Of a stretch of 64,000 bases of DNA, positions 1-64,000 are shown in pieces. Location of the stretch: positions 13,280 to 77,279 of IMG/VR virus record IMGVR_UViG_3300033142_000627. The stretch is one strand, 5' to 3'. Made by a program: the position numbers and the translations under genes. The notes under the pieces are model-generated. The model was not told where the DNA came from. It was given only the letters and a program-made list of their open reading frames with translations, and made no database searches. Within the stretch, counting starts at the first letter, position 1. The number at the start of each line of letters is the position of its first letter. Origin of the DNA: a virus (Duplodnaviria; Heunggongvirae; Uroviricota; Caudoviricetes).

Positions 1-765
1 ATAGTATTAAGAATCGGCGGCGCTATAGCAGGAGGCCTCGCTGGTCTCGGTGAAGGAATTCTTGATGCTTTCGGAATTGACCCAAAAATACTATCAGACT
101 TTGGCAGACTGGCGGGTTCAGCGGTGTTTGATTTCTTCACTTCTGTTGGAGTATGGTTTGATGAAGCCATGGTAGATGTTGGTGTAGTATTTGCAAACTT
201 AATACCATCCATTGGAAAAGGATTAACAGATATCCTTAGTTGGGTTGGAGATAAATTCTCTTCAATAGGCGATGACATAATGGGATATATTAACCAGGCA
301 ATACCTTGGGTTAGTAATATAGCTGGTTTTATTGGAGATAAGTTAACCAAATCAATAATGTCTATTGTTGGATTAGTAACAAATGTTCTAACAAACATAT
401 CAACATTTATATCCTCAGCGATGGATAACGTTCTTGCTAGTATTTCTACAATGGTGATTAATCCAATTACTGATGCAACTGTGGGTGATTACTTTGATTT
501 CTTTGGTGACGCTGCAAAACGTGTAGAACAGGCCAACCTTGACAAACAAGTTGCTGCTTCTTCTAAACCTTCTACAGCTGCTGGAGTTTATTCGGCACAA
601 CAAGGTCTAAATGAAAAACAAACCCAAAAAATCCAACAAACAACAATATCAGCGCCGACTGTTACCACTACAAAGAACACAACTATTAAAACTCAAGTTC
701 CTTCTGCAACATCACCAGAACAGTCACACATTGGCAACCAGATGTTACAGGCTGCCGGCGCATAA
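1..765 (+). CDS. C-terminal part of a large hypothetical protein (5' end outside window); Gly/Ile/Val/Ser-rich and low-complexity, possibly a virion or tape-measure-like protein
   Basis: Frame 1 is open from nt 1 to the stop at 763-765. The gene converges on the gp32 gene at a shared hairpin terminator. No catalytic motif recognised. Confidence 0.4.
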   Translation: MVLRIGGAIAGGLAGLGEGILDAFGIDPKILSDFGRLAGSAVFDFFTSVGVWFDEAMVDVGVVFANLIPSIGKGLTDILSWVGDKFSSIGDDIMGYINQAIPWVSNIAGFIGDKLTKSIMSIVGLVTNVLTNISTFISSAMDNVLASISTMVINPITDATVGDYFDFFGDAAKRVEQANLDKQVAASSKPSTAAGVYSAQQGLNEKQTQKIQQTTISAPTVTTTKNTTIKTQVPSATSPEQSHIGNQMLQAAGA

Positions 766-790
766 AAAAAGGGACCCGAAGGTCCCTTTA
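764..790. terminator. Bidirectional rho-independent terminator
   Basis: A-run, GGGACC-CGAA-GGTCCC hairpin, then T-rich tract, lying between convergent genes. Confidence 0.8.
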
Positions 791-812
791 ATAACAACAC
801 TACAGGTATTGT

Positions 813-1760
813 TTAACTTTCTGCTAGACTCGCAAAGTAAGATAGTGCGTCATCATCGTCATCATTACTTGATGCTTCGACAACTGGCGTCTCCTTAGGT
901 TCGTCTGCTTTATCTTTCTTGCCACCAAAGACTGGCTTCTCAGCAATCTTATCTACTGGTGCTGGTTCGTCAAGAGACTCATCAACACTAGGTTTAGCGG
1001 CAGTTGTGTTACCTTCAACACGGTTAAAGTTCTTTTGTAGGTCATCCATTTCCTTGAACTTATCTGCCGCAATCAGGTCAGAAAGGGTGTATTCTTGTTT
1101 GTACACTTTCTCCATTTCTTTGTCAGTAGGCAACAGTTGTGATGGGTCTTCAAAAGAAGACGAATCATAGTTGGTTTGACGGTCGACCTTACGAATCTTC
1201 AACTTGAAGTTAGCACCATCCCAAAAATCGAATGGTTGAATTGCTGTTTCGTCTTTGAACTCTGGAGCAGCTGCTGATTGCAACTTGTCCATAATCTTCT
1301 TACCATACTTGAATAAGAAGACCTTTCCTTCGTTCTCAGGTGTCTCAGGGTCGCTTACCACGTAAATGTTAGAGTAGTAGTTCATCTTACGCTTACGATT
1401 GCGGATAACGCCGTCCTTAACGTCCTTTGGTGTAGATTCCCAACCACCATGAGATTCTACAATCTCGCGGTTAGCTGCACACACAGGACAGTCATTGTTT
1501 AATGTAGTAGGACAGTTCTCAAAGTACCATTTACCGGTGCCACCTTTGAAACCATGCGCGTACATCTGTACAAATGGTAGTTCATCGTTCTCACTTGCTG
1601 GAAGGAAACGAATTACTGCATATCCATTACCGACATCATCTGTCTTTGGATACCATACACGTTCATCATCGTAGTTTTTACTGCCGCCTGACGCTTCATT
1701 TAGTTTTGATGATAGGTCATCGAAGGACATACGGTTTTTCTTCATGCTTGCAAAAGTCAT
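813..1760 (-). CDS. 32: Single-stranded DNA-binding protein gp32
   Basis: GNGYAVIRFLP and FENCP...CPVC zinc-binding core match T4 gp32. Acidic DDDDD C-terminal tail. Strong AGGAG SD 10 nt upstream of the ATG. Confidence 0.95.
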   Translation of the reverse strand: MTFASMKKNRMSFDDLSSKLNEASGGSKNYDDERVWYPKTDDVGNGYAVIRFLPASENDELPFVQMYAHGFKGGTGKWYFENCPTTLNNDCPVCAANREIVESHGGWESTPKDVKDGVIRNRKRKMNYYSNIYVVSDPETPENEGKVFLFKYGKKIMDKLQSAAAPEFKDETAIQPFDFWDGANFKLKIRKVDRQTNYDSSSFEDPSQLLPTDKEMEKVYKQEYTLSDLIAADKFKEMDDLQKNFNRVEGNTTAAKPSVDESLDEPAPVDKIAEKPVFGGKKDKADEPKETPVVEASSNDDDDDALSYFASLAES

Positions 1761-1839
1761 GTTTTTCTCCTAATTGTTGGCTTGCGGGATTCACCCTAGC
1801 GCCTAGTTAATTGTATTGCAGGACTTGCTCCTACAGTGG

Positions 1840-1846
1840 TATTTAT
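1840..1846 (-). promoter_or_regulatory. Possible T4-type late promoter core (ATAAATA) upstream of gene 32, inside the 3' end of gene 59
   Basis: Plus-strand TATTTAT is the reverse complement of ATAAATA, about 80 nt upstream of the gp32 start. T4 gene 32 has promoters inside gene 59. Confidence 0.25.
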
Positions 1847-2463
1847 CCTTTCTGGATATAAATTTCCTTCATAATATGCTTGAATTTCTCAACGTCCACA
1901 TACTTAAAGAAGTAATTATATTTTCTCATCCTTAAAGAAAAATCATTCCAAATATGATTGTGGTCTGATTGGTATATTTTATCAAATCCGGCAGAAAAGT
2001 GCAAGACTTTTTCCATAATAACGTATGTTTCAAAATGAACCTTCTTTTCCATCACTAATCTTGCAATGATAGGAAACTTGTGTTCATCTGTCTTGAATAG
2101 GTCATTAAAAGAAAGGTCCTTTGATTCCATGAACGCGAGAATGTTTTTGCTATCATCCCTAAAGATATAACTCAAACTCTCCATACGACCTTTCCAACGG
2201 TTGTAGGTGGAAACCGATAACTCAAGGTTATCCACCATATCGATGATGTACTTCTCACCTTCAACCATATTCGCAACAAAGAAAGATTTAATCTCCTTTG
2301 ATTTGAATTTTCTGCCTATATACTCAAAAAACTTACGGTCGTTTCTATTGTTATAATTATCTGGAGTAAATTTTACGCTAGCATACTTTGTGGCGTCAAA
2401 CTGGTCTTGTGTGAAGTGTAACTTTACAGATATGTATTGTTTACATACTTCATATCCATTCAT
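1843..2463 (-). CDS. 59: gp59-like helicase loading protein
   Basis: 206 aa and basic/aromatic-rich. Sits immediately upstream of gene 32 as in T4. Loose similarity to T4 gp59 (217 aa). Confidence 0.55.
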   Translation of the reverse strand: MNGYEVCKQYISVKLHFTQDQFDATKYASVKFTPDNYNNRNDRKFFEYIGRKFKSKEIKSFFVANMVEGEKYIIDMVDNLELSVSTYNRWKGRMESLSYIFRDDSKNILAFMESKDLSFNDLFKTDEHKFPIIARLVMEKKVHFETYVIMEKVLHFSAGFDKIYQSDHNHIWNDFSLRMRKYNYFFKYVDVEKFKHIMKEIYIQKG

Positions 2464-2709
2464 CTAAAACAGAGATTCGGGCAACTCGTTATCTTTCATC
2501 ATCCTTAAAGAACGTGCTTCGTACATAATCTTGTTCTTAACATTATCATCTAAGGCACCTTTCAAAGAATCCATCTCAACGCCTTCTTTGTCACAGATAT
2601 CGATAACAGCATCCATGTAGGTCGTTTTGTTCTTCAACACATACTTCTCTACCTCGATAGAGAAATTAGGTGCTATGATGTGTTCGTTGTTTTCAATTTC
2701 TTCTTTCAT
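2464..2709 (-). CDS. Hypothetical 81-aa protein in the gp33/DsbA-equivalent position
   Basis: ORF abutting gene 59 and ending in acidic ...NELPESLF. Identity not established. Confidence 0.45.
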   Translation of the reverse strand: MKEEIENNEHIIAPNFSIEVEKYVLKNKTTYMDAVIDICDKEGVEMDSLKGALDDNVKNKIMYEARSLRMMKDNELPESLF

Positions 2710-2719
2710 GATATTCTCC

Positions 2720-3685
2720 CTACCAAGGCAAATCGGTCATCAAAACTGATAACGTTTCTTTGTTGTATTTAAGTATCTCTTGAGGTGTAGTACCTTTAAC
2801 GAAAGATATACCACCTGCGGCCGCATGGCCACCAGCGCTGACAATCATATCATTGTTGTTCTCTTGAGAACGTAGGATATCATTCACATTGATGGTTGGT
2901 CTATTCTTAACTCTAACAGACTGTTTGTATTCATCATTGATTGAATCATGCATTATAATGAACAGCACTTCCATTTCAGGATGCACCAAACCAACCCAGT
3001 TCAGTTGTGAACCATCAGATACCATAATGGTCATACAAGTATCACCATGTTCCTCTAATGGCACCTCTTCAAGTTGTTCTCTGATAGAAAATTCTTGTTG
3101 TTCAAGGAATTCTGACTCCTCGGCCGAAAATCCTTCAAATCCATCAACAAATTTCTTCTCAAAGTCCCAGAACGAATATCTCCAGAATAGTTGATTCAGT
3201 TTGAATGCCTTGGTGAATAGTTTGTGTTCTTGTCTCCACACATCATAGACATCACACAACATGGCCAGTTCTGCCTCTTCCATTGAAGGTGTTGAATCGT
3301 GTTGAAGCTTCAGATACTTGATGTACTCTTTGAACATAATGCCAGTGGCACTCATTTCCTTTGTCCAAATACATTGTTTCATATTGGGATGGTCTTTGAA
3401 TTTCTCTACAACTTCATCTGAACCGTCATGGTGGTCATAGAAAAACACATTGTCGAAGTTATCAACAACTACTTGCATCTGTTCTACGGTAAAGTTTAAG
3501 TCTGTGATGACAATAGAATCGAATCCTTTGTCAATCATATGTTGAACATTCTGGTCGATTTTGCCATAACCAGAACATTTGTTATAGATGGTTTCTTGTC
3601 CTGATATAGGACCGAAAATCTTGTCTGCGAATATCTTACTGCCTACTCCGTCTAAATCGAAGTGAGTCATACTACATAATTTCAT
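2720..3685 (-). CDS. DHH/DHHA1 family phosphoesterase (NrnA/nanoRNase-like)
   Basis: Ordered motifs: DLDG, ITD, DHHDGS (DHH) and GGHAAAGG (the GGGH-type DHHA1 motif). Confidence 0.75.
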   Translation of the reverse strand: MKLCSMTHFDLDGVGSKIFADKIFGPISGQETIYNKCSGYGKIDQNVQHMIDKGFDSIVITDLNFTVEQMQVVVDNFDNVFFYDHHDGSDEVVEKFKDHPNMKQCIWTKEMSATGIMFKEYIKYLKLQHDSTPSMEEAELAMLCDVYDVWRQEHKLFTKAFKLNQLFWRYSFWDFEKKFVDGFEGFSAEESEFLEQQEFSIREQLEEVPLEEHGDTCMTIMVSDGSQLNWVGLVHPEMEVLFIIMHDSINDEYKQSVRVKNRPTINVNDILRSQENNNDMIVSAGGHAAAGGISFVKGTTPQEILKYNKETLSVLMTDLPW

Positions 3686-3712
3686 AATTTCTCCAAATTT
3701 TTAACCATTGTA

Positions 3713-3874
3713 CTACTTGTCGTTGGTAATGTCAATATCTTTGAAGTGAAACATATCTTTATACCACTCTTTCCAAGAACAATATACATATTTGCCACAT
3801 TCGTATAACATCACCACAGCAGTAGCGTAGGCGATAACCAACAGAACTACCACAGTGAACATAGTAATAGACAT
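3713..3874 (-). CDS. Small membrane protein (53 aa, one TM helix)
   Basis: Hand-translated ORF MSITMFTVVVLLVIAYATAVV.... Its start overlaps the upstream stop by TAATG. Confidence 0.4.
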   Translation of the reverse strand: MSITMFTVVVLLVIAYATAVVMLYECGKYVYCSWKEWYKDMFHFKDIDITNDK

Positions 3875-4257
3875 TATTCTTCCTCGGTATCAACCACAAC
3901 TACAGGCCAAGGAGACAGAGTTTCCATAAGAATCTCTGTTTTCTCTTCTATAGAATTCTTTTCACAAGATGTTAAACCATGGTTTCCTGTTTCGATGTGT
4001 TTAACTTCAACAACATTAAGGAATTCATAGTGGGTTGTTATCGTTACTGTGAAGTCATCCTTTTTCCAATCTTTGCCGGTAGTTTTTGCTTTCTTGGTGA
4101 CTCCATATTTGCCTCGGCCAACTTTATATGTTTCCCAGAATTCTCCAGGAATAATATATCCGTTGGTCTTGGCAATCGTCTTGATTTCTCCCCTGCTGTA
4201 TTGCACACCAGGAGAGAATAGACGTATGAACTCATGTAGAGGATGTTTCTTTGCCAT
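3874..4257 (-). CDS. Hypothetical protein (127 aa)
   Basis: Co-directional, tightly packed ORF. No motif recognised. Confidence 0.5.
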   Translation of the reverse strand: MAKKHPLHEFIRLFSPGVQYSRGEIKTIAKTNGYIIPGEFWETYKVGRGKYGVTKKAKTTGKDWKKDDFTVTITTHYEFLNVVEVKHIETGNHGLTSCEKNSIEEKTEILMETLSPWPVVVVDTEEE

Positions 4258-4445
4258 TACTTCAAAGGTTCCGTTTTGTGATAATCTACATGACTCTCAT
4301 AATACCAGATATGTTCCAGAGGATAATTTCTTGTTCGGCCACTGTCAAATATAACGACAAGTGTTGGACCTTCAAGAGCATATCCACTGACATTCTCTAA
4401 TATCATTTTGCAAAGATTATCTTTTGGACTTAGTATTAACTTCAT
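4257..4445 (-). CDS. Hypothetical protein (62 aa)
   Basis: Start-stop overlap with the neighbouring gene. No motif. Confidence 0.35.
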   Translation of the reverse strand: MKLILSPKDNLCKMILENVSGYALEGPTLVVIFDSGRTRNYPLEHIWYYESHVDYHKTEPLK

Positions 4446-4448
4446 AAT

Positions 4449-4658
4449 TTAATCCTTAAAAGGTTTAACTTCTAAACCAACAATTTCGTATGTTCCTGGC
4501 AAAGCGTCAAAGTAATGATGAAATTTTAAACCAAGAACTTCCCACCTTTCACAAAGAGGTTCGATTATATCTCCGACTTCCGGAATTTTATCGTCATAGA
4601 TATTTCTTCCGTGGTCTATATAATTTTCATCAATGAAATAGTGGTAGTTTCTGTTCAT
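4449..4658 (-). CDS. Hypothetical protein (69 aa)
   Basis: Packed ORF. No motif. Confidence 0.4.
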   Translation of the reverse strand: MNRNYHYFIDENYIDHGRNIYDDKIPEVGDIIEPLCERWEVLGLKFHHYFDALPGTYEIVGLEVKPFKD

Positions 4659-4909
4659 TACAGTTCGACAGTGTTACTTGGGTTCTGATAAGAAGCTTTC
4701 AACTTATGATACATTGCACGACCACACATTGGGTCTAGTTCACAGGACTTGCCTGGTTTTACCTTGATGTATCTGTCCATATCAGGAGACTCTCCTGGAA
4801 TCCTCATAAACTCAGGTGGATTCCAAGGCATGAATAGTTTCTCTGATGCGTCTGCATTGAAAAGTTCTTTTGTTGCCTTGCGTAAGGCTTTTGCTTTTTT
4901 TCCATTCAT
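4658..4909 (-). CDS. Hypothetical protein (83 aa)
   Basis: ATGA-type overlap with the downstream ORF. Confidence 0.4.
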   Translation of the reverse strand: MNGKKAKALRKATKELFNADASEKLFMPWNPPEFMRIPGESPDMDRYIKVKPGKSCELDPMCGRAMYHKLKASYQNPSNTVEL

Positions 4910-4921
4910 AGATAGTTTACC

Positions 4922-5215
4922 TTATTCTGATGCAGGGAAGATTGTTTCGTAAAGAGTCTCAAGGTCTTCATTCTGACCAAAAGTAACATCTTTGTTCTGC
5001 TTGTGATAGATACGAGCAATCTTGTTAATCATTGCTTTTGTAATACCATTAGACTTATAACCAAGTGCGATATCTTCAACGATAGTCTTAATCTGTTCTT
5101 TCTGGCCGTCGATATGGGTTAAGGCGACACTAATCTCCTTAACTGCGCCCATAATCTCCTTGCGAGATTTGTCGTCTGATGGTAATACGATTGATGTTGG
5201 TACTGTTGTTGCCAT
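4922..5215 (-). CDS. Hypothetical protein (97 aa)
   Basis: Packed ORF. No motif. Confidence 0.45.
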   Translation of the reverse strand: MATTVPTSIVLPSDDKSRKEIMGAVKEISVALTHIDGQKEQIKTIVEDIALGYKSNGITKAMINKIARIYHKQNKDVTFGQNEDLETLYETIFPASE

Positions 5216-5279
5216 GGTTGTTCTCCATAATATAGTTCAAGTGTCCATTATAGGACACCAAGGTTTACCTGTCAAGACA

Positions 5280-5561
5280 TTAGTGAAATGTCTCTGAGAT
5301 TTTAGTTATTTCGAATGTTTCAAAGTTATCGCCTGGATTCCAATAATCATTTAACTCGTTTATAGTAAGTGATAGTGTATTTGGTATACCTTCTATATCT
5401 TTCTTCACCCAAGCAAATGGTATAACATTAACTTTATCTAATGAAGCATCTTTCCATACTTCAAGAAATTCGCTGCCTTCTTTTATATACACACCTGTTT
5501 TTATAGGGATTTCTCCCTCTTTGTATGTTATAACAGGTATATGGGATAGGTCAAAGATCAA
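5280..5561 (-). CDS. Hypothetical protein (93 aa)
   Basis: Packed ORF. No motif. Confidence 0.45.
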   Translation of the reverse strand: MIFDLSHIPVITYKEGEIPIKTGVYIKEGSEFLEVWKDASLDKVNVIPFAWVKKDIEGIPNTLSLTINELNDYWNPGDNFETFEITKISETFH

Positions 5562-5917
5562 CTTAGTAGAATCTCTGATGAACCTGTCTTGATGCCGCCA
5601 TGATTAGGCGTCAAGATTTTACCTTCTTCTTTGCCAAACTTGTCTTCCATCATCTTGATCATGCCATCTGTAGGTTTGCCAGCGGTCACAACAAGTCGTT
5701 TGTTAATAGCAAGCACCTGTTCAAAGTCGCCTAACGCGAGAATTGGTGATAGAGACATAACCTTTTCTCTATTCGATGGCATACCATTAGCGGCGTTGAG
5801 GGATACATCTTCGTGTACCGAAACGCAATGTCTAACTGCGTAGACCTCATCTGTGTCTTCTACCAATTCAGCAAGGTACTCTTCGCCTGAAATTAGTTTG
5901 ATATCAATAATATCCAT
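5558..5917 (-). CDS. Hypothetical protein (119 aa)
   Basis: Overlaps the downstream ORF by 4 nt. Confidence 0.45.
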   Translation of the reverse strand: MDIIDIKLISGEEYLAELVEDTDEVYAVRHCVSVHEDVSLNAANGMPSNREKVMSLSPILALGDFEQVLAINKRLVVTAGKPTDGMIKMMEDKFGKEEGKILTPNHGGIKTGSSEILLS

Positions 5918-6255
5918 TATTTCTCCTGTTTTAGTTTTTCAAAACCTTCATCAATTAAGATTTGGGTCAAAGTGGTATCGTCAAGTATTACTTCTCCAAT
6001 CCAGCGACCATATTTGCCGGTCTTGTGGGAAATAACAATGATTCGTTTGTTTAGTATTAGTTCTGAGACTCTATCTTTTGCCAAGAGTCCGTGGGTTCTT
6101 TCTTCTTCTGATTTAGGACGGAAGATTTCTGATGTGTCGATTCCGGCCAATCTAAATTTGACATCTACCGAGACTGTGAATCCTAAATCTACCGATGCGT
6201 AGAATGTGTCGCCGTCAACAACTCTGTAAACGTCAGCTTTATATTTGTATTCCAT
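5917..6255 (-). CDS. Staphylococcal-nuclease (SNase/thermonuclease)-like protein
   Basis: VVDGDTFY...FRLAGIDTSE and GRWIGEV resemble the SNc motifs DGDT and R..GIDxPE. Confidence 0.55.
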   Translation of the reverse strand: MEYKYKADVYRVVDGDTFYASVDLGFTVSVDVKFRLAGIDTSEIFRPKSEEERTHGLLAKDRVSELILNKRIIVISHKTGKYGRWIGEVILDDTTLTQILIDEGFEKLKQEK

Positions 6256-6560
6256 TATGATACCTTGTGTGCGTAGTGTTCTATATTTATGTTGGCACCT
6301 ATCTCGTAGGTTTCTAATTTTGAGTTGTTGTCATAGACGAAGATTTTCATAGTATTGTTCACAAGATGAAACTCTCCGGAGTTAGCAAATTTAATCGCAG
6401 CGCAATAGTGATTCACCGCCCATTGTTTATATCCATCTCCGGCCTCATCCATTATATCAAATTCACGACAGTCGCAGTCTTGTGGTTCTCTATTTACGCC
6501 TGGTACATTATCAATCCAATGTTTGTCGCATTTGTTACATTTCCACATATCAATTACCAA
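6255..6560 (-). CDS. Hypothetical Cys-rich protein (101 aa)
   Basis: CNKCDKHW...CDC pattern suggests metal binding. Confidence 0.45.
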   Translation of the reverse strand: MVIDMWKCNKCDKHWIDNVPGVNREPQDCDCREFDIMDEAGDGYKQWAVNHYCAAIKFANSGEFHLVNNTMKIFVYDNNSKLETYEIGANINIEHYAHKVS

Positions 6561-6850
6561 ACGTTAGGCAAGCCAGCGATGATTAGGTCTTCACCAAGTA
6601 AAGGTGCTAATTTATTCTGTGCTTCATTGATATAACCAATCAATTTGCCGGCCTCGGAAATTGGTGTGTCTGGTATTGTCAAACCAATAAACCACTCCAT
6701 AGGTTCAGAATCGTAATAAGGAGATGCTGTACTCAGTTCATTATCTTCAACAAACTTCCATAATTCATCACCTGTCTCCAATTCAAGTTTTTCAGCAACA
6801 TCTTCAACCCATGCACCAACCATCATTTTACCATCAATATCAATACCCAT
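6554..6850 (-). CDS. Hypothetical acidic protein (98 aa)
   Basis: Packed ORF. Confidence 0.45.
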   Translation of the reverse strand: MGIDIDGKMMVGAWVEDVAEKLELETGDELWKFVEDNELSTASPYYDSEPMEWFIGLTIPDTPISEAGKLIGYINEAQNKLAPLLGEDLIIAGLPNVW

Positions 6851-6859
6851 AATAAACTC

Positions 6860-7252
6860 CTATAGTTTAACGAAACTAACCGACTCAGAATAATAACCAT
6901 TAGATTCTCCGTACCAACGAATGGTAACAGAACCTTTAAAGGTGCTCAATTTGTAGAATGTCCAAGTGAACGACTCTTGCCAATCTCTTGAGTATCCTTC
7001 TGGATTCTCATTGCTGGTAACTTCCTCAGCAAGAAGAATTGGCGTATCTACCAGATCACTAAAATCACCGCAGATATCCTCCACAGTGACAGACTCACAA
7101 CAATCTTGCGAGTGATACAGTTTATATCGATTTCCTTCAAGAGTGAGAAATGTGATTTCATCTCGCCCATCGTTAACCTGAATGTCTGTTAATATTACAC
7201 CTTTCAATGTCTCAAAAGGAACTGTTGAATCATAATAATCGTACATAATCAA
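6860..7252 (-). CDS. Hypothetical protein (130 aa)
   Basis: Packed ORF. Confidence 0.45.
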   Translation of the reverse strand: MIMYDYYDSTVPFETLKGVILTDIQVNDGRDEITFLTLEGNRYKLYHSQDCCESVTVEDICGDFSDLVDTPILLAEEVTSNENPEGYSRDWQESFTWTFYKLSTFKGSVTIRWYGESNGYYSESVSFVKL

Positions 7253-7605
7253 TCCTGTAATTTGTGTTTCTTTCTGCGAGTGTATTTGGTCTTGTCTCGT
7301 TCTACGCGCATCCTAAACAATGGCGTCCAAACCAAGTTCTTGCCCTTTTTTATTCGTTTCTTTTTCATCGCTCTCATTTTCCCAGACATATATTCTTCAT
7401 TGCTCACATAAGCGAGATAGATTAATGTTCTACTTCCCTTCGGAATCATCATCGGTCCCCATAGAAAAACAAAGAATGAAAATAACAGGCTTCGTAAAAA
7501 GAAACCCACAATGGTGTTTGCTTCTGGATTATAGGGACGGTGTGTTCTGTATGACACGTAGTTGGTTAACCCAACAGCCAGATAACACATAATAAAGATA
7601 GTCAT
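7249..7605 (-). CDS. Membrane protein (118 aa, two TM helices, basic C-terminus)
   Basis: Hydrophobic N-terminal segments. It is the first gene downstream of promoter cassette 1. Confidence 0.5.
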   Translation of the reverse strand: MTIFIMCYLAVGLTNYVSYRTHRPYNPEANTIVGFFLRSLLFSFFVFLWGPMMIPKGSRTLIYLAYVSNEEYMSGKMRAMKKKRIKKGKNLVWTPLFRMRVERDKTKYTRRKKHKLQD

Positions 7606-7638
7606 TCAATTACCTGTGAATATTTATACATAAGTGTA

Positions 7639-7670
7639 CCATTATACAGGTACCGGTGGGAAAATCAAGC
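7639..7670 (-). promoter_or_regulatory. Early sigma70-type promoter cassette 1 (minus strand TTGATT-16-TATAAT)
   Basis: Plus-strand ccATTATAcagg at 7639-7650 is the reverse complement of the -10 box; aatcaa at 7663-7668 gives the -35. Sits 34 nt upstream of the ORF start at 7605. Confidence 0.6.
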
Positions 7671-7671
7671 G

Positions 7672-7863
7672 TTATTCAGTCTCTTCCTCTGCATCACACG
7701 CCTCTAGGAACGCTTTCCATCGTTCAACCTCGCGGTTGTCAATATCTTTGTGTTCAAACACACCACACTCAATACAAGTAGCAAGGAACTGTTCATCCGA
7801 GATAGAATCGAAGTGTTCATCAATCAATCGTAGTGATTTTTCGTGTATATCTTCTTTACTCAT
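7672..7863 (-). CDS. Hypothetical protein (63 aa)
   Basis: Packed ORF. Confidence 0.35.
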   Translation of the reverse strand: MSKEDIHEKSLRLIDEHFDSISDEQFLATCIECGVFEHKDIDNREVERWKAFLEACDAEEETE

Positions 7864-8045
7864 ACAAATATGTCAACTCGTTTATAGATTGGTTCGGTGC
7901 CAGAAACCCGTTTATTTGGGTTCTTAGGACGATATTCATCAAGTTCAATTGGTGTGAAGTCTCCAGACTTGAACTCTATATATCTATTTAGTTCGAATAT
8001 TCTGGTTGTGTCGATTACATTATTGGTAGATGAAACTGTGGCCAT
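7860..8045 (-). CDS. Hypothetical protein (61 aa)
   Basis: Packed ORF. Confidence 0.35.
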   Translation of the reverse strand: MATVSSTNNVIDTTRIFELNRYIEFKSGDFTPIELDEYRPKNPNKRVSGTEPIYKRVDIFV

Positions 8046-8213
8046 TTGTGTTTCTCACTCTCTTGTATTTGATGCCTTTCCAACCTTTGCAAGGTGTTAT
8101 CTTACCTATCTTCACATCTGGTCCTGTACGGTAATCGTATTTGTCACATAGACCTCCACGAAACCTAGCACCAAGATGTTGATAGTATTTACAGCTGCCG
8201 CAGGATTTACTCA
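8020..8213 (-). CDS. Small Cys-rich protein (about 63 aa; start revised to MSKSCGSCKYY)
   Basis: As listed the ORF overlaps its upstream neighbour by 160 nt. The internal ATG at 8213 gives an ATGA overlap with the stop of 8207-8614. Confidence 0.4.
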
Positions 8214-8614
8214 TCGTTTTCTCTGTAGTAATATTCCCAGTCAAGATCGGCCGTTTGTATTTGTATAGATGTTCCCTCAATATCAGGAATGTCGTGTTTC
8301 TTTCTATTACAAATAACGATACCTTCGCCAACAATTCGCCACTGTTTACTAGGTCTATCACTCTCAATCAATCGATATTTGCACATCAATGGTTTAACAC
8401 ACTCGAATACATTTTTGATAACTTCATTTCTGAATTCAATGTTACTTTCGTGAACCCATATCTTGAAAAACCATCCTTTGTGTTCAATCCATAGATGAAT
8501 ATCTTCGTTGTGTGGAGTGGTCTCTAATTTCCATTTTCCTGTCGGCTTAAGAGGTTTCCAGTCATAACCATAATCAACATCAATTTTTCTGTAGGCTATT
8601 TGATTGATTTTCAT
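8207..8614 (-). CDS. Hypothetical protein (135 aa)
   Basis: Packed ORF. Confidence 0.5.
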   Translation of the reverse strand: MKINQIAYRKIDVDYGYDWKPLKPTGKWKLETTPHNEDIHLWIEHKGWFFKIWVHESNIEFRNEVIKNVFECVKPLMCKYRLIESDRPSKQWRIVGEGIVICNRKKHDIPDIEGTSIQIQTADLDWEYYYRENDE

Positions 8615-8997
8615 TCTACAATCTCTTCTTTAGCCTCTTTTATCTCGCGTACATTTGTTACAAGGGCATTATATCCAAGTATGTGTAACAAGAAGAAGAA
8701 TCCAGTTATAGGATATCCAACATAGGCAAGATAAACAACAATTACAATATCTACAACCACATCAACCCATATCGGCATTGAACGTTGATTGAGAATATCA
8801 TCAACATTCTTTTCCTTCTTTGATACTTCCTTGGCGAAACCCTGTGAGAATCCGAATAGGCCTATAATAATTGTGACCCAGATTGCCATGATTCCTAATA
8901 CTTCAAATCCTCCGATATCAAAGTATATACCCGCCGTAATCAATACTGGACCAAATGCGTTATATGCTGCCCATCTAAGTTTCTTAATAATCTTCAT
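8611..8997 (-). CDS. Integral membrane protein (128 aa, 3-4 TM helices)
   Basis: Long hydrophobic segments. Confidence 0.5.
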   Translation of the reverse strand: MKIIKKLRWAAYNAFGPVLITAGIYFDIGGFEVLGIMAIWVTIIIGLFGFSQGFAKEVSKKEKNVDDILNQRSMPIWVDVVVDIVIVVYLAYVGYPITGFFFLLHILGYNALVTNVREIKEAKEEIVE

Positions 8998-9020
8998 AGT
9001 AATTTCAAGTTTCCTGTGGT

Positions 9021-9428
9021 TTATACAGTAAGTAATTTGTCAAAATCTGTGTTGGTAACGTTCTCAATGTCGTTTCTCCACACAGTAATGAGTTCCAGTG
9101 TGTGATCTTTCTTCTTGTTCATGACGATATTCAATTGAGATTCCGCATCATACACAAGATATTTGACTCTTGGTGAACAACGGAACTCTTCATTATATGA
9201 TAAGAACATTCTTGTGAACATTCTTTCAAGTTCAGGAATACCAATCCAGTTACGGTGATTTCTTACATGATTCACCCGTTCTCTGAAATGCTTGGTCGCC
9301 ATGAACATAAAGTCCATCTTGCGACCAAAACCATTAATCAAGTCGATGAATTCTTGTTGATTCACATATTCATCTTTCCGACTTGGTCTGATTCTAAGAC
9401 TTGTCATCGATAAGGATATTCGTGTCAA
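9021..9428 (-). CDS. Hypothetical protein (135 aa)
   Basis: Packed ORF. Confidence 0.45.
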   Translation of the reverse strand: MTRISLSMTSLRIRPSRKDEYVNQQEFIDLINGFGRKMDFMFMATKHFRERVNHVRNHRNWIGIPELERMFTRMFLSYNEEFRCSPRVKYLVYDAESQLNIVMNKKKDHTLELITVWRNDIENVTNTDFDKLLTV

Positions 9429-9648
9429 AAGGAGGATTCATATTACCCAGACGCAAAAGGTGACCGAATGTGTTCATAAGGTCCCATCCTTGCCAGCGCG
9501 ACCAACCGTCCTTGTCTTCCTGTACAGGCACATACTCTCTATCGAACGGTAGTCCGGCATAAAGAATATCATGTTGTTTTTTATGTTCGGCACGACCAGC
9601 GTCAGTCAATCGAACCTTCACATAATTGTTGATATTAAAACTTAACAT
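9394..9648 (-). CDS. Hypothetical protein (84 aa)
   Basis: Start uncertain because it overlaps the downstream ORF by 35 nt. Confidence 0.4.
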   Translation of the reverse strand: MLSFNINNYVKVRLTDAGRAEHKKQHDILYAGLPFDREYVPVQEDKDGWSRWQGWDLMNTFGHLLRLGNMNPPFDTNILIDDKS

Positions 9649-10094
9649 TTCAATTCAGCCAAAGCACGTTTCAGGCGTAGATAAGATTTGTTGTATTTCT
9701 TGATACGCTCAAAGTCTTTGTCACGTACACCTTTCAAACGTGTGATATCTGAGTTGTGCTCGATGTCTGCCATTTTGATTTTCATGGCAGTTTTGTTACC
9801 AGATTCAATCAAACGATCAATAAAGTCTTCGTATGTCTCACCATCAAGTTTTGACAACAGTACAACAATCTCAACTTCGTCTTTCGTGAATCCTGCCTCG
9901 TTCAACATTAATGCTGTGTAGTGGGTGTCTTCAATGACATCATGCAGAACAGCGGAGATCATTGCAATCTCACCAAGATGTGAGACTTTGTTCATCACCG
10001 TGAGGCAATGCAAGATATATGGCTTTCCGCCGCGGTCTGTTACATCAACAAAGAGTGTCGATGTCAGTGCTATGGCGCGTGATAGTCGTTTCAT
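9642..10094 (-). CDS. HD-domain small alarmone hydrolase-like protein (SpoT/Mesh1-type (p)ppGpp hydrolase fold)
   Basis: H...LHDVIEDT motif (ILHCLTV ... AVLHDVIEDTHYT). About 150 aa from the ATG at 10094, which has an AAGAGAGAA SD. The listed start at 10115 is a GTG. Confidence 0.6.
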   Translation of the reverse strand: MKRLSRAIALTSTLFVDVTDRGGKPYILHCLTVMNKVSHLGEIAMISAVLHDVIEDTHYTALMLNEAGFTKDEVEIVVLLSKLDGETYEDFIDRLIESGNKTAMKIKMADIEHNSDITRLKGVRDKDFERIKKYNKSYLRLKRALAELKC

Positions 10095-10128
10095 TATTTT
10101 GTGTTCTCTCTTCACTCAATCTATGGTT

Positions 10129-10215
10129 CCATTATACAGGTATGGCCACCACCGGCAACCAGCTGACGTAAGTTATTGAAATGATTGTGCTTATATGGGT
10201 ATAAGCAGGGCTTAT
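10129..10215 (-). promoter_or_regulatory. PeSL-like cassette 2: stem-loop, 28-nt box and TTGCCG-16-TATAAT promoter
   Basis: -10 at 10131-10136, -35 at 10153-10158, conserved box at 10167-10194, ATAAGC-AGG-GCTTAT hairpin at 10201-10215. Confidence 0.6.
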
Positions 10216-10430
10216 TTTGCCACCAGAGAGCGGCCAGAATAATTAAATATTGCGCCGTTATTACAAATTGCGCTGAACAACCCACGATAACTAATGGCCT
10301 GAGAAGTAACTTTTCCCACTCCGTTGTTTGTGGAACATTTATCATCAGCATAGTTCCAAGCTTCGCCAGGAACACTCGCTGTACAACCGACCATAAACAG
10401 CAGTGGTACAACTAATAGTAACTTTTTCAT
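10212..10430 (-). CDS. Small lipoprotein (signal peptide MKKLLLVVPLLF, lipobox MVGC)
   Basis: Signal peptide and lipobox Cys. Confidence 0.55.
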   Translation of the reverse strand: MKKLLLVVPLLFMVGCTASVPGEAWNYADDKCSTNNGVGKVTSQAISYRGLFSAICNNGAIFNYSGRSLVAK

Positions 10431-10657
10431 TTGATGGTTTCCATTGTTCTGTGATTAAACTTGATATTGACTAAATTAATTAAAGTTCCGTCATGACAGG
10501 TAACCTCGGTCTGACCGGTCCAATATTCTGTCAGTGTCTTGATTCCCGACTTGTCTTTACAGAAGTATTCAGCCTTTGTATATGTTTCCATATCAATTGT
10601 CTGGTAAAAACAACCAGTTAAAAATAATAACGGTACAACTAATAACAACTTTTTCAT
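10427..10657 (-). CDS. Small lipoprotein paralogue (identical signal peptide, lipobox LTGC)
   Basis: N-terminal 12 aa identical to the adjacent lipoprotein. Confidence 0.55.
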   Translation of the reverse strand: MKKLLLVVPLLFLTGCFYQTIDMETYTKAEYFCKDKSGIKTLTEYWTGQTEVTCHDGTLINLVNIKFNHRTMETIK

Positions 10658-10869
10658 TTGTAATATTCCTCTTTTAGTTGTTGAACTTTATTCAATAAAG
10701 ACCTATATGGTTCATGTAAAATGGCCTTGGGATTATCATCAGATTCTATAATAAAATCTTCAATCTTGTCAAAGATTATTTCAACACATCTTTGTTGGTA
10801 ATCCCAAGCTTCTCTTGTTTCAGAATCAGGGATTATGCCGACCTTGGCACACCACTTTTCATAGGTCAT
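10654..10869 (-). CDS. Hypothetical protein (71 aa)
   Basis: Packed ORF. Confidence 0.4.
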   Translation of the reverse strand: MTYEKWCAKVGIIPDSETREAWDYQQRCVEIIFDKIEDFIIESDDNPKAILHEPYRSLLNKVQQLKEEYYK

Positions 10870-11201
10870 TCGATAACCTCATAACCTAGTGATTTTTGTT
10901 TTTTGTGAAGTTCTTTCCAGAACTCTTCAGCGAATAGTAACCCATCACCGTATGTCGGAACATTTCTGTTCATTATTCTCCGAGCATGAGAATCACAAAT
11001 CCTTTCCCGAATATCTGTGTCGTAACAACCCCATTTAAGAACTTCAAAGAATAAATCATCCATGTGACACGCTTCATCAATAAGTTGATTGTCTGTCAAT
11101 CGTACATTAAGATATTCTTGGTAGAATTCGTCCATTTCTGTAATGGTCTTTCCTGCCTCAGCAAGACTTAGAATTCCCAATATAAGTTTTCTATTTTCCA
11201 T
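10866..11201 (-). CDS. Hypothetical protein (start revised to the internal MENRKL)
   Basis: The listed start at 11270 overlaps the upstream ORF by 80 nt. Confidence 0.4.
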   Translation of the reverse strand: MENRKLILGILSLAEAGKTITEMDEFYQEYLNVRLTDNQLIDEACHMDDLFFEVLKWGCYDTDIRERICDSHARRIMNRNVPTYGDGLLFAEEFWKELHKKQKSLGYEVIE

Positions 11202-11385
11202 TTGATTCGGACTCTTCGTTAGTTTCTTCTTTGGAACCCCAAAATTCTTCGCCCATGCGGACATGACCAAATTCTTTTACATCTTCGCAAGCAGGACAGA
11301 CGCCAAAGTATTCGCCACCACAACCACACACATGAGGGGTTCCGTCACCGGAGAACATCTTAACTACTTCGTATTCTTCTTCCAT
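11191..11385 (-). CDS. Small Cys-rich acidic protein (64 aa)
   Basis: CGCGG...CPAC motif. It is the first gene after cassette 3. Confidence 0.4.
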   Translation of the reverse strand: MEEEYEVVKMFSGDGTPHVCGCGGEYFGVCPACEDVKEFGHVRMGEEFWGSKEETNEESESNGK

Positions 11386-11413
11386 AATCTCTCACTCAAC
11401 TCAATTTATGGTT

Positions 11414-11480
11414 CCATTATACGCAAAAAAAGGGGCCATGTAAAGCCCCTTTCGTAAGTATTTGAAATGATTGTGCTTAT
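11414..11480 (-). promoter_or_regulatory. Cassette 3: conserved 28-nt box, terminator hairpin in place of the -35, and TATAAT -10
   Basis: -10 at 11416-11421, box at 11453-11480. The leader is shared with the other cassettes. Confidence 0.5.
11425..11454. terminator. Rho-independent terminator (GGGGC-N8-GCCCC flanked by A and T runs)
   Basis: aaaaaaaGGGGCcatgtaaaGCCCCtttcg. On the minus strand it follows ORF 11498-12097 and directly abuts a TATAAT box. Confidence 0.7.
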
Positions 11481-11497
11481 GGGTACATCAGCCAGAT

Positions 11498-12097
11498 TTA
11501 TAGGTCTGAGATATCGACCTCATCGATGTGTTGAATCGAACGAATGTGTGTTGGACTATGGTCCAGTTTAGTCAGGATAGTACTTTCTTTAAACACAAAG
11601 GCACGTCCATTGACCTTAGAGAAACCGTCAAGACCAGACTTACCGAACACCGGTTTTCCCAGCTTCGCTGATTTGCGTAGTTTGCCGAATCCTGGCCACG
11701 CATCACCGCACTCGTTTGTGGAAATGGCGTAGTAGTCGCCTCCTTTATCCGCATAAGTGATAGCATCTTGTTCGAACTCAATACCAAGGACAATCAATTC
11801 CTTCTTGAGTTTGCCTGTGTTCTTGAGGTCTGTGACGAAAAATGACTCTTCGTTCACAAGTTTATCTCCAGATTCATACCACGAACCCTGTACCTTGGTG
11901 ACACCAAACCCTCGTTTAAGTAATTTCGCTTTCAGTACCGCATTTCTAGCTTTCTTTGACTTGGTAGTGTACTTCTCACCTGTACCACAATCTTTATTGT
12001 CTCTAAAGGCAGTGATAGTACCTGTGTCGTGTTCTGACCACTGGCGTTGCACCCGCGATAGTGACGACTCACTCAAAAATTCTTTCTTGGTCTTCAT
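11498..12097 (-). CDS. Hypothetical protein (199 aa, Lys/Gly-rich)
   Basis: First ORF after cassette 4. No motif. Confidence 0.5.
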   Translation of the reverse strand: MKTKKEFLSESSLSRVQRQWSEHDTGTITAFRDNKDCGTGEKYTTKSKKARNAVLKAKLLKRGFGVTKVQGSWYESGDKLVNEESFFVTDLKNTGKLKKELIVLGIEFEQDAITYADKGGDYYAISTNECGDAWPGFGKLRKSAKLGKPVFGKSGLDGFSKVNGRAFVFKESTILTKLDHSPTHIRSIQHIDEVDISDL

Positions 12098-12134
12098 ACG
12101 TGTCTCTCTATATAGATTATCTATATTTATTACT

Positions 12135-12211
12135 CCATTATACAGATACCATCCGTGGTGTCAAGACATTGATTATAAAGAGATTTTATTAGGGTATAAG
12201 AAGGACTTATA
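12135..12211 (-). promoter_or_regulatory. PeSL-like cassette 4 (TTGACA-16-TATAAT plus a TATAAG-N5-CTTATA stem-loop)
   Basis: -10 at 12137-12142, -35 at 12159-12164, hairpin at 12195-12211. Confidence 0.6.
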
Positions 12212-12401
12212 TCTCATATGCCCAATTGATAATTACCCAGTCTTCGATGCATCTCTCTTTCGAGATAAGCATTCCTTTGCCGACCATCACCATTTGTTTT
12301 TCCCAATATGGACCATAGATAGAAATAATTTCTTCTTCCGTGACGGTGACAAGAACATCATTACCGTCATCGTCTATCTCGCCGTATTGGAATTTTCTCA
12401 T
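12207..12401 (-). CDS. Hypothetical protein (64 aa)
   Basis: Packed ORF overlapping the ligase start. Confidence 0.35.
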   Translation of the reverse strand: MRKFQYGEIDDDGNDVLVTVTEEEIISIYGPYWEKQMVMVGKGMLISKERCIEDWVIINWAYEI

Positions 12402-13747
12402 CCTTTCTTCAATTCATTTAGAGTGTTTGCCTTATTCTTATCAGGACGCAACTTAACAAAGACCGGCAAGAAGAATGACATCTCATCTGCTTTCTCAGAG
12501 GCAATAACTTCATTGTACTTTACTTCGACAATGGTATCAACAAGGTCTTCTGTGAAATATTCTTTTCTCATCTCATCAGTAAATCCTGTACCAACGTTCA
12601 CAACTAATTGTCCGTCTGCCGACTCGCAAAGAAAGGAACCTAACATACCTCTGAACTTACCGGTGCCTCCTACTACCGCTTTAATAATCAGTTCGCCAGT
12701 AGACTCATTCTTCATCTTAACTTGGTGTGTAGCACGATTTGGTTTCCATTCACCATCAAGGTTCTTGATGATAGCACCTTCTTGTCCATCTGCCAACTTC
12801 TCTTCGAAGAATTGAACCGCAGCATCTTGGTCATCAACCATTCGACTCTCAATCATTTCAAGTCGTTCATAACCACCATCTTTCTGTAGACCTAAATTAA
12901 AGTGTTTGTTTATGAATTTAAGACGTTCGCCGTATGTGATTGTACAGAGTCCGTTTCTCCAATCGTCCACAGGAATGATATCCCAAATAACAGCGTAGAC
13001 ATTATCGAAGACTTCTTGCGGGGCGGTGCCTCGTTGAATCTTTGTAAGTAGACCATTGCCCTTTTTACGTGCCATTGGTTTACCTGAATCGGTACGCATC
13101 AACAGTTCACCATCGATTAGATAGTCTTGGTGCTGTGCAGGACGATACAACATCTTTGAGAGGTCTTTAAGGAACTTATTACCCAAGTCTAACTCTTTGC
13201 CGCTTCGTGCGAACACACGGACACCTTCGGTTTTACTCAGCAAGAAGTTAACCCTCATACCATCAGACTTTGCCTGAATGACAGCGGGATATTTAATCTT
13301 GGTCAAATTCTTTTCATTGTAACTGGCACAACGCATCACATCAAAGACAGGAATGAACTTCTCTCCGAGTGCCTTGTTAACAGTCGATGCGCCCATACCA
13401 CAACGTAGGTCTTTCTTGATGATACGAATAACAACTTCTCTATCATCAGGAGATAACATCGATAGTGTTGCTGACAACATCTTGATTGCTCTCTTTCCTG
13501 TCACATCACGATTAGACAACTGTTTTAGTTTCTCGACAATGGATGAGAACTTTAGTGTGGTCTTGTAACCTTTCTTGTGATCTGGAATCTTCTTGATGTT
13601 GAACTTGATGAATGGGTCCAATGCGTAACGCAAGGTCAATAGGAAGTCTTTGTATTTAATATTTGCTTTGATGATTTCAACTTTCTCATTTTTACTTGAG
13701 GTCGCTGCGATTTCATTCAAAATGTCTAGGGTGCTCTTACGTGCCAT
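12398..13747 (-). CDS. 30: ATP-dependent DNA ligase (T4 gp30-like)
   Basis: N-terminus ILNEIAATSSKNEKVEII matches T4 ligase ILNEIASIGSTKQKQAIL. Motif I KSDGMR. C-terminus LRPDKNKANT matches T4 LREDKTKANT. Confidence 0.9.
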   Translation of the reverse strand: MARKSTLDILNEIAATSSKNEKVEIIKANIKYKDFLLTLRYALDPFIKFNIKKIPDHKKGYKTTLKFSSIVEKLKQLSNRDVTGKRAIKMLSATLSMLSPDDREVVIRIIKKDLRCGMGASTVNKALGEKFIPVFDVMRCASYNEKNLTKIKYPAVIQAKSDGMRVNFLLSKTEGVRVFARSGKELDLGNKFLKDLSKMLYRPAQHQDYLIDGELLMRTDSGKPMARKKGNGLLTKIQRGTAPQEVFDNVYAVIWDIIPVDDWRNGLCTITYGERLKFINKHFNLGLQKDGGYERLEMIESRMVDDQDAAVQFFEEKLADGQEGAIIKNLDGEWKPNRATHQVKMKNESTGELIIKAVVGGTGKFRGMLGSFLCESADGQLVVNVGTGFTDEMRKEYFTEDLVDTIVEVKYNEVIASEKADEMSFFLPVFVKLRPDKNKANTLNELKKG

Positions 13748-13778
13748 AATGTATCTCTATGTTGGGTTATTGTTCTAT

Positions 13779-14639
13779 TTATACGAATGAATCTATATCA
13801 TCTATGAGTCTAGGAAGTCTATTGGCCATTAGATAGTCAAATATCTTTCCTTTTGATGTTGGTTCAACATGCACAGCATATTTCTCCATGATGTTCTTTG
13901 TCACAAAATCTGGTATAAAGTTGAAGTCTAATAGGAACTCATTCTGCTTGTATCGACCATATTCTTCCTTGGTCAACACATCTTTAGGGTCTTTGTACAT
14001 CACATTAGACAGAAACTTCTTGGTGATTGATTTCTGATTACCAATACCTTCTGTAATAAAATGGTCAGCGATTGACTTGCAGTTAGGTATGCCGTCCTTC
14101 TTATCACCAGAGATTTTCTTCTGTACTAACCACCAAGTAGGATCTTTCTCAATCACAAATTTGGAATGAATGCCGCTATATTGCTTGACGTTCTTTAGAC
14201 CTTGTAACTGTTTGAAGTCACCATCAGAGGACAAGATTAGAATCTTCTCATGTACGTGGAACTTCTTTGTAAGAATAGCGATAACATCATCAGCCTCTGC
14301 CCATTCAGCATTGATTGTTTTATAACCAAAGTGGTCAGGCAATACGGTCTCCATCTCTGTCATAATCTTGAAGAGAGTTTCCCAAGGCAACTCAGATTTA
14401 GCTCTGGCCTTCTTACGATTCGCTTTGTACGCTTTGAAGTACTTGCGTCTCCAATACTTACGGTTATCGATAGCAATAATCATATCACCATATGTAGGAC
14501 CAAACTTCTTCTTGTATGAACGGAGAATATTAAGAATGAAATGACGAATCAGTTCTTCATCTTCTTCAACACTTCGTCCCTTGGTAAGATATACCGAGGC
14601 CGCTGATACAACGGTTTGTGAAAAGTCAACTATAATCAT
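13779..14639 (-). CDS. rnh: RNase H / 5'-3' exonuclease (T4 rnh, FEN-1 family)
   Basis: ILILSSDGDFKQL and KKISGDKKDGIP match T4 RNase H ILIISSDGDFTQL and KILKGDKKDN. Confidence 0.9.
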   Translation of the reverse strand: MIIVDFSQTVVSAASVYLTKGRSVEEDEELIRHFILNILRSYKKKFGPTYGDMIIAIDNRKYWRRKYFKAYKANRKKARAKSELPWETLFKIMTEMETVLPDHFGYKTINAEWAEADDVIAILTKKFHVHEKILILSSDGDFKQLQGLKNVKQYSGIHSKFVIEKDPTWWLVQKKISGDKKDGIPNCKSIADHFITEGIGNQKSITKKFLSNVMYKDPKDVLTKEEYGRYKQNEFLLDFNFIPDFVTKNIMEKYAVHVEPTSKGKIFDYLMANRLPRLIDDIDSFV

Positions 14640-14772
14640 AATGGTGTTACTCTGGTTACCCGCTTAAATGGAAAGTAGGGTTTCTGATACGATTCTGCTC
14701 TTACTGTCCAATTTGATTTCTGACAGATCAGGTATAACCTAACTTGTTCATCAGTGCGTAAACAAGATATCA

Positions 14773-14979
14773 TTATTGCACTACCGTAATAGCCGATTGA
14801 ATTGAATCCATTTTTAACCATAATACAGCGCCAACAGAAAAAACATTGGAACAAATAAGACCGCCCCAAAAACCAACTTGGTTGTTCCAGTTGAGTAATC
14901 CAGCAATCAACATTAATCCTGATAAGGCCATATATACTAAACCTGTGTCCATAATATAAACTCCTCTATTATATTTCAA
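14773..14979 (-). CDS. Small membrane protein (68 aa)
   Basis: Two hydrophobic helices. Confidence 0.4.
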   Translation of the reverse strand: MKYNRGVYIMDTGLVYMALSGLMLIAGLLNWNNQVGFWGGLICSNVFSVGAVLWLKMDSIQSAITVVQ

Positions 14980-15787
14980 TTAAAAATCGTGGTTTATGGT
15001 ATTCGTTCTCAAGACCACCATAAACATTAGGATATCCCATAGGGTTACACATCAAACGGGTCTCGCCAATATTGAAGTCGTAACCATCGTGAGTATGTCC
15101 ACTAAACCATAGGTCAGGTTGATATTCACGAATGAATCCATCAAGGTGTGACGCATAAGCATAGTTAAGTGTAGCCATTTTCGTTGTCTTGTATCTTGGA
15201 TGAACACACTCAAACGAAGGAAGATGATGAGTAACCACAACCCGTTTCTTGTCTTTGTGTTCTTTCAGTGCGTTCCAAATTGCCTTGAGATGTTTCTTGT
15301 GAATCTCGTATGCATCAGCAGGACGAAACTTTCTGTAATGGTTGCTCTGTCTAATGGTGATTGCTTGATAGTCATTCATGAACAGTTTGGCATCGGCCAT
15401 CTCCAGAGGACTAAAGTTGTTGAAGTCTGTCCATAGGGTGCCACCGGTGAACAGAACACCATCAATAACTCTCCAATCTCCGTTAAGGAAATGGAAGTTC
15501 TCTACAGAGTCATCAAAGTTGATCATGAAGTTGTCAACTTTATCAATACGACCACCGTAGTATTCGTGGTTTCCATTAACAAAGACAACATGTTTGAATC
15601 GTTCACAGAAGTTATCAAGAAGTTCTTCAAGCATAGAGTTAATCATCTTACCATTGCCCGGTTTGCCGATGTCTCCAGCAAGCACCAGAACCGTTTCAGA
15701 ATCATCAGGCCCAATGAGGTCCAGACCGAGGAATGTTTTCGTACGGTAGAATTCTGAATGGATATCTGATAGTAGTTTGATTTTCAT
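14969..15787 (-). CDS. Calcineurin-like metallophosphoesterase (272 aa from the MKIKLLSDIH start)
   Basis: Motifs DIH, GDIG, GNHE and GHTH in order. The ATG at 15787 gives an ATGA overlap with the upstream ORF; the listed 15934 start is an N-terminal over-extension. Confidence 0.7.
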   Translation of the reverse strand: MKIKLLSDIHSEFYRTKTFLGLDLIGPDDSETVLVLAGDIGKPGNGKMINSMLEELLDNFCERFKHVVFVNGNHEYYGGRIDKVDNFMINFDDSVENFHFLNGDWRVIDGVLFTGGTLWTDFNNFSPLEMADAKLFMNDYQAITIRQSNHYRKFRPADAYEIHKKHLKAIWNALKEHKDKKRVVVTHHLPSFECVHPRYKTTKMATLNYAYASHLDGFIREYQPDLWFSGHTHDGYDFNIGETRLMCNPMGYPNVYGGLENEYHKPRFLIEI

Positions 15788-16095
15788 AATGTTTTTAGTA
15801 TTCTTTCTAATTCTTTGTCCATTTCCTGCAAGTCTTCGACAGGCATATGTCCAACAAATGGCCAAACACCATATTGTTCCATCTTGGTGATTGGTTCGAT
15901 CAATACGTTCTGACGAACACCTTTGTTTATCCAAGATACTATACGATATGGAAAATAATAATCTCTTTCTTCGCCAACAGCCGCGACCTTTTTCATTTTC
16001 TCAGAGTCACGAATCTCCATACGTTCCAGGCCATGGTGCCTTGCTAACATCTGGAGATGTTGGTTTTTTACTTTTGTGAATGTATTAGTATTCAT
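15784..16095 (-). CDS. Hypothetical protein (103 aa)
   Basis: First gene after cassette 5. Confidence 0.5.
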   Translation of the reverse strand: MNTNTFTKVKNQHLQMLARHHGLERMEIRDSEKMKKVAAVGEERDYYFPYRIVSWINKGVRQNVLIEPITKMEQYGVWPFVGHMPVEDLQEMDKELERILKTL

Positions 16096-16099
16096 TGTT

Positions 16100-16130
16100 C
16101 CATTATACAGGTCCGACCAGTGGAGTCAAG
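16100..16130 (-). promoter_or_regulatory. Early promoter cassette 5 (TTGACT-16-TATAAT)
   Basis: -10 at 16102-16107, -35 at 16124-16129, placed 7 nt upstream of the ORF start region. Confidence 0.6.
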
Positions 16131-16132
16131 AG

Positions 16133-16525
16133 TTATTCGTAGAATTTGGGTCTTGATACCTCTCCATCATACACCACCACAACAATCACCTGTAGACCTA
16201 GTTTATTTGCGGCCGAAATCATGTGTTGAGTGCCTCGACTCTTTCCGTCCCATACAGCAAATAGACCATCAGCATACTCGGCCATTTCTGTGTTTCTAAT
16301 AGGACCAGCACCTTTGCCGTATTTGTCCCAATCAGCAGGAAATTTCTTGAACTTGATATCAAAATACTCAGCAGTTTTCTCTGCGTATGTGTCAACGCCT
16401 CGAGCTCCACCAGAAACAATCTCAGATGGTGTACACCAATCAAAATATGTTTCTAGTGCTTTGGTATATTCTTCAACGGTAATATCTCTGCTGCCGGCAA
16501 TAATAACTTTGTCTGGGTCAAACAC
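16133..16525 (-). CDS. DUF2493 / SLOG (LOG/YspA-like) family protein
   Basis: VIIAGSRD...GGARGVDT...GPIRNTEM...VWDGKSRGT pattern. Confidence 0.55.
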   Translation of the reverse strand: MFDPDKVIIAGSRDITVEEYTKALETYFDWCTPSEIVSGGARGVDTYAEKTAEYFDIKFKKFPADWDKYGKGAGPIRNTEMAEYADGLFAVWDGKSRGTQHMISAANKLGLQVIVVVVYDGEVSRPKFYE

Positions 16526-17028
16526 TATGCTATCCTATTCAAGATTCGTTCTGCCTTGTAAATGTTTCTTGGAGTTAAACCAATGAAATTATCGACTACA
16601 ATGAAATTATCTTTCTGCCAGTAGAGCATATCACTATCGTCATCAAGGATAACATACTCTTTGAAATTGTAAGACTCTTCTATGTTATCTTTCATCCAAT
16701 CATAGATTTCATTTCCACGAAATACCGATTTCTGATCGAAACTTGGAGTCCTGTCGATGATATTACCAGTAACACCAGCAAAGCCAAGAACATCTCTCAG
16801 TTCATCAACGGTACGACCAAGGCGCCAGGTTGAGGACACAACAATATCCGCATTGGTGTTATCGGTTAGTTCATTAAGATTTGATACCGAACGAGGACAT
16901 AATCCATCGGTTAAATAACCATCTCCGTTGTCTACTCGCCATTGTTCTCTAGTCATACTCTGGTGATTCAATACACCATCAATATCTAGGAAAATAAGTT
17001 TATTCATCAATCCGTTCCCATTCATCAT
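16525..17028 (-). CDS. HAD-superfamily phosphatase (polynucleotide 3'-phosphatase-like)
   Basis: Motif I FLDIDGVLN (DxDGxL). ATGA overlap with the downstream gene. Confidence 0.55.
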   Translation of the reverse strand: MMNGNGLMNKLIFLDIDGVLNHQSMTREQWRVDNGDGYLTDGLCPRSVSNLNELTDNTNADIVVSSTWRLGRTVDELRDVLGFAGVTGNIIDRTPSFDQKSVFRGNEIYDWMKDNIEESYNFKEYVILDDDSDMLYWQKDNFIVVDNFIGLTPRNIYKAERILNRIA

Positions 17029-17215
17029 TAATCATCTTGTAGATTTCAATTGCGTATGTCTTTGCATTCCACATAGGTCCACTACCATATCTTTTGATAA
17101 CTCCGGGAGAATGGTCGTTGAATTTCTTGTCGCCAATATATTCCCATTTCTTATGTTGTTTGCCGGTGTCGATATCTCGGGCAATCACTTTGTATATGTT
17201 AGTCATCTTATCCAC
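17000..17215 (-). CDS. Hypothetical protein (71 aa)
   Basis: Packed ORF. Confidence 0.35.
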   Translation of the reverse strand: MDKMTNIYKVIARDIDTGKQHKKWEYIGDKKFNDHSPGVIKRYGSGPMWNAKTYAIEIYKMINDEWERIDE

Positions 17216-17391
17216 GACTCACTTTTATAGTAAATACCAAAACACAACCGATGATAATACTCTGTTGTGTCATTAACCATCTTACAATTTACATATTCTT
17301 TTCCACCGAACGAATACGAATTTACGCCATCAAATAACTTGGTAAACATTAATTCGAATCCAAATAAAGAAAACTTTCTACGACTCATCAA
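17203..17391 (-). CDS. Hypothetical protein (62 aa)
   Basis: Packed ORF. Confidence 0.3.
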   Translation of the reverse strand: MMSRRKFSLFGFELMFTKLFDGVNSYSFGGKEYVNCKMVNDTTEYYHRLCFGIYYKSESWIR

Positions 17392-17608
17392 GTTTCACCA
17401 AAAAGTGGTCGTCAATGTGTGCATGAACCCACCGCGAGGCATTAGGATTACCATTGTCGATTAACAACCAAGGTCCTTTCTTCTGACTGAATTGAATCTT
17501 ATCTTCAACCTTACGGACAACCCACTTGTCACCATCACGTTTGAGGCGTTGTTTTGCCTTGGCACTACGAGCACCAATGATAACTTTTTTATTTAGCCAG
17601 TCGGTCAT
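17378..17608 (-). CDS. Hypothetical protein (76 aa)
   Basis: Packed ORF. Confidence 0.4.
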   Translation of the reverse strand: MTDWLNKKVIIGARSAKAKQRLKRDGDKWVVRKVEDKIQFSQKKGPWLLIDNGNPNASRWVHAHIDDHFLVKLDES

Positions 17609-17924
17609 TTTGTTTCTTTTCCCATTTGTCCAGTTTTGTTTGGAACATCTCTACGGCCGCTTCTTCAAGAATATCATTATCCATTGTGACAGCGTTCATA
17701 ATATCCATAGCGACATTAATAACATCACAAGTTTCCTCGATAATATCAAAGGCGCTGCCAGAAGCTGATACTGAGGTATTCTTTGCGCCGTCATACTTTA
17801 GAAACGCTTGAGCAAGTTCTCCAGATTCTTCTTGTAGTTTGATAATCTTTTGATATAAAGGAACATCTTTGTCAGCGATACTTAGATAGTGAACCCTTTC
17901 TTCATCAATATAATCTCTATCCAT
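17589..17924 (-). CDS. MazG-like nucleotide pyrophosphohydrolase
   Basis: EESGELAQAF helix and an all-alpha acidic composition. Confidence 0.5.
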   Translation of the reverse strand: MDRDYIDEERVHYLSIADKDVPLYQKIIKLQEESGELAQAFLKYDGAKNTSVSASGSAFDIIEETCDVINVAMDIMNAVTMDNDILEEAAVEMFQTKLDKWEKKQNDRLAK

Positions 17925-18129
17925 CGTTTTTATCTCCTTTCCAGGCCGTGATTAGAATCTTTAAAGGCAACCAAAGCGGCGCAGTCAATAGACTCCATTT
18001 AATAAAAAAGAACATCAGATAGAACATGAACGGAATCAAGAATGGTATGTATAACCACGGACTAGAAAAGACCGCAACATCAAACAACCAAAAACTAACT
18101 AGTACATCTATTACTTCGTTCATTACCAA
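17917..18129 (-). CDS. Small membrane protein (70 aa)
   Basis: Two hydrophobic helices. Confidence 0.4.
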   Translation of the reverse strand: MVMNEVIDVLVSFWLFDVAVFSSPWLYIPFLIPFMFYLMFFFIKWSLLTAPLWLPLKILITAWKGDKNDG

Positions 18130-18656
18130 CTCACCTCGATACGATATTCTCCCTTAGGAAGAACACCAGCATTAACAAGATAATTCATATATGCTCGAGC
18201 CTTGTAATGCAACTTTGATACATCTTCGATTTCGCCAAGGTCGTATTGGTCCAAATGACCATCGCCTCTGAACATATGACTTGAATCGTTGCCCCATTCT
18301 TCATAGGCAATGACTTCATAATTTTTTACGCCAGGAACATGTTTGTTCACCAACATATCGAAATCGTCATAGTCGAGAACGAAACATTTTTCTTCTTCGA
18401 CATTAAAAGGAACGATCGGTTCAATGGCCTTCAAGAACGCAATCTCATGAATCATCTTTTCCAAGATTTCATCGTATGTAATGACACCGGTTCTGACAGC
18501 ATTATCAAATCCATCAGTACCTAGGTCTTCATCTTCCTTTCGGTCGTAATAGAATAGGTTACCGAATGAATCTCCGATAGTATCTAAAATGTGTTGTTTA
18601 AGGTTTTTTGACATTATTTCTTCTCCAGAAATGTTTCGATAAATTTTGTTTTCCAA
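18123..18656 (-). CDS. Hypothetical acidic protein (177 aa)
   Basis: Packed ORF. Confidence 0.5.
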   Translation of the reverse strand: MENKIYRNISGEEIMSKNLKQHILDTIGDSFGNLFYYDRKEDEDLGTDGFDNAVRTGVITYDEILEKMIHEIAFLKAIEPIVPFNVEEEKCFVLDYDDFDMLVNKHVPGVKNYEVIAYEEWGNDSSHMFRGDGHLDQYDLGEIEDVSKLHYKARAYMNYLVNAGVLPKGEYRIEVSW

Positions 18657-18856
18657 GTTCTCTTAAACTCGATAGAAATAACGTTCCGCGGATTGTAAAT
18701 CTTCGTACCTATTTTAATATGGGCCAATTCTGTGATACGATTGGCCATATCATAGAATGGGTCAGCTTCGTCAGAATCAACAACAACAGAAACAGAATTA
18801 TTGTTACCGAGAGCGACCAGTGTAATTTTGTAAGTCTTTTTCATTTTCTCTCTCAT
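18614..18856 (-). CDS. Hypothetical protein (80 aa)
   Basis: Packed ORF. Confidence 0.4.
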   Translation of the reverse strand: MREKMKKTYKITLVALGNNNSVSVVVDSDEADPFYDMANRITELAHIKIGTKIYNPRNVISIEFKRTWKTKFIETFLEKK

Positions 18857-19028
18857 TTCAATGTTTTAAATTTGCGGCGTGTACGGGTAAAGAATAGTGG
18901 TTTCTTGAACATCTTCCACTCTGTCTCTCCTCTACGCAGAAAACCGATAAGTCGTCCACCTCCATTCAACATGTAGGTATGGTTAGCGAATTCCCAATCA
19001 GTGATTTCTTGAATTACTTTGTTCATAT

Positions 19029-19310
19029 CTATTCTCTAGTACAGGCAATATATCCTGCTTCATCAACGGTTAACGTTCTTGTCACACCATCATAATCAAC
19101 CAACGAGAATCTATGATAGTTGTTGTATTTTATAACATCAAACAAAGTTTCCTCACTATAACCGAATGTGGTACCATCGTTGTTGTTAATACAATCCCAT
19201 CTATCGTATGCCGCTGGAGGCAATCTTGGAGGTTCAAACTCGGTCGGTTCATCAGTAGTACAACCCATTGTGATGGATATAATAACCGCCAGTAAAAGTT
19301 TAACCTTCAA
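19029..19310 (-). CDS. Small lipoprotein (93 aa; lipobox TMGC)
   Basis: Signal peptide and Cys lipobox. Confidence 0.5.
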   Translation of the reverse strand: MKVKLLLAVIISITMGCTTDEPTEFEPPRLPPAAYDRWDCINNNDGTTFGYSEETLFDVIKYNNYHRFSLVDYDGVTRTLTVDEAGYIACTRE

Positions 19311-19764
19311 TGGTCAATGGTCCAGTAAGAATCTGGGCACCGGTCTCGGAAAGTTCAATCTCTTCTTGATTGGTGACATCCGCAGCGTTGCATAGACGTA
19401 CCAATTTTTTCAGATTTTGTACACGTTCCTCTCGGTACATATAATCAGAACGCCAACCATTAATATTCCTTGCGTGATAGTGATGACCTTTTAGTTTGTC
19501 TTTACGGTCAAGCCACGCTACTGCTTCTTCATCAGTAACAGTGACATCTAACTCAGCAAGGGGAATCAACCACAACAGTTTAGCCCATTTTCTCATTTGA
19601 GTTTTTGCGCCGGCGATCATTGCTTCATCTACACCGGCCCGGACATCACGAATTCTATTCATTTCTTCCATGGCCTTCTCGCGCACATATCGAACTGGTA
19701 CTCTTGTTGTTGCTAACATATTAAACTCCACAAAAATATAAAATAGAAAAGAACACACAACCAA
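19300..19764 (-). CDS. Hypothetical protein (154 aa)
   Basis: Packed ORF. Confidence 0.45.
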   Translation of the reverse strand: MVVCSFLFYIFVEFNMLATTRVPVRYVREKAMEEMNRIRDVRAGVDEAMIAGAKTQMRKWAKLLWLIPLAELDVTVTDEEAVAWLDRKDKLKGHHYHARNINGWRSDYMYREERVQNLKKLVRLCNAADVTNQEEIELSETGAQILTGPLTIEG

Positions 19765-19830
19765 TCAGTATTGTCAATGACAACCACACGACTGGGTGTT
19801 TAACAGGTACTTCCAACAAATCATCAATAT

Positions 19831-20028
19831 TCATCGTGGAGTCCTTATCATATAAATCTTAGAAAATTCCAGAGCAAGTTTTTCGTCTTTAAGATCATAG
19901 ATGAAATAATCAATCATCTCTACCAACTGGTCTTGTGAGAATCCTTGAACCTGTCGAAACGCTTGGTCACGTTGACCGTTACGGATAGAATCACAAACAC
20001 CATCATACTCACTTCGCATCGAATACAT
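19831..20028 (-). CDS. Hypothetical protein (65 aa)
   Basis: Packed ORF. Confidence 0.4.
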   Translation of the reverse strand: MYSMRSEYDGVCDSIRNGQRDQAFRQVQGFSQDQLVEMIDYFIYDLKDEKLALEFSKIYMIRTPR

Positions 20029-20387
20029 TATTTCTTCTCCAATTTAGGTGTACGGTCATTGTCAATACGTTCTTGACAAGGCATAGACAAAACGCCGAGT
20101 TGGAACGATGCAGGCATCCCGGACGTTGATTCGCCAACAAAACAATCTTTGTACTCGGTACGTCCATCCTTATATGTGATTAACATTGTAGGAGTCGCCC
20201 AAATAGAACCATCGATTCCACCGATAAGCAAATCTTTATCATCAAAGTCTAATATGATTCGTGAATCTTCATAGGCGGATTCAGCAGTCCAAAACCAATC
20301 TTCAATCAAACCAATAGACACAGACTCTACTACATCCGAGTGCATCTGAATCCACTTCTTTATTGCTTTGTAATCATATGTTTTCAT
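20028..20387 (-). CDS. Hypothetical protein (119 aa)
   Basis: Packed ORF. Confidence 0.45.
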   Translation of the reverse strand: MKTYDYKAIKKWIQMHSDVVESVSIGLIEDWFWTAESAYEDSRIILDFDDKDLLIGGIDGSIWATPTMLITYKDGRTEYKDCFVGESTSGMPASFQLGVLSMPCQERIDNDRTPKLEKK

Positions 20388-20390
20388 AAT

Positions 20391-20588
20391 TCACATCCAA
20401 TATACATTCATTCGACCTTGAGTACTGGCCTGATAGTCAGCATTGTATTCATCACTAAGATGTTCCTTAATTGAACCAATAGTAGTAGAAACTTTCTCTT
20501 GTTTCGCCTCTGGGTACTCAAATAGTTTTTGACGCAGGCGCCTCTTGGTACTCTCAAGTTGTGCTCTACGTTTATTAGTAAAATACAT
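20391..20588 (-). CDS. Hypothetical protein (65 aa)
   Basis: Packed ORF. Confidence 0.4.
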   Translation of the reverse strand: MYFTNKRRAQLESTKRRLRQKLFEYPEAKQEKVSTTIGSIKEHLSDEYNADYQASTQGRMNVYWM

Positions 20589-20736
20589 TATTCTTTCTCC
20601 GCTAACGATTCAGCAAGATCATCAATAATATTGATAACACGATCTCTGATTTCTTCAACATCATTAACCTTATAGACATACTCAAAATAATCATCAATCT
20701 GATTGATTGCTTTGGCATATTTCTCAAGTTTAGTCA

Positions 20737-20931
20737 TTACTTGGCTTTCGCTTGTTTGATAAGACACTTTTTAGAGTTCTCTTTACAATCAGAAAGAGGA
20801 CATTTGAAACACAACTTTTCAAGGTCGGTCAACTCATAAGAAACATTATCACGAATCTTGTTACCATCTTCGTCATACTTAGGGTAGTTGCCGTAGATAG
20901 GGTCTGTTTGAATATTAATATAATCGTTCAT
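20737..20931 (-). CDS. Hypothetical protein (64 aa from the MNDYINIQ start)
   Basis: ATG at 20931 with a GAGAGA SD. The listed 20958 start is a TTG. Confidence 0.4.
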   Translation of the reverse strand: MNDYINIQTDPIYGNYPKYDEDGNKIRDNVSYELTDLEKLCFKCPLSDCKENSKKCLIKQAKAK

Positions 20932-20970
20932 GTTTTTAATCTCTCTCTCTTTTCTCAATCAATACGGATC

Positions 20971-21039
20971 ATTATACAGGTATCTCACCCAATGACAACC
21001 ATTATTTTCGATTTTACCACTGAATGTTTCTATAGTGGT
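20971..21039 (-). promoter_or_regulatory. PeSL-like cassette 6 (TTGTCA-16-TATAAT plus an ACCACT/AGTGGT stem-loop)
   Basis: -10 at 20971-20976, -35 at 20993-20998, hairpin at 21016-21039. Confidence 0.55.
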
Positions 21040-21050
21040 ATAAATTCTGC

Positions 21051-21509
21051 TTATGATTTGTTCTTGTAGAAAATATGGTCGCCAATCTGTATAGTTTTCA
21101 ACAACTTATGACGCCAGATTGGTTTTGAGTAGTAGGCGTGGTAGAACAGCGCTCCCTCGGTCTTATCTTCAACGTTGTAGTAGTTAATCAAAAAGACTTC
21201 CGCAACCGTCCTGGCGACAATCCAGTAAGTCTGATCCTTCGGAGTGTCAGATAATCCGTCCCAATACCATGAAAATTGCGCTGGTTGCTTCACCACACTA
21301 CAGATTGTGTTGGGAAACTTGCTGGAAACCATTCTATTGATGGTGACAGACGCTACCGCATACATTCCTTCTACTGGTTGATTTCTCGCCTCGAAATAGA
21401 TGTTCTTCGCTAGGCAGTCTAGTTCAGATGACCGAATCACCATTGACGGCTCTGCATAAGAATTTCCTATACCAGCCAAAATCAATAGTATTGCACCTAT
21501 TGACTTCAT
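21051..21509 (-). CDS. Secreted SleB-like cell-wall hydrolase (Hydrolase_2 domain)
   Basis: Signal peptide. NIYFEARNQPVEG...VASVTINR motif. Confidence 0.55.
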   Translation of the reverse strand: MKSIGAILLILAGIGNSYAEPSMVIRSSELDCLAKNIYFEARNQPVEGMYAVASVTINRMVSSKFPNTICSVVKQPAQFSWYWDGLSDTPKDQTYWIVARTVAEVFLINYYNVEDKTEGALFYHAYYSKPIWRHKLLKTIQIGDHIFYKNKS

Positions 21510-21667
21510 TCTTCCGTCTCAAAGTATACCAATACCACAGAACCGTCACGAACAGACAGGCTAGCATCTTCTCCGTACTCTTCCAAGAGTTCATTGAGGT
21601 CTTCTATCACATATTTTAGGTCTCCGGAGATGCGGATGAGTTTTTCTTTTCTAACTATGTTAGACAT
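21506..21667 (-). CDS. Small acidic protein (53 aa)
   Basis: Hand-translated ORF coupled by ATGA and TAATG overlaps on both sides. Confidence 0.35.
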   Translation of the reverse strand: MSNIVRKEKLIRISGDLKYVIEDLNELLEEYGEDASLSVRDGSVVLVYFETEE

Positions 21668-21873
21668 TACACATACTCCAAATCAACAGAAGGATCATTA
21701 GGAACAGTAACTAAAATTGTATCTTTTGTGAGGGTGTCCACCACAGTGGCCTCAAGTGAAGTGCCGTACTTAGCACGTACAGATTTGAATACGACTAAGG
21801 AGGTGAGACCGAAACGACTCAACCACAGTTTGGTACCTGATTTAAGGTTCCATAGTTCATTCATATCAATCAT
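21667..21873 (-). CDS. Hypothetical protein (68 aa)
   Basis: Packed ORF. Confidence 0.4.
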   Translation of the reverse strand: MIDMNELWNLKSGTKLWLSRFGLTSLVVFKSVRAKYGTSLEATVVDTLTKDTILVTVPNDPSVDLEYV

Positions 21874-21876
21874 TTC

Positions 21877-22038
21877 TTATCTCCCAAATACACTACCAAA
21901 TGCAGAATCAACGCCCATATTCCACGCATCTCTTTCGAAAGACGACCAGAAGGGACAACTCAATGGCCAGAATGGGTGCGAAGCAGCAGTACGACCTGCT
22001 TGAAACGCTCTGACTTCTCGACCAATTATTGGATTCAT
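21877..22038 (-). CDS. Small protein (53 aa)
   Basis: Hand-translated ORF. First gene after cassette 7. Confidence 0.35.
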   Translation of the reverse strand: MNPIIGREVRAFQAGRTAASHPFWPLSCPFWSSFERDAWNMGVDSAFGSVFGR

Positions 22039-22068
22039 CTTTTCTCTCACTCAACTCAATTTAGGTGT

Positions 22069-22155
22069 CCATTATACAGGTATGTGGAACACCGGCAACC
22101 AGCTAACGTAAGTATTTGAAATGATTGTGCTTATGGGCGTATAAGAAGAACTTAT
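22069..22155 (-). promoter_or_regulatory. PeSL-like cassette 7 (stem-loop, 28-nt box, TTGCCG-16-TATAAT)
   Basis: -10 at 22071-22076, -35 at 22093-22098, box at 22107-22134, ATAAG-N5-CTTAT hairpin at 22141-22155. Confidence 0.6.
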
Positions 22156-22376
22156 GTCTTCTCCCTGACATCATTCTGATTGACCACTCTCATTTCTGTA
22201 CGGTCAGAGATATCATCATAAAAACTTATGTAGTATTCATCTGGGTCGGTGTATGTATCAAGAATCTCACAGTCAACATAGAAAGAAGCGGCCATTACTG
22301 ACCATAGATATTCGTATTGTTTGTCCATATTATCTTCTCTTTGTTGGTTCAGTTTTGAAAGCATACTTGTGACCAA
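22152..22376 (-). CDS. Hypothetical acidic protein (74 aa)
   Basis: Packed ORF. Confidence 0.4.
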   Translation of the reverse strand: MVTSMLSKLNQQREDNMDKQYEYLWSVMAASFYVDCEILDTYTDPDEYYISFYDDISDRTEMRVVNQNDVREKT

Positions 22377-23094
22377 ATCCTTTTTGATTCTTCATATCAG
22401 CATCCGAGATTGTGGTCATTCTAGGGGATTTCCCACCCATAACACCAGAGATATACATATCAAGTTCTTGGTATGCGGAATATGGGTCCTTTGCTTGAGC
22501 GAATCCATAATCCTTTAACCTAGGATTCTTCACAACAGTTTTCTGATTGCCGCGGTATCCTCCAGTTTTACACTGACGACTAACAATCATGAATACAGGA
22601 GCATCAAGTTGAAAATGAATATCATCATCGGTCTTTTGTTCATTAAAGAAGTTTGTGATTCTCTCAAGCGTCTTGACAGAATTTCTCTTATATCCGTGTC
22701 TTCTTGCCCAACCGTTAAGATATTCTCTTTCTTCTTCGATATTTTTACTATCGATATAGTGGTCGAGTTCATCTAAAGAATAATGAGTCTTTAGTATAGG
22801 TCCGCCGAGTTGATGCGATGGCCTAGGAATAGATGTCAACAAACCATTGTATCTTTGTCCGCAGAAGAACACAGAGAAACCTTCTTCAATCTCTACGCCT
22901 CTATACTTGTCAACACCAGAAAGATAACCCACCGTATCTTCGCGCCAAGAACTGTAAGATGCCCGGCGATAGTAGTCATTGATGATTTTTTGGTCAACAA
23001 GTTCTTCTTCTTTTCTGATATAGACTACAGTTTGGTCCTGACCGTAGGCCTGAATCGAATCATAGTAATCTTGAAATTTTGAGATGATACGCAT
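22330..23094 (-). CDS. Hypothetical protein (254 aa)
   Basis: Long ORF with no recognised motif. Confidence 0.5.
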   Translation of the reverse strand: MRIISKFQDYYDSIQAYGQDQTVVYIRKEEELVDQKIINDYYRRASYSSWREDTVGYLSGVDKYRGVEIEEGFSVFFCGQRYNGLLTSIPRPSHQLGGPILKTHYSLDELDHYIDSKNIEEEREYLNGWARRHGYKRNSVKTLERITNFFNEQKTDDDIHFQLDAPVFMIVSRQCKTGGYRGNQKTVVKNPRLKDYGFAQAKDPYSAYQELDMYISGVMGGKSPRMTTISDADMKNQKGFGHKYAFKTEPTKRR

Positions 23095-23103
23095 TGTTAT
23101 TTC

Positions 23104-23361
23104 CTAATTAATGCAAACGACCTGTTCTGTTGTTGGGATTTCATACCCATCATTGTGCCACTCTTCGGCCATTTCGTTATAATTTTCTTCGCTTTCGTAT
23201 TCGCCATCGTCTTCCATCAGACGATACTTTGATGGTCCATAACCCACTTCTTGATAACCATTGCCCTCATCATCCCTTGAATAGATAACTTTCATATCTA
23301 ATGCCTCAGGATTCTCTTTGACAAACTCATTCAGTTGTTCAATATATTTACTCAGTTTCAT
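23104..23361 (-). CDS. Hypothetical acidic protein (85 aa)
   Basis: Packed ORF. Confidence 0.4.
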   Translation of the reverse strand: MKLSKYIEQLNEFVKENPEALDMKVIYSRDDEGNGYQEVGYGPSKYRLMEDDGEYESEENYNEMAEEWHNDGYEIPTTEQVVCIN

Positions 23362-23581
23362 CTTCTATTCTCTCTATGGTTTTAATCATGTGGGGCATAA
23401 TGTAATACTTACGCATACTGTCAATACTAGCCATGTCAAATTTGTCATCGACCCAAAAACCAGACAGAATGTATTCGATATCACCGGTATAGATTGCCCA
23501 TCCATGTTTGGTGTAAATAGTCTTTGCCCAACACTTCTCAATACCAAACGTAATTCTAAATCTTGATCTCATAATGGCCAA
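23348..23581 (-). CDS. Hypothetical protein (77 aa)
   Basis: Packed ORF. Confidence 0.4.
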   Translation of the reverse strand: MAIMRSRFRITFGIEKCWAKTIYTKHGWAIYTGDIEYILSGFWVDDKFDMASIDSMRKYYIMPHMIKTIERIEDETE

Positions 23582-23799
23582 AACCTCTTTATCTTTCTCA
23601 ATCTCTCGTCAGGAGAATCCTTCCAAGATTGTTCCATTGTAACTGGCCGAGCAAATAACCATTGTTCATGACCACACCATCTACAATACCGTTTGGCATA
23701 ATTGACACCATGTTCTTCCTCGCCTTCGTCACAGCGATGTTCATACTTGTGAACATGAGGTATCAAACGATTAAGTTTGTGCCATAGATTAGACATCAT
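23569..23799 (-). CDS. Hypothetical His/Cys-rich protein (76 aa)
   Basis: Packed ORF. Confidence 0.4.
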   Translation of the reverse strand: MMSNLWHKLNRLIPHVHKYEHRCDEGEEEHGVNYAKRYCRWCGHEQWLFARPVTMEQSWKDSPDERLRKIKRFWPL

Positions 23800-24001
23800 A
23801 GTATTTGATCGTTCTCTTAATAAAGTGTTTGTTAATCCACTCTTGCGCCGAAGATTCGCTGTAACTAATCATTGATGTTGGATTCTGTCCGGGTATATAT
23901 ACTACCTGAATATTTTCCCACCACCATAGAACTTTCTTTTGGGGGTAAAAACTACTGTCGCCGTTTCCATCAACAATCTTTTTAATTCTGTATTTACTCA
24001 T
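23789..24001 (-). CDS. Hypothetical protein (70 aa)
   Basis: Packed ORF. Confidence 0.4.
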   Translation of the reverse strand: MSKYRIKKIVDGNGDSSFYPQKKVLWWWENIQVVYIPGQNPTSMISYSESSAQEWINKHFIKRTIKYYDV

Positions 24002-24311
24002 CTTCGTATTTGATACTGATGTTGTAGTTCATTAAATCTGAATCAGGCATAGAAAATCCTGATGTCACCTCTGTGCCATCTCCGCACCAAATTGGTGTAG
24101 GCATTTCCCACGGCGCGGGTACCAGACCTGGTCCATAGAAATCGTTTTTAGGAGGATAATTAGGAAAGATTGGTGTATAGTCTTTCACAATTACAGGTTC
24201 AATCACCGGTTTCAATGCATAGAAGATTGTCTTCCACTCCTCATATGATAATGTAATCTCTTTACCATCATCATCAATGGTGATTGTAATTTCTTTAATG
24301 CCTTTATTCAT
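23994..24311 (-). CDS. Hypothetical protein (105 aa)
   Basis: Packed ORF. Confidence 0.45.
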   Translation of the reverse strand: MNKGIKEITITIDDDGKEITLSYEEWKTIFYALKPVIEPVIVKDYTPIFPNYPPKNDFYGPGLVPAPWEMPTPIWCGDGTEVTSGFSMPDSDLMNYNISIKYEDE

Positions 24312-24897
24312 TGGTAAACCTCTCGATATTTCCTAAACTGGTGATTTCATCGTCTGACAAGTTAAGTTCTACACAATCCAATGTTTCTAGTAGACTAGCA
24401 GAATCTTTAAAGTCTTTTATATTCTTTATGACATCATCGTATCTAACTAATCTTCTAATGATGTTTTGATATTGGTTATTATAGAAATATTCACCAGTAG
24501 GCAGACTCTCAATATCAAGTGTTCCTTGTATATATTGTTTTGTTGTGTTCCATTCTCTACGAAAATCTTCCTTATTCCGTTTTATAATGGCAACTTCATC
24601 TTCAATATTGCGAGCCGGCATATCATTCATATACATAGGAGTACAATTATGTAGGAACCGTTTAAATTTGTTCTTGAATTTCTTGTACTCAGGATTAGGT
24701 ATCCATGGTCTGTTGTAGTATGAACCCCGACTTTTAAGACCCTCAAATCTATCATAAGACCGGAAAACACGTCCATCCAATTCTCTACTCAAGAATGTAT
24801 TGTGTTGTTCTTTGAGTTCGTTGTATTCTTTTTCGATTTTGCTCAGATAGTAATTTGTAAACTCGAGCAACTTCTTTGATGATGTTATTGCTTCCAC
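24304..24897 (-). CDS. Hypothetical protein (197 aa)
   Basis: Packed ORF. Confidence 0.5.
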   Translation of the reverse strand: MEAITSSKKLLEFTNYYLSKIEKEYNELKEQHNTFLSRELDGRVFRSYDRFEGLKSRGSYYNRPWIPNPEYKKFKNKFKRFLHNCTPMYMNDMPARNIEDEVAIIKRNKEDFRREWNTTKQYIQGTLDIESLPTGEYFYNNQYQNIIRRLVRYDDVIKNIKDFKDSASLLETLDCVELNLSDDEITSLGNIERFTNE

Positions 24898-24984
24898 TAT
24901 TTTATCCTATGTAATGTTGTACTAATACAATTGATGTACCTACGGCAAAGCAGATACTACCGGCGAGATAGAACCAATAAGGCA

Positions 24985-25203
24985 TCATTTGAATGAATAC
25001 CACTCGGTCGTAGGTTTGTCCATATCACTTGGCTTTGGATTATTAATCAACCATTGTTCCCAATCTTCTCTTGAATATCCATTACTGGTTACTTTTCCAT
25101 TACAACAGCCCATGCAACCACATACACTTGCTGTACACCAGCGCCACTTAGATGACATAGGCACAGTCATCATCACATCGTTTATTGTCGGTCTCTTATC
25201 CAT
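24985..25203 (-). CDS. Hypothetical Cys-rich protein (72 aa)
   Basis: CTASVCGCMGCC cluster. Confidence 0.4.
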   Translation of the reverse strand: MDKRPTINDVMMTVPMSSKWRWCTASVCGCMGCCNGKVTSNGYSREDWEQWLINNPKPSDMDKPTTEWYSFK

Positions 25204-25478
25204 TAAGATTTTCCTTTCCTATATTCGATCTCACATAATTCTCCAGGCAACATCTTGTAACGTTTTGAACCGTCAAGAACAACACCGTTTTCAAGGCCAA
25301 TAGAATAACCTCTTGTCCATTCTGTAGTATAGTTGTCACAGACAATTCTCGATTCTCTTGAAATCATATCATCATAAACAACAACAGAGGACCACATCAT
25401 ATAGACAAGCATCGAAATTGTTCCAATAGAAAACGTTATCCAAAAAGTATCCCAGAATCGATCACTATTTGTTCTCAA
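25203..25478 (-). CDS. Small membrane protein (91 aa)
   Basis: N-terminal TM helix. Confidence 0.4.
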   Translation of the reverse strand: MRTNSDRFWDTFWITFSIGTISMLVYMMWSSVVVYDDMISRESRIVCDNYTTEWTRGYSIGLENGVVLDGSKRYKMLPGELCEIEYRKGKS

Positions 25479-26349
25479 GACTATTCTCCCAGTTCTCTTT
25501 CATACGTTCTTGAAGCATTGCAGCAACAACCTTGCTCAAAGGACCACAAATAGACCTACGGTTATCTTCTTGACCTTCGTTCTCTTTGATGAAATCTTCC
25601 CAAGCGTCTTCAATGATGCCTTTGATATAAACACCAAGTTGCTTCTTGTCCTCAATCTCACCTTCTTTTGAGATGAACGAAAGCATCCTATTCTCATTCA
25701 CGAATGGGAACATAGGATTGTCCTCGATAGGAGTGATAACCCTTGGCTTCTTCTTCGAGTTGTCCTTCTCGGAAAACTTCTTAGACTTCAGCTTGATGGT
25801 CATTGGATTACCAAAACGGTCAATCATCACATCATTGTAACCAGTGATAACAATTCCTTCGGCAGGATGTTTCTCATCAATCAACAGAGTGTCGAAATCC
25901 TCCACATCAAACTCAATAGCTTCTTTGAGAGTCATTCTTCCTATTTCCGAATGAACAAGTTCTGGGTATCCAATAGCGGTCATGTAGATAGCGAATTGTT
26001 GTTTGCTCTGTAGAACACCATCAATTGTCATGGCGTAGAAAAGTACCCGAGCATCTCCGTAGGGGATACGTTTCAGAATCTTACTAGAGAACACCTCCCC
26101 GTAGATATTGACGTTCTTGTGTAATGACATCACTTTGTTGATGAACTCTTGTGGTACAAGTTCACCAAGATTATTCCATGTTGGATCAACCTTCTGATTT
26201 CGTGACGCAAAACTCCAATCAGCATCTCTCACACAAAGAGACATATTAGAACCGTCGATCTTCTCAGAGATTGATACCATGGCGTTCATGTGTTCGTGTG
26301 ATAGAACTGTTGAATGTAGATTGTCCAAACTATTGAATTTAATAAACAA
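25465..26349 (-). CDS. rnlB: RNA ligase 2 (Rnl2-like)
   Basis: N-terminus MFIKFNSLDNLHS matches T4 Rnl2 MFKKYSSLENHYNS. Motif I EKIDGSN. Confidence 0.8.
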   Translation of the reverse strand: MFIKFNSLDNLHSTVLSHEHMNAMVSISEKIDGSNMSLCVRDADWSFASRNQKVDPTWNNLGELVPQEFINKVMSLHKNVNIYGEVFSSKILKRIPYGDARVLFYAMTIDGVLQSKQQFAIYMTAIGYPELVHSEIGRMTLKEAIEFDVEDFDTLLIDEKHPAEGIVITGYNDVMIDRFGNPMTIKLKSKKFSEKDNSKKKPRVITPIEDNPMFPFVNENRMLSFISKEGEIEDKKQLGVYIKGIIEDAWEDFIKENEGQEDNRRSICGPLSKVVAAMLQERMKENWENSLENK

Positions 26350-26361
26350 TGTTATAGTTCC

Positions 26362-26709
26362 TTAATATTTGAATGTAATGCCGAGTTGATAGTTATGTAA
26401 TACACCGACCAATTTAACAGATGCATTTATACCATACCACATATTCTTTTGGTTACCCATAAACTTTTCACCAATTATATTAGTTGCTAATAGAACCAAT
26501 ATGAAATGATTGTTAACTCTTCGTAATGTTGGGTCTTTTCCTATAAGAGGATTTGCTTCATAGTAATTGGGATTGTTCACGACTTGTCTAGTCTGAATCC
26601 AATCAGCAACTATTAGTGTATTTGCTGATACTCGATACCAGTTGATATCATCCTTTGCAAATGCCGAGGCCGACAAAAATAGACCAATTACAATAATGAG
26701 AACTCTCAT
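26362..26709 (-). CDS. Secreted protein (115 aa, signal peptide)
   Basis: N-terminal signal peptide ending in ASAFA. Confidence 0.5.
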   Translation of the reverse strand: MRVLIIVIGLFLSASAFAKDDINWYRVSANTLIVADWIQTRQVVNNPNYYEANPLIGKDPTLRRVNNHFILVLLATNIIGEKFMGNQKNMWYGINASVKLVGVLHNYQLGITFKY

Positions 26710-26736
26710 TCACTATCTCCAACTCAATTTATGGTC

Positions 26737-26766
26737 CCATTATACAGGTGTGACCAATGGAGTCAA
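26737..26766 (-). promoter_or_regulatory. Early promoter cassette 8 (TTGACT-16-TATAAT)
   Basis: -10 at 26739-26744, -35 at 26761-26766, with the conserved leader. Confidence 0.6.
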
Positions 26767-26935
26767 CCACTTATGCACAAAAGTTTTCTATATGGTCATT
26801 AAACTGGCTTATTGTCTTTCTGCCGTTGCTTTATGACTCTTCTGAGTGTTGCCAACTTCTCATCGATGATTGGGTCCATCTTTTTGAATATCTCAGCAAT
26901 CGCCTCTGATATTGATTGTTTTTCTTTATCGTTAC

Positions 26936-27238
26936 TCATAGATTTGCCGATAATCGCACAGCGAGTTTCATGCCTTCGTCACTTGGTTCGAATCGTGCGA
27001 TAGGAGATATACCAGTTTCGGAGAAATGAGGGTCAAGATTTGATTGTTCTGTATATTTACCTTTGTACACCATGATTTTCACACCTTCGTAGTTTGTACA
27101 GTCGTGGTACTTTACCTTCATCAGATAGGCATTGTTGAACTCAAGAAGTTTCAACAGAGTCCATCTATCGGGACTAGGATTAGGAGCAGGTTGGTCACAA
27201 TTCACTGAACAGGTACCGCCGAACATTCTCATTCCCAT
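26936..27238 (-). CDS. Hypothetical protein (100 aa)
   Basis: Packed ORF. Confidence 0.45.
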   Translation of the reverse strand: MGMRMFGGTCSVNCDQPAPNPSPDRWTLLKLLEFNNAYLMKVKYHDCTNYEGVKIMVYKGKYTEQSNLDPHFSETGISPIARFEPSDEGMKLAVRLSANL

Positions 27239-27282
27239 CTACTTTTCTCCTAGATATTCAAGAAGAGCATCTTTGTGGGTCA

Positions 27283-27678
27283 TTACTCTACCTCACAGAT
27301 ACCGGCGCAACCGCCGTTGTAGTAATAGAACACTTTTAATTTCCATTCGAAATGTTCTGGGTCAGCAAGAAATTTCTTTTCGAATTTCTTCAGCACATCA
27401 TCAACCATTTCTTTTGTGATGTCAATGTCTATGCCGCGGTCATCGGTATCATTAAACATATAGTCAATGTACATCACGTTATTAGGAAAGTTTACAGTGA
27501 AACCATCATTAAACTTTGGGTAGTAAACGAAATAATCTAGTTCGTAATCATCTCCACCATCAACCTCGTCGGCCGATTTCTTGAACCACTTCTGAGCAAT
27601 TTCATAGTGGTAACCTTTATCAGCAATCAGTCGTTCAATCTTGAATCTGACCGCGACCTGTAATTGCATTGAACTCAT
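27283..27678 (-). CDS. Hypothetical protein (131 aa)
   Basis: Packed ORF. Confidence 0.45.
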   Translation of the reverse strand: MSSMQLQVAVRFKIERLIADKGYHYEIAQKWFKKSADEVDGGDDYELDYFVYYPKFNDGFTVNFPNNVMYIDYMFNDTDDRGIDIDITKEMVDDVLKKFEKKFLADPEHFEWKLKVFYYYNGGCAGICEVE

Positions 27679-27823
27679 CTGATTTGTCTTCCTAGTGGGT
27701 CAACGGCGATTGCCATAAGTCGTTTCAGACTGGCAACTTCTTCCTGCAACTCTTTAACCTTTAAGTTTAGTGGATTTGTATATTTCTCCACAATATATCT
27801 TATTCGGATTTCTTCTGGTGTCA

Positions 27824-28081
27824 TTATGCCGGTCCAAATTTAACATCGGTGACACCATCCCAAGAAGAAGGTTTCTCACCAAACAGTTCTTGAACTTCCG
27901 TCATGCGTTCGCCGCCTGTAGAATTCAAAGGATGATCGTCATCCCATACTCCGATATCGGCCGTCTTTGAACTAAGAACAAATCCGGTCATTGCTCCGGA
28001 CTGTTCTATCATAGTTTCATATTCTTCGACTCCATAACCTTCAAAGTCAAGGACGATGATTTCAATCTTGTGTGCTTTCAT
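27824..28081 (-). CDS. Hypothetical protein (85 aa)
   Basis: Packed ORF. Confidence 0.4.
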   Translation of the reverse strand: MKAHKIEIIVLDFEGYGVEEYETMIEQSGAMTGFVLSSKTADIGVWDDDHPLNSTGGERMTEVQELFGEKPSSWDGVTDVKFGPA

Positions 28082-28284
28082 TATACAAATCCTGTTATCA
28101 GTGAAAATGGTCCAATAATAATACTCAGAGCTTTGTTCTTATTATCATCTTCCACAATGTGGATAGAGAACAACATTGTTCTAAATTCTCTATTTGATGT
28201 CATTGTCCATAAACCGGACTTAGCAAAACCGAGTTGTATGACAAATCTCCAAATGTTAAATATTTTCGTCATTTTGTTCCTCAA
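28081..28284 (-). CDS. Hypothetical protein (67 aa)
   Basis: Packed ORF. Confidence 0.35.
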   Translation of the reverse strand: MRNKMTKIFNIWRFVIQLGFAKSGLWTMTSNREFRTMLFSIHIVEDDNKNKALSIIIGPFSLITGFV

Positions 28285-28486
28285 AGTATTTCATATCATG
28301 GATGGTAAACCAACCATCGTCACCGATGATTCCTACTACCGGACTAGACCAGATTGGTGAATCAGTAGGAGAGACAGTGGTAACTTTATACAATTTTCCT
28401 AAAGTTATGTTCAGGTCATCTCCAACTTTGATACACTTTATAAAGTCTGTGGCCTTAATCACCTTTAACAATACCTTCATGAACAT
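28256..28486 (-). CDS. Hypothetical protein (76 aa)
   Basis: Packed ORF. Confidence 0.35.
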   Translation of the reverse strand: MFMKVLLKVIKATDFIKCIKVGDDLNITLGKLYKVTTVSPTDSPIWSSPVVGIIGDDGWFTIHDMKYFEEQNDENI

Positions 28487-29468
28487 CCCGCATCCACGCC
28501 CACCAAGGAGTCATATTTGCACGTTCAGGGTAGTCGCTGACTTCGGCAAGCATCATCACTTTATCAACAAGTTCTTCCAGAATAGGTTGAACCTCTGTTG
28601 TGTAGTCAAGTTCACCACGTTTTACAGCAAGGATAAAATTTGTCTCGCCAAGAGGGTATGAGAAACCACCATCTTCATAGATGTGTTTCGCTTGAACACC
28701 AGCACGAATCGCGTGACTCACTGCCTTCCAATCAACACCTTGGTTCTCTTTCGCTGCCTGAGCACGAGCACCGTAACTTGACCATAGGTTCTTTAGTTGT
28801 TGTCTAAAGATACCGATTTTCAGAGTCGATTGGTACTTGCGACCAAGAAGTTCGTAGAAAGTCTGAATCTCGCCTTTGGTTCCCACTGTAGCAGTAACAA
28901 TGCCAGAGTGTTCGCTGACAGGTAGACTATTCATAAATGAACCCAGTGTGGTAGGCACCATATGGCCACCATCACCGTCTTCTCTTGGACGGAACATCTC
29001 ATCAGAAATAAGGTCAACTTTCTTCATCGCCTCTTCAAGAACAGCAAGGCGTGAACCCTTCACGCCATACTTGGCAGCCTGCTTACGCACGTAACCAATG
29101 TATGACTTCATGTTCTTAGTGTAGAAACCTTCACGACCTTTCTTGAGATGGTCCCAAAGATACAGAGCGTCACCACCGACCACATTCTTTTCTTGTGAAT
29201 GAAGCATATCGATTGCAACAGTCTCGCCTTTGCCAATCAGCTCAAGGAACCGTTGAAGAGAGAAGTATTCGGTATCGATATCGCCTGCGCCATTCTTCGA
29301 ACCATCATCGCCAGTTGAATGACTGATATGAAAGGACGTATTTCCCATAAGGATATCTTCCTTTGAAGGAAGAACAATGCCTTTGTAATCACGGTCAGAA
29401 TCAGGTCCGGATAGACCATAAAGATGCGATCCAAACTCAAGTTTTACAATTAGTTTTCTTTCGGTCAT
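28455..29468 (-). CDS. Pol-beta superfamily nucleotidyltransferase (337 aa)
   Basis: GSHLYGLSGPDSDRDY fits the GS-x9-13-DxD NTase signature; a downstream Asp follows (VAIDML). Confidence 0.5.
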   Translation of the reverse strand: MTERKLIVKLEFGSHLYGLSGPDSDRDYKGIVLPSKEDILMGNTSFHISHSTGDDGSKNGAGDIDTEYFSLQRFLELIGKGETVAIDMLHSQEKNVVGGDALYLWDHLKKGREGFYTKNMKSYIGYVRKQAAKYGVKGSRLAVLEEAMKKVDLISDEMFRPREDGDGGHMVPTTLGSFMNSLPVSEHSGIVTATVGTKGEIQTFYELLGRKYQSTLKIGIFRQQLKNLWSSYGARAQAAKENQGVDWKAVSHAIRAGVQAKHIYEDGGFSYPLGETNFILAVKRGELDYTTEVQPILEELVDKVMMLAEVSDYPERANMTPWWAWMRDVHEGIVKGD

Positions 29469-29500
29469 TGTTCTCTCTCAGAATTTTGAGGTTGGTGCCA

Positions 29501-29525
29501 GAACGGCACCAACCAGATAGTTTAA
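29501..29525. terminator. Strong 10-bp stem-loop (GGTTGGTGCC-agaac-GGCACCAACC)
   Basis: Perfect inverted repeat between the HTH gene stop and the NTase start. The flanks are only weakly T-rich. Confidence 0.45.
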
Positions 29526-29531
29526 AGTCTA

Positions 29532-29768
29532 TTAAAGACTATAGGTTGTAGCGATGTTACCAGTTACTTTGCATTGGCGCTTATCTTCATAAGCCCATAC
29601 GCCGGTAGAATCATCAGTTGCTGTGTATTGCATTGTGCCAAGATTGTTACGTACAGTCTTGAGGCGTGACTTTGTGCCGCGAGCAATCTCGCCAGCGGTC
29701 ATTGGGTTCTTACAACGCTTCAAATACGTGCGAATCTTTTGTGCGGTTGATGCAGTCTTCTTTGCCAT
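29532..29768 (-). CDS. Small HTH DNA-binding protein (78 aa)
   Basis: PMTAGEIARGTKSRLKTVRNNL helix-turn-helix pattern. Confidence 0.45.
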   Translation of the reverse strand: MAKKTASTAQKIRTYLKRCKNPMTAGEIARGTKSRLKTVRNNLGTMQYTATDDSTGVWAYEDKRQCKVTGNIATTYSL

Positions 29769-29857
29769 AATATAGTTTTACCTTCTTTAATTTAAGTGAA
29801 TTTAAAGGCGTCACTTGTCACCTGTAGATACCATTATTACATATCAGATAGGTGATG

Positions 29858-30097
29858 TCAAGAGTTTCTTGTATCCTGTTTCTCATTCCAAGGATTGACG
29901 CCAGGACGTGTCACGGAACCATTATTCTTGATGTCCGCCCATGACCAATCCTCAGCGCCATTAACATGGAGTGTGAAGGAAATCTCTCCCTCAGGCAACT
30001 CAGGATGTTTCGTGTCGGCCAGAATCTTTTGGACCGCCTCTGATATTTCTCGTTTTTGTTGTATTGAAAACATTAGCAATACACCGCGTTTTCCCAC
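29858..30097 (-). CDS. Hypothetical protein (79 aa)
   Basis: Packed ORF. Confidence 0.4.
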   Translation of the reverse strand: MGKRGVLLMFSIQQKREISEAVQKILADTKHPELPEGEISFTLHVNGAEDWSWADIKNNGSVTRPGVNPWNEKQDTRNS

Positions 30098-30309
30098 CGG
30101 CCATTCTCCGGGTCAGCATATTGTGCTTCTTTGATATCTTCTAATGTATATGTACAACCCATTAGATAGATTTCTTCTGGCCAGTCCGGAATTATTCTAT
30201 CGTTGATCTCGGTGCCTAAAATCCTCACGGTGCCATTCGGTTGTCGATAACCACCCAAATCAAATCCGGCCATTTCGCCATTTCGAACTTCAAATTCTTC
30301 TTCCATCAT
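30073..30309 (-). CDS. Hypothetical protein (78 aa)
   Basis: Packed ORF. Confidence 0.4.
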   Translation of the reverse strand: MMEEEFEVRNGEMAGFDLGGYRQPNGTVRILGTEINDRIIPDWPEEIYLMGCTYTLEDIKEAQYADPENGRWENAVYC

Positions 30310-30521
30310 TATAGTAACTTAATCTCCTTTACTTTATAACTATTGTATTTGTCAAAACTTGTTCTAAAATTCTCTGCCTTTCTTTCTGAATCGAATGCTG
30401 GAGATGGTTCTCCTAAATCAAACCATTCTCCGTCTGTATGTAATGACAGATATGGCTCTCCGGGTTCACCGTGACCGTGAGGACCACGAACTTCTCGTAC
30501 AATTAAAAATATTGAGTTCAT
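30309..30521 (-). CDS. Hypothetical protein (70 aa)
   Basis: Packed ORF. Confidence 0.4.
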   Translation of the reverse strand: MNSIFLIVREVRGPHGHGEPGEPYLSLHTDGEWFDLGEPSPAFDSERKAENFRTSFDKYNSYKVKEIKLL

Positions 30522-30539
30522 AACAATAAATCTCCTAAA

Positions 30540-30755
30540 CTAGTTCAGTGATAAAAATACGCTTTCGTCAGGTTCAGCGGATACAATGACAATCTCATCC
30601 TCTGGCACCCAACCAACCTTTTCGCCATCTTCATCATACTCAAGATTACCAGCAAGATATTCATCAACCCGTTTTTCTGCCTTCTCTTCTGTAGAGAAGA
30701 TGCCGAGAACCACGGTATCAGGCGAACCACACACATTATGTATAACAACAAACAT
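30540..30755 (-). CDS. Small acidic protein, member of a 3-copy family (see 63503 and 63756)
   Basis: VVLGIFSTEEKAEKRVDEYL resembles LLLGIYSTERKAIEAKE and IYGVYSTNGLAEKAVEEL. Confidence 0.45.
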   Translation of the reverse strand: MFVVIHNVCGSPDTVVLGIFSTEEKAEKRVDEYLAGNLEYDEDGEKVGWVPEDEIVIVSAEPDESVFLSLN

Positions 30756-30759
30756 ACTA

Positions 30760-31080
30760 TTAACCTCTCAATGAATGTATAAACTCATCGCCTTTTGGAG
30801 ACAAGTACAATTTTTTAGTTTTTGTGTCATACTCTGTCCAACCCATTTTCGCAATCGCGCCAAACGTGTGTGACAAATATCCCGGACGATTCTCACGACC
30901 CAAGACATTTTTTAACAATTCTGTTTTACTTTGCGGACCCGACTCAAGGCCTTCGACCAGTCGAGCATAGATAGTTTTAGTACCATCAGATTTAACAGGA
31001 CTATTACAAGCATATCCTGACCATCTACATAGTGTATTTACACTCATTTGATTTCTCCATCTGTGTTCAGTACGTTCCAA
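30760..31080 (-). CDS. Hypothetical protein (106 aa)
   Basis: Packed ORF. Confidence 0.45.
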   Translation of the reverse strand: MERTEHRWRNQMSVNTLCRWSGYACNSPVKSDGTKTIYARLVEGLESGPQSKTELLKNVLGRENRPGYLSHTFGAIAKMGWTEYDTKTKKLYLSPKGDEFIHSLRG

Positions 31081-31340
31081 ACTTCATCACGTTCAGCGAC
31101 AAGTTCATCAATTCGGTCATCTAACCGTTCAAGTTGATCGAGAGCGTTCTTTTCGAATTTCTTAATCCATTTCGACCACTCGCCGACATCAGAGGTGCAA
31201 TTATTCTTACCAGCCAAACACTTACCGTTTTTAACCAAGTAATATCGAGCATGACGAATTCCATTATAAACAGAATAACCATCTTGTTCAAACACCAATT
31301 CATAATTCTCATTAGGAGTAAACGCGCCGAATTTACTCAT
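31044..31340 (-). CDS. Hypothetical protein (start revised to MSKFGAF)
   Basis: The listed start at 31352 is a GTG. An ATG lies at 31340. Confidence 0.4.
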   Translation of the reverse strand: MSKFGAFTPNENYELVFEQDGYSVYNGIRHARYYLVKNGKCLAGKNNCTSDVGEWSKWIKKFEKNALDQLERLDDRIDELVAERDEVWNVLNTDGEIK

Positions 31341-31342
31341 GA

Positions 31343-31495
31343 TTAAGCCCACCCAAACATAAATTTAAAACGGAAAATCTTAATACCGAAAAATGTATTA
31401 ACAGTACTACCCTTAATAAGGTTCATCTCCTCTAAACGCAAGTACTTCCAACCTATGAAGCTAGATTTCATTGTCACATCATTTAATGGTTGCAT
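31343..31495 (-). CDS. Small protein (about 50 aa)
   Basis: Hand-translated ORF. First gene after cassette 9. Confidence 0.3.
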   Translation of the reverse strand: MQPLNDVTMKSSFIGWKYLRLEEMNLIKGSTVNTFFGIKIFRFKFMFGWA

Positions 31496-31526
31496 CTCGT
31501 TTTCTCTCTCAACTCAATTTATACGT

Positions 31527-31592
31527 CCATTATACAGGTATTGGTACCACCGGCAACCAGCCAGCGTAAGTATTTGAAATGATTGTGCTTAT
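31527..31592 (-). promoter_or_regulatory. Cassette 9 (28-nt box plus TTGCCG-16-TATAAT)
   Basis: -10 at 31529-31534, -35 at 31551-31556, box at 31565-31592. Confidence 0.6.
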
Positions 31593-31672
31593 CTGCACAT
31601 TAGTCCAGTTTATGGAGCGCCAGACACTAAAATGACGCCACAAGGGCGCCACATTAGCGAGAGAGTCGTTAT

Positions 31673-32584
31673 CTACTTCTTGGTGTTGAACATGTTCACT
31701 TGAGCACCTACAGACGACAGGGCATCAAATGGGAGGTAGGTAGTGTTGTTAGTACCATTCTCCATGCCTACTGCAACTGCTTCGGCGTAAATCTCTTGAA
31801 TAGCGAGTTCACGTAGTCGAATGACCTGTGGTGTCGCTGAACTACCAAGTGCTACGTTCTGTGCAGCAAGCGATTCAGCATCAATCAGTTCTTTCTGAGC
31901 ACGTTTGGACGCCAATGCAATACGGTTATCAGACTTTGTTAAAGCGATTGCTTGTTTCGCATTTTCTTCAAACAATTTAAGTTCTCTATCCTTGTTTGTC
32001 TTGATTCTGTCCTTAATCAGTTTCGGCAATGCCATCGAAGGAACAGACACATCGCTGAAGGTGATAGGAAGCTTCTTTGCAGCAGCAACTACAGCATCAT
32101 TCAAAGCTTTGTTAACAACAGCACGATTAGCAAGCGCTTCTTCTGGCGTATACTGCGAAAGAATCTCGCGTGATTTTGTCTCGATGAGAATAGCACCATA
32201 CATTCCATAAATCGATTCAGCAGAAATAAACTTATTTTCTGGTAGTTTGATATCGTCAAACATTGCGTTAACTGTTGCAGGGTCATTCTTCAACTTGTAA
32301 CGGAATTTTACCGTGTGTTTCATATCAAGTCCAAACTTTGCCGAACCATCGGGATTTGAATCTTTCATTGTGACATCAAGCGGCATACGACCAAGTTTTG
32401 TTGAACCATCAAGGACAACCATCTCATCACGTCCCCATAGGGTGTATTTTCCGGTCGGCAAGATTTCAGGCAGATAACCATCTACGCCTACTACTTTACC
32501 ATAACTCACTGGCGGGATTGTCTCAAATGAACAACCAGTTACCATTGCGGTGGCCATTGCTAGTGCGATTAACTTCTTTTTCAT
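31673..32584 (-). CDS. Lipoprotein with a possible SPFH/band-7-like coiled-coil domain (303 aa)
   Basis: Signal peptide with lipobox VTGCS. Ala/Glu/Lys-rich helical C-terminal half. Confidence 0.45.
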   Translation of the reverse strand: MKKKLIALAMATAMVTGCSFETIPPVSYGKVVGVDGYLPEILPTGKYTLWGRDEMVVLDGSTKLGRMPLDVTMKDSNPDGSAKFGLDMKHTVKFRYKLKNDPATVNAMFDDIKLPENKFISAESIYGMYGAILIETKSREILSQYTPEEALANRAVVNKALNDAVVAAAKKLPITFSDVSVPSMALPKLIKDRIKTNKDRELKLFEENAKQAIALTKSDNRIALASKRAQKELIDAESLAAQNVALGSSATPQVIRLRELAIQEIYAEAVAVGMENGTNNTTYLPFDALSSVGAQVNMFNTKK

Positions 32585-32599
32585 AATATGTTTACTCTC

Positions 32600-32947
32600 T
32601 TACTTAGTTTTAGATTTAAAATCGTCAGCAGCATCAACTTTTGCGGCTTCACGTTTTTCTTTGGTGTAACGTTGGTCAACAGAAGGAACAAACTCTTTCT
32701 GTTCGGCCGGAACACTCTCAAAGGTAGAACGTTGGTAGTTTGTGGCGCGTGTATCAGTCAGTTTGATAGGCACAAACAATAGTAGTGCTACAGTGATACC
32801 AACAGCGATGAATTCCCAAGTCTTATAGGTTGGTGTTTCCATCTCAAAGATTGCTTCTTTGTTTCTACGGAAGAATGTGTAGAAAGCGACAAACATCGGC
32901 GATAGTTTCAGCAACTTAATTAAAATTGCTAGTCCTACGATTTCCAT
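32600..32947 (-). CDS. Membrane protein (115 aa)
   Basis: Two TM helices. Confidence 0.45.
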   Translation of the reverse strand: MEIVGLAILIKLLKLSPMFVAFYTFFRRNKEAIFEMETPTYKTWEFIAVGITVALLLFVPIKLTDTRATNYQRSTFESVPAEQKEFVPSVDQRYTKEKREAAKVDAADDFKSKTK

Positions 32948-33210
32948 TATTTGGTTTCTCCATTCAGAACAATGCCAATATCTTCCGCGATAACTCGTTG
33001 CGAGGCATCACGTACCAACATAGAACCGTCAAATACATTGACAATACTAACGCGGGAATCTTTTACAGTACTACAAACCATCCAGAATAGGTCCTCTTTG
33101 ATCGCATCTTCACGCGACATATGGGCAAATCTGAATGTGTTGCCTTGGTCTATCGTGTTAAGGGCGACAGAACTTTCAAGAACCTCGGTAGAGGATATTT
33201 GGCGTTTCAT
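32947..33210 (-). CDS. Hypothetical protein (87 aa)
   Basis: Packed ORF. Confidence 0.4.
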   Translation of the reverse strand: MKRQISSTEVLESSVALNTIDQGNTFRFAHMSREDAIKEDLFWMVCSTVKDSRVSIVNVFDGSMLVRDASQRVIAEDIGIVLNGETK

Positions 33211-33375
33211 AATATATGTTTTCTCTCTTTTTCAAATTAACAGACTCCATCATATCAACCCAGACTACGGATGTCAAGACAAATGGGAATATAGTTTTTA
33301 ATAAATAAAGGTACGAATACAGGAGATGCTGAAACATCTCCTCCACTCTAATCACAACTTAATGGTACTTAAGCA

Positions 33376-34038
33376 ATGACTACATCTATTTATACGCACT
33401 ATACATATTTAATAACCAATACAACTTCTAATAAAATGTATATTGGTCTACGTTCTTGTGTGGGTCCGGCCGAAGATGACCCATATATGGGATCATCCCA
33501 CGATAAAAAATTTAAAAAGCTTCTCTCAGATAAACCAAAAATATTCACAAAGATTATTATTGGATTATGGCCAAGTAGAAATCTGGCAGCTGCTCATGAG
33601 ATATGGTTACATGGTTATTATAATGTTGCGACAAACCCATTATATTACAATAAGTGTAACGCTATTGGTTCTGGGTTTAGTATGTTAGGTGTAAAAACAT
33701 CACCAGAGACAAAATTAAAACAAAGTTTATCCTCTATAGGACAAGAAAGAAGTGCTGAGTATAGAAAAAACATCAGCAAAGCTAAAATCGGTTCTCGTAA
33801 TCCGTTATTTAAAGGATGGTGTATACATAATGGAACAAAATATACACCTGTTGAATTATCTAAACATTTAGGTCACAAAATAACAAGAGGATGTTGTGAT
33901 AAATGGTGTAAAAATAACAATAGTGTTATATCAATTTATACGTATATCAACTCCCATTACCTACAATCATTAGGACCATCAGAATCATTGATAGGCAAAA
34001 CATTCGAACAGTTAGGATTTTCTTTCGAATTCGTTTAA
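33376..34038 (+). CDS. GIY-YIG homing endonuclease (Seg-like, with NUMOD-type DNA-binding repeats)
   Basis: YTYLITNTTSNKMYIG is a GIY-YIG motif. EYRKNISKAKIGSRNP is NUMOD3-like. It is the only plus-strand gene in a minus-strand array. Confidence 0.75.
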   Translation: MTTSIYTHYTYLITNTTSNKMYIGLRSCVGPAEDDPYMGSSHDKKFKKLLSDKPKIFTKIIIGLWPSRNLAAAHEIWLHGYYNVATNPLYYNKCNAIGSGFSMLGVKTSPETKLKQSLSSIGQERSAEYRKNISKAKIGSRNPLFKGWCIHNGTKYTPVELSKHLGHKITRGCCDKWCKNNNSVISIYTYINSHYLQSLGPSESLIGKTFEQLGFSFEFV

Positions 34039-34040
34039 CG

Positions 34041-34442
34041 TCAAGATTTTTTCTGAGAGTCTCCAAAAACAAGTTGGTCGTCACTCATAATCTGTTCAAG
34101 GGTAGCGCCATCATAGTCGTCTGTGTATGGTTTGAATCCTTTTCCGTTGTTATTAGAATCAAAAAGGCCAAAGATGTTGTTCAACTCTTTAGCAATATCT
34201 TCTAATTCGGGAACTTTCCGTTCGACACCAAATATCTCAGTTTCCAATATACATTCATTTTGTTTTGAAATCAAAGCATCCATAGGAGTCTTTCCTGTTG
34301 GTATACCATTCTTATCAATGAATGTTACAGCACTCAATCCTCTAAGTCCCTTTTCGTTAATCTCTTTATTCATGTACTTGATGAATTTGTCAATCTCGCT
34401 CATAATGATTCCTTTAATAATAAAATTTTCTCTTTGTTGCAT
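34041..34442 (-). CDS. Hypothetical protein (133 aa)
   Basis: Packed ORF. Confidence 0.45.
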   Translation of the reverse strand: MQQRENFIIKGIIMSEIDKFIKYMNKEINEKGLRGLSAVTFIDKNGIPTGKTPMDALISKQNECILETEIFGVERKVPELEDIAKELNNIFGLFDSNNNGKGFKPYTDDYDGATLEQIMSDDQLVFGDSQKKS

Positions 34443-34696
34443 TGTTTTCGTATTGAATTATACTCGGCATTTGTCAACTTGTCTCCGGAGGAAATCATTT
34501 CAGACAATACCGGTTTCAAACTAGGACAATCTGCCTTAGCCCTGTCAATGATATATTCGTATGATGCAACATTTACTTCTTTTGATCTTTGGTTCTCGAC
34601 TATAGCTGCGGTGACTTGCCATAAAACAATCATCACAACAATGAGAACCAAAGTGGGCCATGTAGCATCAAAGAACATCTTTAATTTTCTTATCAT
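34400..34696 (-). CDS. Membrane protein (98 aa)
   Basis: TM helix near the N-terminus. Confidence 0.4.
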   Translation of the reverse strand: MIRKLKMFFDATWPTLVLIVVMIVLWQVTAAIVENQRSKEVNVASYEYIIDRAKADCPSLKPVLSEMISSGDKLTNAEYNSIRKQCNKEKILLLKESL

Positions 34697-34902
34697 TTTT
34701 GTAATCCTCCATAATAAATTGTACTAGACATCACTCTATAATTAAACTCAGTCCGACCAATAGGTTCGTTAAAGTCTTTTGGACCATAGGTATTATAAAG
34801 GTCTCCTCCGCGCCAACCGTCTGGGTCCATTATGATAATGCCTCGTTCAGTTGCCCATTCGGTTGGTGTCTTTAGTTCTTCATCGGTCATTCTATTCTCC
34901 AT
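34693..34902 (-). CDS. Hypothetical protein (69 aa)
   Basis: Packed ORF. Confidence 0.4.
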   Translation of the reverse strand: MENRMTDEELKTPTEWATERGIIIMDPDGWRGGDLYNTYGPKDFNEPIGRTEFNYRVMSSTIYYGGLQK

Positions 34903-35173
34903 GATACTGCCATAGAACAGCGTTACAATAGTTGTGTACTGCGCCGATTGTCATGCCGGTACGGTGGTCATGATGTAGGTGCACCGGCCATTTAAAGAAC
35001 CCAGTTGGGAATAGTTTTCTATTCACCGGCATATCAGTTATCTTTTTAGGCGGATGACCACCAAGAGGCGAACCACAGTGACAACAGTTGCCATCTTGTA
35101 TCTTCGCATACTCTTCGCGTATAAGACGCCTTTGGTATTGAGGCACCTCGTTGTAATTAACAGGTAATTTCAT
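34892..35173 (-). CDS. Endonuclease VII-domain protein (short, gp49-like nuclease core)
   Basis: DGNCCHCGSPL ... HLHHDHRTGMTIGAVHNYCNAVL matches T4 endo VII NGKCLICQREL ... HLDHDHELNG...GLLCNLCNAAEG. Confidence 0.65.
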   Translation of the reverse strand: MKLPVNYNEVPQYQRRLIREEYAKIQDGNCCHCGSPLGGHPPKKITDMPVNRKLFPTGFFKWPVHLHHDHRTGMTIGAVHNYCNAVLWQYHGE

Positions 35174-35184
35174 TGTTCGTTCCG

Positions 35185-35619
35185 TTAAATGTGTTTGTCC
35201 ATTTTCCCAAAGAACTTTTCCACATCAAGATATTTGTTCAAATTTGGAACATAGAATTGTTTCTCTTTGTCCCTAAAATCCAAATATTCTGAGTATGCAA
35301 CAACATCAATGAGATTTGTTCTTCTGTTGTCCATCATCATTGGATTCCATACCGAAATCTTTTTGATACGTGTGTTGATAAATTTATTATCTTGTAACGC
35401 ATCAATAGATTTAAGATACTCTTCGCATCCTTCTTGAATTATCCATAGACCATTCTGTATCTTTGGTTCAAGACCATTCCAGAAGAGATCTACAGAGAAC
35501 TTGTTTGTGGTGTCTCCACATATAATGCCTTCATCCGCTTTACTAAAAACAGTTCCAATAGCACTAAAGTAGTCATTTCTACAAAATTCTATTCTATTGA
35601 TTCTCGCATCTAGTTTCAT
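35185..35619 (-). CDS. Hypothetical protein (144 aa)
   Basis: Packed ORF. Confidence 0.45.
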   Translation of the reverse strand: MKLDARINRIEFCRNDYFSAIGTVFSKADEGIICGDTTNKFSVDLFWNGLEPKIQNGLWIIQEGCEEYLKSIDALQDNKFINTRIKKISVWNPMMMDNRRTNLIDVVAYSEYLDFRDKEKQFYVPNLNKYLDVEKFFGKMDKHI

Positions 35620-35825
35620 TCTTCAAAAACCTTCGCTCCGAATACAGGCACACAATGTTTGTCTCTTGGTAATGATTTTTCACATTCTACAATAGACTGA
35701 TTTGTTTGTGTGCCATATTCATATACAGGCGTTTTTTTCATTATCCACATTCCAAAAAACATTGAAATGATAACCGCCCAGACAAAAGCGAGAAGGATTC
35801 CATTGTTGTTCATTGTACTCTCCAA
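35616..35825 (-). CDS. Small membrane protein (69 aa)
   Basis: TM helix. Confidence 0.4.
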   Translation of the reverse strand: MESTMNNNGILLAFVWAVIISMFFGMWIMKKTPVYEYGTQTNQSIVECEKSLPRDKHCVPVFGAKVFEE

Positions 35826-36913
35826 TTAACATCTTTAAAAATAAACTCACGGTTCTTAAACACGAAAGTCTTGTAGTTAACATCTTTGCCTAACCACTTC
35901 TGCATCACCAAGGAGAACACATCAGACATATCCTTTTGACCTTTGATAGCAAAGTCCTTACGTTCAAGTTCTTTGTTGTTCTCTACGAACTCTTCCACTC
36001 TAGCAACAATATGATTGTACTTGTGGAATACCATTTCTTCAAAGTCGTCAATGATCTTGATAGTCAATGGGTCATCATGGAACAATGAACGTAGGTCATC
36101 AGAACCTTCCTCAAGAACACAACCAAGAAGTCTCTTTGGATGATTCACATCGTCCTTAGCATGATGCAACTCAACGTAACGGTCAGTCTTGCACTTCACC
36201 TTGTGTTGTGACACAGGATGTTGGAATACAAAACCTTCGATAACAGTACCATCTTCGCCTTTCATAGCGGCAACATCTTCCATCTTGATATCTGTTTCGT
36301 ATTTTACCCAATACTTTTTTAGACTAGGAGATGGATCTCTCAAATATTTCGCCGGCATGTAATCGCCATATTTTCGATTACGCACATTCAAGATAACAAG
36401 TTTTGTTTCTGGATAAAGAATGACGATACGGTTATTAGGAGATACAATCTCCATATTAATGGTGTAACCTTCTTCTTCAATCTCTAATAAGATAGCTTTG
36501 AATTTTGGTTGTGTGTTTAACCAAATCTCAGCAAGATGTACTTGGTCAGAGTGTAGAGAACCTTTAGTCTTCAATCGAAGATTTCCTTTAACGTCAAGAT
36601 AGGTAGAGATAAGAGAGCCATCCTCTTTAACCATAATCTCGGTGTATTCGTCCCAGTTAGTCTCTTCATGTTCAGGCCATTGATTGCACTCACCATGATT
36701 CCAAAACTTTTCCATCGGGCGAGATACAATCTCTCCGTCACGGAACATAATACCACGCGCCTCTATTGCGCCTGGTTCTTGGAAGTCGGTGTATGATGCA
36801 AGACGATACAAAAAGATTTCGTATGTCGAACCATCATCACCAGATTGGGTGGACTTGTAGAACGCCTCGTTGTTTTCAACAAGGTCGTTTAAATTTTCGT
36901 ATAACGTTTTCAT
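35810..36913 (-). CDS. rnlA: RNA ligase 1 (T4 gp63 / Rnl1-like)
   Basis: VSRPMEKFWNHG and KEDGSLISTYLDVKG match T4 Rnl1 ASRPMEKFFNL and KEDGSLVSTYLDG. Confidence 0.85.
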   Translation of the reverse strand: MKTLYENLNDLVENNEAFYKSTQSGDDGSTYEIFLYRLASYTDFQEPGAIEARGIMFRDGEIVSRPMEKFWNHGECNQWPEHEETNWDEYTEIMVKEDGSLISTYLDVKGNLRLKTKGSLHSDQVHLAEIWLNTQPKFKAILLEIEEEGYTINMEIVSPNNRIVILYPETKLVILNVRNRKYGDYMPAKYLRDPSPSLKKYWVKYETDIKMEDVAAMKGEDGTVIEGFVFQHPVSQHKVKCKTDRYVELHHAKDDVNHPKRLLGCVLEEGSDDLRSLFHDDPLTIKIIDDFEEMVFHKYNHIVARVEEFVENNKELERKDFAIKGQKDMSDVFSLVMQKWLGKDVNYKTFVFKNREFIFKDVNWRVQ

Positions 36914-37082
36914 AGGTCCCTCTCAAGTACCTCTAATCTCTTCTCTACTAACCAGAACGAATCCCAGTCAAGCAATTTTGCCTTCTGTGCCAGAACTATA
37001 TAGTTCAATGCTACATCACATTGTTCTTTTGTGATACAACTATCAACAACAGCAAGACATCTAATATATACCGATTGAGTCA

Positions 37083-37322
37083 TTATTCTAATACCACCGG
37101 GAATTTTTTATGAGTCAACATATACATAGGATAACTGATATGTTCAAGTTTCATAACAATATCATTATCATCATAACCAAGATTTTCCATCATGGCATAC
37201 AGGTCGATTCGTGCCTTCTCAAGGTCTTTCAACAATCGAACAGGTACACAAACCTCTGTATTCCCATCCGTTCCATCAGTATAATCTTCTACGCCATTAA
37301 GTGTTTTTGATACGTAGCTCAT
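37083..37322 (-). CDS. Hypothetical acidic protein (79 aa)
   Basis: Packed ORF. Confidence 0.4.
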   Translation of the reverse strand: MSYVSKTLNGVEDYTDGTDGNTEVCVPVRLLKDLEKARIDLYAMMENLGYDDNDIVMKLEHISYPMYMLTHKKFPVVLE

Positions 37323-37591
37323 CGTGTGACTCGGATGCTGGTGCTGGTCATCATTGCAATACCCAGCCAGAAACCGAAGTCATACCAACCGCCATTGTTA
37401 TAGATTGCGTAGACCGCGATTGAATCCCAGAACAGTGAACCGAACCAAGCGAATCCAAATGTGACTCCGTGCCATAGTCCATACCAGAATCCTACAGGTT
37501 CCATTGTTGCAGCGCCAGCGAATGTTACGGTGTCTGCACAACCTGTCATTAGTAATAGTGCGCCCACTAGGGCAAGAATTTTGAATTTCAT
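37319..37591 (-). CDS. Membrane protein (90 aa, signal peptide and Trp/Gly-rich TM segments)
   Basis: Hydrophobic profile. First gene after cassette 10. Confidence 0.45.
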   Translation of the reverse strand: MKFKILALVGALLLMTGCADTVTFAGAATMEPVGFWYGLWHGVTFGFAWFGSLFWDSIAVYAIYNNGGWYDFGFWLGIAMMTSTSIRVTR

Positions 37592-37621
37592 AATCTCTCT
37601 CTGTTTATTAGTCGATATACA

Positions 37622-37695
37622 CCATTATACAGGTATCATTGGGAGAGTCAAGAGTTTACGTAAGTGGTTGATTTTGCATAGTATTTCTATGCAAA
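37622..37695 (-). promoter_or_regulatory. PeSL-like cassette 10 (TTGACT-16-TATAAT plus a 9-bp stem-loop TTTGCATAG/CTATGCAAA)
   Basis: -10 at 37624-37629, -35 at 37646-37651, hairpin at 37673-37695 that contains the stop codon of the upstream gene. Confidence 0.6.
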
Positions 37696-38487
37696 CAAGT
37701 CTTCCAGTGAACCTTCTTTTGTCTGATTTATGTTCTTGAGGTTGTATTTTGCGTCTTCAAACGTGAACGGCGGTTGGTCAATCTGAATCTTAGGTCGTTC
37801 TGTCTTGTCGAACCATGCTAGATCCTTCTCTTTAGGATAGTTCAATCCCCAAGTCATAGTAGAACCACGTTTCATCAGCTTCTTCGCCTTCTTATTCAGA
37901 GGCCAAATATATCTGAACATATAACCCTCAATGAACTTGATGTTTTTGGACTTCATAAAGGGTCTGGTCATCCAGAACAACTTCTCTTTGCCTTCAAAGA
38001 TAGCGTTCTCTTTGAGTAATCCCTTTGTGCTTCTTGGATGCAACTTCTCGCCATTCTCCATCATATAGACTTGAGTGAGATATTTTTCACCAAAGTAGGC
38101 ATTAGAGGCCTGATAGACATAACCTACCTTGCCCATGATTCCATCCGCCATGGTGTATAGGAATAACTTCTCTGGATATTCTTTCTTCAACCACTTGATG
38201 GTCTGAGAGACCATCTGCGATTCACTATTGCGCGGCATATCATCATCCATGCACATCTTGCCGATTTCAAAATAAGATTCTGTGCCCAATCCGGGAAACA
38301 TCTTATTGATAGTCTGTCGTGGTTGAGTTCCCCATCCTAAGGTAAGGACACCAACAAGTTCATCTTCAAGATAGAAACCAAGAAAATGTTTTGTGATTGA
38401 GGGGAATACAGGAGAATAGTGGTACTTCTGCACAAACTCCATGGCCTTCCATTTAGGAAGGTCACGAATTAAGAAGTTATACTTCAC
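37687..38487 (-). CDS. Hypothetical protein (266 aa)
   Basis: Long ORF. No confident motif. Confidence 0.5.
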   Translation of the reverse strand: MKYNFLIRDLPKWKAMEFVQKYHYSPVFPSITKHFLGFYLEDELVGVLTLGWGTQPRQTINKMFPGLGTESYFEIGKMCMDDDMPRNSESQMVSQTIKWLKKEYPEKLFLYTMADGIMGKVGYVYQASNAYFGEKYLTQVYMMENGEKLHPRSTKGLLKENAIFEGKEKLFWMTRPFMKSKNIKFIEGYMFRYIWPLNKKAKKLMKRGSTMTWGLNYPKEKDLAWFDKTERPKIQIDQPPFTFEDAKYNLKNINQTKEGSLEDLFA

Positions 38488-38768
38488 TCTTTATTCGCGA
38501 ACTCTTCGTATGCTTTGATGAAACGTGGGTCATTTCCGTCTGCCATTTCATATGAAATGATGTTATCATTCAACATCGAACGGAATCCATCTGCGACCAA
38601 GTCATACGCGACTGTTACATCTGGGTTTGGTTTTCTGTCTGTGCCTTCTTTCTTCTCAGGCAGCAAGTCAGAGTTTAGTGTACAGAACATTTCACGTTCA
38701 TCGCCGTTCTTCTTAACGAATACGGCACGCACTGGTCCTTCGACCAACATCTCTTTCAATGATTTCAT
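38484..38768 (-). CDS. Hypothetical protein (94 aa)
   Basis: Packed ORF. Confidence 0.45.
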   Translation of the reverse strand: MKSLKEMLVEGPVRAVFVKKNGDEREMFCTLNSDLLPEKKEGTDRKPNPDVTVAYDLVADGFRSMLNDNIISYEMADGNDPRFIKAYEEFANKE

Positions 38769-38844
38769 AATCTTTCTCCAAGTTCATAATATAATGTATT
38801 TCATCAACGACCATTATCACATATCATGGCACTTTTGTCAAGAC

Positions 38845-38872
38845 AATAAAAAAGGGACCGAAGTCCCTTTCT
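38845..38872. terminator. Rho-independent terminator (GGGAC-CGAA-GTCCC with A and T flanks)
   Basis: aaaaaagggaccgaagtccctttct. Same hairpin family as the terminator at 764-790. Confidence 0.75.
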
Positions 38873-38890
38873 AAGTTATTGATTTACTTA

Positions 38891-39358
38891 TTAAAAATAA
38901 GCTTTATCGATTGCTGCGTAGTCATTGAACTTCATTGCCTCAGCAATATCTGCATCATCAACAGTCCTATTAGACATTTGGCTAGCAAGTCGCGCATACT
39001 TGGCACCTTTAAGACGCATTTTCTTAATCTTGTTCATTCTCGATGGAACACCTTTTTGAACAACCGCTGGAGCAGGTTCTTCTGTCTTTTCATTTGGAGC
39101 GCCGGTTTCGGTGGTTGTATCCTCGGTGATGTCTTCTTCCGTTTTAACCTCTTCGTCAACAGGTGTTGCAACTTCCGGTCCATCTGTTAAATCAGTATCT
39201 TCTGTTATTGGGTCTTCATCTTGAGTTTCTTCTACAGCAGTCTCTTCAACTACTGGAGTTTCTTCTACAACAGTCTCTTCAACCACTGGAGTCTCTACAA
39301 CTTCTTTCTTAACGGCAGCCTTAGTTGCCGATTTCTTTGTGCTTTTTCTTGCTGCCAT
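38891..39358 (-). CDS. Lys-rich N-terminus / acidic-repeat protein (155 aa), possibly histone-like or an internal protein
   Basis: KKSATKAAVKK N-terminus followed by repeats of the form PVVEETVVEET. Confidence 0.5.
   Translation of the reverse strand: MAARKSTKKSATKAAVKKEVVETPVVEETVVEETPVVEETAVEETQDEDPITEDTDLTDGPEVATPVDEEVKTEEDITEDTTTETGAPNEKTEEPAPAVVQKGVPSRMNKIKKMRLKGAKYARLASQMSNRTVDDADIAEAMKFNDYAAIDKAYF
39223..39304. repeat. 33-bp tandem repeat (about 2.5 copies) encoding the 11-aa unit PVVEET(V/A)VEET
   Basis: Adjacent near-identical 33-nt units inside ORF 38891-39358. Confidence 0.6.
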
Positions 39359-39359
39359 T

Positions 39360-39608
39360 TTACTTTCCTATATGTGTTTTAATTTCAGTCTCAAAATAGT
39401 TGTTGACGAACTCTACGTTTGTCTTTCCTATCTTGCCGATTAATCTATTTATGTCGCCAGTATATTTATATATAGCGGACATACGTTGGATATACTTAGG
39501 TAGAGAGTATCTTAATTCTTCTGCCTGCTTTACCAATTTGTGTACTTCTACAAGATGTGCATCAGGTAGAGACTCTACTTTGGTACTTCTTTTCTTTCTT
39601 GCAACCAT
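39360..39608 (-). CDS. Hypothetical basic protein (82 aa)
   Basis: Packed ORF. Confidence 0.4.
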   Translation of the reverse strand: MVARKKRSTKVESLPDAHLVEVHKLVKQAEELRYSLPKYIQRMSAIYKYTGDINRLIGKIGKTNVEFVNNYFETEIKTHIGK

Positions 39609-39609
39609 T

Positions 39610-40038
39610 TTAATCTACCAACTCAAAGTGTATGCCATCGAAGAATCCATTGCGGTCAAATGCAAACTTCGCGTCTGCCTCTGTGGACCAATTTCCTCCC
39701 CAACGCAACAAGTGACTAATCTTGCCATCAACGTACAATTGGTGTGCCACAGCCATAACGATGCCCGCGAAATACAATACATTCTCCATATCATATGGGT
39801 CGTCACCTTTCTTGTATGGCGCAATGTCTATTCCCATTGAAGGAAGAGTATTGTGTGTGCCGTCTGGAAACTTAACCTGTGAAGTGCCGTTTGAATAGTA
39901 CTCATTCTGTTTCTGTTCACCACGGTGTCCTTCTAATACAGAACAGTCGTGAATTTCTAATACCGTATTTGCGATTAGTTGGATGTCTGAGTGACAAGTA
40001 TCCAGTTTTGCTTGTGATTTAGATGACCATTTTGCCAT
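39610..40038 (-). CDS. L-alanyl-D-glutamate peptidase endolysin (peptidase M15 / VanY fold, T5-lysin-like)
   Basis: GHRGEQ, GIDIAPY and GGNW...DGIHFELV match T5 endolysin GIRTVAQ, AIDFAPY and GADW...DGGHVELV. Confidence 0.75.
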   Translation of the reverse strand: MAKWSSKSQAKLDTCHSDIQLIANTVLEIHDCSVLEGHRGEQKQNEYYSNGTSQVKFPDGTHNTLPSMGIDIAPYKKGDDPYDMENVLYFAGIVMAVAHQLYVDGKISHLLRWGGNWSTEADAKFAFDRNGFFDGIHFELVD

Positions 40039-40067
40039 AATATTTGCCTCTTTGCTTAATCGGTCTA

Positions 40068-40628
40068 TTATTTATCTTGGTTGTATTGTTCAAAACCAAG
40101 TTTGCATATCCAGTATGCATCAACATAGTCGGAGATAGGGTTGCCGTGGGCAATCATACCAAACCTCTCGGAGATGTTGTCCTTTGTGTCCTCAACGAAC
40201 GACTCATACATCTTGTCTTTCTTTGAGTTTCCCTTACCTGTAGCATATTTCTTAATGACTGTAGGTGGGATTGCCTCAAGAGAGTAGTAATCTTTCCATA
40301 TGAGATGTTTTATTAGTCCAGCGTTCTCAGCAATGTGAAACACTTTTCCTGTTGAACCAAACGAATAGTCCTCTATGAACACCTTGTCTGGTTGCACGTC
40401 CTTGATTACATCCATAAAATACACAGCAAGATTATAGAACCTTTCTTGTGCCACTGTCCAATCAGGTATGGTTGACATATTGAACTTGCCTGTCGGGTCT
40501 TGTAGTGGTCGTTTCTTTGTACTGTAACAATAGAATTTACAATTGTCGTATGACCATTCATCGCCATCATGTACACACATCGCTGGTGATGACATACTAT
40601 AATCTATACCAGCTATAATCAAATCCAA
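40068..40628 (-). CDS. Possible RuvC-like Holliday-junction resolvase / RNase H-fold nuclease
   Basis: N-terminus LIIAGIDYSMSSPAMCV resembles RuvC IxGIDPG. VFIEDYSF supplies an acidic residue; the C-terminus SDYVDAYWICKLG resembles the RuvC DxxDAxAIA tail. Confidence 0.4.
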   Translation of the reverse strand: MDLIIAGIDYSMSSPAMCVHDGDEWSYDNCKFYCYSTKKRPLQDPTGKFNMSTIPDWTVAQERFYNLAVYFMDVIKDVQPDKVFIEDYSFGSTGKVFHIAENAGLIKHLIWKDYYSLEAIPPTVIKKYATGKGNSKKDKMYESFVEDTKDNISERFGMIAHGNPISDYVDAYWICKLGFEQYNQDK

Positions 40629-40819
40629 TTCTCCAACTTTCTATCCTTGTCATAGTTACCTGTACCAACAACAATCCAGTTATTATATCCTTCTTCGCCA
40701 CAGACAGGACAATCATATCTAGCGACATCATCCATATTATATTCTCTTGAACTCATGTATAGTTTATGATTACACTTTCTACACAAGAAAATGTTATCAA
40801 CATTTGTTAAAATACTCAA
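40619..40819 (-). CDS. Small zinc-ribbon protein (66 aa)
   Basis: CRKCN...CPVCG motif. Confidence 0.4.
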   Translation of the reverse strand: MSILTNVDNIFLCRKCNHKLYMSSREYNMDDVARYDCPVCGEEGYNNWIVVGTGNYDKDRKLENWI

Positions 40820-41055
40820 CTAAACGCCGGTACCTTCTTTAAAAGATGATCCATAACCACCAGGCATTTTCATTGTTTCTGTACTACTCATCTTCGTCTT
40901 CTCCTACATCAGGTAATTCTTGACCTTGTACTTCGATAGACTCACTACCACAAAAGGAACAGGTTGTTACCGTATATTGTGTGGTGTCCATCTCTGTGAC
41001 TATCTCATACGAAGCATCACAGTCCAAACAGACCACCTCTAAACTATTCTCCACG

Positions 41056-41487
41056 TTATTCTCCGTTATCTAATTTGGTGTACTTATCCACAATAATGCC
41101 TTGGGATTTAAGAAATTCTTCATCGGTCTGCGATTCAATATGTTCATAAACGATTCTGATAATGCCTGATTGTACAATCATCTTAGAACATTCGATATTC
41201 GGATAGTTGGTAGTGTATAATGTTGAACCATCAGATGATTCGCCGGTCATGGCCAATCGCAGAATAGCATTGGTAGTAGAGTGTATAACGGTGTCCTTTA
41301 GATTGCCGCGTTCGTCTTCACAATCGTTTACCATACCTTTCGGTTGGCCATTGTATCCCGCAGCAACAATGTTTCTGTCTCTAACAATTACAGAACCATG
41401 TTTGTACTCCTCACAATAAGACATTTCTGCGAATCTCTCAGCAATGTCCATAAAGAGGTCGTCATATCGTTGTCTAGTTTCCATCAT
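41056..41487 (-). CDS. dCMP deaminase-like protein with a degenerate active site
   Basis: VIVRDRNIVAAGYNGQPKG aligns to dCMP deaminase. The HAE motif reads HST and PCxxC reads PNIEC; both were re-translated from the DNA by hand. Confidence 0.65.
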   Translation of the reverse strand: MMETRQRYDDLFMDIAERFAEMSYCEEYKHGSVIVRDRNIVAAGYNGQPKGMVNDCEDERGNLKDTVIHSTTNAILRLAMTGESSDGSTLYTTNYPNIECSKMIVQSGIIRIVYEHIESQTDEEFLKSQGIIVDKYTKLDNGE

Positions 41488-41975
41488 TTACTCCACGAAA
41501 GATCAAGGTCTTCCATATATTCTTTTCTTAGTTGTATAAAGGCAGCGAATCTAGGCAGTGTTGTGATATCAAAGTCACCAACGTTATATGATAACGTCAC
41601 ATGAGGTTTATATTCATCAAAGTCATAGGTTGCGCCATGAGCATCCATCAGTTCTTGGTGTCTGTCAGTCATCCATTGTGACTCAACCTCCATCACCAGT
41701 GCGTTCTCCCCGTCTTTATTAGGCCACACATCAAATCCCTTGAAGACTGCTTGTTCTTCGATAGGACCTAAAGGGACGTAATTTTGGAGATGTTTTCTTG
41801 AGAACAACAATGTAGAATGAAAGTCATCAACACCCATAGTAGATGGAATCTTGTGTGTCTTAATGAACCATATCAAATCCTTTATAGTATCCCATGAGAA
41901 TCTAATACCTGCGTATGTTCCTTTCTGTTCCTCTGTGAGGAATTCCTTTACTGTCTTCATATTTACTAGTACCAA
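41484..41975 (-). CDS. 2H phosphoesterase (LigT / cyclic phosphodiesterase-like; candidate Acb1-like)
   Basis: Two H-x-T-x motifs, HSTLLF and HVTLSY, spaced about 70 aa apart in a 163-aa protein. Confidence 0.6.
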   Translation of the reverse strand: MVLVNMKTVKEFLTEEQKGTYAGIRFSWDTIKDLIWFIKTHKIPSTMGVDDFHSTLLFSRKHLQNYVPLGPIEEQAVFKGFDVWPNKDGENALVMEVESQWMTDRHQELMDAHGATYDFDEYKPHVTLSYNVGDFDITTLPRFAAFIQLRKEYMEDLDLSWSK

Positions 41976-42301
41976 ATTCTATGTTCTTCGTGGACACTTT
42001 CTTGACCACATTCGTTTTCAAATATGTACCAGTCTATATCGTCCGGCACCTCTACAATCTTTAGCTCACACCTTCTACTTATGTTATCTATACCAAGTTC
42101 GTCAACAACTCGCATTAGGTCTGAGTCGTTCCGCTTAATGTAACATAATGAATAATAATCAAACGGAGATCCATCAGACATAATATCATTGATAACGGCC
42201 ATTTCTTCAATCGCAGCTGGATTACCTAGTTCGATGAGTCTATCAAAGGCTTCTTTGGTTACACCGAACCCTCCAATAGATGTGTTAATCAATACTCTCA
42301 T
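41966..42301 (-). CDS. Hypothetical protein (111 aa)
   Basis: Packed ORF. Confidence 0.45.
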   Translation of the reverse strand: MRVLINTSIGGFGVTKEAFDRLIELGNPAAIEEMAVINDIMSDGSPFDYYSLCYIKRNDSDLMRVVDELGIDNISRRCELKIVEVPDDIDWYIFENECGQESVHEEHRIWY

Positions 42302-42621
42302 TGTTCTGTGTTTATCTCCATCATAGCGTCAAGTACATCGTGTGGTATATTGCTCCACTCTTTCAATTTGGTTAGTTTATTGTTTATTCCTCTGAAAAGT
42401 TTATCCTCATCCAGTTCATAAATGCCAGAGATAATGACCATCATTGCCATCAAATCAGCCATTTCCTTTCCTAAATTTTCTCTATTGGTCACTTTATCAG
42501 CAGGATTAGTGTCATCTATACCAAATCGTTTAATCTTGGATGCAACTTGAATCACCTCAGCACACTCCTCTTGGAGTATATCAAGTGCTTCATTTATTTC
42601 TTTATCTTTTAATGTTCTCAT
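42298..42621 (-). CDS. MazG-like / all-alpha NTP pyrophosphohydrolase (second copy)
   Basis: EECAEVIQVASKIKRFG helix and an acidic helical composition. Confidence 0.45.
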   Translation of the reverse strand: MRTLKDKEINEALDILQEECAEVIQVASKIKRFGIDDTNPADKVTNRENLGKEMADLMAMMVIISGIYELDEDKLFRGINNKLTKLKEWSNIPHDVLDAMMEINTEQ

Positions 42622-42848
42622 CGTATCTGTCCTGTGCTTAGGTTTATTTCAACCGGTGCATGTTTCCTTTCATATTCAAGAGCCTTTCTAATCTCATCAC
42701 CAAGTCGTTTGTATCTGGCAACCTTCTCTTCATAGGTTTCGTTGACATAGAAATCTTCAAGTTTCTTGACCAGTTTTTCTTGTTCTGGGTTTAACATAAT
42801 ATCACCATTGATGAGCAGCATTGGCAACAATTGCCACAATGGCAACAA
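42618..42848 (-). CDS. Hypothetical protein (76 aa)
   Basis: Packed ORF. Confidence 0.4.
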   Translation of the reverse strand: MLPLWQLLPMLLINGDIMLNPEQEKLVKKLEDFYVNETYEEKVARYKRLGDEIRKALEYERKHAPVEINLSTGQIR

Positions 42849-42947
42849 GTTCCAATCCCATCCATATTAATCTAATGTAACAACAGGTATCCGCTGTCTT
42901 CTTATCATCGGCACACTTAGGCGCCAGAGACTTACAGATTAGTCGTT

Positions 42948-43349
42948 TCAATGTTTGTTCTTAGGAAGATTCTCCATCTTCTCGTCCCACGCATCATCAA
43001 GTTTCATATCTCTAACGATAGGATATTGTGGCTGTAGATTATCCTTATAACAAATCCACTTGATAGAACCCCATTTCTTCGACGCTCTTGTGAGTTTATA
43101 TAGGTCGAACATCTCATCAAGGTCAGCACAATCAAAATTGGAATATCCCCACGCGAACACATCACTGGTGTTAACATATAAGGCGGTCGTGACAATACCA
43201 GTTTCATCATCTTTAACCGCATGAGGAACAAGATGTTCCTCGATAAGGAGAATCGCCAGCATCATGTTCTCGTCCGGTTCTTCTACTCCCTTATATTCGA
43301 ACATTACCTCATCTTCGTCTACACAATGTTTCACTCTACAATCTCCCAC
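42948..43349 (-). CDS. Hypothetical acidic protein (133 aa)
   Basis: Packed ORF. Confidence 0.45.
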   Translation of the reverse strand: MGDCRVKHCVDEDEVMFEYKGVEEPDENMMLAILLIEEHLVPHAVKDDETGIVTTALYVNTSDVFAWGYSNFDCADLDEMFDLYKLTRASKKWGSIKWICYKDNLQPQYPIVRDMKLDDAWDEKMENLPKNKH

Positions 43350-43603
43350 TCATCCCAAAGCATATCAAGTTGCGATGGTGTCCAAGGCACAATAGAACCA
43401 TCAGCAGTACGCATATCGATATGACCGTTGTATGTAATCTCAGTATCAGCAGGATAGATGCCCAATAGAGGTGCTCTATTTACCTTAAAAGTGGAACCAT
43501 CGACAAGGAAGACAAACATTCCAGTTCCGTTCCACGCTCGACTGGTTACTTTCTTGCCGGCTTTAATCTGTTTAATCGCCCATGCAAAATCTTTAAATTC
43601 CAT
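43331..43603 (-). CDS. DUF2829-like protein (Tad2-like candidate), 90 aa from the MEFKDF start
   Basis: MEFKDFAWAIKQIKAGKKVTSRAWNGTGMFVFL matches the DUF2829 N-terminal signature. The ATG at 43603 is TAATG-coupled to the upstream stop. Confidence 0.55.
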   Translation of the reverse strand: MEFKDFAWAIKQIKAGKKVTSRAWNGTGMFVFLVDGSTFKVNRAPLLGIYPADTEITYNGHIDMRTADGSIVPWTPSQLDMLWDEWEIVE

Positions 43604-44022
43604 TATTTTCTCCTGTTCCAAATATCTTTGGCTTCTTGTTCTGTGTAATAACTTCCTGTATGCACACAACCTCTTGTACAGGCAACATAATATTCCATAT
43701 CGCCTCCGTTCATCGTGGTCTTTATTGCGCCTTTAGCACCACACATAGGACACGATTCGAGTTCCTTTGGTATCCAACCGGCAATCCTACCACATCCTTC
43801 ACAAGGATGTGTCACATGACTTAAACATCCCGGATGACCACAAGGAAGACCGTCTCTTAATTCCTGATCACCATAGGCACAATCTGCACAATGACCAGCA
43901 CGTTTATCGCCAACAAAATAATCTCCACATTGCAGACACTTGTTTGAATAACCTCCAGGCGCCCACCAACCTCTAGCAGGTCGGCGGTCTTCTTTCATAT
44001 TGTCCCAATCTTCTTTATTCAT
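43603..44022 (-). CDS. Cys-rich zinc-binding protein with a Lar-like (restriction alleviation) C-terminus
   Basis: Multiple CxxC pairs. The C-terminus YYVACTRGCVHTGSYYTEQEAKDIWNRR resembles the Lar family ending ...EA...WN.R. Confidence 0.35.
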   Translation of the reverse strand: MNKEDWDNMKEDRRPARGWWAPGGYSNKCLQCGDYFVGDKRAGHCADCAYGDQELRDGLPCGHPGCLSHVTHPCEGCGRIAGWIPKELESCPMCGAKGAIKTTMNGGDMEYYVACTRGCVHTGSYYTEQEAKDIWNRRK

Positions 44023-44178
44023 AATTAATATCCATCATCAAAATCGATTTGTTCTAAAAGAAAGTGAGAATAGTCTACTAGACCTTTTATCTTCTCTTCT
44101 TCCTCTTTAGGAACAGTTATATAACCATACTCCAACAAAACGGTCAATGTGTCCATCATATCTTGAATCTTTTCATTA

Positions 44179-44355
44179 TCAAGATTCAAGACTCTTCTCC
44201 ATTATCTTTCCTGCAGCCTCAAGTTGTTCTTTAATCTTACCACATAGTATCAACTCATTAGAATCAAGAGCGATGTTTCCATGCTTAAGAATCTCTATAC
44301 GAGAATGACAATGTTTTCTATTAAGAGAACAAGTACATTCTCTCTTAATCTTCAT
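44179..44355 (-). CDS. Hypothetical Cys-rich protein (start revised to MKIKRE)
   Basis: The listed start overlaps the upstream ORF by 62 nt. Confidence 0.35.
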   Translation of the reverse strand: MKIKRECTCSLNRKHCHSRIEILKHGNIALDSNELILCGKIKEQLEAAGKIMEKSLES

Positions 44356-44362
44356 TGCGCCA

Positions 44363-44686
44363 TTACATCCAGCGATAAGTTTTTTCAAAGATTTCTTTAT
44401 CACAGATATATAGTTCATCATCAATTCCTCTCATAAGATAATCTCCAGGTTTGCCCTGTTTGTAATCGCCCTCAAGACTGTTAACTCTAAAATGTTCCTC
44501 AACTTGCATTGCATGAACCTCGATTGGTCTCTTCATACAAGTTGACATATCATCAACGACTTCAAATGTTTCAAATGTTTTCATACTATTTTCCTTTTCT
44601 GGGTAACAACAAGCAGAGAAATGGGTTATACCTTCTGTCGAATGACAAGAACATGTACAACCGTTATATGCGGGAGGAAGTGCCAT
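44363..44686 (-). CDS. Hypothetical Cys-rich protein (107 aa)
   Basis: CTCSCH...CC motif. Confidence 0.45.
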   Translation of the reverse strand: MALPPAYNGCTCSCHSTEGITHFSACCYPEKENSMKTFETFEVVDDMSTCMKRPIEVHAMQVEEHFRVNSLEGDYKQGKPGDYLMRGIDDELYICDKEIFEKTYRWM

Positions 44687-45273
44687 TAACTACACTTCGA
44701 GTAGTCACACTCACCATTCACACATTCCTCACAACCATCACTCTTAATAAGTGACTTCTCGCCACATACATGACACATCACAGCGTTAGGTGGGTATATA
44801 ACCTCTTTCTTCTCTGTATCTCTTAGATGTTCTTCTAAAGTGATACCAATTTCAGAGACAATAGACTTAATGTATTTGCCTTTTGACCAATAACCTCCAT
44901 TTGGGTCGACCACTGACTTGAGTTCATCAACAAGGAATTTGATATCTTCCTTATCCTCTTTACGCATCACAGCGGAGATAACTCTAGTGATAGCAGTTGT
45001 CCACTGGAAGTGAGTCGTGTCCTTTGAGTTAATAAAAATCTCAAAAGGATTTCCATCAACATCATCATTGATGGTGATATATGCTGATGCTGAACCCGGT
45101 GGTTTAATCTTATAAGTATAACCCTGTAGTTTTTCTTCTCTAACCTTTAGTACAGGTTTTACACGTTCGGCCGGTGCTGCCTCAGGCAACACCTCCACTG
45201 GTCTTAGTTTGGATTCGTCTGCATTTACTTTTAGAGAGACAATCTTTCCACTTAGTTTTTTAATTTCTGGCAT
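44686..45273 (-). CDS. nrdJ: Possible NrdJb-like C-terminal subunit of a split class II RNR (195 aa, C-terminal Cys cluster)
   Basis: Immediately downstream of NrdJa. The C-terminus CHVCGEKSLIKSDGCEECVNGECDYSKCS resembles the RNR C-terminal redox/zinc tail. Confidence 0.45.
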   Translation of the reverse strand: MPEIKKLSGKIVSLKVNADESKLRPVEVLPEAAPAERVKPVLKVREEKLQGYTYKIKPPGSASAYITINDDVDGNPFEIFINSKDTTHFQWTTAITRVISAVMRKEDKEDIKFLVDELKSVVDPNGGYWSKGKYIKSIVSEIGITLEEHLRDTEKKEVIYPPNAVMCHVCGEKSLIKSDGCEECVNGECDYSKCS

Positions 45274-45275
45274 TG

Positions 45276-47339
45276 TTATAGTTTCCCGTAGTATCCTTCT
45301 TTGATGGCGTCATATAGATTCGCCGCGGTGGTTTCTTCGCCTTCATACTCAATGATGTCATCACCTTGGAAAGTGTGTTCTTCGCCATCATCCATAACAA
45401 ATGTATATCCTGTATTCGCAAGGTCTTCTTTCTTTACCAATACCCCTTGGAAGTTTTCTGGATTGAATCTGAATGTTGTGCAACCCTTTAGATTCTGGTC
45501 ATAAGCATCCATGTAGATATCTTTAAATTCATCATAGTTAAAATCGGTTGGGATATTAACAGTCTTACTAATAGAGCTATCAATCCATTTCTGTGAAGCG
45601 GCCTGTACAGCGATGTGCTGTCTAGGAGAAATGTTGTCTGTTTCTCCCCATGTATCAGGAAGTTCTACAGATTCTCCAAACGTATGACGATACAGCAATG
45701 CTTCATAACTCCACACATCAACATTTTCCTTTGTCTTCTTTCCAGGTTTGATGATGTTACGGGTGTAGTGATGTGCAAAAGATGGTTCGATTCCATTAGA
45801 ACAGTTATTGTTAATAGATAACGCGATTGTACCTGTAGGAGCAATTGATGAGTGATGAGTGAAACGACAACCATCTTTACGAATATTGTCCCATAATTCA
45901 GGATTGGCCTTGCGAATCTTCAACATATAGTAAGAGAATACGAATAGTTCCTTACCCTTTAGTTTGTCTCCAATCTTAACTTTCTTATCACCGCCGCGAG
46001 TCTGATACTCTTCAAGCATTTTATGGTCAAGAACAAAGTCTTCTTCCATAATAGGCGCAGCACCTTTCTCAATAGCAAGTTCGTGACCAATCTTATAACC
46101 AGTCATGGCAATAATCTTAGAAACTTTCTCGGTGAATCTAACAGAAGCAGCATCACCATATGCCATACCCATCATGTTCATTGCTGAACCGAGTCCGAGA
46201 TATCCCATACCATGACGGCGTTTATGTGTGATTTCGTGTCGTTGACTCTTCAAAGGAAGACCATTGAATTCTACAACGTTGTCTAGCATACGTGTGAAGA
46301 TAGCAACAATCTCTTCAAATGCTTTCCAATCAAATGATGCGCGGGATGTAAATGCGTCTTTGATGAATCTTGTCAAGTTGACAGAACCAAGTAGACAAGA
46401 ACCGTCTTCTGGTAGAGGTTGTTCGCCGCATGGATTGGTTGCGCGGATGTTCTCACAGAACCAGTTGTTGTTCATCTTGTTCACTTCATCAATCAGAATG
46501 AATCCAGGTTCAGCAAAATCATATGTAGATTGCATGATGATATCCCACACATCTTTAGCCTTCATTGTGTCAAAGATGCGGTGTGCTACAAGATTAGTTT
46601 TCTCATCTCGTATAACATCACCTTCAACAACAGGCCAGTTTGGTTCTTTCCAAACATAGGCATCGTTCTCATCATATTCTTTCTTGTGTACAGGGAATAC
46701 AAAGTTCCAATCTTTGTTATCTTTAACGGCGTCCATGAACTCTTTGGTGATCAATAGAGATAGGTTGAATTGTCTGAATCGACCATCTTCGCGTTTCGCC
46801 TTGATAAAGTTGATTGCGTCAGGATGTGAGATATCAAATGTTCCCATCTGAGCACCTCTACGGCCGCCGGCAGAACTTACAGTGAAACACATCTTGTCAT
46901 AGATGTCCATGAACGACAATGAACCGGATGTTGTTGCGCCGACACCACCAACATGAGCGCCGCCTGGACGTAACACAGAGAATTCATATCCAATACCACA
47001 ACCCGCAGCGAGTGTAATGCCTGCTTGTTTGACACCTTCGAGAATTCCTGGCATCGAGTCTTCGATTGTAGATGATACTGTACAGTTGATTAATGATGTT
47101 GCTGGTTTATATTTTGATGCACCAGCGTTTGAGATGATGCGCCCAGCCGGTGTCGCGCCGCTTCGCAAGGCATATAAAAATGCTTCTTGCCAGGTGTCCT
47201 TTGACTTCTCGTTGGAAGCTAATGCAGCTGCAACTCTTAGAAAGGTTGCTTCGATATCTTTATCGATAATGTTTTCGTCTTTGTCTTTTAGTCTATACTT
47301 TTTATCGTATATGTCAAATGATGCTGGTTGTAAATCCAT
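45276..47339 (-). CDS. nrdJ: Class II (B12-dependent) ribonucleotide reductase large fragment NrdJa
   Basis: ATNPCGEQPL...CLLGSVNL active-site signature. Length 687 aa from the ATG at 47339; the listed 47438 start overlaps the upstream gene by 91 nt. Confidence 0.8.
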   Translation of the reverse strand: MDLQPASFDIYDKKYRLKDKDENIIDKDIEATFLRVAAALASNEKSKDTWQEAFLYALRSGATPAGRIISNAGASKYKPATSLINCTVSSTIEDSMPGILEGVKQAGITLAAGCGIGYEFSVLRPGGAHVGGVGATTSGSLSFMDIYDKMCFTVSSAGGRRGAQMGTFDISHPDAINFIKAKREDGRFRQFNLSLLITKEFMDAVKDNKDWNFVFPVHKKEYDENDAYVWKEPNWPVVEGDVIRDEKTNLVAHRIFDTMKAKDVWDIIMQSTYDFAEPGFILIDEVNKMNNNWFCENIRATNPCGEQPLPEDGSCLLGSVNLTRFIKDAFTSRASFDWKAFEEIVAIFTRMLDNVVEFNGLPLKSQRHEITHKRRHGMGYLGLGSAMNMMGMAYGDAASVRFTEKVSKIIAMTGYKIGHELAIEKGAAPIMEEDFVLDHKMLEEYQTRGGDKKVKIGDKLKGKELFVFSYYMLKIRKANPELWDNIRKDGCRFTHHSSIAPTGTIALSINNNCSNGIEPSFAHHYTRNIIKPGKKTKENVDVWSYEALLYRHTFGESVELPDTWGETDNISPRQHIAVQAASQKWIDSSISKTVNIPTDFNYDEFKDIYMDAYDQNLKGCTTFRFNPENFQGVLVKKEDLANTGYTFVMDDGEEHTFQGDDIIEYEGEETTAANLYDAIKEGYYGKL

Positions 47340-47347
47340 GCGGGCTC

Positions 47348-47701
47348 CTATTTTTGGTTCCAATATTTGGGTTTCTTTAAACAATTTTGAACAACTTCCC
47401 ATCCGCCCAATTCGTGCGTCAAGGTACATTGTGAACAATCTTTTCTTTTTACTCCTATCGGAGATTCAATAACTTCATAGTTTCCTGGACATTGTAGAAA
47501 TGCCAGAGGACAGTAACACATCAAACAATTCTGTTCTTGTCCTTCTTTTACATTGTGACAAGGATAGAACTCACACTCCTTATGAGAGAACCATTTATAC
47601 TTCTCAGTTTCAACGGTGTCTTTGGGTTCTACTCTTATCTTCATATATGGTACATTATATAGGTTGATGGGCGGGAATGTAAGGTCCGGCCAATTAACCA
47701 T
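47348..47701 (-). CDS. Cys-rich metal-binding protein (117 aa)
   Basis: FYPCHN...CLMCYCP...CPG...CSQC motif. Confidence 0.45.
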   Translation of the reverse strand: MVNWPDLTFPPINLYNVPYMKIRVEPKDTVETEKYKWFSHKECEFYPCHNVKEGQEQNCLMCYCPLAFLQCPGNYEVIESPIGVKRKDCSQCTLTHELGGWEVVQNCLKKPKYWNQK

Positions 47702-47894
47702 TGTTACTAGGGTTGTTTCTTTCTATCAGACCTACTTCATAAATGTCTAGTCGAGCTCTTGCTTCGGTTCTAGTTTCACAGGTCATTAAGTATTCTCCAA
47801 CTTCGTCATAACAATCATAACAGTTATTTTCTTCGTCATAATGAATATGAGCATCTTGCCAGAACTCATAATCGCGTTCTCTATTTATACCCAA
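47694..47894 (-). CDS. Hypothetical acidic protein (66 aa)
   Basis: Packed ORF. Confidence 0.4.
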   Translation of the reverse strand: MGINRERDYEFWQDAHIHYDEENNCYDCYDEVGEYLMTCETRTEARARLDIYEVGLIERNNPSNNG

Positions 47895-48959
47895 CTAAAC
47901 CTTTCTCCACTGATTAAATTTAGATAATCCCATTAAACCACTGAAAGCATTAGAGATTAAATATTCTGTTATTTTTTCTGGCGACCAATGATGATTCAAT
48001 ACAATATCATTGATATCTTCTCCAGTCTTAAATTTCTTGTTCCATAGTACTACTTTATGGCCGGATTGTAAAGACTTTTTCACTTTATCTACGATTGCCG
48101 TGTTTCTGGCGTCATTATCATACACCATGATGGCATCAGGGAACAAATCCATATACGACTCCAGATTGGAACCAGTGGCAGCGATGGCATTGTTCACGAA
48201 TAGAGAGTTGAGTGGTCCTTCGAGAAGGAGGATTGGTTTGGATTCGTCCACGGTGTCTAATCCGTAGATTTTAGGCATCTCATCATCAATTTTGATAGTG
48301 ATATACTTTGCTTTTGATTTAGGATTGAATGAACGACCTTGCATTGCGAACATCTTACCTTCCTTATCAAAGAACGGTATGACCAGTCTTGGTGTGTCGT
48401 ACTTTGTTGATTCAAAGGAACCACGTTTACAGAAGTTTGCGTAATCTTTGAACTTGTTTGTGTAGTATAGTCTATCGAGATATGGTTCAAGGCCTCTTTC
48501 ACGACAATATATTTTTGCTGGGTGATTATCATCAAGTCCAGATACTTTACGAACAAAGTTGTCTACCAGTAGATGATTGTATGTCTTATCAGATGTGAAG
48601 TCTAGGGCATGAGACACAAATGTTGGTTTCTGGTTCGCGAATACAGAATCATCGTCTTCTTTTATTGTTACTCTTTTCTTTGGAGCTCCGAATGACTCCT
48701 TGACGTATTCATTATATAGTGTATGGTCAATCTTCTTTAGGAAGGCACCAAACGGTAGAGATTCATTACATCTATAACAACCAGAGAACACCTGTCCTTT
48801 ATATATTTGGAAGTTGCCTCTAGTTACGTCAAGTTTATCCTTAGAGTCCCCACATATAGGGCATCGAAATGCCCATACGTCTTTCTTGACCTTATGGAAC
48901 TTCTCCAGTTTATGCGAAATCTTGTGTATATACTGGGTGTCTAGGAAAATGTCGCTCAT
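47895..48959 (-). CDS. 61: DNA primase gp61
   Basis: N-terminal zinc ribbon FRCPICGDSKDK. TOPRIM LLEGPLNSLFV...AIAATGS. About 354 aa, as in T4 gp61. Confidence 0.9.
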   Translation of the reverse strand: MSDIFLDTQYIHKISHKLEKFHKVKKDVWAFRCPICGDSKDKLDVTRGNFQIYKGQVFSGCYRCNESLPFGAFLKKIDHTLYNEYVKESFGAPKKRVTIKEDDDSVFANQKPTFVSHALDFTSDKTYNHLLVDNFVRKVSGLDDNHPAKIYCRERGLEPYLDRLYYTNKFKDYANFCKRGSFESTKYDTPRLVIPFFDKEGKMFAMQGRSFNPKSKAKYITIKIDDEMPKIYGLDTVDESKPILLLEGPLNSLFVNNAIAATGSNLESYMDLFPDAIMVYDNDARNTAIVDKVKKSLQSGHKVVLWNKKFKTGEDINDIVLNHHWSPEKITEYLISNAFSGLMGLSKFNQWRKV

Positions 48960-48988
48960 AATGTAGTAATAAATAAATTCAAGTAGTA

Positions 48989-49192
48989 TTAGTTATGTTT
49001 GGAGTAATTGCTTAATCGCGCTCCATCTTGAAACCCAGAGGATTTAAAATGAAGATGTTCTATATATTTTGTGTGGCCACATTTGTTACACTTAACTACA
49101 TGGTGGGACTCAGTTTTGATAATGTTTCCACACTCACAAATAACAGTGTTAGTTATAACACCCTTATCAACACCAATAGACTTTAATATCAT
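48989..49192 (-). CDS. Small zinc-ribbon protein (start revised to MILKSIG)
   Basis: CECG...CNKCGH motif. The listed start would overlap the plus-strand gene by 44 nt. Confidence 0.4.
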   Translation of the reverse strand: MILKSIGVDKGVITNTVICECGNIIKTESHHVVKCNKCGHTKYIEHLHFKSSGFQDGARLSNYSKHN

Positions 49193-49589
49193 GTTTAACT
49201 CCGATAATTTTGAAAAACCATTAAACAGTAACACATATCTTATATATGCCGCGAAGAACTATCACAATAAGTTTTGTAACGGCCTTGATGAATTCACACA
49301 GGATATCAAAACTCTATCTTCAATCAAAAGATCGTTGAGAAAGTATTCTAAAACTGGTGACATTAAGTTACAATTGACACTTAATCACATCATTACGTTC
49401 AGGAACCTCTTTGGTTCAATACAAGCTGGACGTATATTATTCTATTATTGTGACACTTTTACATATCCGGCGCTCAAGACACTGCTTACTTATCTTGAAT
49501 GCTGTCCTGCGGATATTCCAGAGGTAGATATAGCTAACATCAAGTATGATGATCATTTGATAGACATAATTCGGACTTACAATAAATAA
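49191..49589 (+). CDS. Hypothetical protein (132 aa), first gene of the plus-strand operon
   Basis: ATG at 49191 (MFNSDNFEKPL). Opposite strand to its neighbours. Confidence 0.45.
   Translation: MFNSDNFEKPLNSNTYLIYAAKNYHNKFCNGLDEFTQDIKTLSSIKRSLRKYSKTGDIKLQLTLNHIITFRNLFGSIQAGRILFYYCDTFTYPALKTLLTYLECCPADIPEVDIANIKYDDHLIDIIRTYNK
49582..49588 (+). promoter_or_regulatory. Late-promoter-like ATAAATA core
   Basis: caATAAATAataac sits 40 nt upstream of the ATG at 49628. Confidence 0.3.
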
Positions 49590-49627
49590 TAACATTATCA
49601 AACACTTTAGTCAAGAGAATATCTAAA

Positions 49628-50146
49628 ATGGGTCTACTTCAATCACTCGCAGCATATAAAATCATAAAAGCTCTTGCCACGCCGTTTCCTAAATGGCCTG
49701 CATACAAGCTTGGTTTGATTGACGACAAAGGACGTACACTCAGAGAACCAAAGACCAAAGAAGAGAAAGATTCTCTATCTCTATTCGACAGGGTCATCAA
49801 AAACGTAAAGAAACTCATCATGAGAGCTCCTATGGGTTCATTTGCTGTTGGTTCACTCATTGTTGCACTAAAGATTCTCAAAGAAGATGCCGGGCATGAT
49901 GTTACTGATATTGTACTTGAATACCTAGATGATAATGGTATTGTTTTACAACTGAATGAGGATGATAACTCAAAAGAACCTTTCTGTCAAGGCAAATACA
50001 TAGATAATCTATCAGAGAAGATGTTTATTGTCAAGGAAGAGTTATTCCCTTGTGATATCATCATGGGATGCCCAGTTTACGAGGTTACAGATGTGGTTGG
50101 TAAAGACGTATTATTCGTCACAAGAGATAATGTAAGAATGGTATGA
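49628..50146 (+). CDS. Hypothetical protein (172 aa)
   Basis: Plus-strand operon ORF. Confidence 0.5.
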   Translation: MGLLQSLAAYKIIKALATPFPKWPAYKLGLIDDKGRTLREPKTKEEKDSLSLFDRVIKNVKKLIMRAPMGSFAVGSLIVALKILKEDAGHDVTDIVLEYLDDNGIVLQLNEDDNSKEPFCQGKYIDNLSEKMFIVKEELFPCDIIMGCPVYEVTDVVGKDVLFVTRDNVRMV

Positions 50147-50167
50147 CAAGATCCGTACCATAATTTG

Positions 50168-50174
50168 ATAAATA
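50168..50174 (+). promoter_or_regulatory. Late-promoter-like ATAAATA core
   Basis: tgATAAATAataat sits 27 nt upstream of the ATG at 50201. Confidence 0.3.
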
Positions 50175-50200
50175 ATAATAAGATTTAATAGGAATAGTAA

Positions 50201-50791
50201 ATGAAGTCGTTTAAAGATTTTGGCAATCACCAAGAATTCTCTCTGGAGTTGAATAACATTATTGAATTAATGGAATTTGAGAAGATGGGAGTAGATACCC
50301 TAACAGAGGAAACACTGGACGAATTTAAGATGCCTGATATAACCGGCGCATTGAAGACCGCTGGGTTCCATGTAAAGAAGGGACGAGGCCTAATGCAAAT
50401 CATTGCTGCTTCTGGTACCCATATGGCGAAGATTCTATACCATGCTGTGAAGGCAGCGAAAGGTGATGAAGCTTCCGTCGCAGAATTAAAGAAATTACTA
50501 GCAAAGAAAATAACCAAAGAGGACATCATTGATGTTCTTTTAAAGATTGACCAATTAACATTACACGCATTGACTGGTCCTATTCATGCGATTGAGGCGA
50601 TTACAGGTTGGCATATTGCAGCTGCGATTAAGAATGTAAGAAAGGTCAGTGATGATATCAAGCAGAAGGTTGTTAATGTCATTGATACCTTAAAGACACT
50701 CGCAAAGAAGGTTGATAAGGCCATCGCGGCAAAGGTGACCTCTTTGACAACCGATATTTCAAACACATTCAAAGATTATACGGTAGCATAA
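50201..50791 (+). CDS. Candidate head internal protein with a capsid-targeting-like N-terminus (196 aa)
   Basis: N-terminus MKSFKDFGNHQEF resembles the T4 internal-protein leader MKTYQEFIAE. Ala/Lys-rich helical body. Confidence 0.4.
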   Translation: MKSFKDFGNHQEFSLELNNIIELMEFEKMGVDTLTEETLDEFKMPDITGALKTAGFHVKKGRGLMQIIAASGTHMAKILYHAVKAAKGDEASVAELKKLLAKKITKEDIIDVLLKIDQLTLHALTGPIHAIEAITGWHIAAAIKNVRKVSDDIKQKVVNVIDTLKTLAKKVDKAIAAKVTSLTTDISNTFKDYTVA

Positions 50792-51282
50792 TGAGATCAT
50801 TTAAGAAATGGGTAGATGATAATGTCATCGGCAATATTGTTTATTATATCGACAAGGGCGATAATGTAGATAAGATTGTTAAAAATATTAATAGTCATAC
50901 TGGTACCAATATGAAGAAGATGTTGAAAAAGTCTTTCTCAAGGATGAAACCAGAAGAGGTTTCAAAAACAACATATGATAAACTAAAACGTATCGTATCA
51001 TTGGTAGAAGAAGCATCAACAACCGTCGCAGGAGTCTCAGGAGGACCCGGTGGTTCGTTTGAACCTCACGGCATGGCATTCGGTAAGCCTTACTTTGATG
51101 TATGTCAGGACACCTTCTCAGCATGTTACAAAGGTGGCAAAGAACATCGTAAACATTGGTTAAAGAAACTAGGCAATACGGAATCATCACATCTGATTCG
51201 TAGATGGACGGCAAAGAATCCCGGCAAACAGTTTCTATTGAAGTTGAAAGACCAGAATCAATGGGTTAACGGTAGAGCATAA
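50791..51282 (+). CDS. Candidate internal protein (163 aa) with a similar MRSFKKW N-terminus
   Basis: Same M-[KR]-S-F-K N-terminal pattern as the preceding gene. ATGA coupling. Confidence 0.4.
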   Translation: MRSFKKWVDDNVIGNIVYYIDKGDNVDKIVKNINSHTGTNMKKMLKKSFSRMKPEEVSKTTYDKLKRIVSLVEEASTTVAGVSGGPGGSFEPHGMAFGKPYFDVCQDTFSACYKGGKEHRKHWLKKLGNTESSHLIRRWTAKNPGKQFLLKLKDQNQWVNGRA

Positions 51283-51605
51283 TGATACTAAAACCTAAAA
51301 CGACCATTTTACTATCAGAGATAGGCATTAGCGCTCTGATGATTGCAAGTTGTTACATATTCCTTGTGGATTACATTAGTCTCAGAGAAGACAACGAAAT
51401 AGCCATGGAATATATTGAAAATTTCAGAACTGACCACGGTTCAATGAAAATAGAACTTCAAAATAAAATTAAGATAGTTGAACACAGCTCAACGAAATTA
51501 AAAAATAGTAAATTACTATACGATGGAAGAATAAGTCGAATCAAGGAACTAGAAGAAAGAATAAAATCACTTGAGAAGACGGCACTTTCTAATGACGGAA
51601 CTTAA
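51282..51605 (+). CDS. Membrane-anchored coiled-coil protein (107 aa)
   Basis: N-terminal TM helix then a heptad-like region. Confidence 0.45.
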   Translation: MILKPKTTILLSEIGISALMIASCYIFLVDYISLREDNEIAMEYIENFRTDHGSMKIELQNKIKIVEHSSTKLKNSKLLYDGRISRIKELEERIKSLEKTALSNDGT

Positions 51606-52170
51606 TAAAAACGATAAAGCGAACGACAACAATCAACAAAATATTTTCAATGACTTGCAAAAGCAAATTAAAGTATTAGAAGATGAACTCGTTGCGGTCT
51701 CAAAAGGAGATAGCGTATCAACCAAAGATGTTGTGAAAATAAATCGTCTTGTTAAATCTATATGGTCTCTGGCCAGTATCTTTCTCGCCTTGGTGTCCTC
51801 AACATCCTATATATACATAGAATCAAAAAGAGCACTAGATGCGATTGAAGAAAATAACACAGCAATCGTTGAAATAAGAAAAGAAGACAAAAAGGTATTA
51901 GAACTTGTCAAAAAAGCTTTAGAAAAGAACGACGAAGAATTATCAAAAATAATCAATATCAAAGTTGATGATAGATTATCAGATTTGGTAAAGATAACAA
52001 AAGAGGCCGCCGACGATGCGAAGGATTCCAGAGAGTTGGTTGAGGAATCTGCTCAGGCAATGGCAGGAATGAATGACTCTGTGAGAGCTAACTATAAAGA
52101 ACTTCTTAGATATAAGAAAGAGGTTACTGTTAGACTACAAAGAATCGAAAAGAAGTTAAAAGCTAAATAA
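51589..52170 (+). CDS. Coiled-coil protein with a central TM segment (start revised to MTELNK)
   Basis: Heptad repeats. Hydrophobic stretch IWSLASIFLALVSSTSYIYI. Confidence 0.45.
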   Translation, partial: LMTELNKNDKANDNNQQNIFNDLQKQIKVLEDELVAVSKGDSVSTKDVVKINRLVKSIWSLASIFLALVSSTSYIYIESKRALDAIEENNTAIVEIRKEDKKVLELVKKALEKNDEELSKIINIKVDDRLSDLVKITKEAADDAKDSRELVEESAQAMAGMNDSVRANYKELLRYKKEVTVRLQRIEKKLKAK

Positions 52171-52173
52171 ATA
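52167..52173 (+). promoter_or_regulatory. Late-promoter-like ATAAATA core
   Basis: aaATAAATAcac sits 34 nt upstream of the ATG at 52207. Confidence 0.3.
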
Positions 52174-52206
52174 CACAAAATAAGAATCGACAAATGAGAA
52201 TCGAGA

Positions 52207-52662
52207 ATGAATTTATTAAAAGCAATAACTTTATGTTTTGTGATAAGTTTAGCTGGCAAACCATCAATAACACAGGCCGAGTTTTCCATACAACAGAACG
52301 AACTGGTAGGACCAGTACCTACTAAAGATACAAATTCATTCATCACTCAATATGAACTATATAACATATTCAGTTTTAATGAGACAGAAAGTTGGAACGG
52401 AGGTCGTATTGTGGTTGTAATGTTCGACATACACTCTAGGGAACACAAGAATTTTGTAAAAGATACCATTCTGTATCCTTGGAAGTCCTATATGAAGTAC
52501 GCTGAACGTAGATACAAGTCAGCTGATACTATTATTGTTAAGAACTATAGCGAGATGATAGAAGCAATCACATACAACTTGGGTGCTATTGGTTACTTGC
52601 CAAAAGGTAGTGTGTTGTACAATAGCAAACATAACGGAATTGTAGAGGTGAAGATTAGATAA
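52207..52662 (+). CDS. Secreted protein (151 aa, signal peptide)
   Basis: Signal peptide MNLLKAITLCFVISLAGKPSITQA. Confidence 0.5.
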   Translation: MNLLKAITLCFVISLAGKPSITQAEFSIQQNELVGPVPTKDTNSFITQYELYNIFSFNETESWNGGRIVVVMFDIHSREHKNFVKDTILYPWKSYMKYAERRYKSADTIIVKNYSEMIEAITYNLGAIGYLPKGSVLYNSKHNGIVEVKIR

Positions 52663-53363
52663 TGCCCGATTCATACATATATAAAATGGCGGATAAACAC
52701 AACGTAACTGTGGACAGAACAGAAGAGTTGTGGTTCAAAGCAAGAAAACTTGCTGCAGAGGCAGGTCACAAAGACGAATATGATTACATTACAGGAATAT
52801 TTAAGAAAATGATAGGCGAAGAGATGAACGAAGATTACTGGTCAGACTTTCCAGAAAAGATTGACGATAAGAAAGTACAACTATTCTTGGGTCGTATGCA
52901 ACCTATCCATAAGGGACACGATGCAATCATTAAGATGATGAAGAATCCAGTCGTTGTTCTTGTAAAAGGAAAGGAGTCTTCAAAGGACAAGTCAAGGAAT
53001 CCACTGGACGCGAAGTATCAGACCAAGTTGATACACAAACTCAACCCTAGAGCGATGGTCATTGTGGCGAAAACTGGTTACATTCCAGACACTATCTCAT
53101 TACTACGTGACCAAGGACTTGATGTTGATTTAGTATTAGCAGGCAACGACCGCATTGGTTCATATAAGAAACAGATTGATTCAGCGAATAAGAAACTTGA
53201 TGACTGGCAACAAATGGAAGTTAAGTATAAGGAAACGCCTAGAATTACATCAGCTACAGATGTTCGTAACGCTATTAAGAGTGATGACAGAGAGACATTT
53301 GAAAAGCTTGTCCCTAAGAAACTTCATTCTGAATGGGACAAACTACGCAAACTGGTTAAGTAA
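52662..53363 (+). CDS. NadM-type nicotinamide-mononucleotide adenylyltransferase-like protein (HxGH cytidylyltransferase fold)
   Basis: LFLGRMQPIHKGHDAII matches archaeal-type NMNAT GRFQPFHKGH. C-terminal ITSATDVRNAI matches the ISSTxIR motif. Confidence 0.6.
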   Translation: MPDSYIYKMADKHNVTVDRTEELWFKARKLAAEAGHKDEYDYITGIFKKMIGEEMNEDYWSDFPEKIDDKKVQLFLGRMQPIHKGHDAIIKMMKNPVVVLVKGKESSKDKSRNPLDAKYQTKLIHKLNPRAMVIVAKTGYIPDTISLLRDQGLDVDLVLAGNDRIGSYKKQIDSANKKLDDWQQMEVKYKETPRITSATDVRNAIKSDDRETFEKLVPKKLHSEWDKLRKLVK

Positions 53364-54416
53364 TTAGAACTTAATATTGTTATCGAAAGAAACTAAAGGT
53401 TCTACTTGTAGAAAGTCCATAAGGTTCTTGTAACTTTTCTTTACCCAAGATATAATCTTCATTATAATGGACTTAATGAATGATTTTGCCTTGTTGAATA
53501 TATCTGCGATTACGCCTTCTGTTAATGCATACTCTGGAATATCATCGATATCTTCTTGGAGTTTATCCACAATAAGACCTACAACAGACCAGTAACGGTA
53601 GTTCCCTGTCTTCTGTTTCTTTCCATCAATAACTTTCTTCTCTGAACCAGACTTGAAGCGTACAGACACCTTCATCTTCTTTGCGATAGATGAAACGTAT
53701 GCCTTATCATTAACAGGTACGTGATGAATCTTTGAACCATCCCATGTTACAACAAGGAAACTTGAACAAGCACCATCGTTGCCACCAAACTTAACATCTC
53801 CTGACATTGCTTCATACGCAAATGCATCTCTGAACGATTGGTTGGTTGAGAAAACCTTGGTCAACTCTCTCATCAGGTCTTTATGTACAGCATCGGCCTG
53901 TTTAACAAGTTCGTCTTTGCCGCTTTTTATTGCTGCGCGTAGATTCCCTTTTGTTACTCCTGCTGGAGACAACTGGTCAAATCCTTTTCTCAAGGTATCA
54001 GAAACTTTCTTATCGACACCCTTTAATTGATTCGCAGCGGCGTAGAATGTTGCGCGGGCCTCATTACGACCACCTGACATTAATTGTGCTGCTTGTCCCG
54101 TCTTGAGAGATATCTTATCCGAGCCGATGACGATATCAGTCTTAGGAGTCTTTGTGCCGCCTGGAACCTTACCTTCTGGCCAGTATGTTGACCACTCTTT
54201 AGTAACAGGCATAGTGGAGGCGCCAAGAGAAGAGGCTTTGCCTGACTCGCCTTTACTCTTCAACTCAGCAACAATCTTTTCAACGTTCTCTTGTGTGATA
54301 CGTTTATCTGTTATATCACTAGGAATCTCTTGACCATTCCATACCGCGATAATGGCATTCTCCATCTGTATACCAGGAGATGCTGCTTCGTTAATATATT
54401 CTTTGAAACCTTTCAT
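53364..54416 (-). CDS. Hypothetical protein (350 aa, Lys/Gly-rich)
   Basis: Long ORF with no recognised motif. Confidence 0.5.
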   Translation of the reverse strand: MKGFKEYINEAASPGIQMENAIIAVWNGQEIPSDITDKRITQENVEKIVAELKSKGESGKASSLGASTMPVTKEWSTYWPEGKVPGGTKTPKTDIVIGSDKISLKTGQAAQLMSGGRNEARATFYAAANQLKGVDKKVSDTLRKGFDQLSPAGVTKGNLRAAIKSGKDELVKQADAVHKDLMRELTKVFSTNQSFRDAFAYEAMSGDVKFGGNDGACSSFLVVTWDGSKIHHVPVNDKAYVSSIAKKMKVSVRFKSGSEKKVIDGKKQKTGNYRYWSVVGLIVDKLQEDIDDIPEYALTEGVIADIFNKAKSFIKSIIMKIISWVKKSYKNLMDFLQVEPLVSFDNNIKF

Positions 54417-54700
54417 TATTTACCAACTTTTTTAATGTTCTTATCAATGAATTTTTTAACATCTTGGCGTTTAACTTTGTCTTTGAAAGCAGGTTCAAAA
54501 TCATGTTCACCAGTTTTCATATCCAAATATACTGTCCAAATATTGTAATGATTTCCGTTCTCGGCCTTGGCACCTACCAAGTATATATCTCCCTTCACTT
54601 GTCGAACATACTCAACAACATCTGTATCAAATACATTTGACTCAAACCATTTTACATCTTTCTTTATGGATTCGTTCAAGAGTTGTTTTACTGTTTTCAT
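54416..54700 (-). CDS. Hypothetical protein (94 aa)
   Basis: ATGA-coupled to both neighbours. Confidence 0.45.
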   Translation of the reverse strand: MKTVKQLLNESIKKDVKWFESNVFDTDVVEYVRQVKGDIYLVGAKAENGNHYNIWTVYLDMKTGEHDFEPAFKDKVKRQDVKKFIDKNIKKVGK

Positions 54701-55941
54701 TATAGTCTCCAGACCAGATTTGTTATTTGGTTAACAGGCGCGAATACACCAGTGAATTTGAGTAGTTCGCCTTTGTAGAAGAATGTAATGCCTTCTGTAG
54801 GCATAAGATTCTTTATTCCACCAAGAGCATCTAATTTCTTTAGTTGTGCATCAAGCGTCTTTTTCAGACCTTCGTTATCCGAGGCCTTAATCTTGTTAAC
54901 CGAATTCCACATATTGTCAGCAATCTTCTGCATAGACTTATCAGGATTAACGGTCATCATTGAAGAGATGGTCTTCATCAACTCTGTACCAACACCAAGA
55001 AATACATTCTCGATAGGGTGCATCATCTCTTTCCATACCTTCTGCATAGACTTGTCAATCTTTTGAATCCAAGACTTCAACTCTGGTACCAGTTTATAGA
55101 TACTAGTGATGGTCACAGACTTGTCGCCATGCGCCCATCTGTTAACCAATGAGGTATGTACATCATCAGGCAACGATGTCTTCTTGATCACGTTGTTGAT
55201 TATGTAGTTTCGTTTATATGTAGAAAGTTTATCTGAATTCTTTACACCTTGAGACTTCATAATCTTATTGAGTTTGACAAGGTACTTGTCTGTACGTTTC
55301 TTGTGGTCTTTCATTGCACCAACTTTGACCTTAGATAGACCTTTCATTTCGAAACGCTTTCCTTTGTCCAGACCTTTACCACGTAGAATCTTCTCAAGAT
55401 ATCTGCCGTCTGATTGGTTCAACTTAGAAATAGGGTTGCCGTCTTCGTCCAGTTCGATAGTGCCGTGGAAACGAATCTCTGATACACCGTAGTGTACGAT
55501 GTTCTCATTCTCTGGTACCATAACCTCAATAGAAATCCACTTGTGACCTTCATTGAAGAAATATTCTTTGTCGGCCGGACTAAGTTGTGACATTGCATGT
55601 GATAGTTCATTCATCACATCAGAGTATGCTGTAAGTAATGCACCACGACCGGAGAACTTGGCAACAATTCCTGCTTTATCCAGTGCGTTCTCACCAAAGT
55701 TCTTTTGATGACCCTTATTACGAGAGGCGATTAACTTATTGTTTTTCCAAGAGAACATCAGGTTTTGGCCATCGGTTTTCTCTGTGACTTGTTCAAGTCT
55801 ACCTTGAAATGCTCTTACAATGATGCCTTTGATTTCGTTGAATGTGAAATCAATATCATATGGATGCGAAAGGTGACCGAAACCACCGCCTTCTGATAAG
55901 GTATGGGTTTCATTGTATTCTTTGAATCTAAGCACACACAA
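54700..55941 (-). CDS. Covalent nucleotidyltransferase of the ligase superfamily (third ligase-like protein; KxDG motif I)
   Basis: EKTDGQNLMFSW is a ligase/capping-type motif I. Downstream ISIEVMVP and FEMKGLSKVK resemble motifs III/IV and V. Confidence 0.5.
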   Translation of the reverse strand: MCVLRFKEYNETHTLSEGGGFGHLSHPYDIDFTFNEIKGIIVRAFQGRLEQVTEKTDGQNLMFSWKNNKLIASRNKGHQKNFGENALDKAGIVAKFSGRGALLTAYSDVMNELSHAMSQLSPADKEYFFNEGHKWISIEVMVPENENIVHYGVSEIRFHGTIELDEDGNPISKLNQSDGRYLEKILRGKGLDKGKRFEMKGLSKVKVGAMKDHKKRTDKYLVKLNKIMKSQGVKNSDKLSTYKRNYIINNVIKKTSLPDDVHTSLVNRWAHGDKSVTITSIYKLVPELKSWIQKIDKSMQKVWKEMMHPIENVFLGVGTELMKTISSMMTVNPDKSMQKIADNMWNSVNKIKASDNEGLKKTLDAQLKKLDALGGIKNLMPTEGITFFYKGELLKFTGVFAPVNQITNLVWRL

Positions 55942-56023
55942 CTCCTATAAATGAATAAAGGCATCGGGGTGGTGGCAACCCCTGAGTACCTTCCTAATAT
56001 AGTTATTTATGTTATCTTACCGT

Positions 56024-56275
56024 TTACCAACTCGGTCTACACTCATACAACGCTCTTCTAAGTTCTTCTTTGAAGTGTTGTAGTTTATATTCTTCTACTT
56101 CTGTACGGTATTCTGGGTCAATAATCTCATAGTTGTATACCTGTTCGTCATAATAGTCAATTTTTCTATCACATAATTCTCGGCTCAGTGGCGCGTTACG
56201 AACCAGTTCCTTCATCTCTCCAGCAGAGGATGTGTATGAGGTAAATAATAAGATGAATATTGCAATATATTTCAT
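56024..56275 (-). CDS. Small secreted protein (83 aa)
   Basis: Signal peptide MKYIAIFILLFTSYTSSA. Confidence 0.45.
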   Translation of the reverse strand: MKYIAIFILLFTSYTSSAGEMKELVRNAPLSRELCDRKIDYYDEQVYNYEIIDPEYRTEVEEYKLQHFKEELRRALYECRPSW

Positions 56276-56277
56276 GA

Positions 56278-56652
56278 TTAATGGTCGCCTTGTAGTCGTT
56301 CTATCCTTTTATTTAGTGTTTGTATTTGTAGTTTATACAATTCTACCTCACCAATGGTATCTGCACTACCTAAAAGGGTGTTCAACTTTGAGATTTGTGA
56401 AGTGAGGTCTTCTATATATGTGGTACGAATAGTCACCGCCTCTTTTTCGAACCTCTCGGTGATGCGTGTTTCCATTGCGGACAGGTCTTTATGAGTCACC
56501 AACACAGAATCAACAGCTGTAATCATTTTACTACCAAAACCTAAAATGGTAAAGAGAGCTCCTATCACCGCAGCAGTTGTTAGTATAGTTTTTACTGGGT
56601 TTTCTTTGACCTTGGCCAAGAACCCTTCTTTTTCTTGTGTCTTATTAGGCAT
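56278..56652 (-). CDS. Membrane-anchored coiled-coil protein (124 aa)
   Basis: TM helix then heptad repeats. Confidence 0.45.
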   Translation of the reverse strand: MPNKTQEKEGFLAKVKENPVKTILTTAAVIGALFTILGFGSKMITAVDSVLVTHKDLSAMETRITERFEKEAVTIRTTYIEDLTSQISKLNTLLGSADTIGEVELYKLQIQTLNKRIERLQGDH

Positions 56653-56666
56653 AAGACTATTTATGT

Positions 56667-56936
56667 TTATCTAATGAAATCCCAGTAATCCATAGGTTCT
56701 ATACCTCTTGGCATATCATCAATCCAATCATCAAACGCCTGCATTTCCTTTTTAGATGCATGGTCATAAACAATATCCGTAGCTTCTCCCCACTCACCAT
56801 CCTCAAGAGCAACAGATAATTCATGTGAGTCATTTGTTTTCTTAATCTTTTTGATTAGATTAAAAATAATCTTTGGTATATCTTTTTTATCAGCGCGCTT
56901 AACGGCCTCGTTAAGGAATTCTTTTGTTGTTTTCAT
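56667..56936 (-). CDS. Hypothetical acidic protein (89 aa)
   Basis: Packed ORF. Confidence 0.45.
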   Translation of the reverse strand: MKTTKEFLNEAVKRADKKDIPKIIFNLIKKIKKTNDSHELSVALEDGEWGEATDIVYDHASKKEMQAFDDWIDDMPRGIEPMDYWDFIR

Positions 56937-56940
56937 TTAT

Positions 56941-58023
56941 CTACCTTATCATTTGTATGTCGTCTGTATGTATATTATCCAAAGACCATACTTCAAGGTC
57001 CTTTTTTAATCTATCCTCAGAACGAAGTTTTTCCCAACGCTTTACAGATTTCTTTTTCCATATCGATATCATCTCTTCGCTAGATTTACTGATATTGTTA
57101 CAGTAATAGTAATTCTTCTTGGTTGTTATATTAGACTTCGTTTTTATCATATTAGAGAATTCATGGTATTTATCTATATCATGATGTTTTAATGAATTCT
57201 TTATTGTCCTGATAAGGCCATTAAATCTCTTTGTCTTTACTGAACTTGAGTTGACCGTTATGTTGACAACATGATTACCTTCATTCTCGGATTTGATGAT
57301 AATTGTTAACTTTTTGATAACATCATCAGAAGGGTACATCATCAGGTTTGAATCAGTTCTTACCTTAGACCTCTTTATAATGGGTTTAAGTCCATCGTAT
57401 TGAGAAGACTGTTTAATGGAACCATATAGACTGGTCGTTTCGAAGTATTGTATATCAGTGTCATACTTGTTGTTGAAACGGTCTCTTATGTCTGTAGATG
57501 CCGCTATTAGTGCAAGTAGTTTGCCGCCGAGATAGTTAAAACCAAACGGTTGAACCGGCACGATTACGATGCCATTATAGAAGGTACGGTTCAATTCTTC
57601 TGGTTTTATGACATAATCCAACATCGTGTTACGAGGTTTCATATTGATTGTCGGGGAAGACATCTTAATAAAACCTAATAACTTTTTCGTGTTGTTCTCC
57701 CACACCTTAACACACAATGACCGACCCGGAGTGGGCCCGACGACAAACGACGAAACGTATTGTAACTGATTATAATACTCTCTGTTCTCTGGTGTATACT
57801 CTAATCTAATGTCCATATCCATTGGAGACATATCATAATCATTAAAATATATATCAGAATACATGTGATTACCAAAAATGTCATAGGATTCCATATCTAA
57901 TAACTTGATTCCTTTTCTAATTCTTTGGTATTGTTCTATATCAGTAATATCAGCGTAAGCATCCATTAATATATCATAACACCTAAGTGTGTTACGTTCG
58001 GACAATATTAGTTTATCTACCAT
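56941..58023 (-). CDS. Unknown-function protein, paralogue A of a tandem pair (360 aa)
   Basis: About 60% identical by eye to ORF 58344-59570 over the whole length. Confidence 0.55.
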   Translation of the reverse strand: MVDKLILSERNTLRCYDILMDAYADITDIEQYQRIRKGIKLLDMESYDIFGNHMYSDIYFNDYDMSPMDMDIRLEYTPENREYYNQLQYVSSFVVGPTPGRSLCVKVWENNTKKLLGFIKMSSPTINMKPRNTMLDYVIKPEELNRTFYNGIVIVPVQPFGFNYLGGKLLALIAASTDIRDRFNNKYDTDIQYFETTSLYGSIKQSSQYDGLKPIIKRSKVRTDSNLMMYPSDDVIKKLTIIIKSENEGNHVVNITVNSSSVKTKRFNGLIRTIKNSLKHHDIDKYHEFSNMIKTKSNITTKKNYYYCNNISKSSEEMISIWKKKSVKRWEKLRSEDRLKKDLEVWSLDNIHTDDIQMIR

Positions 58024-58024
58024 A

Positions 58025-58339
58025 TTAGTAATCAGTGTGTTCTAGGTACCGTTCTTTATGTACTCTTTCGCTAATGATAGTTCCGTCGGTAACTCTTGTT
58101 ATAACAACTTTCTGTTCTTCCTCGACCCATTTTGTATTCAATTGGTAGTATTTCAGTTTGGCCTGTAGTTCTTTCAAGATTTGGTTATAGGTCTCATCTT
58201 CCATATAGTCAGGATAACTTTCAGCAATACGAATCAGGTAGTCGGTAACCTCTTGAAATTCATCATTCTCTTGTGATGTGTATTCCGATATCTGTTTGCA
58301 CATCTCATACACATCATCTCTGTTCATTATATCTTTCAT
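58025..58339 (-). CDS. Hypothetical acidic protein (104 aa) between the paralogues
   Basis: Packed ORF. Confidence 0.45.
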   Translation of the reverse strand: MKDIMNRDDVYEMCKQISEYTSQENDEFQEVTDYLIRIAESYPDYMEDETYNQILKELQAKLKYYQLNTKWVEEEQKVVITRVTDGTIISERVHKERYLEHTDY

Positions 58340-58343
58340 AGTA

Positions 58344-59570
58344 TTACCTTATCATCTGAATTTTGTCACCAAGAACCGTATCTAGATCCCAAATCTCAAG
58401 TTCTGTACGAATTCTATCATCGGCTGCAAGATTGTCATATCGTCTTTGTGCCTTGCGTTTCCACCAAACAACCATTTCTTCAACGCTCTTATTAATGTTG
58501 TTGCAGTAATAGTAATTCTTTTTGGTAGTAATCTCCTTCTTCACAGCAAGGAACTCTTTCAAGTGGTCGTGTTTCTCCATATCATGTACCTTTAGAGAAG
58601 CATATAGACGCGAGAACATACCGTTCATTCGTTTCAACTTGACAGAACCACTATTTGCCTCTACGGCGTGTTGACCATTATTCTCGCTCTTGAAGATTAA
58701 CGCCATCTTTCCGAGAACTTCATCGGATGGGTACATCATAAGATTTGAATCTGTTTGTGCCTTACAACGGCGAATCATAGGTTTCAGACCGTCATACTGT
58801 GAAGACTGTTTGATTGATCCATATAAGCTGGTTGTTTCAAATGTCTGAATGTCAGTACCATATTTCTTATTGAACATATCACGTACATCAGTTGAAGCAG
58901 CGATTAACGCCATCAGTTTACCACCAAGGGCATTATAACCGAATGGTTGTACAGGTACAAGAATGATACCGTTATAGAACGTGCGATTCAATTCTTCGGG
59001 TTCAACGATTCTATCCATCATCACATTACGAGGTTTCATATTGAGAGTAGGTGAACCCAACTTCATAAATCCAAGTGTCTTGCCTGTGTTCGCCTCAACA
59101 GCGCGTAGGTGCAAGGTACGACCCGGTGACGGTACAATCGCCATAGAGGACACTACTTGTATCTGTTCATAGAAATCTCTTGAGGAGAGTTCTTCCACGC
59201 GGATTTCCATATCATCTGGACGCATATCATAGTCATTAAACAGAATATCGTCATACCATTCCGTACCATCGATAGACTGTGAAGAACCGGTCTTCATCAA
59301 CATCTCAAGTTTACGGAATCTCTGATATGATTCAATGTCGTGAAAGTTTGAGTAGTAGTCAATAAGAAGTTTATAACAGGCAATTGCCTTATCCTTAGGG
59401 AGAATCAACATCTCGCCTTCTTTTCTATCAGATTCGAATAACGCCTGTGGTTTTTCTGGTTGGTCCGGTTCTTTGTCCGGACGTTTGAACTTTCCTACTG
59501 TACTCTCTTTCTCAACGGCAAGGTCTTCGCCGAATAAATCTTGTGAACTCATAATATTTCCCATAATCAA
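58344..59570 (-). CDS. Unknown-function protein, paralogue B of the tandem pair (408 aa)
   Basis: Shares the blocks NRTFYNGI..VPVQPFG.N.LGGKL.ALIAAST and TKKNYYYCNNI with paralogue A. Extra 48-aa N-terminus. Confidence 0.55.
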   Translation of the reverse strand: MIMGNIMSSQDLFGEDLAVEKESTVGKFKRPDKEPDQPEKPQALFESDRKEGEMLILPKDKAIACYKLLIDYYSNFHDIESYQRFRKLEMLMKTGSSQSIDGTEWYDDILFNDYDMRPDDMEIRVEELSSRDFYEQIQVVSSMAIVPSPGRTLHLRAVEANTGKTLGFMKLGSPTLNMKPRNVMMDRIVEPEELNRTFYNGIILVPVQPFGYNALGGKLMALIAASTDVRDMFNKKYGTDIQTFETTSLYGSIKQSSQYDGLKPMIRRCKAQTDSNLMMYPSDEVLGKMALIFKSENNGQHAVEANSGSVKLKRMNGMFSRLYASLKVHDMEKHDHLKEFLAVKKEITTKKNYYYCNNINKSVEEMVVWWKRKAQRRYDNLAADDRIRTELEIWDLDTVLGDKIQMIR

Positions 59571-59603
59571 TTTATACCATTATATAGTAAGCGAACGTAT
59601 TTA

Positions 59604-59858
59604 TCAAGACATTCTTCGTTCAAACTCTGGAAAAGATGTTTTTCCGAAACCAGTAAACTTGTAATCTCTATGAAATGCGATCTTTGCTCTTTTGGTCATA
59701 GGTATAACAAGTTTCTCCATATGAAACGCCGGATTGAATCCTGGTTCCTCGGATGTGAACTCCTGTTCGGCCTCATTAGGTCGTAACAAATAAAATGCCA
59801 CGACCGGAACCGTGTGGAGTTGATTAATCTGTTTTTTAAACATATCATATAGTGTCAT
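59604..59858 (-). CDS. Hypothetical protein (84 aa)
   Basis: Packed ORF. Confidence 0.4.
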   Translation of the reverse strand: MTLYDMFKKQINQLHTVPVVAFYLLRPNEAEQEFTSEEPGFNPAFHMEKLVIPMTKRAKIAFHRDYKFTGFGKTSFPEFERRMS

Positions 59859-59866
59859 AATATCTC

Positions 59867-61300
59867 CTAAACTATAAAGTCATCAAAAGGATTTCCGTCC
59901 TTCTTATTATCACCGAACATCAATTCCTGTCCAGCACCAAATGTTGGTTTATCCGCTATGGTTTTCCCATCAGTAGTTGAGGCACCCATCATCGTACCGG
60001 CAGTATCATCAAGGTCATAGAATCGCATCTGTTTGAAATCAACACCACACATAAACTTATTGGTGCTGGATATATCATAGAAACGGTTCTTCAACTGTTT
60101 GAACATCACCTTGCCCTGTTCGCGTAGCTCTTCTGTAGAAATCATACCAAAGAAAGTATCAACAGTATGTAATAGACCGGCTGATTCTGATACATCAGAC
60201 ATTTCCATATCAGAGGCATTTAGTCCACCACGATTAACCTGTGTAGCACTAACAATAGGACAATTATTCTCAATTGCGAATCCACGAAGTTCTTCTGCGA
60301 TACTCTTAACAAGTGTGTACGAGTTTGCGCCTTTTGCTGCACGACTTGAAGAACAAATATTAAGGTAATCGATAAAGATAATATCAGGCACAAAGTTCTG
60401 TTTGGTCTTTAGTTCTCTAACAAGATGTCTAAAGTGACCAACATGTGCCGATGTGGTAGGATATTCCTTAATCATCAATCGACCAGCGCACTTCTCTTTT
60501 ACATCTTCGACCTGTTTGAGATACTTGTCTCTATCGATGCCGTGTAGTTTATTAAGGTCGACCTCTAAGAGATTGGCGTCGATACGTTCACCAATTCTTT
60601 CTTCGGCCAACTCTAATGAGATGTATAGAACATTCTTGCCCTGTAAATACAACTGACTACCGATATGAATCATAATGGCAGACTTACCAGAACCGGCTCC
60701 GCCCATGAAAACATTCAATGTCTTGTCAACAAAACCACCACGGGTTACCTTATCAAGATAGTGTAGACCAGTGGCCAATCTATCTTCTTTCAGGTGTAAC
60801 AAATCGTAACGCGCATCAGCATCATTGATATAGTCGTGACCTACAGAACTATCAAACGAAACACTCAAGGCATCTTGTAGCAGTTCAGGTATGGCACCTT
60901 TGTCCATATCTTTCTTCTCACCATTGATAATGGCGATAGCAGTTTCAACAGACCTGTGAACGGCACGTTCAGAACAGAATTTCTCCGTTTCGTCCCTTAA
61001 CCATTCTGAATTAGGTTTTTCTTCCGTAATGATTCTATACGAATCGAGTCTTGTTACTATTTCTTTGTATTCATCTTCGGTAATATTTTTACGGTCACCT
61101 ACCTGTACAATGATAGACTCTATTGTAGGTACATCATTATACTTTTCAAAGAAGCCTTTGTATTCTTCAAAGATAACCCTATATTGATCATCAGAGTAAT
61201 ATTCATCCTTTAGATACGGTAGAACATCTCTTACATAGGCGCTATCAACGAATAGATTCTTGAATAGTACATCTTCAAAATCTATATCAATCAATAACAC
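59867..61300 (-). CDS. 41: Replicative DNA helicase gp41 (DnaB family)
   Basis: Walker A GGAGSGKS. The N-terminus aligns with T4 gp41. GTG start preceded by an AAGGAGA SD. Confidence 0.9.
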   Translation of the reverse strand: MLLIDIDFEDVLFKNLFVDSAYVRDVLPYLKDEYYSDDQYRVIFEEYKGFFEKYNDVPTIESIIVQVGDRKNITEDEYKEIVTRLDSYRIITEEKPNSEWLRDETEKFCSERAVHRSVETAIAIINGEKKDMDKGAIPELLQDALSVSFDSSVGHDYINDADARYDLLHLKEDRLATGLHYLDKVTRGGFVDKTLNVFMGGAGSGKSAIMIHIGSQLYLQGKNVLYISLELAEERIGERIDANLLEVDLNKLHGIDRDKYLKQVEDVKEKCAGRLMIKEYPTTSAHVGHFRHLVRELKTKQNFVPDIIFIDYLNICSSSRAAKGANSYTLVKSIAEELRGFAIENNCPIVSATQVNRGGLNASDMEMSDVSESAGLLHTVDTFFGMISTEELREQGKVMFKQLKNRFYDISSTNKFMCGVDFKQMRFYDLDDTAGTMMGASTTDGKTIADKPTFGAGQELMFGDNKKDGNPFDDFIV

Positions 61301-61556
61301 TCTCCTTGGTCATAGATTCTAACTCAGAGATTATTCCGTTTGTGAAATTTGTTACAATCTCGCTGACCTCTTCTTTAATATTTTCGGGGATTTCAATCGC
61401 AATAGATTTGTCCCTCTCTACTAGTCCGTATTCGGCATTAACCGCGTACTGGCCAGTTTCGTCAGGTTCCTCGGAGAAGGACACATTAGTAATAACAACA
61501 TCAAAGTCATCACCAAATGCAATAACAACTTGTTTCATTTTATCACTCATCGTCAT
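61287..61556 (-). CDS. Small acidic protein in the gene-40-equivalent position
   Basis: Lies between uvsX and 41 as T4 gene 40 does. No motif; start uncertain. Confidence 0.35.
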   Translation of the reverse strand: MTMSDKMKQVVIAFGDDFDVVITNVSFSEEPDETGQYAVNAEYGLVERDKSIAIEIPENIKEEVSEIVTNFTNGIISELESMTKESVID

Positions 61557-62586
61557 CCTCCTGCAACATTTTGATTTGTGCAACCTTGTATTTTTCTTCT
61601 ATCGCCTTGGTGAAGTTTGTCTTCTCTAAGATAGGCATCCAGAAATCGGGAGTGTTCGTGTCCTTTGCGCGCCAGTTTTTGTCCTCTTGAACAACTCCAT
61701 CAGCATCAGGAATAATTCTTGTATACCAACCAACTTTTGGTTTCTCCACAAATCCCATTTCGGTAGCAATATCTAATAGACCAGACCATTTAGAGATGCC
61801 GCCTTCATATGTAACGGTGATAGGCAGTTTTGATTTCTCTTTAACGAAACGTGACTTCTCGATATTGATTGTAAAGTTATAACCAACAATTTCTTTGCCT
61901 TCTTTCTGTTGAGACTTGCCTACCATCAATACAGTATTGGCAGAGTACATTGCACCAGTACCACCAGACATCACCTGTTTACTGAACATCTCAATCGTTT
62001 GATATGAGTGGTTCACAGCAACCATTGGGATATCAAGCTTGGTTAGATATGGAGTCACCATTCTGAATAGAGACTTCAATTGTTTTGCGCGGGTCATATC
62101 GGCAACGGACTTTCCTTCAAGAGCATCATCAACTTCTTTCTTAGATGCAAGGTTACCGATAGAGTCAATGAAGATGAATACATTATCACTCTTCTTGAGA
62201 CTATCAAGTTGTTTCATAATGTCCTGTTTCAGTTCTTCGATGTTCATAATAGGAACATGGATAACTCGGTCAGAGTCGATACCGAATGAATCAAAATAGT
62301 CCTTAGATGCACCAAACTCTGAATCATAGAATAGAATAACAGAGTCTTTCACTTCATCAAGATAGGCCTTTGCCATGATGAGCGCGTATGCAGTTTTAAA
62401 GTGACGGGAAGGTCCTACAACGAATGTTAAGCCAGATGACAGACCTCCGTCAAGGGAACCACTAAGGGCAACATTCAATAACGGTACAGATGTTCGTACC
62501 ACGGTAGTTTTCATAAATGACGAATGAGTTAGCAACTCGGATTCTTTGATGGTACTATTTTTGATCAGTTGTTCCAATATACTCAT
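61543..62586 (-). CDS. uvsX: UvsX recombinase (RecA-like)
   Basis: PLLNVALSGSLDGGLSSGL, FYDSEFG, FIDSIGNLASKKE and DMTRAKQLKSLFR are near-identical to T4 UvsX blocks. Confidence 0.95.
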   Translation of the reverse strand: MSILEQLIKNSTIKESELLTHSSFMKTTVVRTSVPLLNVALSGSLDGGLSSGLTFVVGPSRHFKTAYALIMAKAYLDEVKDSVILFYDSEFGASKDYFDSFGIDSDRVIHVPIMNIEELKQDIMKQLDSLKKSDNVFIFIDSIGNLASKKEVDDALEGKSVADMTRAKQLKSLFRMVTPYLTKLDIPMVAVNHSYQTIEMFSKQVMSGGTGAMYSANTVLMVGKSQQKEGKEIVGYNFTINIEKSRFVKEKSKLPITVTYEGGISKWSGLLDIATEMGFVEKPKVGWYTRIIPDADGVVQEDKNWRAKDTNTPDFWMPILEKTNFTKAIEEKYKVAQIKMLQEDDDE

Positions 62587-62623
62587 AGATTCTCCTGGCG
62601 TTAAGTATTAGTTTCGTTTGTCC

Positions 62624-62652
62624 ATTATAAGGTACCAGACCTTGAAAGTCAA
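62624..62652 (-). promoter_or_regulatory. Early promoter cassette 11 upstream of uvsX (TTGACT-17-TATAAT)
   Basis: -10 at 62624-62629, -35 at 62647-62652, placed 38 nt upstream of the uvsX ATG. Confidence 0.6.
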
Positions 62653-62663
62653 GACATTGAAAC

Positions 62664-62688
62664 CGAAAAACCCTGCCGAAGCAGGGTT
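62664..62688 (-). terminator. Rho-independent terminator for the upstream minus-strand transcript
   Basis: CCCTGC-CGAA-GCAGGG stem followed, on the minus strand, by TTTTTCGGTTT. Confidence 0.65.
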
Positions 62689-62738
62689 GGTGGTGTAGCT
62701 CAGCCGGGAGAGGTCTACAGTAAACTACTTATCCAATA

Positions 62739-62899
62739 ATATAGGTCTTGCCTGTTCCTACCATTACATTAACACCATTCTTTGATAACAATGCCTCGAC
62801 TTCATTATCATAGTTGATATTATTTGATACATACTTGTAGTCAAAATCACAATCATTGATAGAGACTACTACACCGTTTTGTTCATATAGTTCTAACAT
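62739..62899 (-). CDS. Small protein (about 55 aa)
   Basis: Hand-translated MLELYEQNGVVVSIND.... TAATG-coupled to the upstream ORF. Confidence 0.3.
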
Positions 62900-63114
62900 T
62901 AAAATGGCCTCCCAAGGTCATCAATTATTTCATTGAGTCTTTTATTCTCTTTCTCAAGTTCTTCAATACGTATGGCGGCCTCATATGAAATTGGAGGAAT
63001 AAAGTCTGAGAATCCGCGCTGGCCGAATTCACCATTTCCGTTCTCATCGATAGGACCAACTTGGTAAATGCCGCGAAGGCGATCAACCAAGGTGTTTCTA
63101 CGTTCTTCAAACAT
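62899..63114 (-). CDS. Hypothetical protein (71 aa)
   Basis: Packed ORF. Confidence 0.4.
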   Translation of the reverse strand: MFEERRNTLVDRLRGIYQVGPIDENGNGEFGQRGFSDFIPPISYEAAIRIEELEKENKRLNEIIDDLGRPF

Positions 63115-63292
63115 TAGATAGTTACGCCGCGTTGCGCCAACACTTTCTTTGCTTTGGCACGGAACCTGTTAGGTTGTTTACTATCAACAAAAGAAATCAA
63201 TTCTTTGTTGGACATTTGATTCGCATCGACAGAACCTTTTGCTTTGTTGCGGGTTTTTGATATTCTAAATTTCATTTCTTTCTCCAAGTTTG

Positions 63293-63490
63293 TTATGAAT
63301 GTTCTCTCGCGATTTCCGTTACGAAGTAATAATTCTTGTGATTCATATTACGAATATGTCCAGACCTAAGGAACCAACGAAGGTTCTCTGGTGTTGGTTG
63401 TTTCCTTTCATTAGGGATAACCATATCTTTTGTTAATCTTTTCCAACGGTCAACATAGTTGTCTCGTTGGTGTTTCTTGTGTGCGTCCAT
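63293..63490 (-). CDS. Hypothetical basic protein (65 aa)
   Basis: Packed ORF. Confidence 0.4.
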   Translation of the reverse strand: MDAHKKHQRDNYVDRWKRLTKDMVIPNERKQPTPENLRWFLRSGHIRNMNHKNYYFVTEIAREHS

Positions 63491-63502
63491 GTGACACCTC
63501 TT

Positions 63503-63751
63503 TTATAATTCATCACCAGTTTTAATCATTACGAATTTATCTGGCAACAATCTACCTTCTTTGCCGGTGATTCCTTCAATACCATTGTCAATTTCGACTT
63601 CAAGTATAAAGCTTCTACTTCTAGGAAACACACCTTTATTTTTTTCTTTGGCCTCAATAGCCTTCCTTTCTGTTGAATAGATGCCAAGTAAGAGTCTTCC
63701 ATTGCGATAATCTTTTCCATCATATGATTCAAGTAGATATACTTTGGTCAT
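63503..63751 (-). CDS. Small protein, family member (82 aa)
   Basis: VYLLESYDG...LLLGIYSTERKAIEAKE motif shared with 63756-63992 and 30540-30755. Confidence 0.45.
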   Translation of the reverse strand: MTKVYLLESYDGKDYRNGRLLLGIYSTERKAIEAKEKNKGVFPRSRSFILEVEIDNGIEGITGKEGRLLPDKFVMIKTGDEL

Positions 63752-63755
63752 TATA

Positions 63756-63992
63756 CTAGAAATCTAAATACTCGGAACGGATGTCGATTGTTCCTTCTTC
63801 ATTCATATTCCGACCATACTCATTGTCTTCTGACTCAAGTTCTTCAACTGCTTTCTCAGCAAGTCCATTGGTAGAATAAACACCATAGATTGTTGAACCA
63901 GCATCAGGAGTATAATCGTCCATTACTATATAAACTTTTTTTCTATCTTTCATTATTATTTTTCCATTTGACACACATTGTATAACCTTCAA
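63756..63992 (-). CDS. Small protein, family member (78 aa), tandem to 63503
   Basis: VYIVMDDYT...IYGVYSTNGLAEKAVEEL motif. Confidence 0.45.
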   Translation of the reverse strand: MKVIQCVSNGKIIMKDRKKVYIVMDDYTPDAGSTIYGVYSTNGLAEKAVEELESEDNEYGRNMNEEGTIDIRSEYLDF

Positions 63993-64000
63993 TTAACTTC

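Follow-up and report, generated by a model that had tools for sequence, protein, structure and literature searches.

A Family of Thirteen Repeated Promoter-Like Cassettes on the Coding Strand of an Uncultured T4-like Phage

Genomic Setting and Members of the Family

The window, which is the whole 64-kb stretch of DNA analysed, comes from an uncultured T4-like phage (Straboviridae), a divergent one whose UvsX is at most 60% identical to that of any catalogued phage. The genes for UvsX, gp41 helicase, primase, NrdA, Rnl1 and DNA ligase lie on a common coding strand, the minus strand, which also carries a family of 13 short repeats, here called cassettes. The repeated unit is 115 nt long, its copies are 80–82% identical to the reference copy (22039..22156) and its ends coincide with the boundaries of the flanking ORFs. 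Eleven of the 13 had been listed in a preliminary description; these motif sites were found to be real, nine of the eleven being exact, and two overlooked copies (−10 boxes at 59584-59579 and 5252-5247) were added, the second of which takes the family below the first coordinate listed. Site 12135 is a member with one mismatch (TCTGTATAAT). Sites 11414 (GCGTATAATGG) and 62622 (ACCTTATAATGG) are likewise members, but as variants that have only TATAATGG in common with the motif.

Nine exact copies of ACCTGTATAAT were found on the minus strand of the window and none exact in the opposite orientation; its plus-strand form, ATTATACAGGT, gave nine exact and three one-mismatch matches, against 1.7 expected at up to one mismatch. 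The composite TTG-N19-TATAATGG was matched eight times (0.03 expected) and TTG-N20-TATAATGG four times (0.07 expected), with 8/8 and 4/4 on the minus strand, which amounts to 12 matches against approximately 0.1 expected, whereas TATAATGG alone occurred 16 times on the minus and three times on the plus strand. A search with a profile made from the 13 members returned no significant plus-strand copy. Twelve of the 13 −10 boxes fall within the 5.8% of the window that lacks ORF coverage, and the remaining one (10136) is covered solely by a spurious TTG-start ORF. The distance from −10 box to gene start is mostly 26–39 nt (29–39 nt in 8/13), with GAG-rich ribosome sites in between.

Structure of the Cassettes

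A full copy is, 5' to 3', a succession of parts. At its 5' edge the upstream gene ends in a stop codon, which frequently lies in a small hairpin rich in AU (ATAAG-N5-CTTAT, extended in some cases by ATAAG as a third arm), whereas three copies have a real intrinsic terminator. This is followed by an upstream module of 25–30 nt, for which roughly four sequence types can be told apart, the −35 box TTGAC(T/A) (TTGCCG in three copies), a 16–17 bp spacer with ACC at its end, and TG-TATAAT-GG, with a putative A start site about 7 nt past the −10 box. A purine-rich leader, presumably transcribed, contains the ribosome-binding site, as ATAAATTGAG(T)TGAGnGAGAG or GATTGAGAAAAGAGAGAG, and the 3' edge is the ATG of the first in a series of tightly packed ORFs.

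The cassette confirmed upstream of uvsX (62587..62728; all coordinates in this section refer to the minus strand) has the −35 box TTGACT (62652-62647), a 17-nt spacer, TATAAT (62629-62624) and an ATG at 62586, together with an intrinsic terminator hairpin, AACCCTGC-TTCG-GCAGGGTT followed by a T5 run (~62664-62688, z −2.9). The first overlooked cassette (59553..59628), with TTGATA (59607-59602), a 17-nt spacer and TATAAT (59584-59579) followed by GGTATAAATTG, heads the first of two adjoining paralogous genes (phrog_19197), which has a DruA domain match (PF14236). Cassette 37592..37686 combines a 9-bp hairpin (TTTGCATAG-N5-CTATGCAAA) with TTGACT (37651-37646), CCTGTATAATGG and an ATG at 37591. 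The type-A cassette 31496..31672 has a terminator-like hairpin (31652-31632, z −2.7), the upstream module ATAAGCACAATCATTTCAAATACTTACG, TTGCCG (31556-31551), TATAAT (31534-31529), the leader CGTATAAATTGAGTTGAGAGAG and an ATG at 31495. Type D is found at 26710..26798 (TTGACT 26766-26761, TATAAT 26744-26739, leader CCATAAATTGAGTTGGAG, ATG 26709). The reference copy, of type A (TTGCCG 22098-22093, TATAAT 22076-22071, leader CCTAAATTGAGTTGAGTGAGAG, ATG 22038), takes up an entire intergenic gap, the upstream stop codon lying within ATAAG-N5-CTTAT-N6-ATAAG. Cassette 20932..21050 is of type B (TTGTCA 20998-20993, TATAAT 20976-20971, ATG 20931), with a 7-bp hairpin (ACCACTA..TAGTGGT) and a leader of type 2 (GATCCGTATTGATTGAGAAAAGAGAGAGAG). 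The compact cassette 16096..16132 (TTGACT 16129-16124, TATAAT 16107-16102) adjoins the upstream ORF, and an in-frame ATG (16095) lies just 6 nt past its −10 box.

Two cassettes flank the SAM-lyase gene (11498-12097), which thereby forms a single-gene module. The upstream one (12098..12210) has TTGACA (12164-12159), TCTGTATAAT (12142-12137), a stop-codon hairpin (TATAAG-N5-CTTATA), then, 6 nt past the −10 box, AATAAATA, and an ATG at 12097. In the downstream one, of type A (11386..11501; TATAAT 11421-11416, leader CCATAAATTGAGTTGAGTGAGAG, ATG 11385), the spacer is itself a G/C hairpin (AAAGGGGC-N6-GCCCCTTT, z −3.6) with a T-run, and TTTACA lies in the loop. The type-A cassette 10095..10215 (TTGCCG 10158-10153, TATAAT 10136-10131, ATG 10094) can form two alternative hairpins (ATAAGC-CCT-GCTTAT and GCTTATA-CCCA-TATAAGC). 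Cassette 7606..7671 (TTGATT 7668-7663, TATAAT 7646-7641, ATG 7605) has its −10 box between GTACC and GGTAC, with TATAAATA downstream at 7628-7621, and in the second overlooked cassette (5216..5279; TTGACA 5275-5270, 17-nt spacer, TATAAT 5252-5247, ATG 5215) TATAAT lies inside a GTGTCC/GGACAC inverted repeat.

The −35 hexamers and 16–17 nt spacers were as first described, and the hairpins were present (ATAAG-N5-CTTAT at 10201, 12196 and 22141, others at about 21016 and 37673). When hairpin stability was checked in all 13 members, terminator-grade hairpins were found in three (62629, 11421 and 31534), the short AU hairpins of three further members were no more stable than shuffled sequence, and five had no hairpin worth naming. 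The leader GGAACCATAAATTGAGTTGAGnGAGAG, considered conserved in the preliminary description, is indeed present in five members (11421, 22076, 31534, 26744 and 10136), but the others differ: 20976 has the second leader type, 59584 the first part of GGAACCATAAATTGAGTTGAGnGAGAG only, and the rest different leaders.

Related minus-strand promoters were also found outside the family. That at 38813..38872, TTGACA-N17-(TGt)GATAATGG, is without the CCTG signature and has a terminator (AGAAAGGGAC-TTCG-GTCCCTTTTT, z −3.9) directly 5' of TTGACA. The others are TTGACA-N17-(TGt)AATAATGG, located between genes (29833..29861; profile match E 0.0038), TTGACA-N17-(TGa)TATGATGG with a strong hairpin upstream (33249..33277), and TTGACA-N17-TACAATGG with an ATG 23 nt downstream (3707..3735).

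Promoter Reading and Its Alternatives

Judged from their sequence, the 13 repeats are very probably a family of host-type (sigma-70) early promoters, which agrees with the original reading of them as intergenic sigma-70-type promoters on the coding strand that head gene blocks of a T4-type phage. A search for GTATAATGG-N5-TAAATTGAG retrieved 36 stretches on viral contigs, all 36 with a −35-like box upstream and all except L009 and L030 with a ribosome site and start codon at most about 30 nt downstream. Several are on T4-like contigs, such as L006 with homologues of gp46, uvsW and cobT.

The cassettes resemble the early promoters of T5 ('repeat c', AY587007), which belongs to an unrelated family (Demerecviridae). 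In both, a 6-nt discriminator separates CTG-TATAAT from an A start, after which come ATAAATT(T)GAG and a purine-rich leader with SD, and both form a repeated family heading early gene blocks, some members with a terminator before them; T5P33 = PN25, annotated as part of a repeat family, reads CTGTATAAT-AGATTC-ATAAATTTGAGAGAGGAG. The T5 promoters differ in their −35 box TTGCTT, very AT-rich spacer, UP element and discriminator (AGATTC, with G at −5 only, versus GGnnnC in the cassettes), and do not share the upstream modules of the cassettes. What G at −5 and a purine-rich initial transcribed region contribute at N25 has been described (PMC12464699); the GG after the −10 box of the cassettes would supply G at −5 and stabilise open complexes, and their purine-rich initial transcribed region would help promoter escape, as at T5 PN25.

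The early promoters of T4 (Pe; 'uber' UP/−35/TGn/−10, Hinton 2010, PMC2988021) are comparable, being sigma-70 promoters of very high strength whose conservation extends outside the canonical hexamers and which serve immediate takeover of the host polymerase; they are over-specified, with a consensus extending past the canonical elements, and combine UP elements with a TGn in its canonical place, −15 to −13. In the cassettes, by contrast, the −35 box is host-like (TTGAC), the TG is shifted by one base (at −14/−13, off the canonical extended −10 position of −15/−14) and no classical UP element is evident, since AT content upstream of the −35 box is barely above background (66% versus 61%). The TTGCCG of three copies is a poor −35 box and counts, like the shifted TG and the AT content, against the promoter reading. 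In T4 the early −35 box is GTTTAC-like. Beside it can be set the −35 consensus of the T4/PST PeSLs (promoter-early stem-loop elements), TTTACW, that of nt-1/KVP40 being TTGYVH versus TTGAC(T/A) here (PMC4122927).

The conserved motif (C/T)ATAAATT(G), 5–6 nt past the −10 box, could be a late promoter of the T4 type (gp55-dependent, with the consensus NATAAATA here) superimposed on the early one, which would give downstream genes late as well as early transcription; the perfect TATAAATA and AATAAATA of cassettes 7646 and 12142 would also be covered. NATAAATA does look like a late promoter, because ATAAATA lies just upstream of plus-strand genes in 5/5 plus-strand cases and before gp22 in a related contig. 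Moreover, ATAAAT(A/T) occurs at most 15 nt downstream of TATAAT in 8/13 cassettes, and all 36 environmental matches have A in front of TAAATTGAG, a position that the pattern left free. Nevertheless, the cassettes are homologous, so these eight are not eight independent events, and their motif ends in T, where all candidate late promoters here have A. The same ATAAATTTGAG also follows the −10 box in T5 early promoters. T5 is not known to have a T4-type late sigma, and the motif is therefore explained by the start-site and initial-transcribed-region needs of sigma-70, which makes a stacked late promoter unlikely.

The core ACCTGTATAATGG is nearly invariant, beyond what sigma-70 recognition alone needs, which could stem from recent copying, from gene conversion or from a further factor binding there. 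That this core or ATAAG-N5-CTTAT serves chiefly to bind some protein of phage or host, with promoter likeness secondary, was considered for a repressor shutting off early transcription and for an IHF-like bender at TTTCAAATACTTA in the type-A module, which matches the IHF consensus (WATCAANNNNTTR) with one mismatch. Besides the conservation of the core, it is favoured by the restriction of the 15-bp palindrome ATAAG-N5-CTTAT to cassette 5' edges (three in the window and three in related contigs). However, recent copying can also account for the conservation, fewer than half of the copies have the palindrome, a candidate binding protein was not found, and the −35 and −10 boxes, their spacing, the orientation and the start-codon distance all suit a plain promoter, so that a protein-binding site as the primary function is very unlikely.

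Mosaicism and Relation to PeSLs

Across 24 copies, upstream types A, B and D were each found paired with both leader types. R2_13815 has a type-B upstream module, and its leader agrees with the initial 28 nt of the one in type-A copy 31534; R2_14938 joins a type-A upstream module to the leader found in type-B copy 20976. The contigs of these additional copies, obtained from the same samples or sister samples, have the tetranucleotide signature of the window (r 0.90–0.93), with zero genes in common and their kinship to this genome unproven. The occurrence of upstream and leader modules in all combinations points to recombination among cassettes, probably within the promoter core. Near-identical over 60–115 nt, directly oriented and spaced every few kb, the copies would recombine mutually, and module reassortment would follow from this.

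It is possible, though rather doubtful, that the cassettes are full PeSL elements in the sense of Arbiol et al. (2010), that is, terminator-promoter units acting chiefly as portable recombination linkers, with mini-circle excision and insertion moving genes or small blocks within or between co-infecting phages. As in the PeSLs of RB49 and phi1 (PMC2839356), a near-consensus sigma-70 promoter mostly precedes small unknown ORFs, and the unit, present in many direct copies, spans about 100 nt from stop codon to ATG. The SAM-lyase module is bracketed by cassettes, the downstream one (11421) having an RB49-like G/C hairpin and T-run in its spacer, and the junction of the reassorted modules lies in the promoter core, the zone of the RB49 mini-circle crossovers (PMC2839356). 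The preliminary description had proposed PeSL architecture; the sigma-70 promoters in gaps bear this out, but the stem-loops and AT content do so only in part, since RB49 PeSLs have an A/T-rich tract before the −35 box and, in most copies, GGGG..CCCC stem-loops, whereas here terminator-grade hairpins are limited to 3/13, five copies lack a notable hairpin, and AT content is near background, without such a tract. Comparison with RB49 PeSLs gave a match to the cassette profile at the level of generic promoter features and nothing specific (nhmmer E of at least 0.002). The density, claimed to be unusually high, is 13 in 64 kb or one per 4.9 kb, and is not unusual because it is lower than that of RB49 (51 PeSLs in RB49 and 52 in phi1, one per 3.2 kb for a 164-kb genome, the length being taken from the RB49 sequence record; PMC2839356).

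Over about 36 kb of the window, four strain contigs could be compared and were collinear with it, with only one deletion, of 98 bp and away from cassettes; no cassette-bounded indels were seen in them, so a role of the cassettes in shuffling genes, as distinct from cassette modules, is hypothetical. A close yet distinct relative that could reveal cassette-bounded gene gain or loss was looked for and not found. The PeSLs of T4/PST and KVP40/nt-1 (Comeau et al. 2014, PMC4122927) are lineage-specific versions of one architecture, as the cassettes appear to be, with a stem-loop just 5' of the promoter and a 3' end formed by SD and ATG; the consensus of stem and of promoter varies by lineage, and some elements are 'half' or degraded. 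Their stems are AGNA..TCNT or A3-4G3..C3T3-4 (PMC4122927), versus ATAAG..CTTAT enclosing the upstream stop codon in the short stems here.

The repeats are accordingly real but ordinary, a kind of phage regulatory cassette that has already been described. As sigma-70 promoters, they would be fired by the host RNA polymerase at once after infection, and the terminators, in the copies having them, would insulate adjacent units.

A family of predicted early-promoter cassettes

The minus-strand repeats in the window are a real and strongly non-random family of predicted early-promoter cassettes in a new T4-like phage. The underlying 11-mer (plus strand ATTATACAGGT, minus strand ACCTGTATAAT) was found nine times exactly and three times with one mismatch, compared with 1.7 times in shuffled sequence at the same stringency, and all nine exact copies pointed one way. 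A perfect TATAAT was confirmed on the minus strand at all 11 sites named in the preliminary description; when this strand was extracted, nine sites read CCTGTATAATG(G/A), and those at plus-strand positions 12135, 11414 and 62622 read TCTGTATAATGG, GCGTATAATGG and ACCTTATAATGG, respectively. The composites TTG-N19-TATAATGG and TTG-N20-TATAATGG gave eight and four matches in the window (0.03 and 0.07 expected, respectively), on the minus strand only. One of these 12 matches (31261–31291, minus strand) falls within an ORF (31044–31352) and was left out of the family; it carries the full TTGAAC-N17-TATAATGG, which could be a promoter within the ORF or have arisen by chance. A list of all minus-strand TATAAT, together with a generic sigma-70 scan, revealed two members that had been overlooked, with TATAAT at 59584–59579 and 5252–5247, both of the form AATGTCTTGA(T/C)A-N17-TATAATGG. 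The family therefore has 13 members, named here by the first base of the minus-strand TATAAT. A profile HMM trained on the 13 copies, which recovers 59584 and 5252 by construction, added only 29872–29824 (E = 0.004) and gave no significant plus-strand match in the window. The motif is not equally common inside ORFs or on the other strand, since, besides this lack of significant plus-strand copies, 12 of the 13 −10 boxes lie in the 5.8% of the window outside a conservative ORF cover (94.2% coding), and the −10 box of cassette 10136 is covered solely by a spurious TTG-start ORF overlapping a real gene. A TTGAC-like hexamer precedes TATAAT in all 13 copies, at a spacing of 16 nt in nine and 17 nt in four, and most cassettes head runs of 50–150-aa ORFs without Pfam matches, in agreement with the placement before small unknown ORFs described earlier. 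MITE- or REP-like elements were ruled out by the −35 box, the strict orientation and the constant distance to the start codon. MotA-dependent middle promoters, in which TGCTT at −30 replaces the −35 box, were likewise rejected, as the alignments contain no TGCTT at −30 and all copies carry the TTGAC-like hexamer.

The phage and its relatives

The minus strand encodes UvsX (61543–62586), a gp41-type helicase (59867–61300), a primase, NrdA, RNA ligase 1 and DNA ligase. UvsX was at most 60% identical to that of any catalogued phage, with the best matches in Acidovorax phage ACP17 and in T4-like phages of Cronobacter, Stenotrophomonas and Acinetobacter. No nucleotide match to catalogued phages was obtained by megablast with 20 kb of the window, and the JGI metagenomes 3300033143, 3300033153 and 3300033155 contain sequence that matches the window at 99.8% identity or more. 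Judged by this gene content, the divergence of UvsX and the near-identical sequence in metagenomes, the window is part of an uncultured, divergent T4-like phage. Two adjacent minus-strand paralogues (56941–58023 and 58344–59570; ~360 and 402 aa, ~70% nucleotide identity over 399 nt) both match phrog_19197, the first with a Pfam match to the domain of the Druantia defence protein DruA (JGI annotation), and cassette 59584 lies directly upstream of the pair. A 199-aa S-AdoMet lyase gene (PF23780; 11498–12097, minus strand), with a candidate anti-restriction function, forms a single-gene unit between cassette 12142 upstream and cassette 11421, with its terminator, downstream. A 33-nt tandem duplication (39220–39285, 91% identical) was observed within ORF 38891–39358. 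At the left edge, a large plus-strand gene with a weak tape-measure-like match is represented by its 3' end (1–765), adjoined by a strong minus-strand terminator (789–768); the IMG/VR contig 3300033155_000281 (locus L080) reaches 3.4 kb further left.

A scan of viral contigs with 19 nt of the type A upstream module of the cassettes led to the IMG/VR contigs 3300033142_000461 and 3300033143_001371, which are the same sequence from two samples. The ~44 kb of related-contig sequence recovered matches the window at the cassettes only (68–91% identity) and contains at least nine further cassette copies, and no ORF shared with the window was found over this length. Homologues of gp20, gp21, gp23, uvsW, gp55, gp47 and gp46 were assigned by reading its ORFs, so that its core-gene set is complementary to that of the window. 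The samples concerned are 3300033143, also the source of one JGI contig of the window, and a sister sample. Tetranucleotide correlation with the window was 0.90–0.93 for the related contigs and 0.29–0.68 for other T4-like loci, and that between two parts of the related contig was 0.88. Walking off both window ends revealed no overlap with the related contigs. Going by its tetranucleotide composition, its presence in samples identical or sister to those of the window and a gene content that complements it, the related contig most likely belongs to the same genome as the window.

Four strain contigs from sister metagenomes (L039, L066, L067 and L077), covering ~36 kb of the window at 99.8% identity or higher, were collinear with it save for one 98-bp deletion, and no cassette-bounded indels were found in them. 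The 98 bp (23978–24076), present in the window and in Ga0366829_1000715 and missing from L067 (sample 3300033155), lie within small ORFs and not at a cassette. At the sequence level, the cassette family is lineage-specific, since no cassette matches were found in T4-like loci with UvsX 53–58% identical. Blastn with the cassette itself gave no meaningful matches, and a metagenome-wide scan with the type A 19-mer gave 26, all by chance and lacking the rest of the module or the promoter. No relatives were found in viral contigs with the DNA ligase, and a literature search for the motif strings yielded unrelated primer sequences only.

Modular structure and reassortment

Anchored on TATAAT, the 13 copies gave the consensus ..taCCTG-TATAAT-GGa (the CCTG class). 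In most copies 29–39 nt separate the −10 box from the ATG of the first gene, and ribosome sites of the GAGAG type stand before that ATG. In this class, TG abuts TATAAT directly (−14/−13) and not at −15/−14 as in an extended −10 element; TGn is present in the separate promoters 38841, 33277 and 29861. Since AT content at −59 to −38 averaged ~66%, against 61% in the whole window, and exceeded 75% in one copy only, there is no evident AT-rich or UP tract of the classical kind before the −35 box. A long form with the type A module (D1) occurs at 10102–10216, 22042–22156 and 31500–31614, and also at 11388–11501, its copies being 80–82% identical to the reference copy; it opens at the stop codon that ends the upstream gene and stops a few bases short of the following ATG (4 nt in 22042–22156), and the repeated unit is thus the whole intergenic region. 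In cassette 16107 (minus strand), an in-frame ATG follows TATAAT by 6 nt (16095–16107), so that a transcript beginning at this point would have no leader. JGI places the gene start at 16050, within a hairpin and without an obvious ribosome site.

Alignment of the 13 window copies with 11 copies from the related contigs made discrete modules visible: a 5' edge, an upstream module, the promoter core and a leader. The 5' edge reads ATAAG-N4-5-(G)CTTAT(A)-N4-6-ATA(A/T)(G/A), with the upstream stop codon TAA within its first arm. The upstream modules are of four types: A (GCACAATCATTTCAAATACTTACG), B (ATAGAAACATTCAGTG(C/G)TAAA), C (ATAAAATCTTTTCATATCAATAA) and D (ATATAGAAAACTT(A/T)TGTGCATAA). The leaders include L1 (GGnnnCATAAATTGAG(T)TGAG), L2 (GATCCGTAYYGATTGAGAAAAGAGAGAG), L3 (..ACTAATA..) and further types. 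The conserved leader of the preliminary description corresponds to L1, which was found in five of its 11 sites and is absent as such from the others.

Among the 24 copies, types A, B and D were each found with both L1 and L2: type A with L1 in 31534, 22076, 11421 and the related-contig copy R1_17213, and with L2 in R1_14565 and R2_14938; type B with L2 in 20976 and R1_14055, and with L1 in R2_13815, whose leader matches the first 28 nt of that of 31534; and type D with L1 in 26744 and with L2 in R3_3748. Since all four combinations occur for several type pairs, the two halves must have recombined inside the conserved −35 to −10 core, the same zone to which mini-circle junctions were mapped in RB49 (PMC2839356). 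The alignment shows that the cassette modules were reassorted among copies, which by itself is not proof that the flanked genes moved. A weakened −35 box, TTGCCG, is common to all three long type A cassettes of the window (10153–10158, 22093–22098 and 31551–31556). TTGACG stands in all four related-contig copies with the same GGTG-type spacer (two of type A, one B and one C); this split suggests a concerted change (gene conversion) among dispersed copies.

Stem-loops and comparison with PeSL cassettes

Folding of the 60–115 nt upstream of each promoter, scored against shuffled sequence, gave terminator-grade hairpins at three cassettes: 62629 (CCCUGC-UUCG-GCAGGG then U5, z −2.9), 11421 (AAAGGGGC..GCCCCUUU then a U-run, z −3.6) and 31534 (z −2.7, with a modest U tract only). 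That of 11421 sits in the promoter spacer, and its loop contains a −35-like TTTACA. Moderate hairpins lacking a U-run were found at 37629 (9 bp), 20976 (7 bp) and 10136 (8 bp), and upstream of 22076, 12142, 26744, 16107, 7646, 5252 and 59584 folding was no more stable than in shuffles. The short stem-loops noted earlier before several copies were recovered as ATAAG-N5-CTTAT palindromes at 10201, 12196 and 22141, alone within the window; these are short and AU-rich, and strong stem-loops are confined to a minority of copies. An extended stem-loop enclosing the −10 box (CC..GG extended) was discarded as a family feature because at least five pairs form in only 3 of the 13 copies (7646, 5252 and 37629). 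No Rfam family was detected in the window, and the tRNA-like look of 62690–62729 (plus strand) was unsupported by ARAGORN or Rfam.

In promoter-early stem-loop (PeSL) cassettes, the stop codon of the preceding gene is followed by an AT-rich tract, a near-consensus sigma-70 promoter and, at the end, a Shine–Dalgarno sequence and ATG (Arbiol 2010, PMC2839356; Comeau 2014). About 100 bp are conserved, with the stem-loop in one of five positions, and 51–52 PeSLs are found per 164-kb genome, mostly in hyperplastic regions (PMC2839356). Further PeSL traits are mini-circle formation and a link to insertions, deletions or replacements that distinguish closely related phages. The cassettes share with PeSLs the sigma-70-like −35 and −10 boxes with ~17 bp spacing, the intergenic position on the coding strand between a stop codon and a Shine–Dalgarno sequence with start codon, multi-copy conservation and the placement upstream of small unknown ORFs. 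They differ in having no AT-rich tract. Of the stem-loops, which in PeSLs can terminate or attenuate upstream transcription, those at 62629, 11421 and 31534 are strong, with clear T-runs at the first two. The proposed PeSL identity therefore stands for the promoter, its site, copy number and neighbouring ORFs, and fails for the AT-rich tract; the predicted stem-loop half is present in a minority of copies. Comparison of the cassette profile with RB49 examples, among them TTGACA-GGGGATCggtGATCCCC-TATAAT, gave E values of 0.002–0.09, a likeness at the generic promoter level and nothing beyond. Nor is the density unusually high, as had been proposed: 13 cassettes per 64 kb (17–18 with all early-type promoters) compare with 51 per 164 kb in RB49. 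The cassettes are predicted functional analogues of PeSLs and of T5 and T4 early promoters.

Other promoters in the window

The generic sigma-70 scan of the window gave no excess of weak matches. Its top minus-strand matches include four further intergenic promoters (38841, 33277, 29861 and 3735) of the form (c/g)TCTTGACA-N17-(TGn)(G/T/A)AT(A/G)ATGG, and a fifth was found at 49614; 38841 lies directly 3' of a strong terminator (z −3.9). The CCTG class is the best-conserved subset of some 17–18 predicted early-type promoters in the window, or ~1 per 3.6 kb.

T4-type late promoters have a TATAAATA or NATAAATA box ~20–75 nt upstream of a gene and no −35 box. On the plus strand, ATAAATA was found five times (33301, 48969, 49582, 50168 and 52167), each just upstream of a plus-strand gene, including those of the block at 49.1–53.4 kb and the homing-endonuclease gene 33376–34038, and it also precedes gp22 in the related contig (R1 2808). 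The last base of these candidates is always A and never T. NATAAATA probably serves this phage as its late promoter. The homing-endonuclease-like gene (phrog_314) stands on the opposite strand within the minus-strand array, and a strong hairpin (~33305–33350) separates it from the minus-strand gene 32947–33210. Similar strings follow the −10 box of the cassettes, with ATAAAT(A/T) in 8 of the 13 copies, (C/T)ATAAATTG in five and (T/A)ATAAATA in two; T5 early promoters likewise carry ATAAATTTGAG there.

Comparison with T5 and uncultured phages

The sequence of the T5 promoter PN25 was matched at 100% identity in T5 records, with the annotations "putative early promoter T5P33" and "repeat c copy 6". 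PN25 reads CTG-TATAAT-AGATTC-ATAAATTTGAGAGAGGAG..ATG, compared with GCG-TATAAT-GGAACC-ATAAATTGAGTTGAGTGAGAG..ATG in cassette 11421, and the T5 early promoters next to it have TATAAT-N6-ATAGTTTGAAAG and TATAAT-N6-ATAAATTAATGAGAG. The pattern GTATAATGG-N5-TAAATTGAG retrieved 36 viral-contig stretches, several of them T4-like, all with a −35-like box at the right distance and, except for loci L009 and L030, with a ribosome site and start codon within ~30 nt downstream. In L006 the promoter lies between gp46 and a cobT-like gene. Some stretches have multi-copy variants of their own, such as GGTTCGTGTATAATGG in L014 and L038 (IMG/VR contigs 3300014050_001238 and 3300023174_000134), from an unrelated uncultured phage; its cassette, GGGCTTGAC(T/A)-N-GGTTCGTGTATAATGG, is followed by the leader ATAAATTGAG or TTGTTGAGTTGATAAAAG and parallels the window family.

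In N25, the open complex lives longer owing to G at −5 of the 6-bp discriminator, which is bound to sigma region 1.2, and a purine-rich initial transcribed sequence favours escape, which a pyrimidine-rich one cripples (PMC12464699). T4 early promoters have been described as over-specified, with a consensus extending past the canonical elements (PMC2988021). The cassette layout matches that of strong sigma-70 early promoters. In the leader, a high-output sigma-70 promoter most likely has its start site, its initial transcribed region and the ribosome site, and the conservation of the leader would reflect both function and recent copying. A second reading, which we consider improbable, is that of a recombination-active regulatory module with two exclusive hairpins at its 5' edge and a late-type promoter stacked on the early one. 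The three-arm motif ATAAG-N5-CTTAT-N4-6-ATAAG, with the stop codon in its first arm, does recur at cassette edges in the window and related contigs and might form two mutually exclusive hairpins; a ribosome terminating there would set the choice between them, coupling upstream translation to read-through or RNA stability, and the 3' half would stack NATAAAT on the early promoter. If so, a gene placed behind a cassette would be insulated and expressed throughout infection.

Biological significance

As predicted early promoters, the 13 cassettes and the related promoters, four or five in number, allow the transcription units of this uncultured T4-like phage, which is otherwise unannotated, to be mapped. 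They point to small unknown genes that are likely expressed first, including the S-AdoMet lyase and the paralogue pair with one DruA-domain match, and the genes behind them are candidates for host takeover or anti-defence functions. This phage, T5 and many uncultured phages (several T4-like) share the layout of TG-TATAAT-GG, an A start, ATAAATTGAG and a purine-rich leader. Its recurrence suggests a common optimum for capturing the sigma-70 polymerase, and metagenomic phage contigs could be searched with it for early promoters. Knowledge of PeSL-type cassettes is unchanged, apart from the addition of a lineage with a weak stem-loop part and visibly reassorted modules. The main value of the family lies in the annotation of transcription units and in a further example of a recurrent phage early-promoter design.

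Follow-up and report, generated by a model that had tools for sequence, protein, structure and literature searches.

Small alarmone hydrolases in phages and toxin-antitoxin systems

The closest characterised relative of the phage protein described here is Aph1 (Bacteroides caccae, PDB 7SMG; PMC10083569), a (p)ppApp-specific hydrolase that assembles as a homotetramer and turns over ppApp at ~478 per min. Its gene lies in a temperate Bacteroides phage, directly 3' of the gene for MuF-Apk2, a (p)ppApp synthetase toxin against which it has an immunity role (PMC10083569). The Aph family was collected by homology to a C-terminal segment of Aph1 (Y90-E143), independently of the HD motif; ppApp is hydrolysed by 12 of 12 tested members, ppGpp is left untouched by 10 of the 12, and the other two hydrolyse it modestly. 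Specificity for ppApp is set by D24 and R119: Asp at the D24 position is the hallmark of the family, the residue of TtRel at that place (R43) is the Arg that stacks on guanine, and Aph1 needed the combined D24R + R119A swap to gain ppGpp hydrolysis (PMC10083569).

A second line of work concerns the PbcSpo small alarmone hydrolases (SAHs). ATfaRel of Cellulomonas marina is a PbcSpo SAH and the type IV antitoxin of the FaRel toxSAS (PMC7229694). It degrades (pp)pApp and also strips the 3'-CCA pyrophosphate from tRNA (PMC7229694; 10.1101/2021.04.30.441581), which restores the aminoacylation of pyrophosphorylated tRNA (10.1101/2021.04.30.441581); these two activities provide a mechanistic model in which one hydrolase neutralises both classes of toxSAS. 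To the same SAH subfamily belongs gp220 of Salmonella phage PVP-SE1, which neutralised all five toxSAS with which it was tested (CapRel, PhRel, PhRel2, FaRel2 and FaRel) on plasmid co-expression in E. coli, not in infection (PMC7229694). The idea of phage SAHs as counter-defence was thus proposed, and tested, already in 2020 (PMC7229694).

Mesh1, PaSAH, RelH and SpoT/Rel, which hydrolyse (p)ppGpp, are more distant: they share with the protein considered here the HD superfamily and its metal-binding constellation H...HD...ED...D...N, and differ from it in the features described below.

The alarmone hydrolase gene

The gene lies on the minus strand, at 9642-10094, of a 64,000-nt stretch of viral DNA (the window: positions 13,280 to 77,279 of IMG/VR record IMGVR_UViG_3300033142_000627). 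Its reading frame runs from an ATG at 10094 to a stop at 9642-9644 and encodes a 150-aa protein (henceforth SAH) that has the catalytic residues and the signature residues of the Aph family, and a match to PDB 7SMG. Starting instead at an upstream GTG (10115) would yield 157 aa; on a JGI contig with 99.97% identity the gene has likewise been called in its 150-aa form. The identical protein is also recorded from a 77-kb JGI contig, and JGI sample 3300033155 supplied a contig of 12.8 kb. The GC content of the gene is in line with that of the core genes. An earlier note, made from the letters of this DNA alone, had remarked on a 150-aa frame with a SpoT-like HD motif, and the motif is indeed there: H29 ... 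V-L-H51-D52-V-I-E55-D56-T.

Database matches place the assignment far above chance level: PHROG 990 ('metal-dependent phosphohydrolase') matches with E 6e-46, TIGR00691 (spoT_relA) matches in its N-terminal region with E 1.4e-10 (the NCBIfam matches are N-terminal and partial to long RSH models), the best PDB sequence match, Aph1, has E 5e-20, and there are 249 database homologs; 272 of the deposited phage genomes encode a homolog. Together with the fold matches described below, these bear out the suggestion that the frame encodes a small alarmone hydrolase of the RelA/SpoT superfamily. Pfam scans taken without other evidence are not decisive. HD_4 (PF13328), the model with which the earlier note proposed to check its reading, gives a marginal 19.1 bits, under its gathering cut-off of 27.2 bits, and the Pfam HD model is likewise under its own; many of the homologs carry a precomputed PF13328 match. 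A PADLOC scan leaves the SAH unmatched, so that it is no known defence-system component.

An Aph1-type fold and an adenine-type pocket

A phmmer search of the PDB aligns SAH residues 8-142 with residues 12-142 of Aph1; Rel and SpoT follow at ~1e-7 and Mesh1 at E 0.39, and PaSAH is absent from the matches at E <= 1. The AlphaFold2 model (pLDDT 95.3, pTM 0.90) has eight main helices and a 4-residue turn, and its top Foldseek match in the PDB is 7smg_A (TM 0.87/0.93, the value normalised to Aph1 being 0.93; rmsd 1.1 Å over 140 columns). All significant PDB sequence matches, and the top 49 of the 50 fold matches listed, are RSH hydrolase domains or SAHs; the protein groups with these and not with generic HD phosphohydrolases, the grouping that the earlier note had held would tell against it.

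Within that superfamily the resemblance is uneven. Among the significant Foldseek matches the (p)ppGpp-type SAHs, Rel and SpoT superimpose with an rmsd of at least 3.7 Å. Mesh1, PaSAH and RelH, with 170-190 aa, lie at 4.0-7.1 Å from the SAH model and share 18-22% identity with it (>4 Å and 18-24% when SpoT/Rel is compared along with them). Mesh1 and the stand-alone (p)ppGpp SAHs are ~20-40 residues longer than the SAH and have at least one extra helix, and this whole group has Arg at the position of D20. Aph1 and the SAH, by comparison, are nearly equal in length (149 and 150 aa), are both phage-borne, and share a compact eight-helix HD fold, predicted in the case of the SAH, from which helices 0 and 9, known from (p)ppGpp hydrolases, are missing. 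Their homology is recognisable in the C-terminal half alone: the last 63 residues of the SAH (88-150), from which the HD motif is missing, retrieve 7SMG with E 2.2e-6 (1-55 against 90-142) and nothing else from the whole PDB at E <= 10. Overall identity to Aph1 is only 36%.

The residues agree with the fold. In a 123-sequence MAFFT alignment the catalytic set of Aph1 (H33, H53-D54, E57-D58, D110, N114) is complete in the SAH, as H29, H51-D52, E55-D56, D110 and N114, and invariant in 120 homologs as well as in a second alignment. The six signature residues of Aph1 (D24, R96, D116, R119, K133, Y134) are identical as well, becoming D20, R94, D116, R119, K133 and Y134 of the SAH; among the homologs the D24 equivalent is conserved in 119/120, R119 in 120/120, K133 in 117/120 and Y134 in 118/120. 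The SAH segment D20-R21-G22 aligns with R-Q-S of MtbRel, whose Arg occupies the D24 position. The SAH is of the compact Aph1 (probably also PbcSpo) type. It is not of the SpoT/Mesh1 type that had been read from its HD motif: Mesh1 is matched with E 0.39 and superimposes at 4.4 Å against 1.1 Å for Aph1, and D20 takes the place of the guanine-stacking Arg. The modest ppGpp activity of two of the 12 Aph homologs cautions, on the other hand, that the signature residues are no guarantee of strict specificity.

PVP-SE1 gp220 is 42% identical to the SAH over 142 residues (E 6e-34). At 169 aa it has a ~14-residue N-terminal extension relative to the SAH; it shares the equivalents of D24, D116, R119, K133 and Y134 and is without that of R96. 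It, too, is a stand-alone gene, carried by a large virulent myovirus that also encodes a MazG-like pyrophosphatase, the lineages being different (PVP-SE1 is one of the Vequintavirinae, the SAH phage is T4-like). From the gp220 match we infer that the Aph family and PbcSpo are probably one and the same; we found no paper that explicitly equates them, in a name search clouded by papers on the gamma-secretase subunit APH1. With phage homologs of it tested before, the SAH is an ordinary addition to a known family.

The phage and the neighbourhood of the gene

Megablast of window positions 8000-12000 against 50,697 phage records returned no match. The phage thus has no close sequenced relative in that set and was placed instead by protein searches, in which its UvsX shares 60% identity with the UvsX of Acidovorax phage ACP17. 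We take the source to be a virulent, T4-like phage.

What is presumably an early region holds, besides the SAH, further genes of counter-defence: those for SAM lyase, Acb1, RNA ligases, RlaP and HAD_SAK_2. A candidate sigma-70-type early promoter (10131-10158, minus strand; TTGCCG-16 nt-TATAAT, a match to consensus only) ends 37 nt 5' of the ATG at 10094, within the 117-nt gap that follows the preceding ORF. Promoter-like matches in the region number 8, against 7.4 ± 2.8 in shuffled sequence; since the count equals the shuffled expectation, it is the position of this candidate that suggests a function.

In a syntenic relative (L003) the SAH, 72% identical, is the best-conserved gene of its block, its neighbours being 41-62% identical. 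The synteny takes in several downstream ORFs of unknown function and, upstream, a pair of small lipoprotein-like ORFs, all poorly conserved and without annotated function; in rV5-like phages the SAH homolog has different neighbours altogether. The gene accordingly has no conserved operon partner.

Is a toxin encoded nearby? Neither an RSH synthetase (RelA_SpoT) nor a MuF domain was found by Pfam or PHROG scans in the 28 window ORFs of at least 186 aa, and the ten ORFs flanking the SAH (64-199 aa) have no PHROG match to either. We therefore call the SAH a stand-alone hydrolase, with the proviso that the search covered 64 kb of a genome that is probably larger (its T4-like relatives have ~155-200 kb). 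The gene stands alone in the same way both in the syntenic relative and in one of the Vequintavirinae. This arrangement distinguishes the SAH from Aph1, with its adjoining toxin gene in a temperate phage, and from ATfaRel, which belongs to a bacterial three-gene TA operon and also adjoins its toxin. A search of the window for tRNA genes found none, and the window is without a structural-gene module.

The MazG-like reading frames

The earlier note had coupled the hydrolase to two MazG-like enzymes that might help it to clear alarmones. Both frames exist at the coordinates given there, on the minus strand, and both have EExxE ... E(E)xxD metal motifs. The first (17589-17924; 111 aa; EESGE32-36, EETCD63-67) matches PHROG 1247 ('MazG-like pyrophosphatase') with E 3.7e-10; a Pfam MazG search leaves it unmatched, so that its membership holds only at the level of the superfamily, and its phage homologs are mostly those of Bacillus phages, annotated as MazG-like. 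The second (42298-42621; 107 aa; EECAE18-22, EMAD53-56) matches Pfam MazG with 24.1 bits (cut-off 22) and PHROG 4856 with E 7e-19, and shares its gene string with the Acb1 anti-CBASS gene. PDB searches with the two were uninformative (the first has a weak similarity to YpjD/2GTA, E 0.25). Neither frame resembles the phage homolog set of the other. Against PVP-SE1 gp209 the first aligns weakly (E 2e-4) and the second does not align.

The only experimental support for phage MazG proteins clearing alarmones comes from Atd1 of Pectobacterium phage PcCB7V, a MazG-like enzyme that depletes (p)ppGpp and protects against TIR effectors (10.1101/2022.06.09.495361). The MazG fold, to which Atd1 belongs, bears no relation to the HD fold of the SAH. 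Tblastn with both window frames finds no Pectobacterium phage among the matches listed and, judged by the organisms of those matches, neither has detectable similarity to Atd1. Cyanophage MazG, in work cited by PMC12846349, leaves (p)ppGpp unhydrolysed; the same paper already takes up the pairing of an SAH with MazG, in the case of Pseudomonas phage Adele. The two frames lie 7.5 kb (the first) and 32 kb (the second) from the SAH, in other gene strings. A link of either to alarmones or to the SAH is unsupported by position or by homology, and the proposal that the three enzymes act together lacks support on both counts, within the matches listed.

What the hydrolase may do in infection

We favour the view, with a probability of roughly 0.7, that the SAH is a stand-alone, metal-dependent adenosine 3'-pyrophosphohydrolase of the Aph1/PbcSpo branch that cancels the products of toxSAS early in infection. 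H29, H51-D52 and D110 would hold Mg2+ or Mn2+, with E55-D56 and N114 as the remaining parts of the RSH hydrolase site; the pocket, formed by D20 and R119 along with D116, K133 and Y134, would admit adenine but not guanine. Produced from an early-region gene of the virulent T4-like phage, such an enzyme would take the 3'-pyrophosphate off (p)ppApp, leaving ADP or ATP, and, on the model of the PbcSpo enzyme ATfaRel, may also strip it from the terminal A76 of tRNA. The products of two kinds of host toxSAS, the FaRel/Tas1-type makers of (p)ppApp and the CapRel/PhRel/FaRel2-type pyrophosphorylases of tRNA-CCA, would be cancelled in this way. These toxSAS would be abortive-infection defences, and ATP and translation would stay available for the phage once their products were removed. 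The notion that the enzyme neutralises toxSAS, already voiced in the earlier note, is plausible, its 42%-identical relative gp220 doing just that in E. coli (PMC7229694); as we weigh the evidence, it is the best-supported role that the SAH may have. We found no report of a phage SAH rescuing a phage from toxSAS defence during infection.

Might the tRNA arm of this activity be the one that counts? Healing of tRNA 3' ends, that is, removal of the CapRel-type pyrophosphate from A76, could be the chief role in vivo, one arm of an RNA-repair toolkit of unusual size; we regard this as a tentative variant, appreciably less probable than the general role. The genome encodes other RNA-repair proteins (Rnl1, an Rnl2-like ligase, RlaP, HAD_SAK_2 and a Metallophos phosphoesterase), and in a related phage a PTH2 peptidyl-tRNA hydrolase gene adjoins that of the SAH. 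If healing is the role, the adenine pocket of the Aph branch would have been selected for recognition of A76 as much as of ppApp.

That the SAH is instead a SpoT/Mesh1-like (p)ppGpp hydrolase, which lowers host (p)ppGpp and blunts the stringent response, is on much shakier ground. It does belong to the RSH HD superfamily (the N-terminal TIGR00691 match), two of 12 tested Aph homologs have modest ppGpp activity (PMC10083569), and the literature documents both phage restriction mediated by alarmones and phage factors that bring (p)ppGpp down (PMC13483052; 10.1101/2022.06.09.495361). For many of the deposited homologs the annotation reads 'guanosine-3',5'-bis(diphosphate) 3'-pyrophosphohydrolase', but these annotations are automatic transfers, not tests. 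D20 at the guanine-stacking position of TtRel R43, and R119, are exactly the pair that was swapped in Aph1 (PMC10083569), and the SAH model, 1.1 Å from Aph1 and >4 Å from Mesh1, PaSAH and RelH, is without the extra C-terminal helix of the (p)ppGpp SAHs. Given these two specificity residues, the clearing of (p)ppGpp is the least likely part of the earlier proposal, and a stringent response blunted by that route is improbable.

Slightly less probable still is an immunity function like that of the founding member of the family, Aph1, which acts against MuF-Apk2 of a Bacteroides prophage (PMC10083569): the SAH would then protect the phage from a (p)ppApp synthetase toxin of its own, encoded outside the window, and it is true that the window, 64 kb of the genome, is without the structural-gene module in which a MuF-type protein would sit. 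Speaking against this are the absence of RSH synthetase and MuF domains from the window ORFs of at least 186 aa and from the flanks of the SAH, and the fact that the syntenic relative and one of the Vequintavirinae have the gene standing alone as well. To our knowledge, moreover, MuF (SPP1 gp7-like) proteins belong to head modules of the temperate siphophage type and not to T4-like phages. Only 0.4% of Aph1 homologs lie near a MuF gene (PMC10083569).

An equally doubtful reading makes the SAH a promiscuous 3'-phosphatase or pyrophosphatase, acting on NADPH, PAPS, pAp or another 3'-phosphorylated adenosine, possibly an immune signal, with alarmones as secondary substrates. Mesh1, an NADPH phosphatase that binds PAPS, is among the fold matches (PDB 5VXA, 9CHY), an orphan bacterial SAH is reported to be metabolically promiscuous (PMC9765508), and the SAH lies among counter-defence genes that degrade nucleotide signals, Acb1 for example. 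The sequence similarity to Mesh1 is nevertheless marginal (E 0.39), by far the nearest relatives, the Aph enzymes, turn ppApp over quickly and were active on it in 12/12 cases tested (PMC10083569), and we found no report of such promiscuity in the Aph/PbcSpo branch. A generic HD phosphohydrolase with no connection to alarmones, to which the sub-threshold Pfam HD_4 and HD scores and the bare name of PHROG 990 might point, is very hard to reconcile with the significant PDB matches, with 49 of 50 listed fold matches to RSH hydrolase domains or SAHs, and with the invariance in the family of the RSH-specific E-D pair and of N114, the ribose contact.

Implications

The practical value of the assignment is mostly one of annotation. 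Pfam HD_4 misses the SAH at its curated threshold, and the homologs, hundreds of phage genes, go by the labels 'metal-dependent phosphohydrolase', 'GTP pyrophosphokinase' and 'ppGpp pyrophosphohydrolase'. Their products either have the Aph1 signature or are homologs of proteins that have it, and a fitter name for them would be predicted (p)ppApp / 3'-pyrophosphoryl-adenosine hydrolases. The SAH also draws attention to a gap in the reports that we found, namely the rescue of a phage from toxSAS by a phage SAH in a real infection. If the prediction of an adenosine 3'-pyrophosphohydrolase directed at toxSAS products is true, the SAH would be one more instance in which a virulent phage, rather than blocking an abortive-infection toxin, uses an enzyme to remove what the toxin has made.

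The SAH and its family

The minus-strand open reading frame at 9642-10094 (stop 9642-9644, ATG at 10094) encodes the small alarmone hydrolase (SAH), and support for its reality and family is statistically overwhelming: the 150-aa translation has the HD motif noticed earlier (H29, then VLH51D52VIE55D56T), it matches PHROG 990 with E 6e-46, and databases hold 249 homologs, 140-150 aa long. Starting from a GTG in frame at 10115 would lengthen the product by seven residues, but the ATG is where homologs begin, and the gene called by JGI on a contig of 99.97% identity likewise encodes the 150-aa form. The profile check suggested in the earlier note is borne out in part: Pfam HD_4 matches marginally (19.1 bits, cut-off 27.2), and TIGR00691 (spoT_relA) matches in its N-terminal hydrolase part only (E 1.4e-10).

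The SpoT/Mesh1 type proposed in that note gives way to another. Across all PDB sequences the top match, well ahead of the rest, is 7SMG, Aph1, the (p)ppApp hydrolase of Bacteroides caccae (E 5e-20; residues 8-142 against 12-142); hydrolase domains of Rel, RelA and SpoT follow at E about 1e-7, other small alarmone hydrolases at 6e-4 to 0.05 and human Mesh1 at 0.39. The last 63 residues, searched alone, match only 7SMG in the PDB (E 2.2e-6), even at E <= 10. An AlphaFold2 model (47-sequence alignment as input; pLDDT 95.3, pTM 0.90) predicts eight main helices and one four-residue turn. Compared with the PDB by Foldseek, this model finds four 7SMG chains at the top (TM 0.87 for query and 0.93 for target, rmsd 1.1 Å, 36% identity), with the SpoT and Rel hydrolase domains behind; the stand-alone enzymes Mesh1, PaSAH and RelH (170-190 residues) also rank below, at rmsd 4.0-7.1 Å.

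Proteins of the Aph1 family, as defined in PMC10083569, combine four features: the HD site for catalysis, a compact fold of eight helices from which helices 0 and 9 are missing, a signature of six residues (D24, R96, D116, R119, K133, Y134) and recognisable homology over the C-terminal segment Y90-E143. A MAFFT alignment of the SAH, 120 homologs and fragments of Aph1 and M. tuberculosis Rel has invariant catalytic residues throughout; the SAH has the same residue as Aph1 at each of the six signature positions (D20, R94, D116, R119, K133, Y134), and Rel carries Arg in place of D24. With catalytic site, signature, predicted compact fold and C-terminal homology all present, the SAH therefore has every sequence- or structure-based attribute of the family. 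The homotetramer and the (p)ppApp activity are features of Aph1, to which the SAH is likened by sequence and predicted structure.

The double change D24R + R119A confers ppGpp hydrolysis on Aph1, and all 12 purified Aph family members hydrolysed ppApp, only two having modest ppGpp activity (PMC10083569). Taken with these tested homologs, the specificity residues of the SAH predict an adenosine-specific 3'-pyrophosphohydrolase rather than a SpoT/Mesh1-type (p)ppGpp hydrolase (probability roughly 0.85). The HD site would bind Mg2+ or Mn2+ and use it to remove the 3'-pyrophosphate from (p)ppApp; pyrophosphorylated tRNA A76 would probably lose its 3'-pyrophosphate in the same way.

Genomic surroundings

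The DNA of the window is the early/replication part of a large, virulent, T4-like phage that has no close sequenced relative. Megablast for such a relative gave no match, and UvsX shares 60% identity with its counterpart in Acidovorax phage ACP17. Other proteins encoded here are gp32, the gp59 loader, DNA ligase, RNase H, the RNR large subunit, primase and a DnaB-type helicase. The GC content of the SAH gene (41.5%; window, 38.9%) resembles that of core genes, so the gene is not compositionally foreign. In a related phage contig (L003) the SAH is 72% identical and local order is kept (two small lipoprotein-like ORFs, SAH, then unknown ORFs); it is the best-conserved protein of that block, its neighbours having 41-62% identity. 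Directly upstream in the window, the two tandem ORFs (72 and 76 aa; 10212-10430 and 10427-10657, minus strand) have nearly identical lipoprotein-like signal peptides (MKKLLLVVPLLF..GC) and counterparts of 47-51% identity at the same L003 position. A candidate minus-strand sigma-70-like promoter (TTGCCG-16-TATAAT), 37 nt upstream of the SAH ATG in a 117-nt gap, fits early transcription, though such matches are no commoner in the region than in shuffled sequence. About 1 kb downstream of the L003 SAH lie genes for a PTH2 peptidyl-tRNA hydrolase (4584-4988) and a CYTH triphosphate-tunnel enzyme (5082-5555), neither of which matched the window by tblastn.

The early region around the SAH is rich in counter-defence and RNA-repair genes. 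An ORF 1.4 kb upstream (11498-12097, minus strand, 199 aa) is likely an anti-restriction/anti-BREX SAM lyase, judging from a precomputed Pfam match (S-AdoMet lyase, PF23780) on the identical JGI contig; in PHROG it matches unknown-function families only. A minus-strand homolog of the anti-CBASS 2H-phosphodiesterase Acb1 (41484-41975; PF23474, E 2.7e-37, 128 bits, cut-off 27), an overlapping 111-aa ORF (41966-42301) and a MazG-like ORF (42298-42621) form one tightly packed string. The RNA-repair kit, unusually large for a single phage, comprises by domain matches five minus-strand ORFs (14969-15934, 16525-17028, 25465-26349, 28455-29468, 35810-36913): a Metallophos phosphoesterase, HAD_SAK_2 (the "Swiss Army Knife" RNA-repair HAD domain, E 5.5e-27), an Rnl2-like RNA ligase, an RlaP pol-beta nucleotidyltransferase and an Rnl1/RnlA ligase. 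No tRNA genes were found in the window.

Other genes of the window deserve mention. A Mom-family protein (37687-38487, minus strand; PF25680, E 4.6e-53) suggests DNA base modification by this phage. An NMNAT-like/cytidylyltransferase-like ORF (52662-53363, plus strand; PF01467, 28 bits, cut-off 21) closes a plus-strand block of unknown ORFs (49071-53363) and could be part of NAD-salvage counter-defence. Two tandem paralogs (360 and 408 aa; PHROG 19197; 56941-58023 and 58344-59570, minus strand) carry the DruA/DUF4338 domain of the Druantia defence system (PF14236, about 44 bits, cut-off 27; PADLOC DruA, E 4e-8 and 3.5e-7), and these relatives of a host defence component sit within the phage replication module. 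The ORF at 33376-34038, a lone plus-strand gene within a long minus-strand block, is probably a homing endonuclease insertion (weak SegE-type GIY-YIG and NUMOD3 matches, both under cut-offs).

Biological role

The functional precedent is direct: gp220 of Salmonella phage PVP-SE1, a PbcSpo-subfamily SAH, stand-alone like that of the window, is 42% identical to it (E 6e-34) and shares its equivalents of Aph1 D24, D116, R119, K133 and Y134. Co-expressed gp220 neutralised the toxic small alarmone synthetases (toxSAS) CapRel, PhRel, PhRel2, FaRel2 and FaRel (PMC7229694, Table 1); the PbcSpo enzyme ATfaRel, antitoxin of FaRel, restored aminoacylation of FaRel2-modified tRNA (10.1101/2021.04.30.441581); and CapRel has been established as a genuine defence against phages (PMC9712102). 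Together these make counter-defence against toxSAS-type abortive infection the most likely role of the SAH, at somewhat better than even odds; the toxSAS neutralisation of the earlier note is retained by way of gp220, the activity of the SAH itself being predicted. A distinctly more tentative proposition is that the SAH serves mainly to repair tRNA ends, as an integrated part of the large RNA-repair kit.

Of the alarmone clearing also envisaged there, the (p)ppApp part is predicted from the Aph1 signature; (p)ppGpp hydrolysis, blunting the host stringent response, is improbable, being disfavoured by D20, R119 and the predicted fold. Because Aph1 provides immunity against a (p)ppApp synthetase toxin fused to MuF (PMC10083569), a toxin gene was sought around the SAH: none of 28 window ORFs of at least 186 aa has a RelA_SpoT synthetase or MuF domain, nor did any of the ten flanking ORFs (64-199 aa) match one, and the gene therefore stands alone, at least within the 64-kb window. 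Self-immunity against a phage-borne toxin encoded beyond it is quite unlikely, with no toxin nearby and the stand-alone arrangement recurring in other large phages; the same low odds apply to a 3'-phosphatase of broad specificity that works on other adenosine compounds. A generic HD hydrolase, the grouping that would have told against the earlier note, is essentially excluded.

The two MazG-like ORFs of that note are present on the minus strand, at 17589-17924 (PHROG 1247, E 3.7e-10) and 42298-42621 (Pfam MazG, 24.1 bits against a cut-off of 22); with their EExxE ... E(E)xxD metal motifs both are, by sequence, all-alpha NTP pyrophosphohydrolase-like. They lie 7.5 kb and 32 kb from the SAH within other gene strings, and joint alarmone clearing is speculation. 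Published results on phage MazG point in opposite directions: (p)ppGpp is depleted by the MazG-like Atd1 of Pectobacterium phage PcCB7V (10.1101/2022.06.09.495361), and cyanophage MazG does not hydrolyse it, according to work cited in PMC12846349. Tblastn found homologs of the first ORF in Bacillus and Pseudomonas phages and, among the matches listed, of the second in Rhodobacter, Bifidobacterium and Citrobacter phages; no Pectobacterium phage is among the matches listed for either. PDB sequence searches with both were uninformative.

Distribution and annotation

Of 50,697 deposited phage genomes, 272 encode an SAH homolog. Among the carriers are 74 records from Aeromonas phages, including the T4-likes 44RR2.8t, 65 and phiAS5; the gene is also present in rV5-like phages of Klebsiella, Escherichia, Salmonella and Cronobacter, in jumbo phages and in temperate pneumococcal phages. 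Their annotation varies (for example ON287374.1, MW250786.1, KY652726.1): usually "metal-dependent phosphohydrolase", "GTP pyrophosphokinase" or "ppGpp pyrophosphohydrolase", elsewhere "ppGpp synthesis/degradation protein", "guanosine-3',5'-bis(diphosphate) 3'-pyrophosphohydrolase" or "hypothetical protein". For an HD-only protein of 140-170 aa any synthetase label is an error, and where a homolog has the Aph1 signature the ppGpp label is probably one too.

Jimmy et al. proposed in 2020 that phage SAHs serve to bypass alarmone-based defence (PMC7229694), and PMC12846349 discusses the pairing of SAH with MazG in Pseudomonas phage Adele; the counter-defence idea is therefore already known. What is new is the sharper assignment of this SAH as a predicted Aph1-type, adenosine-specific enzyme, of a family that current annotations and Pfam HD_4 under-describe.
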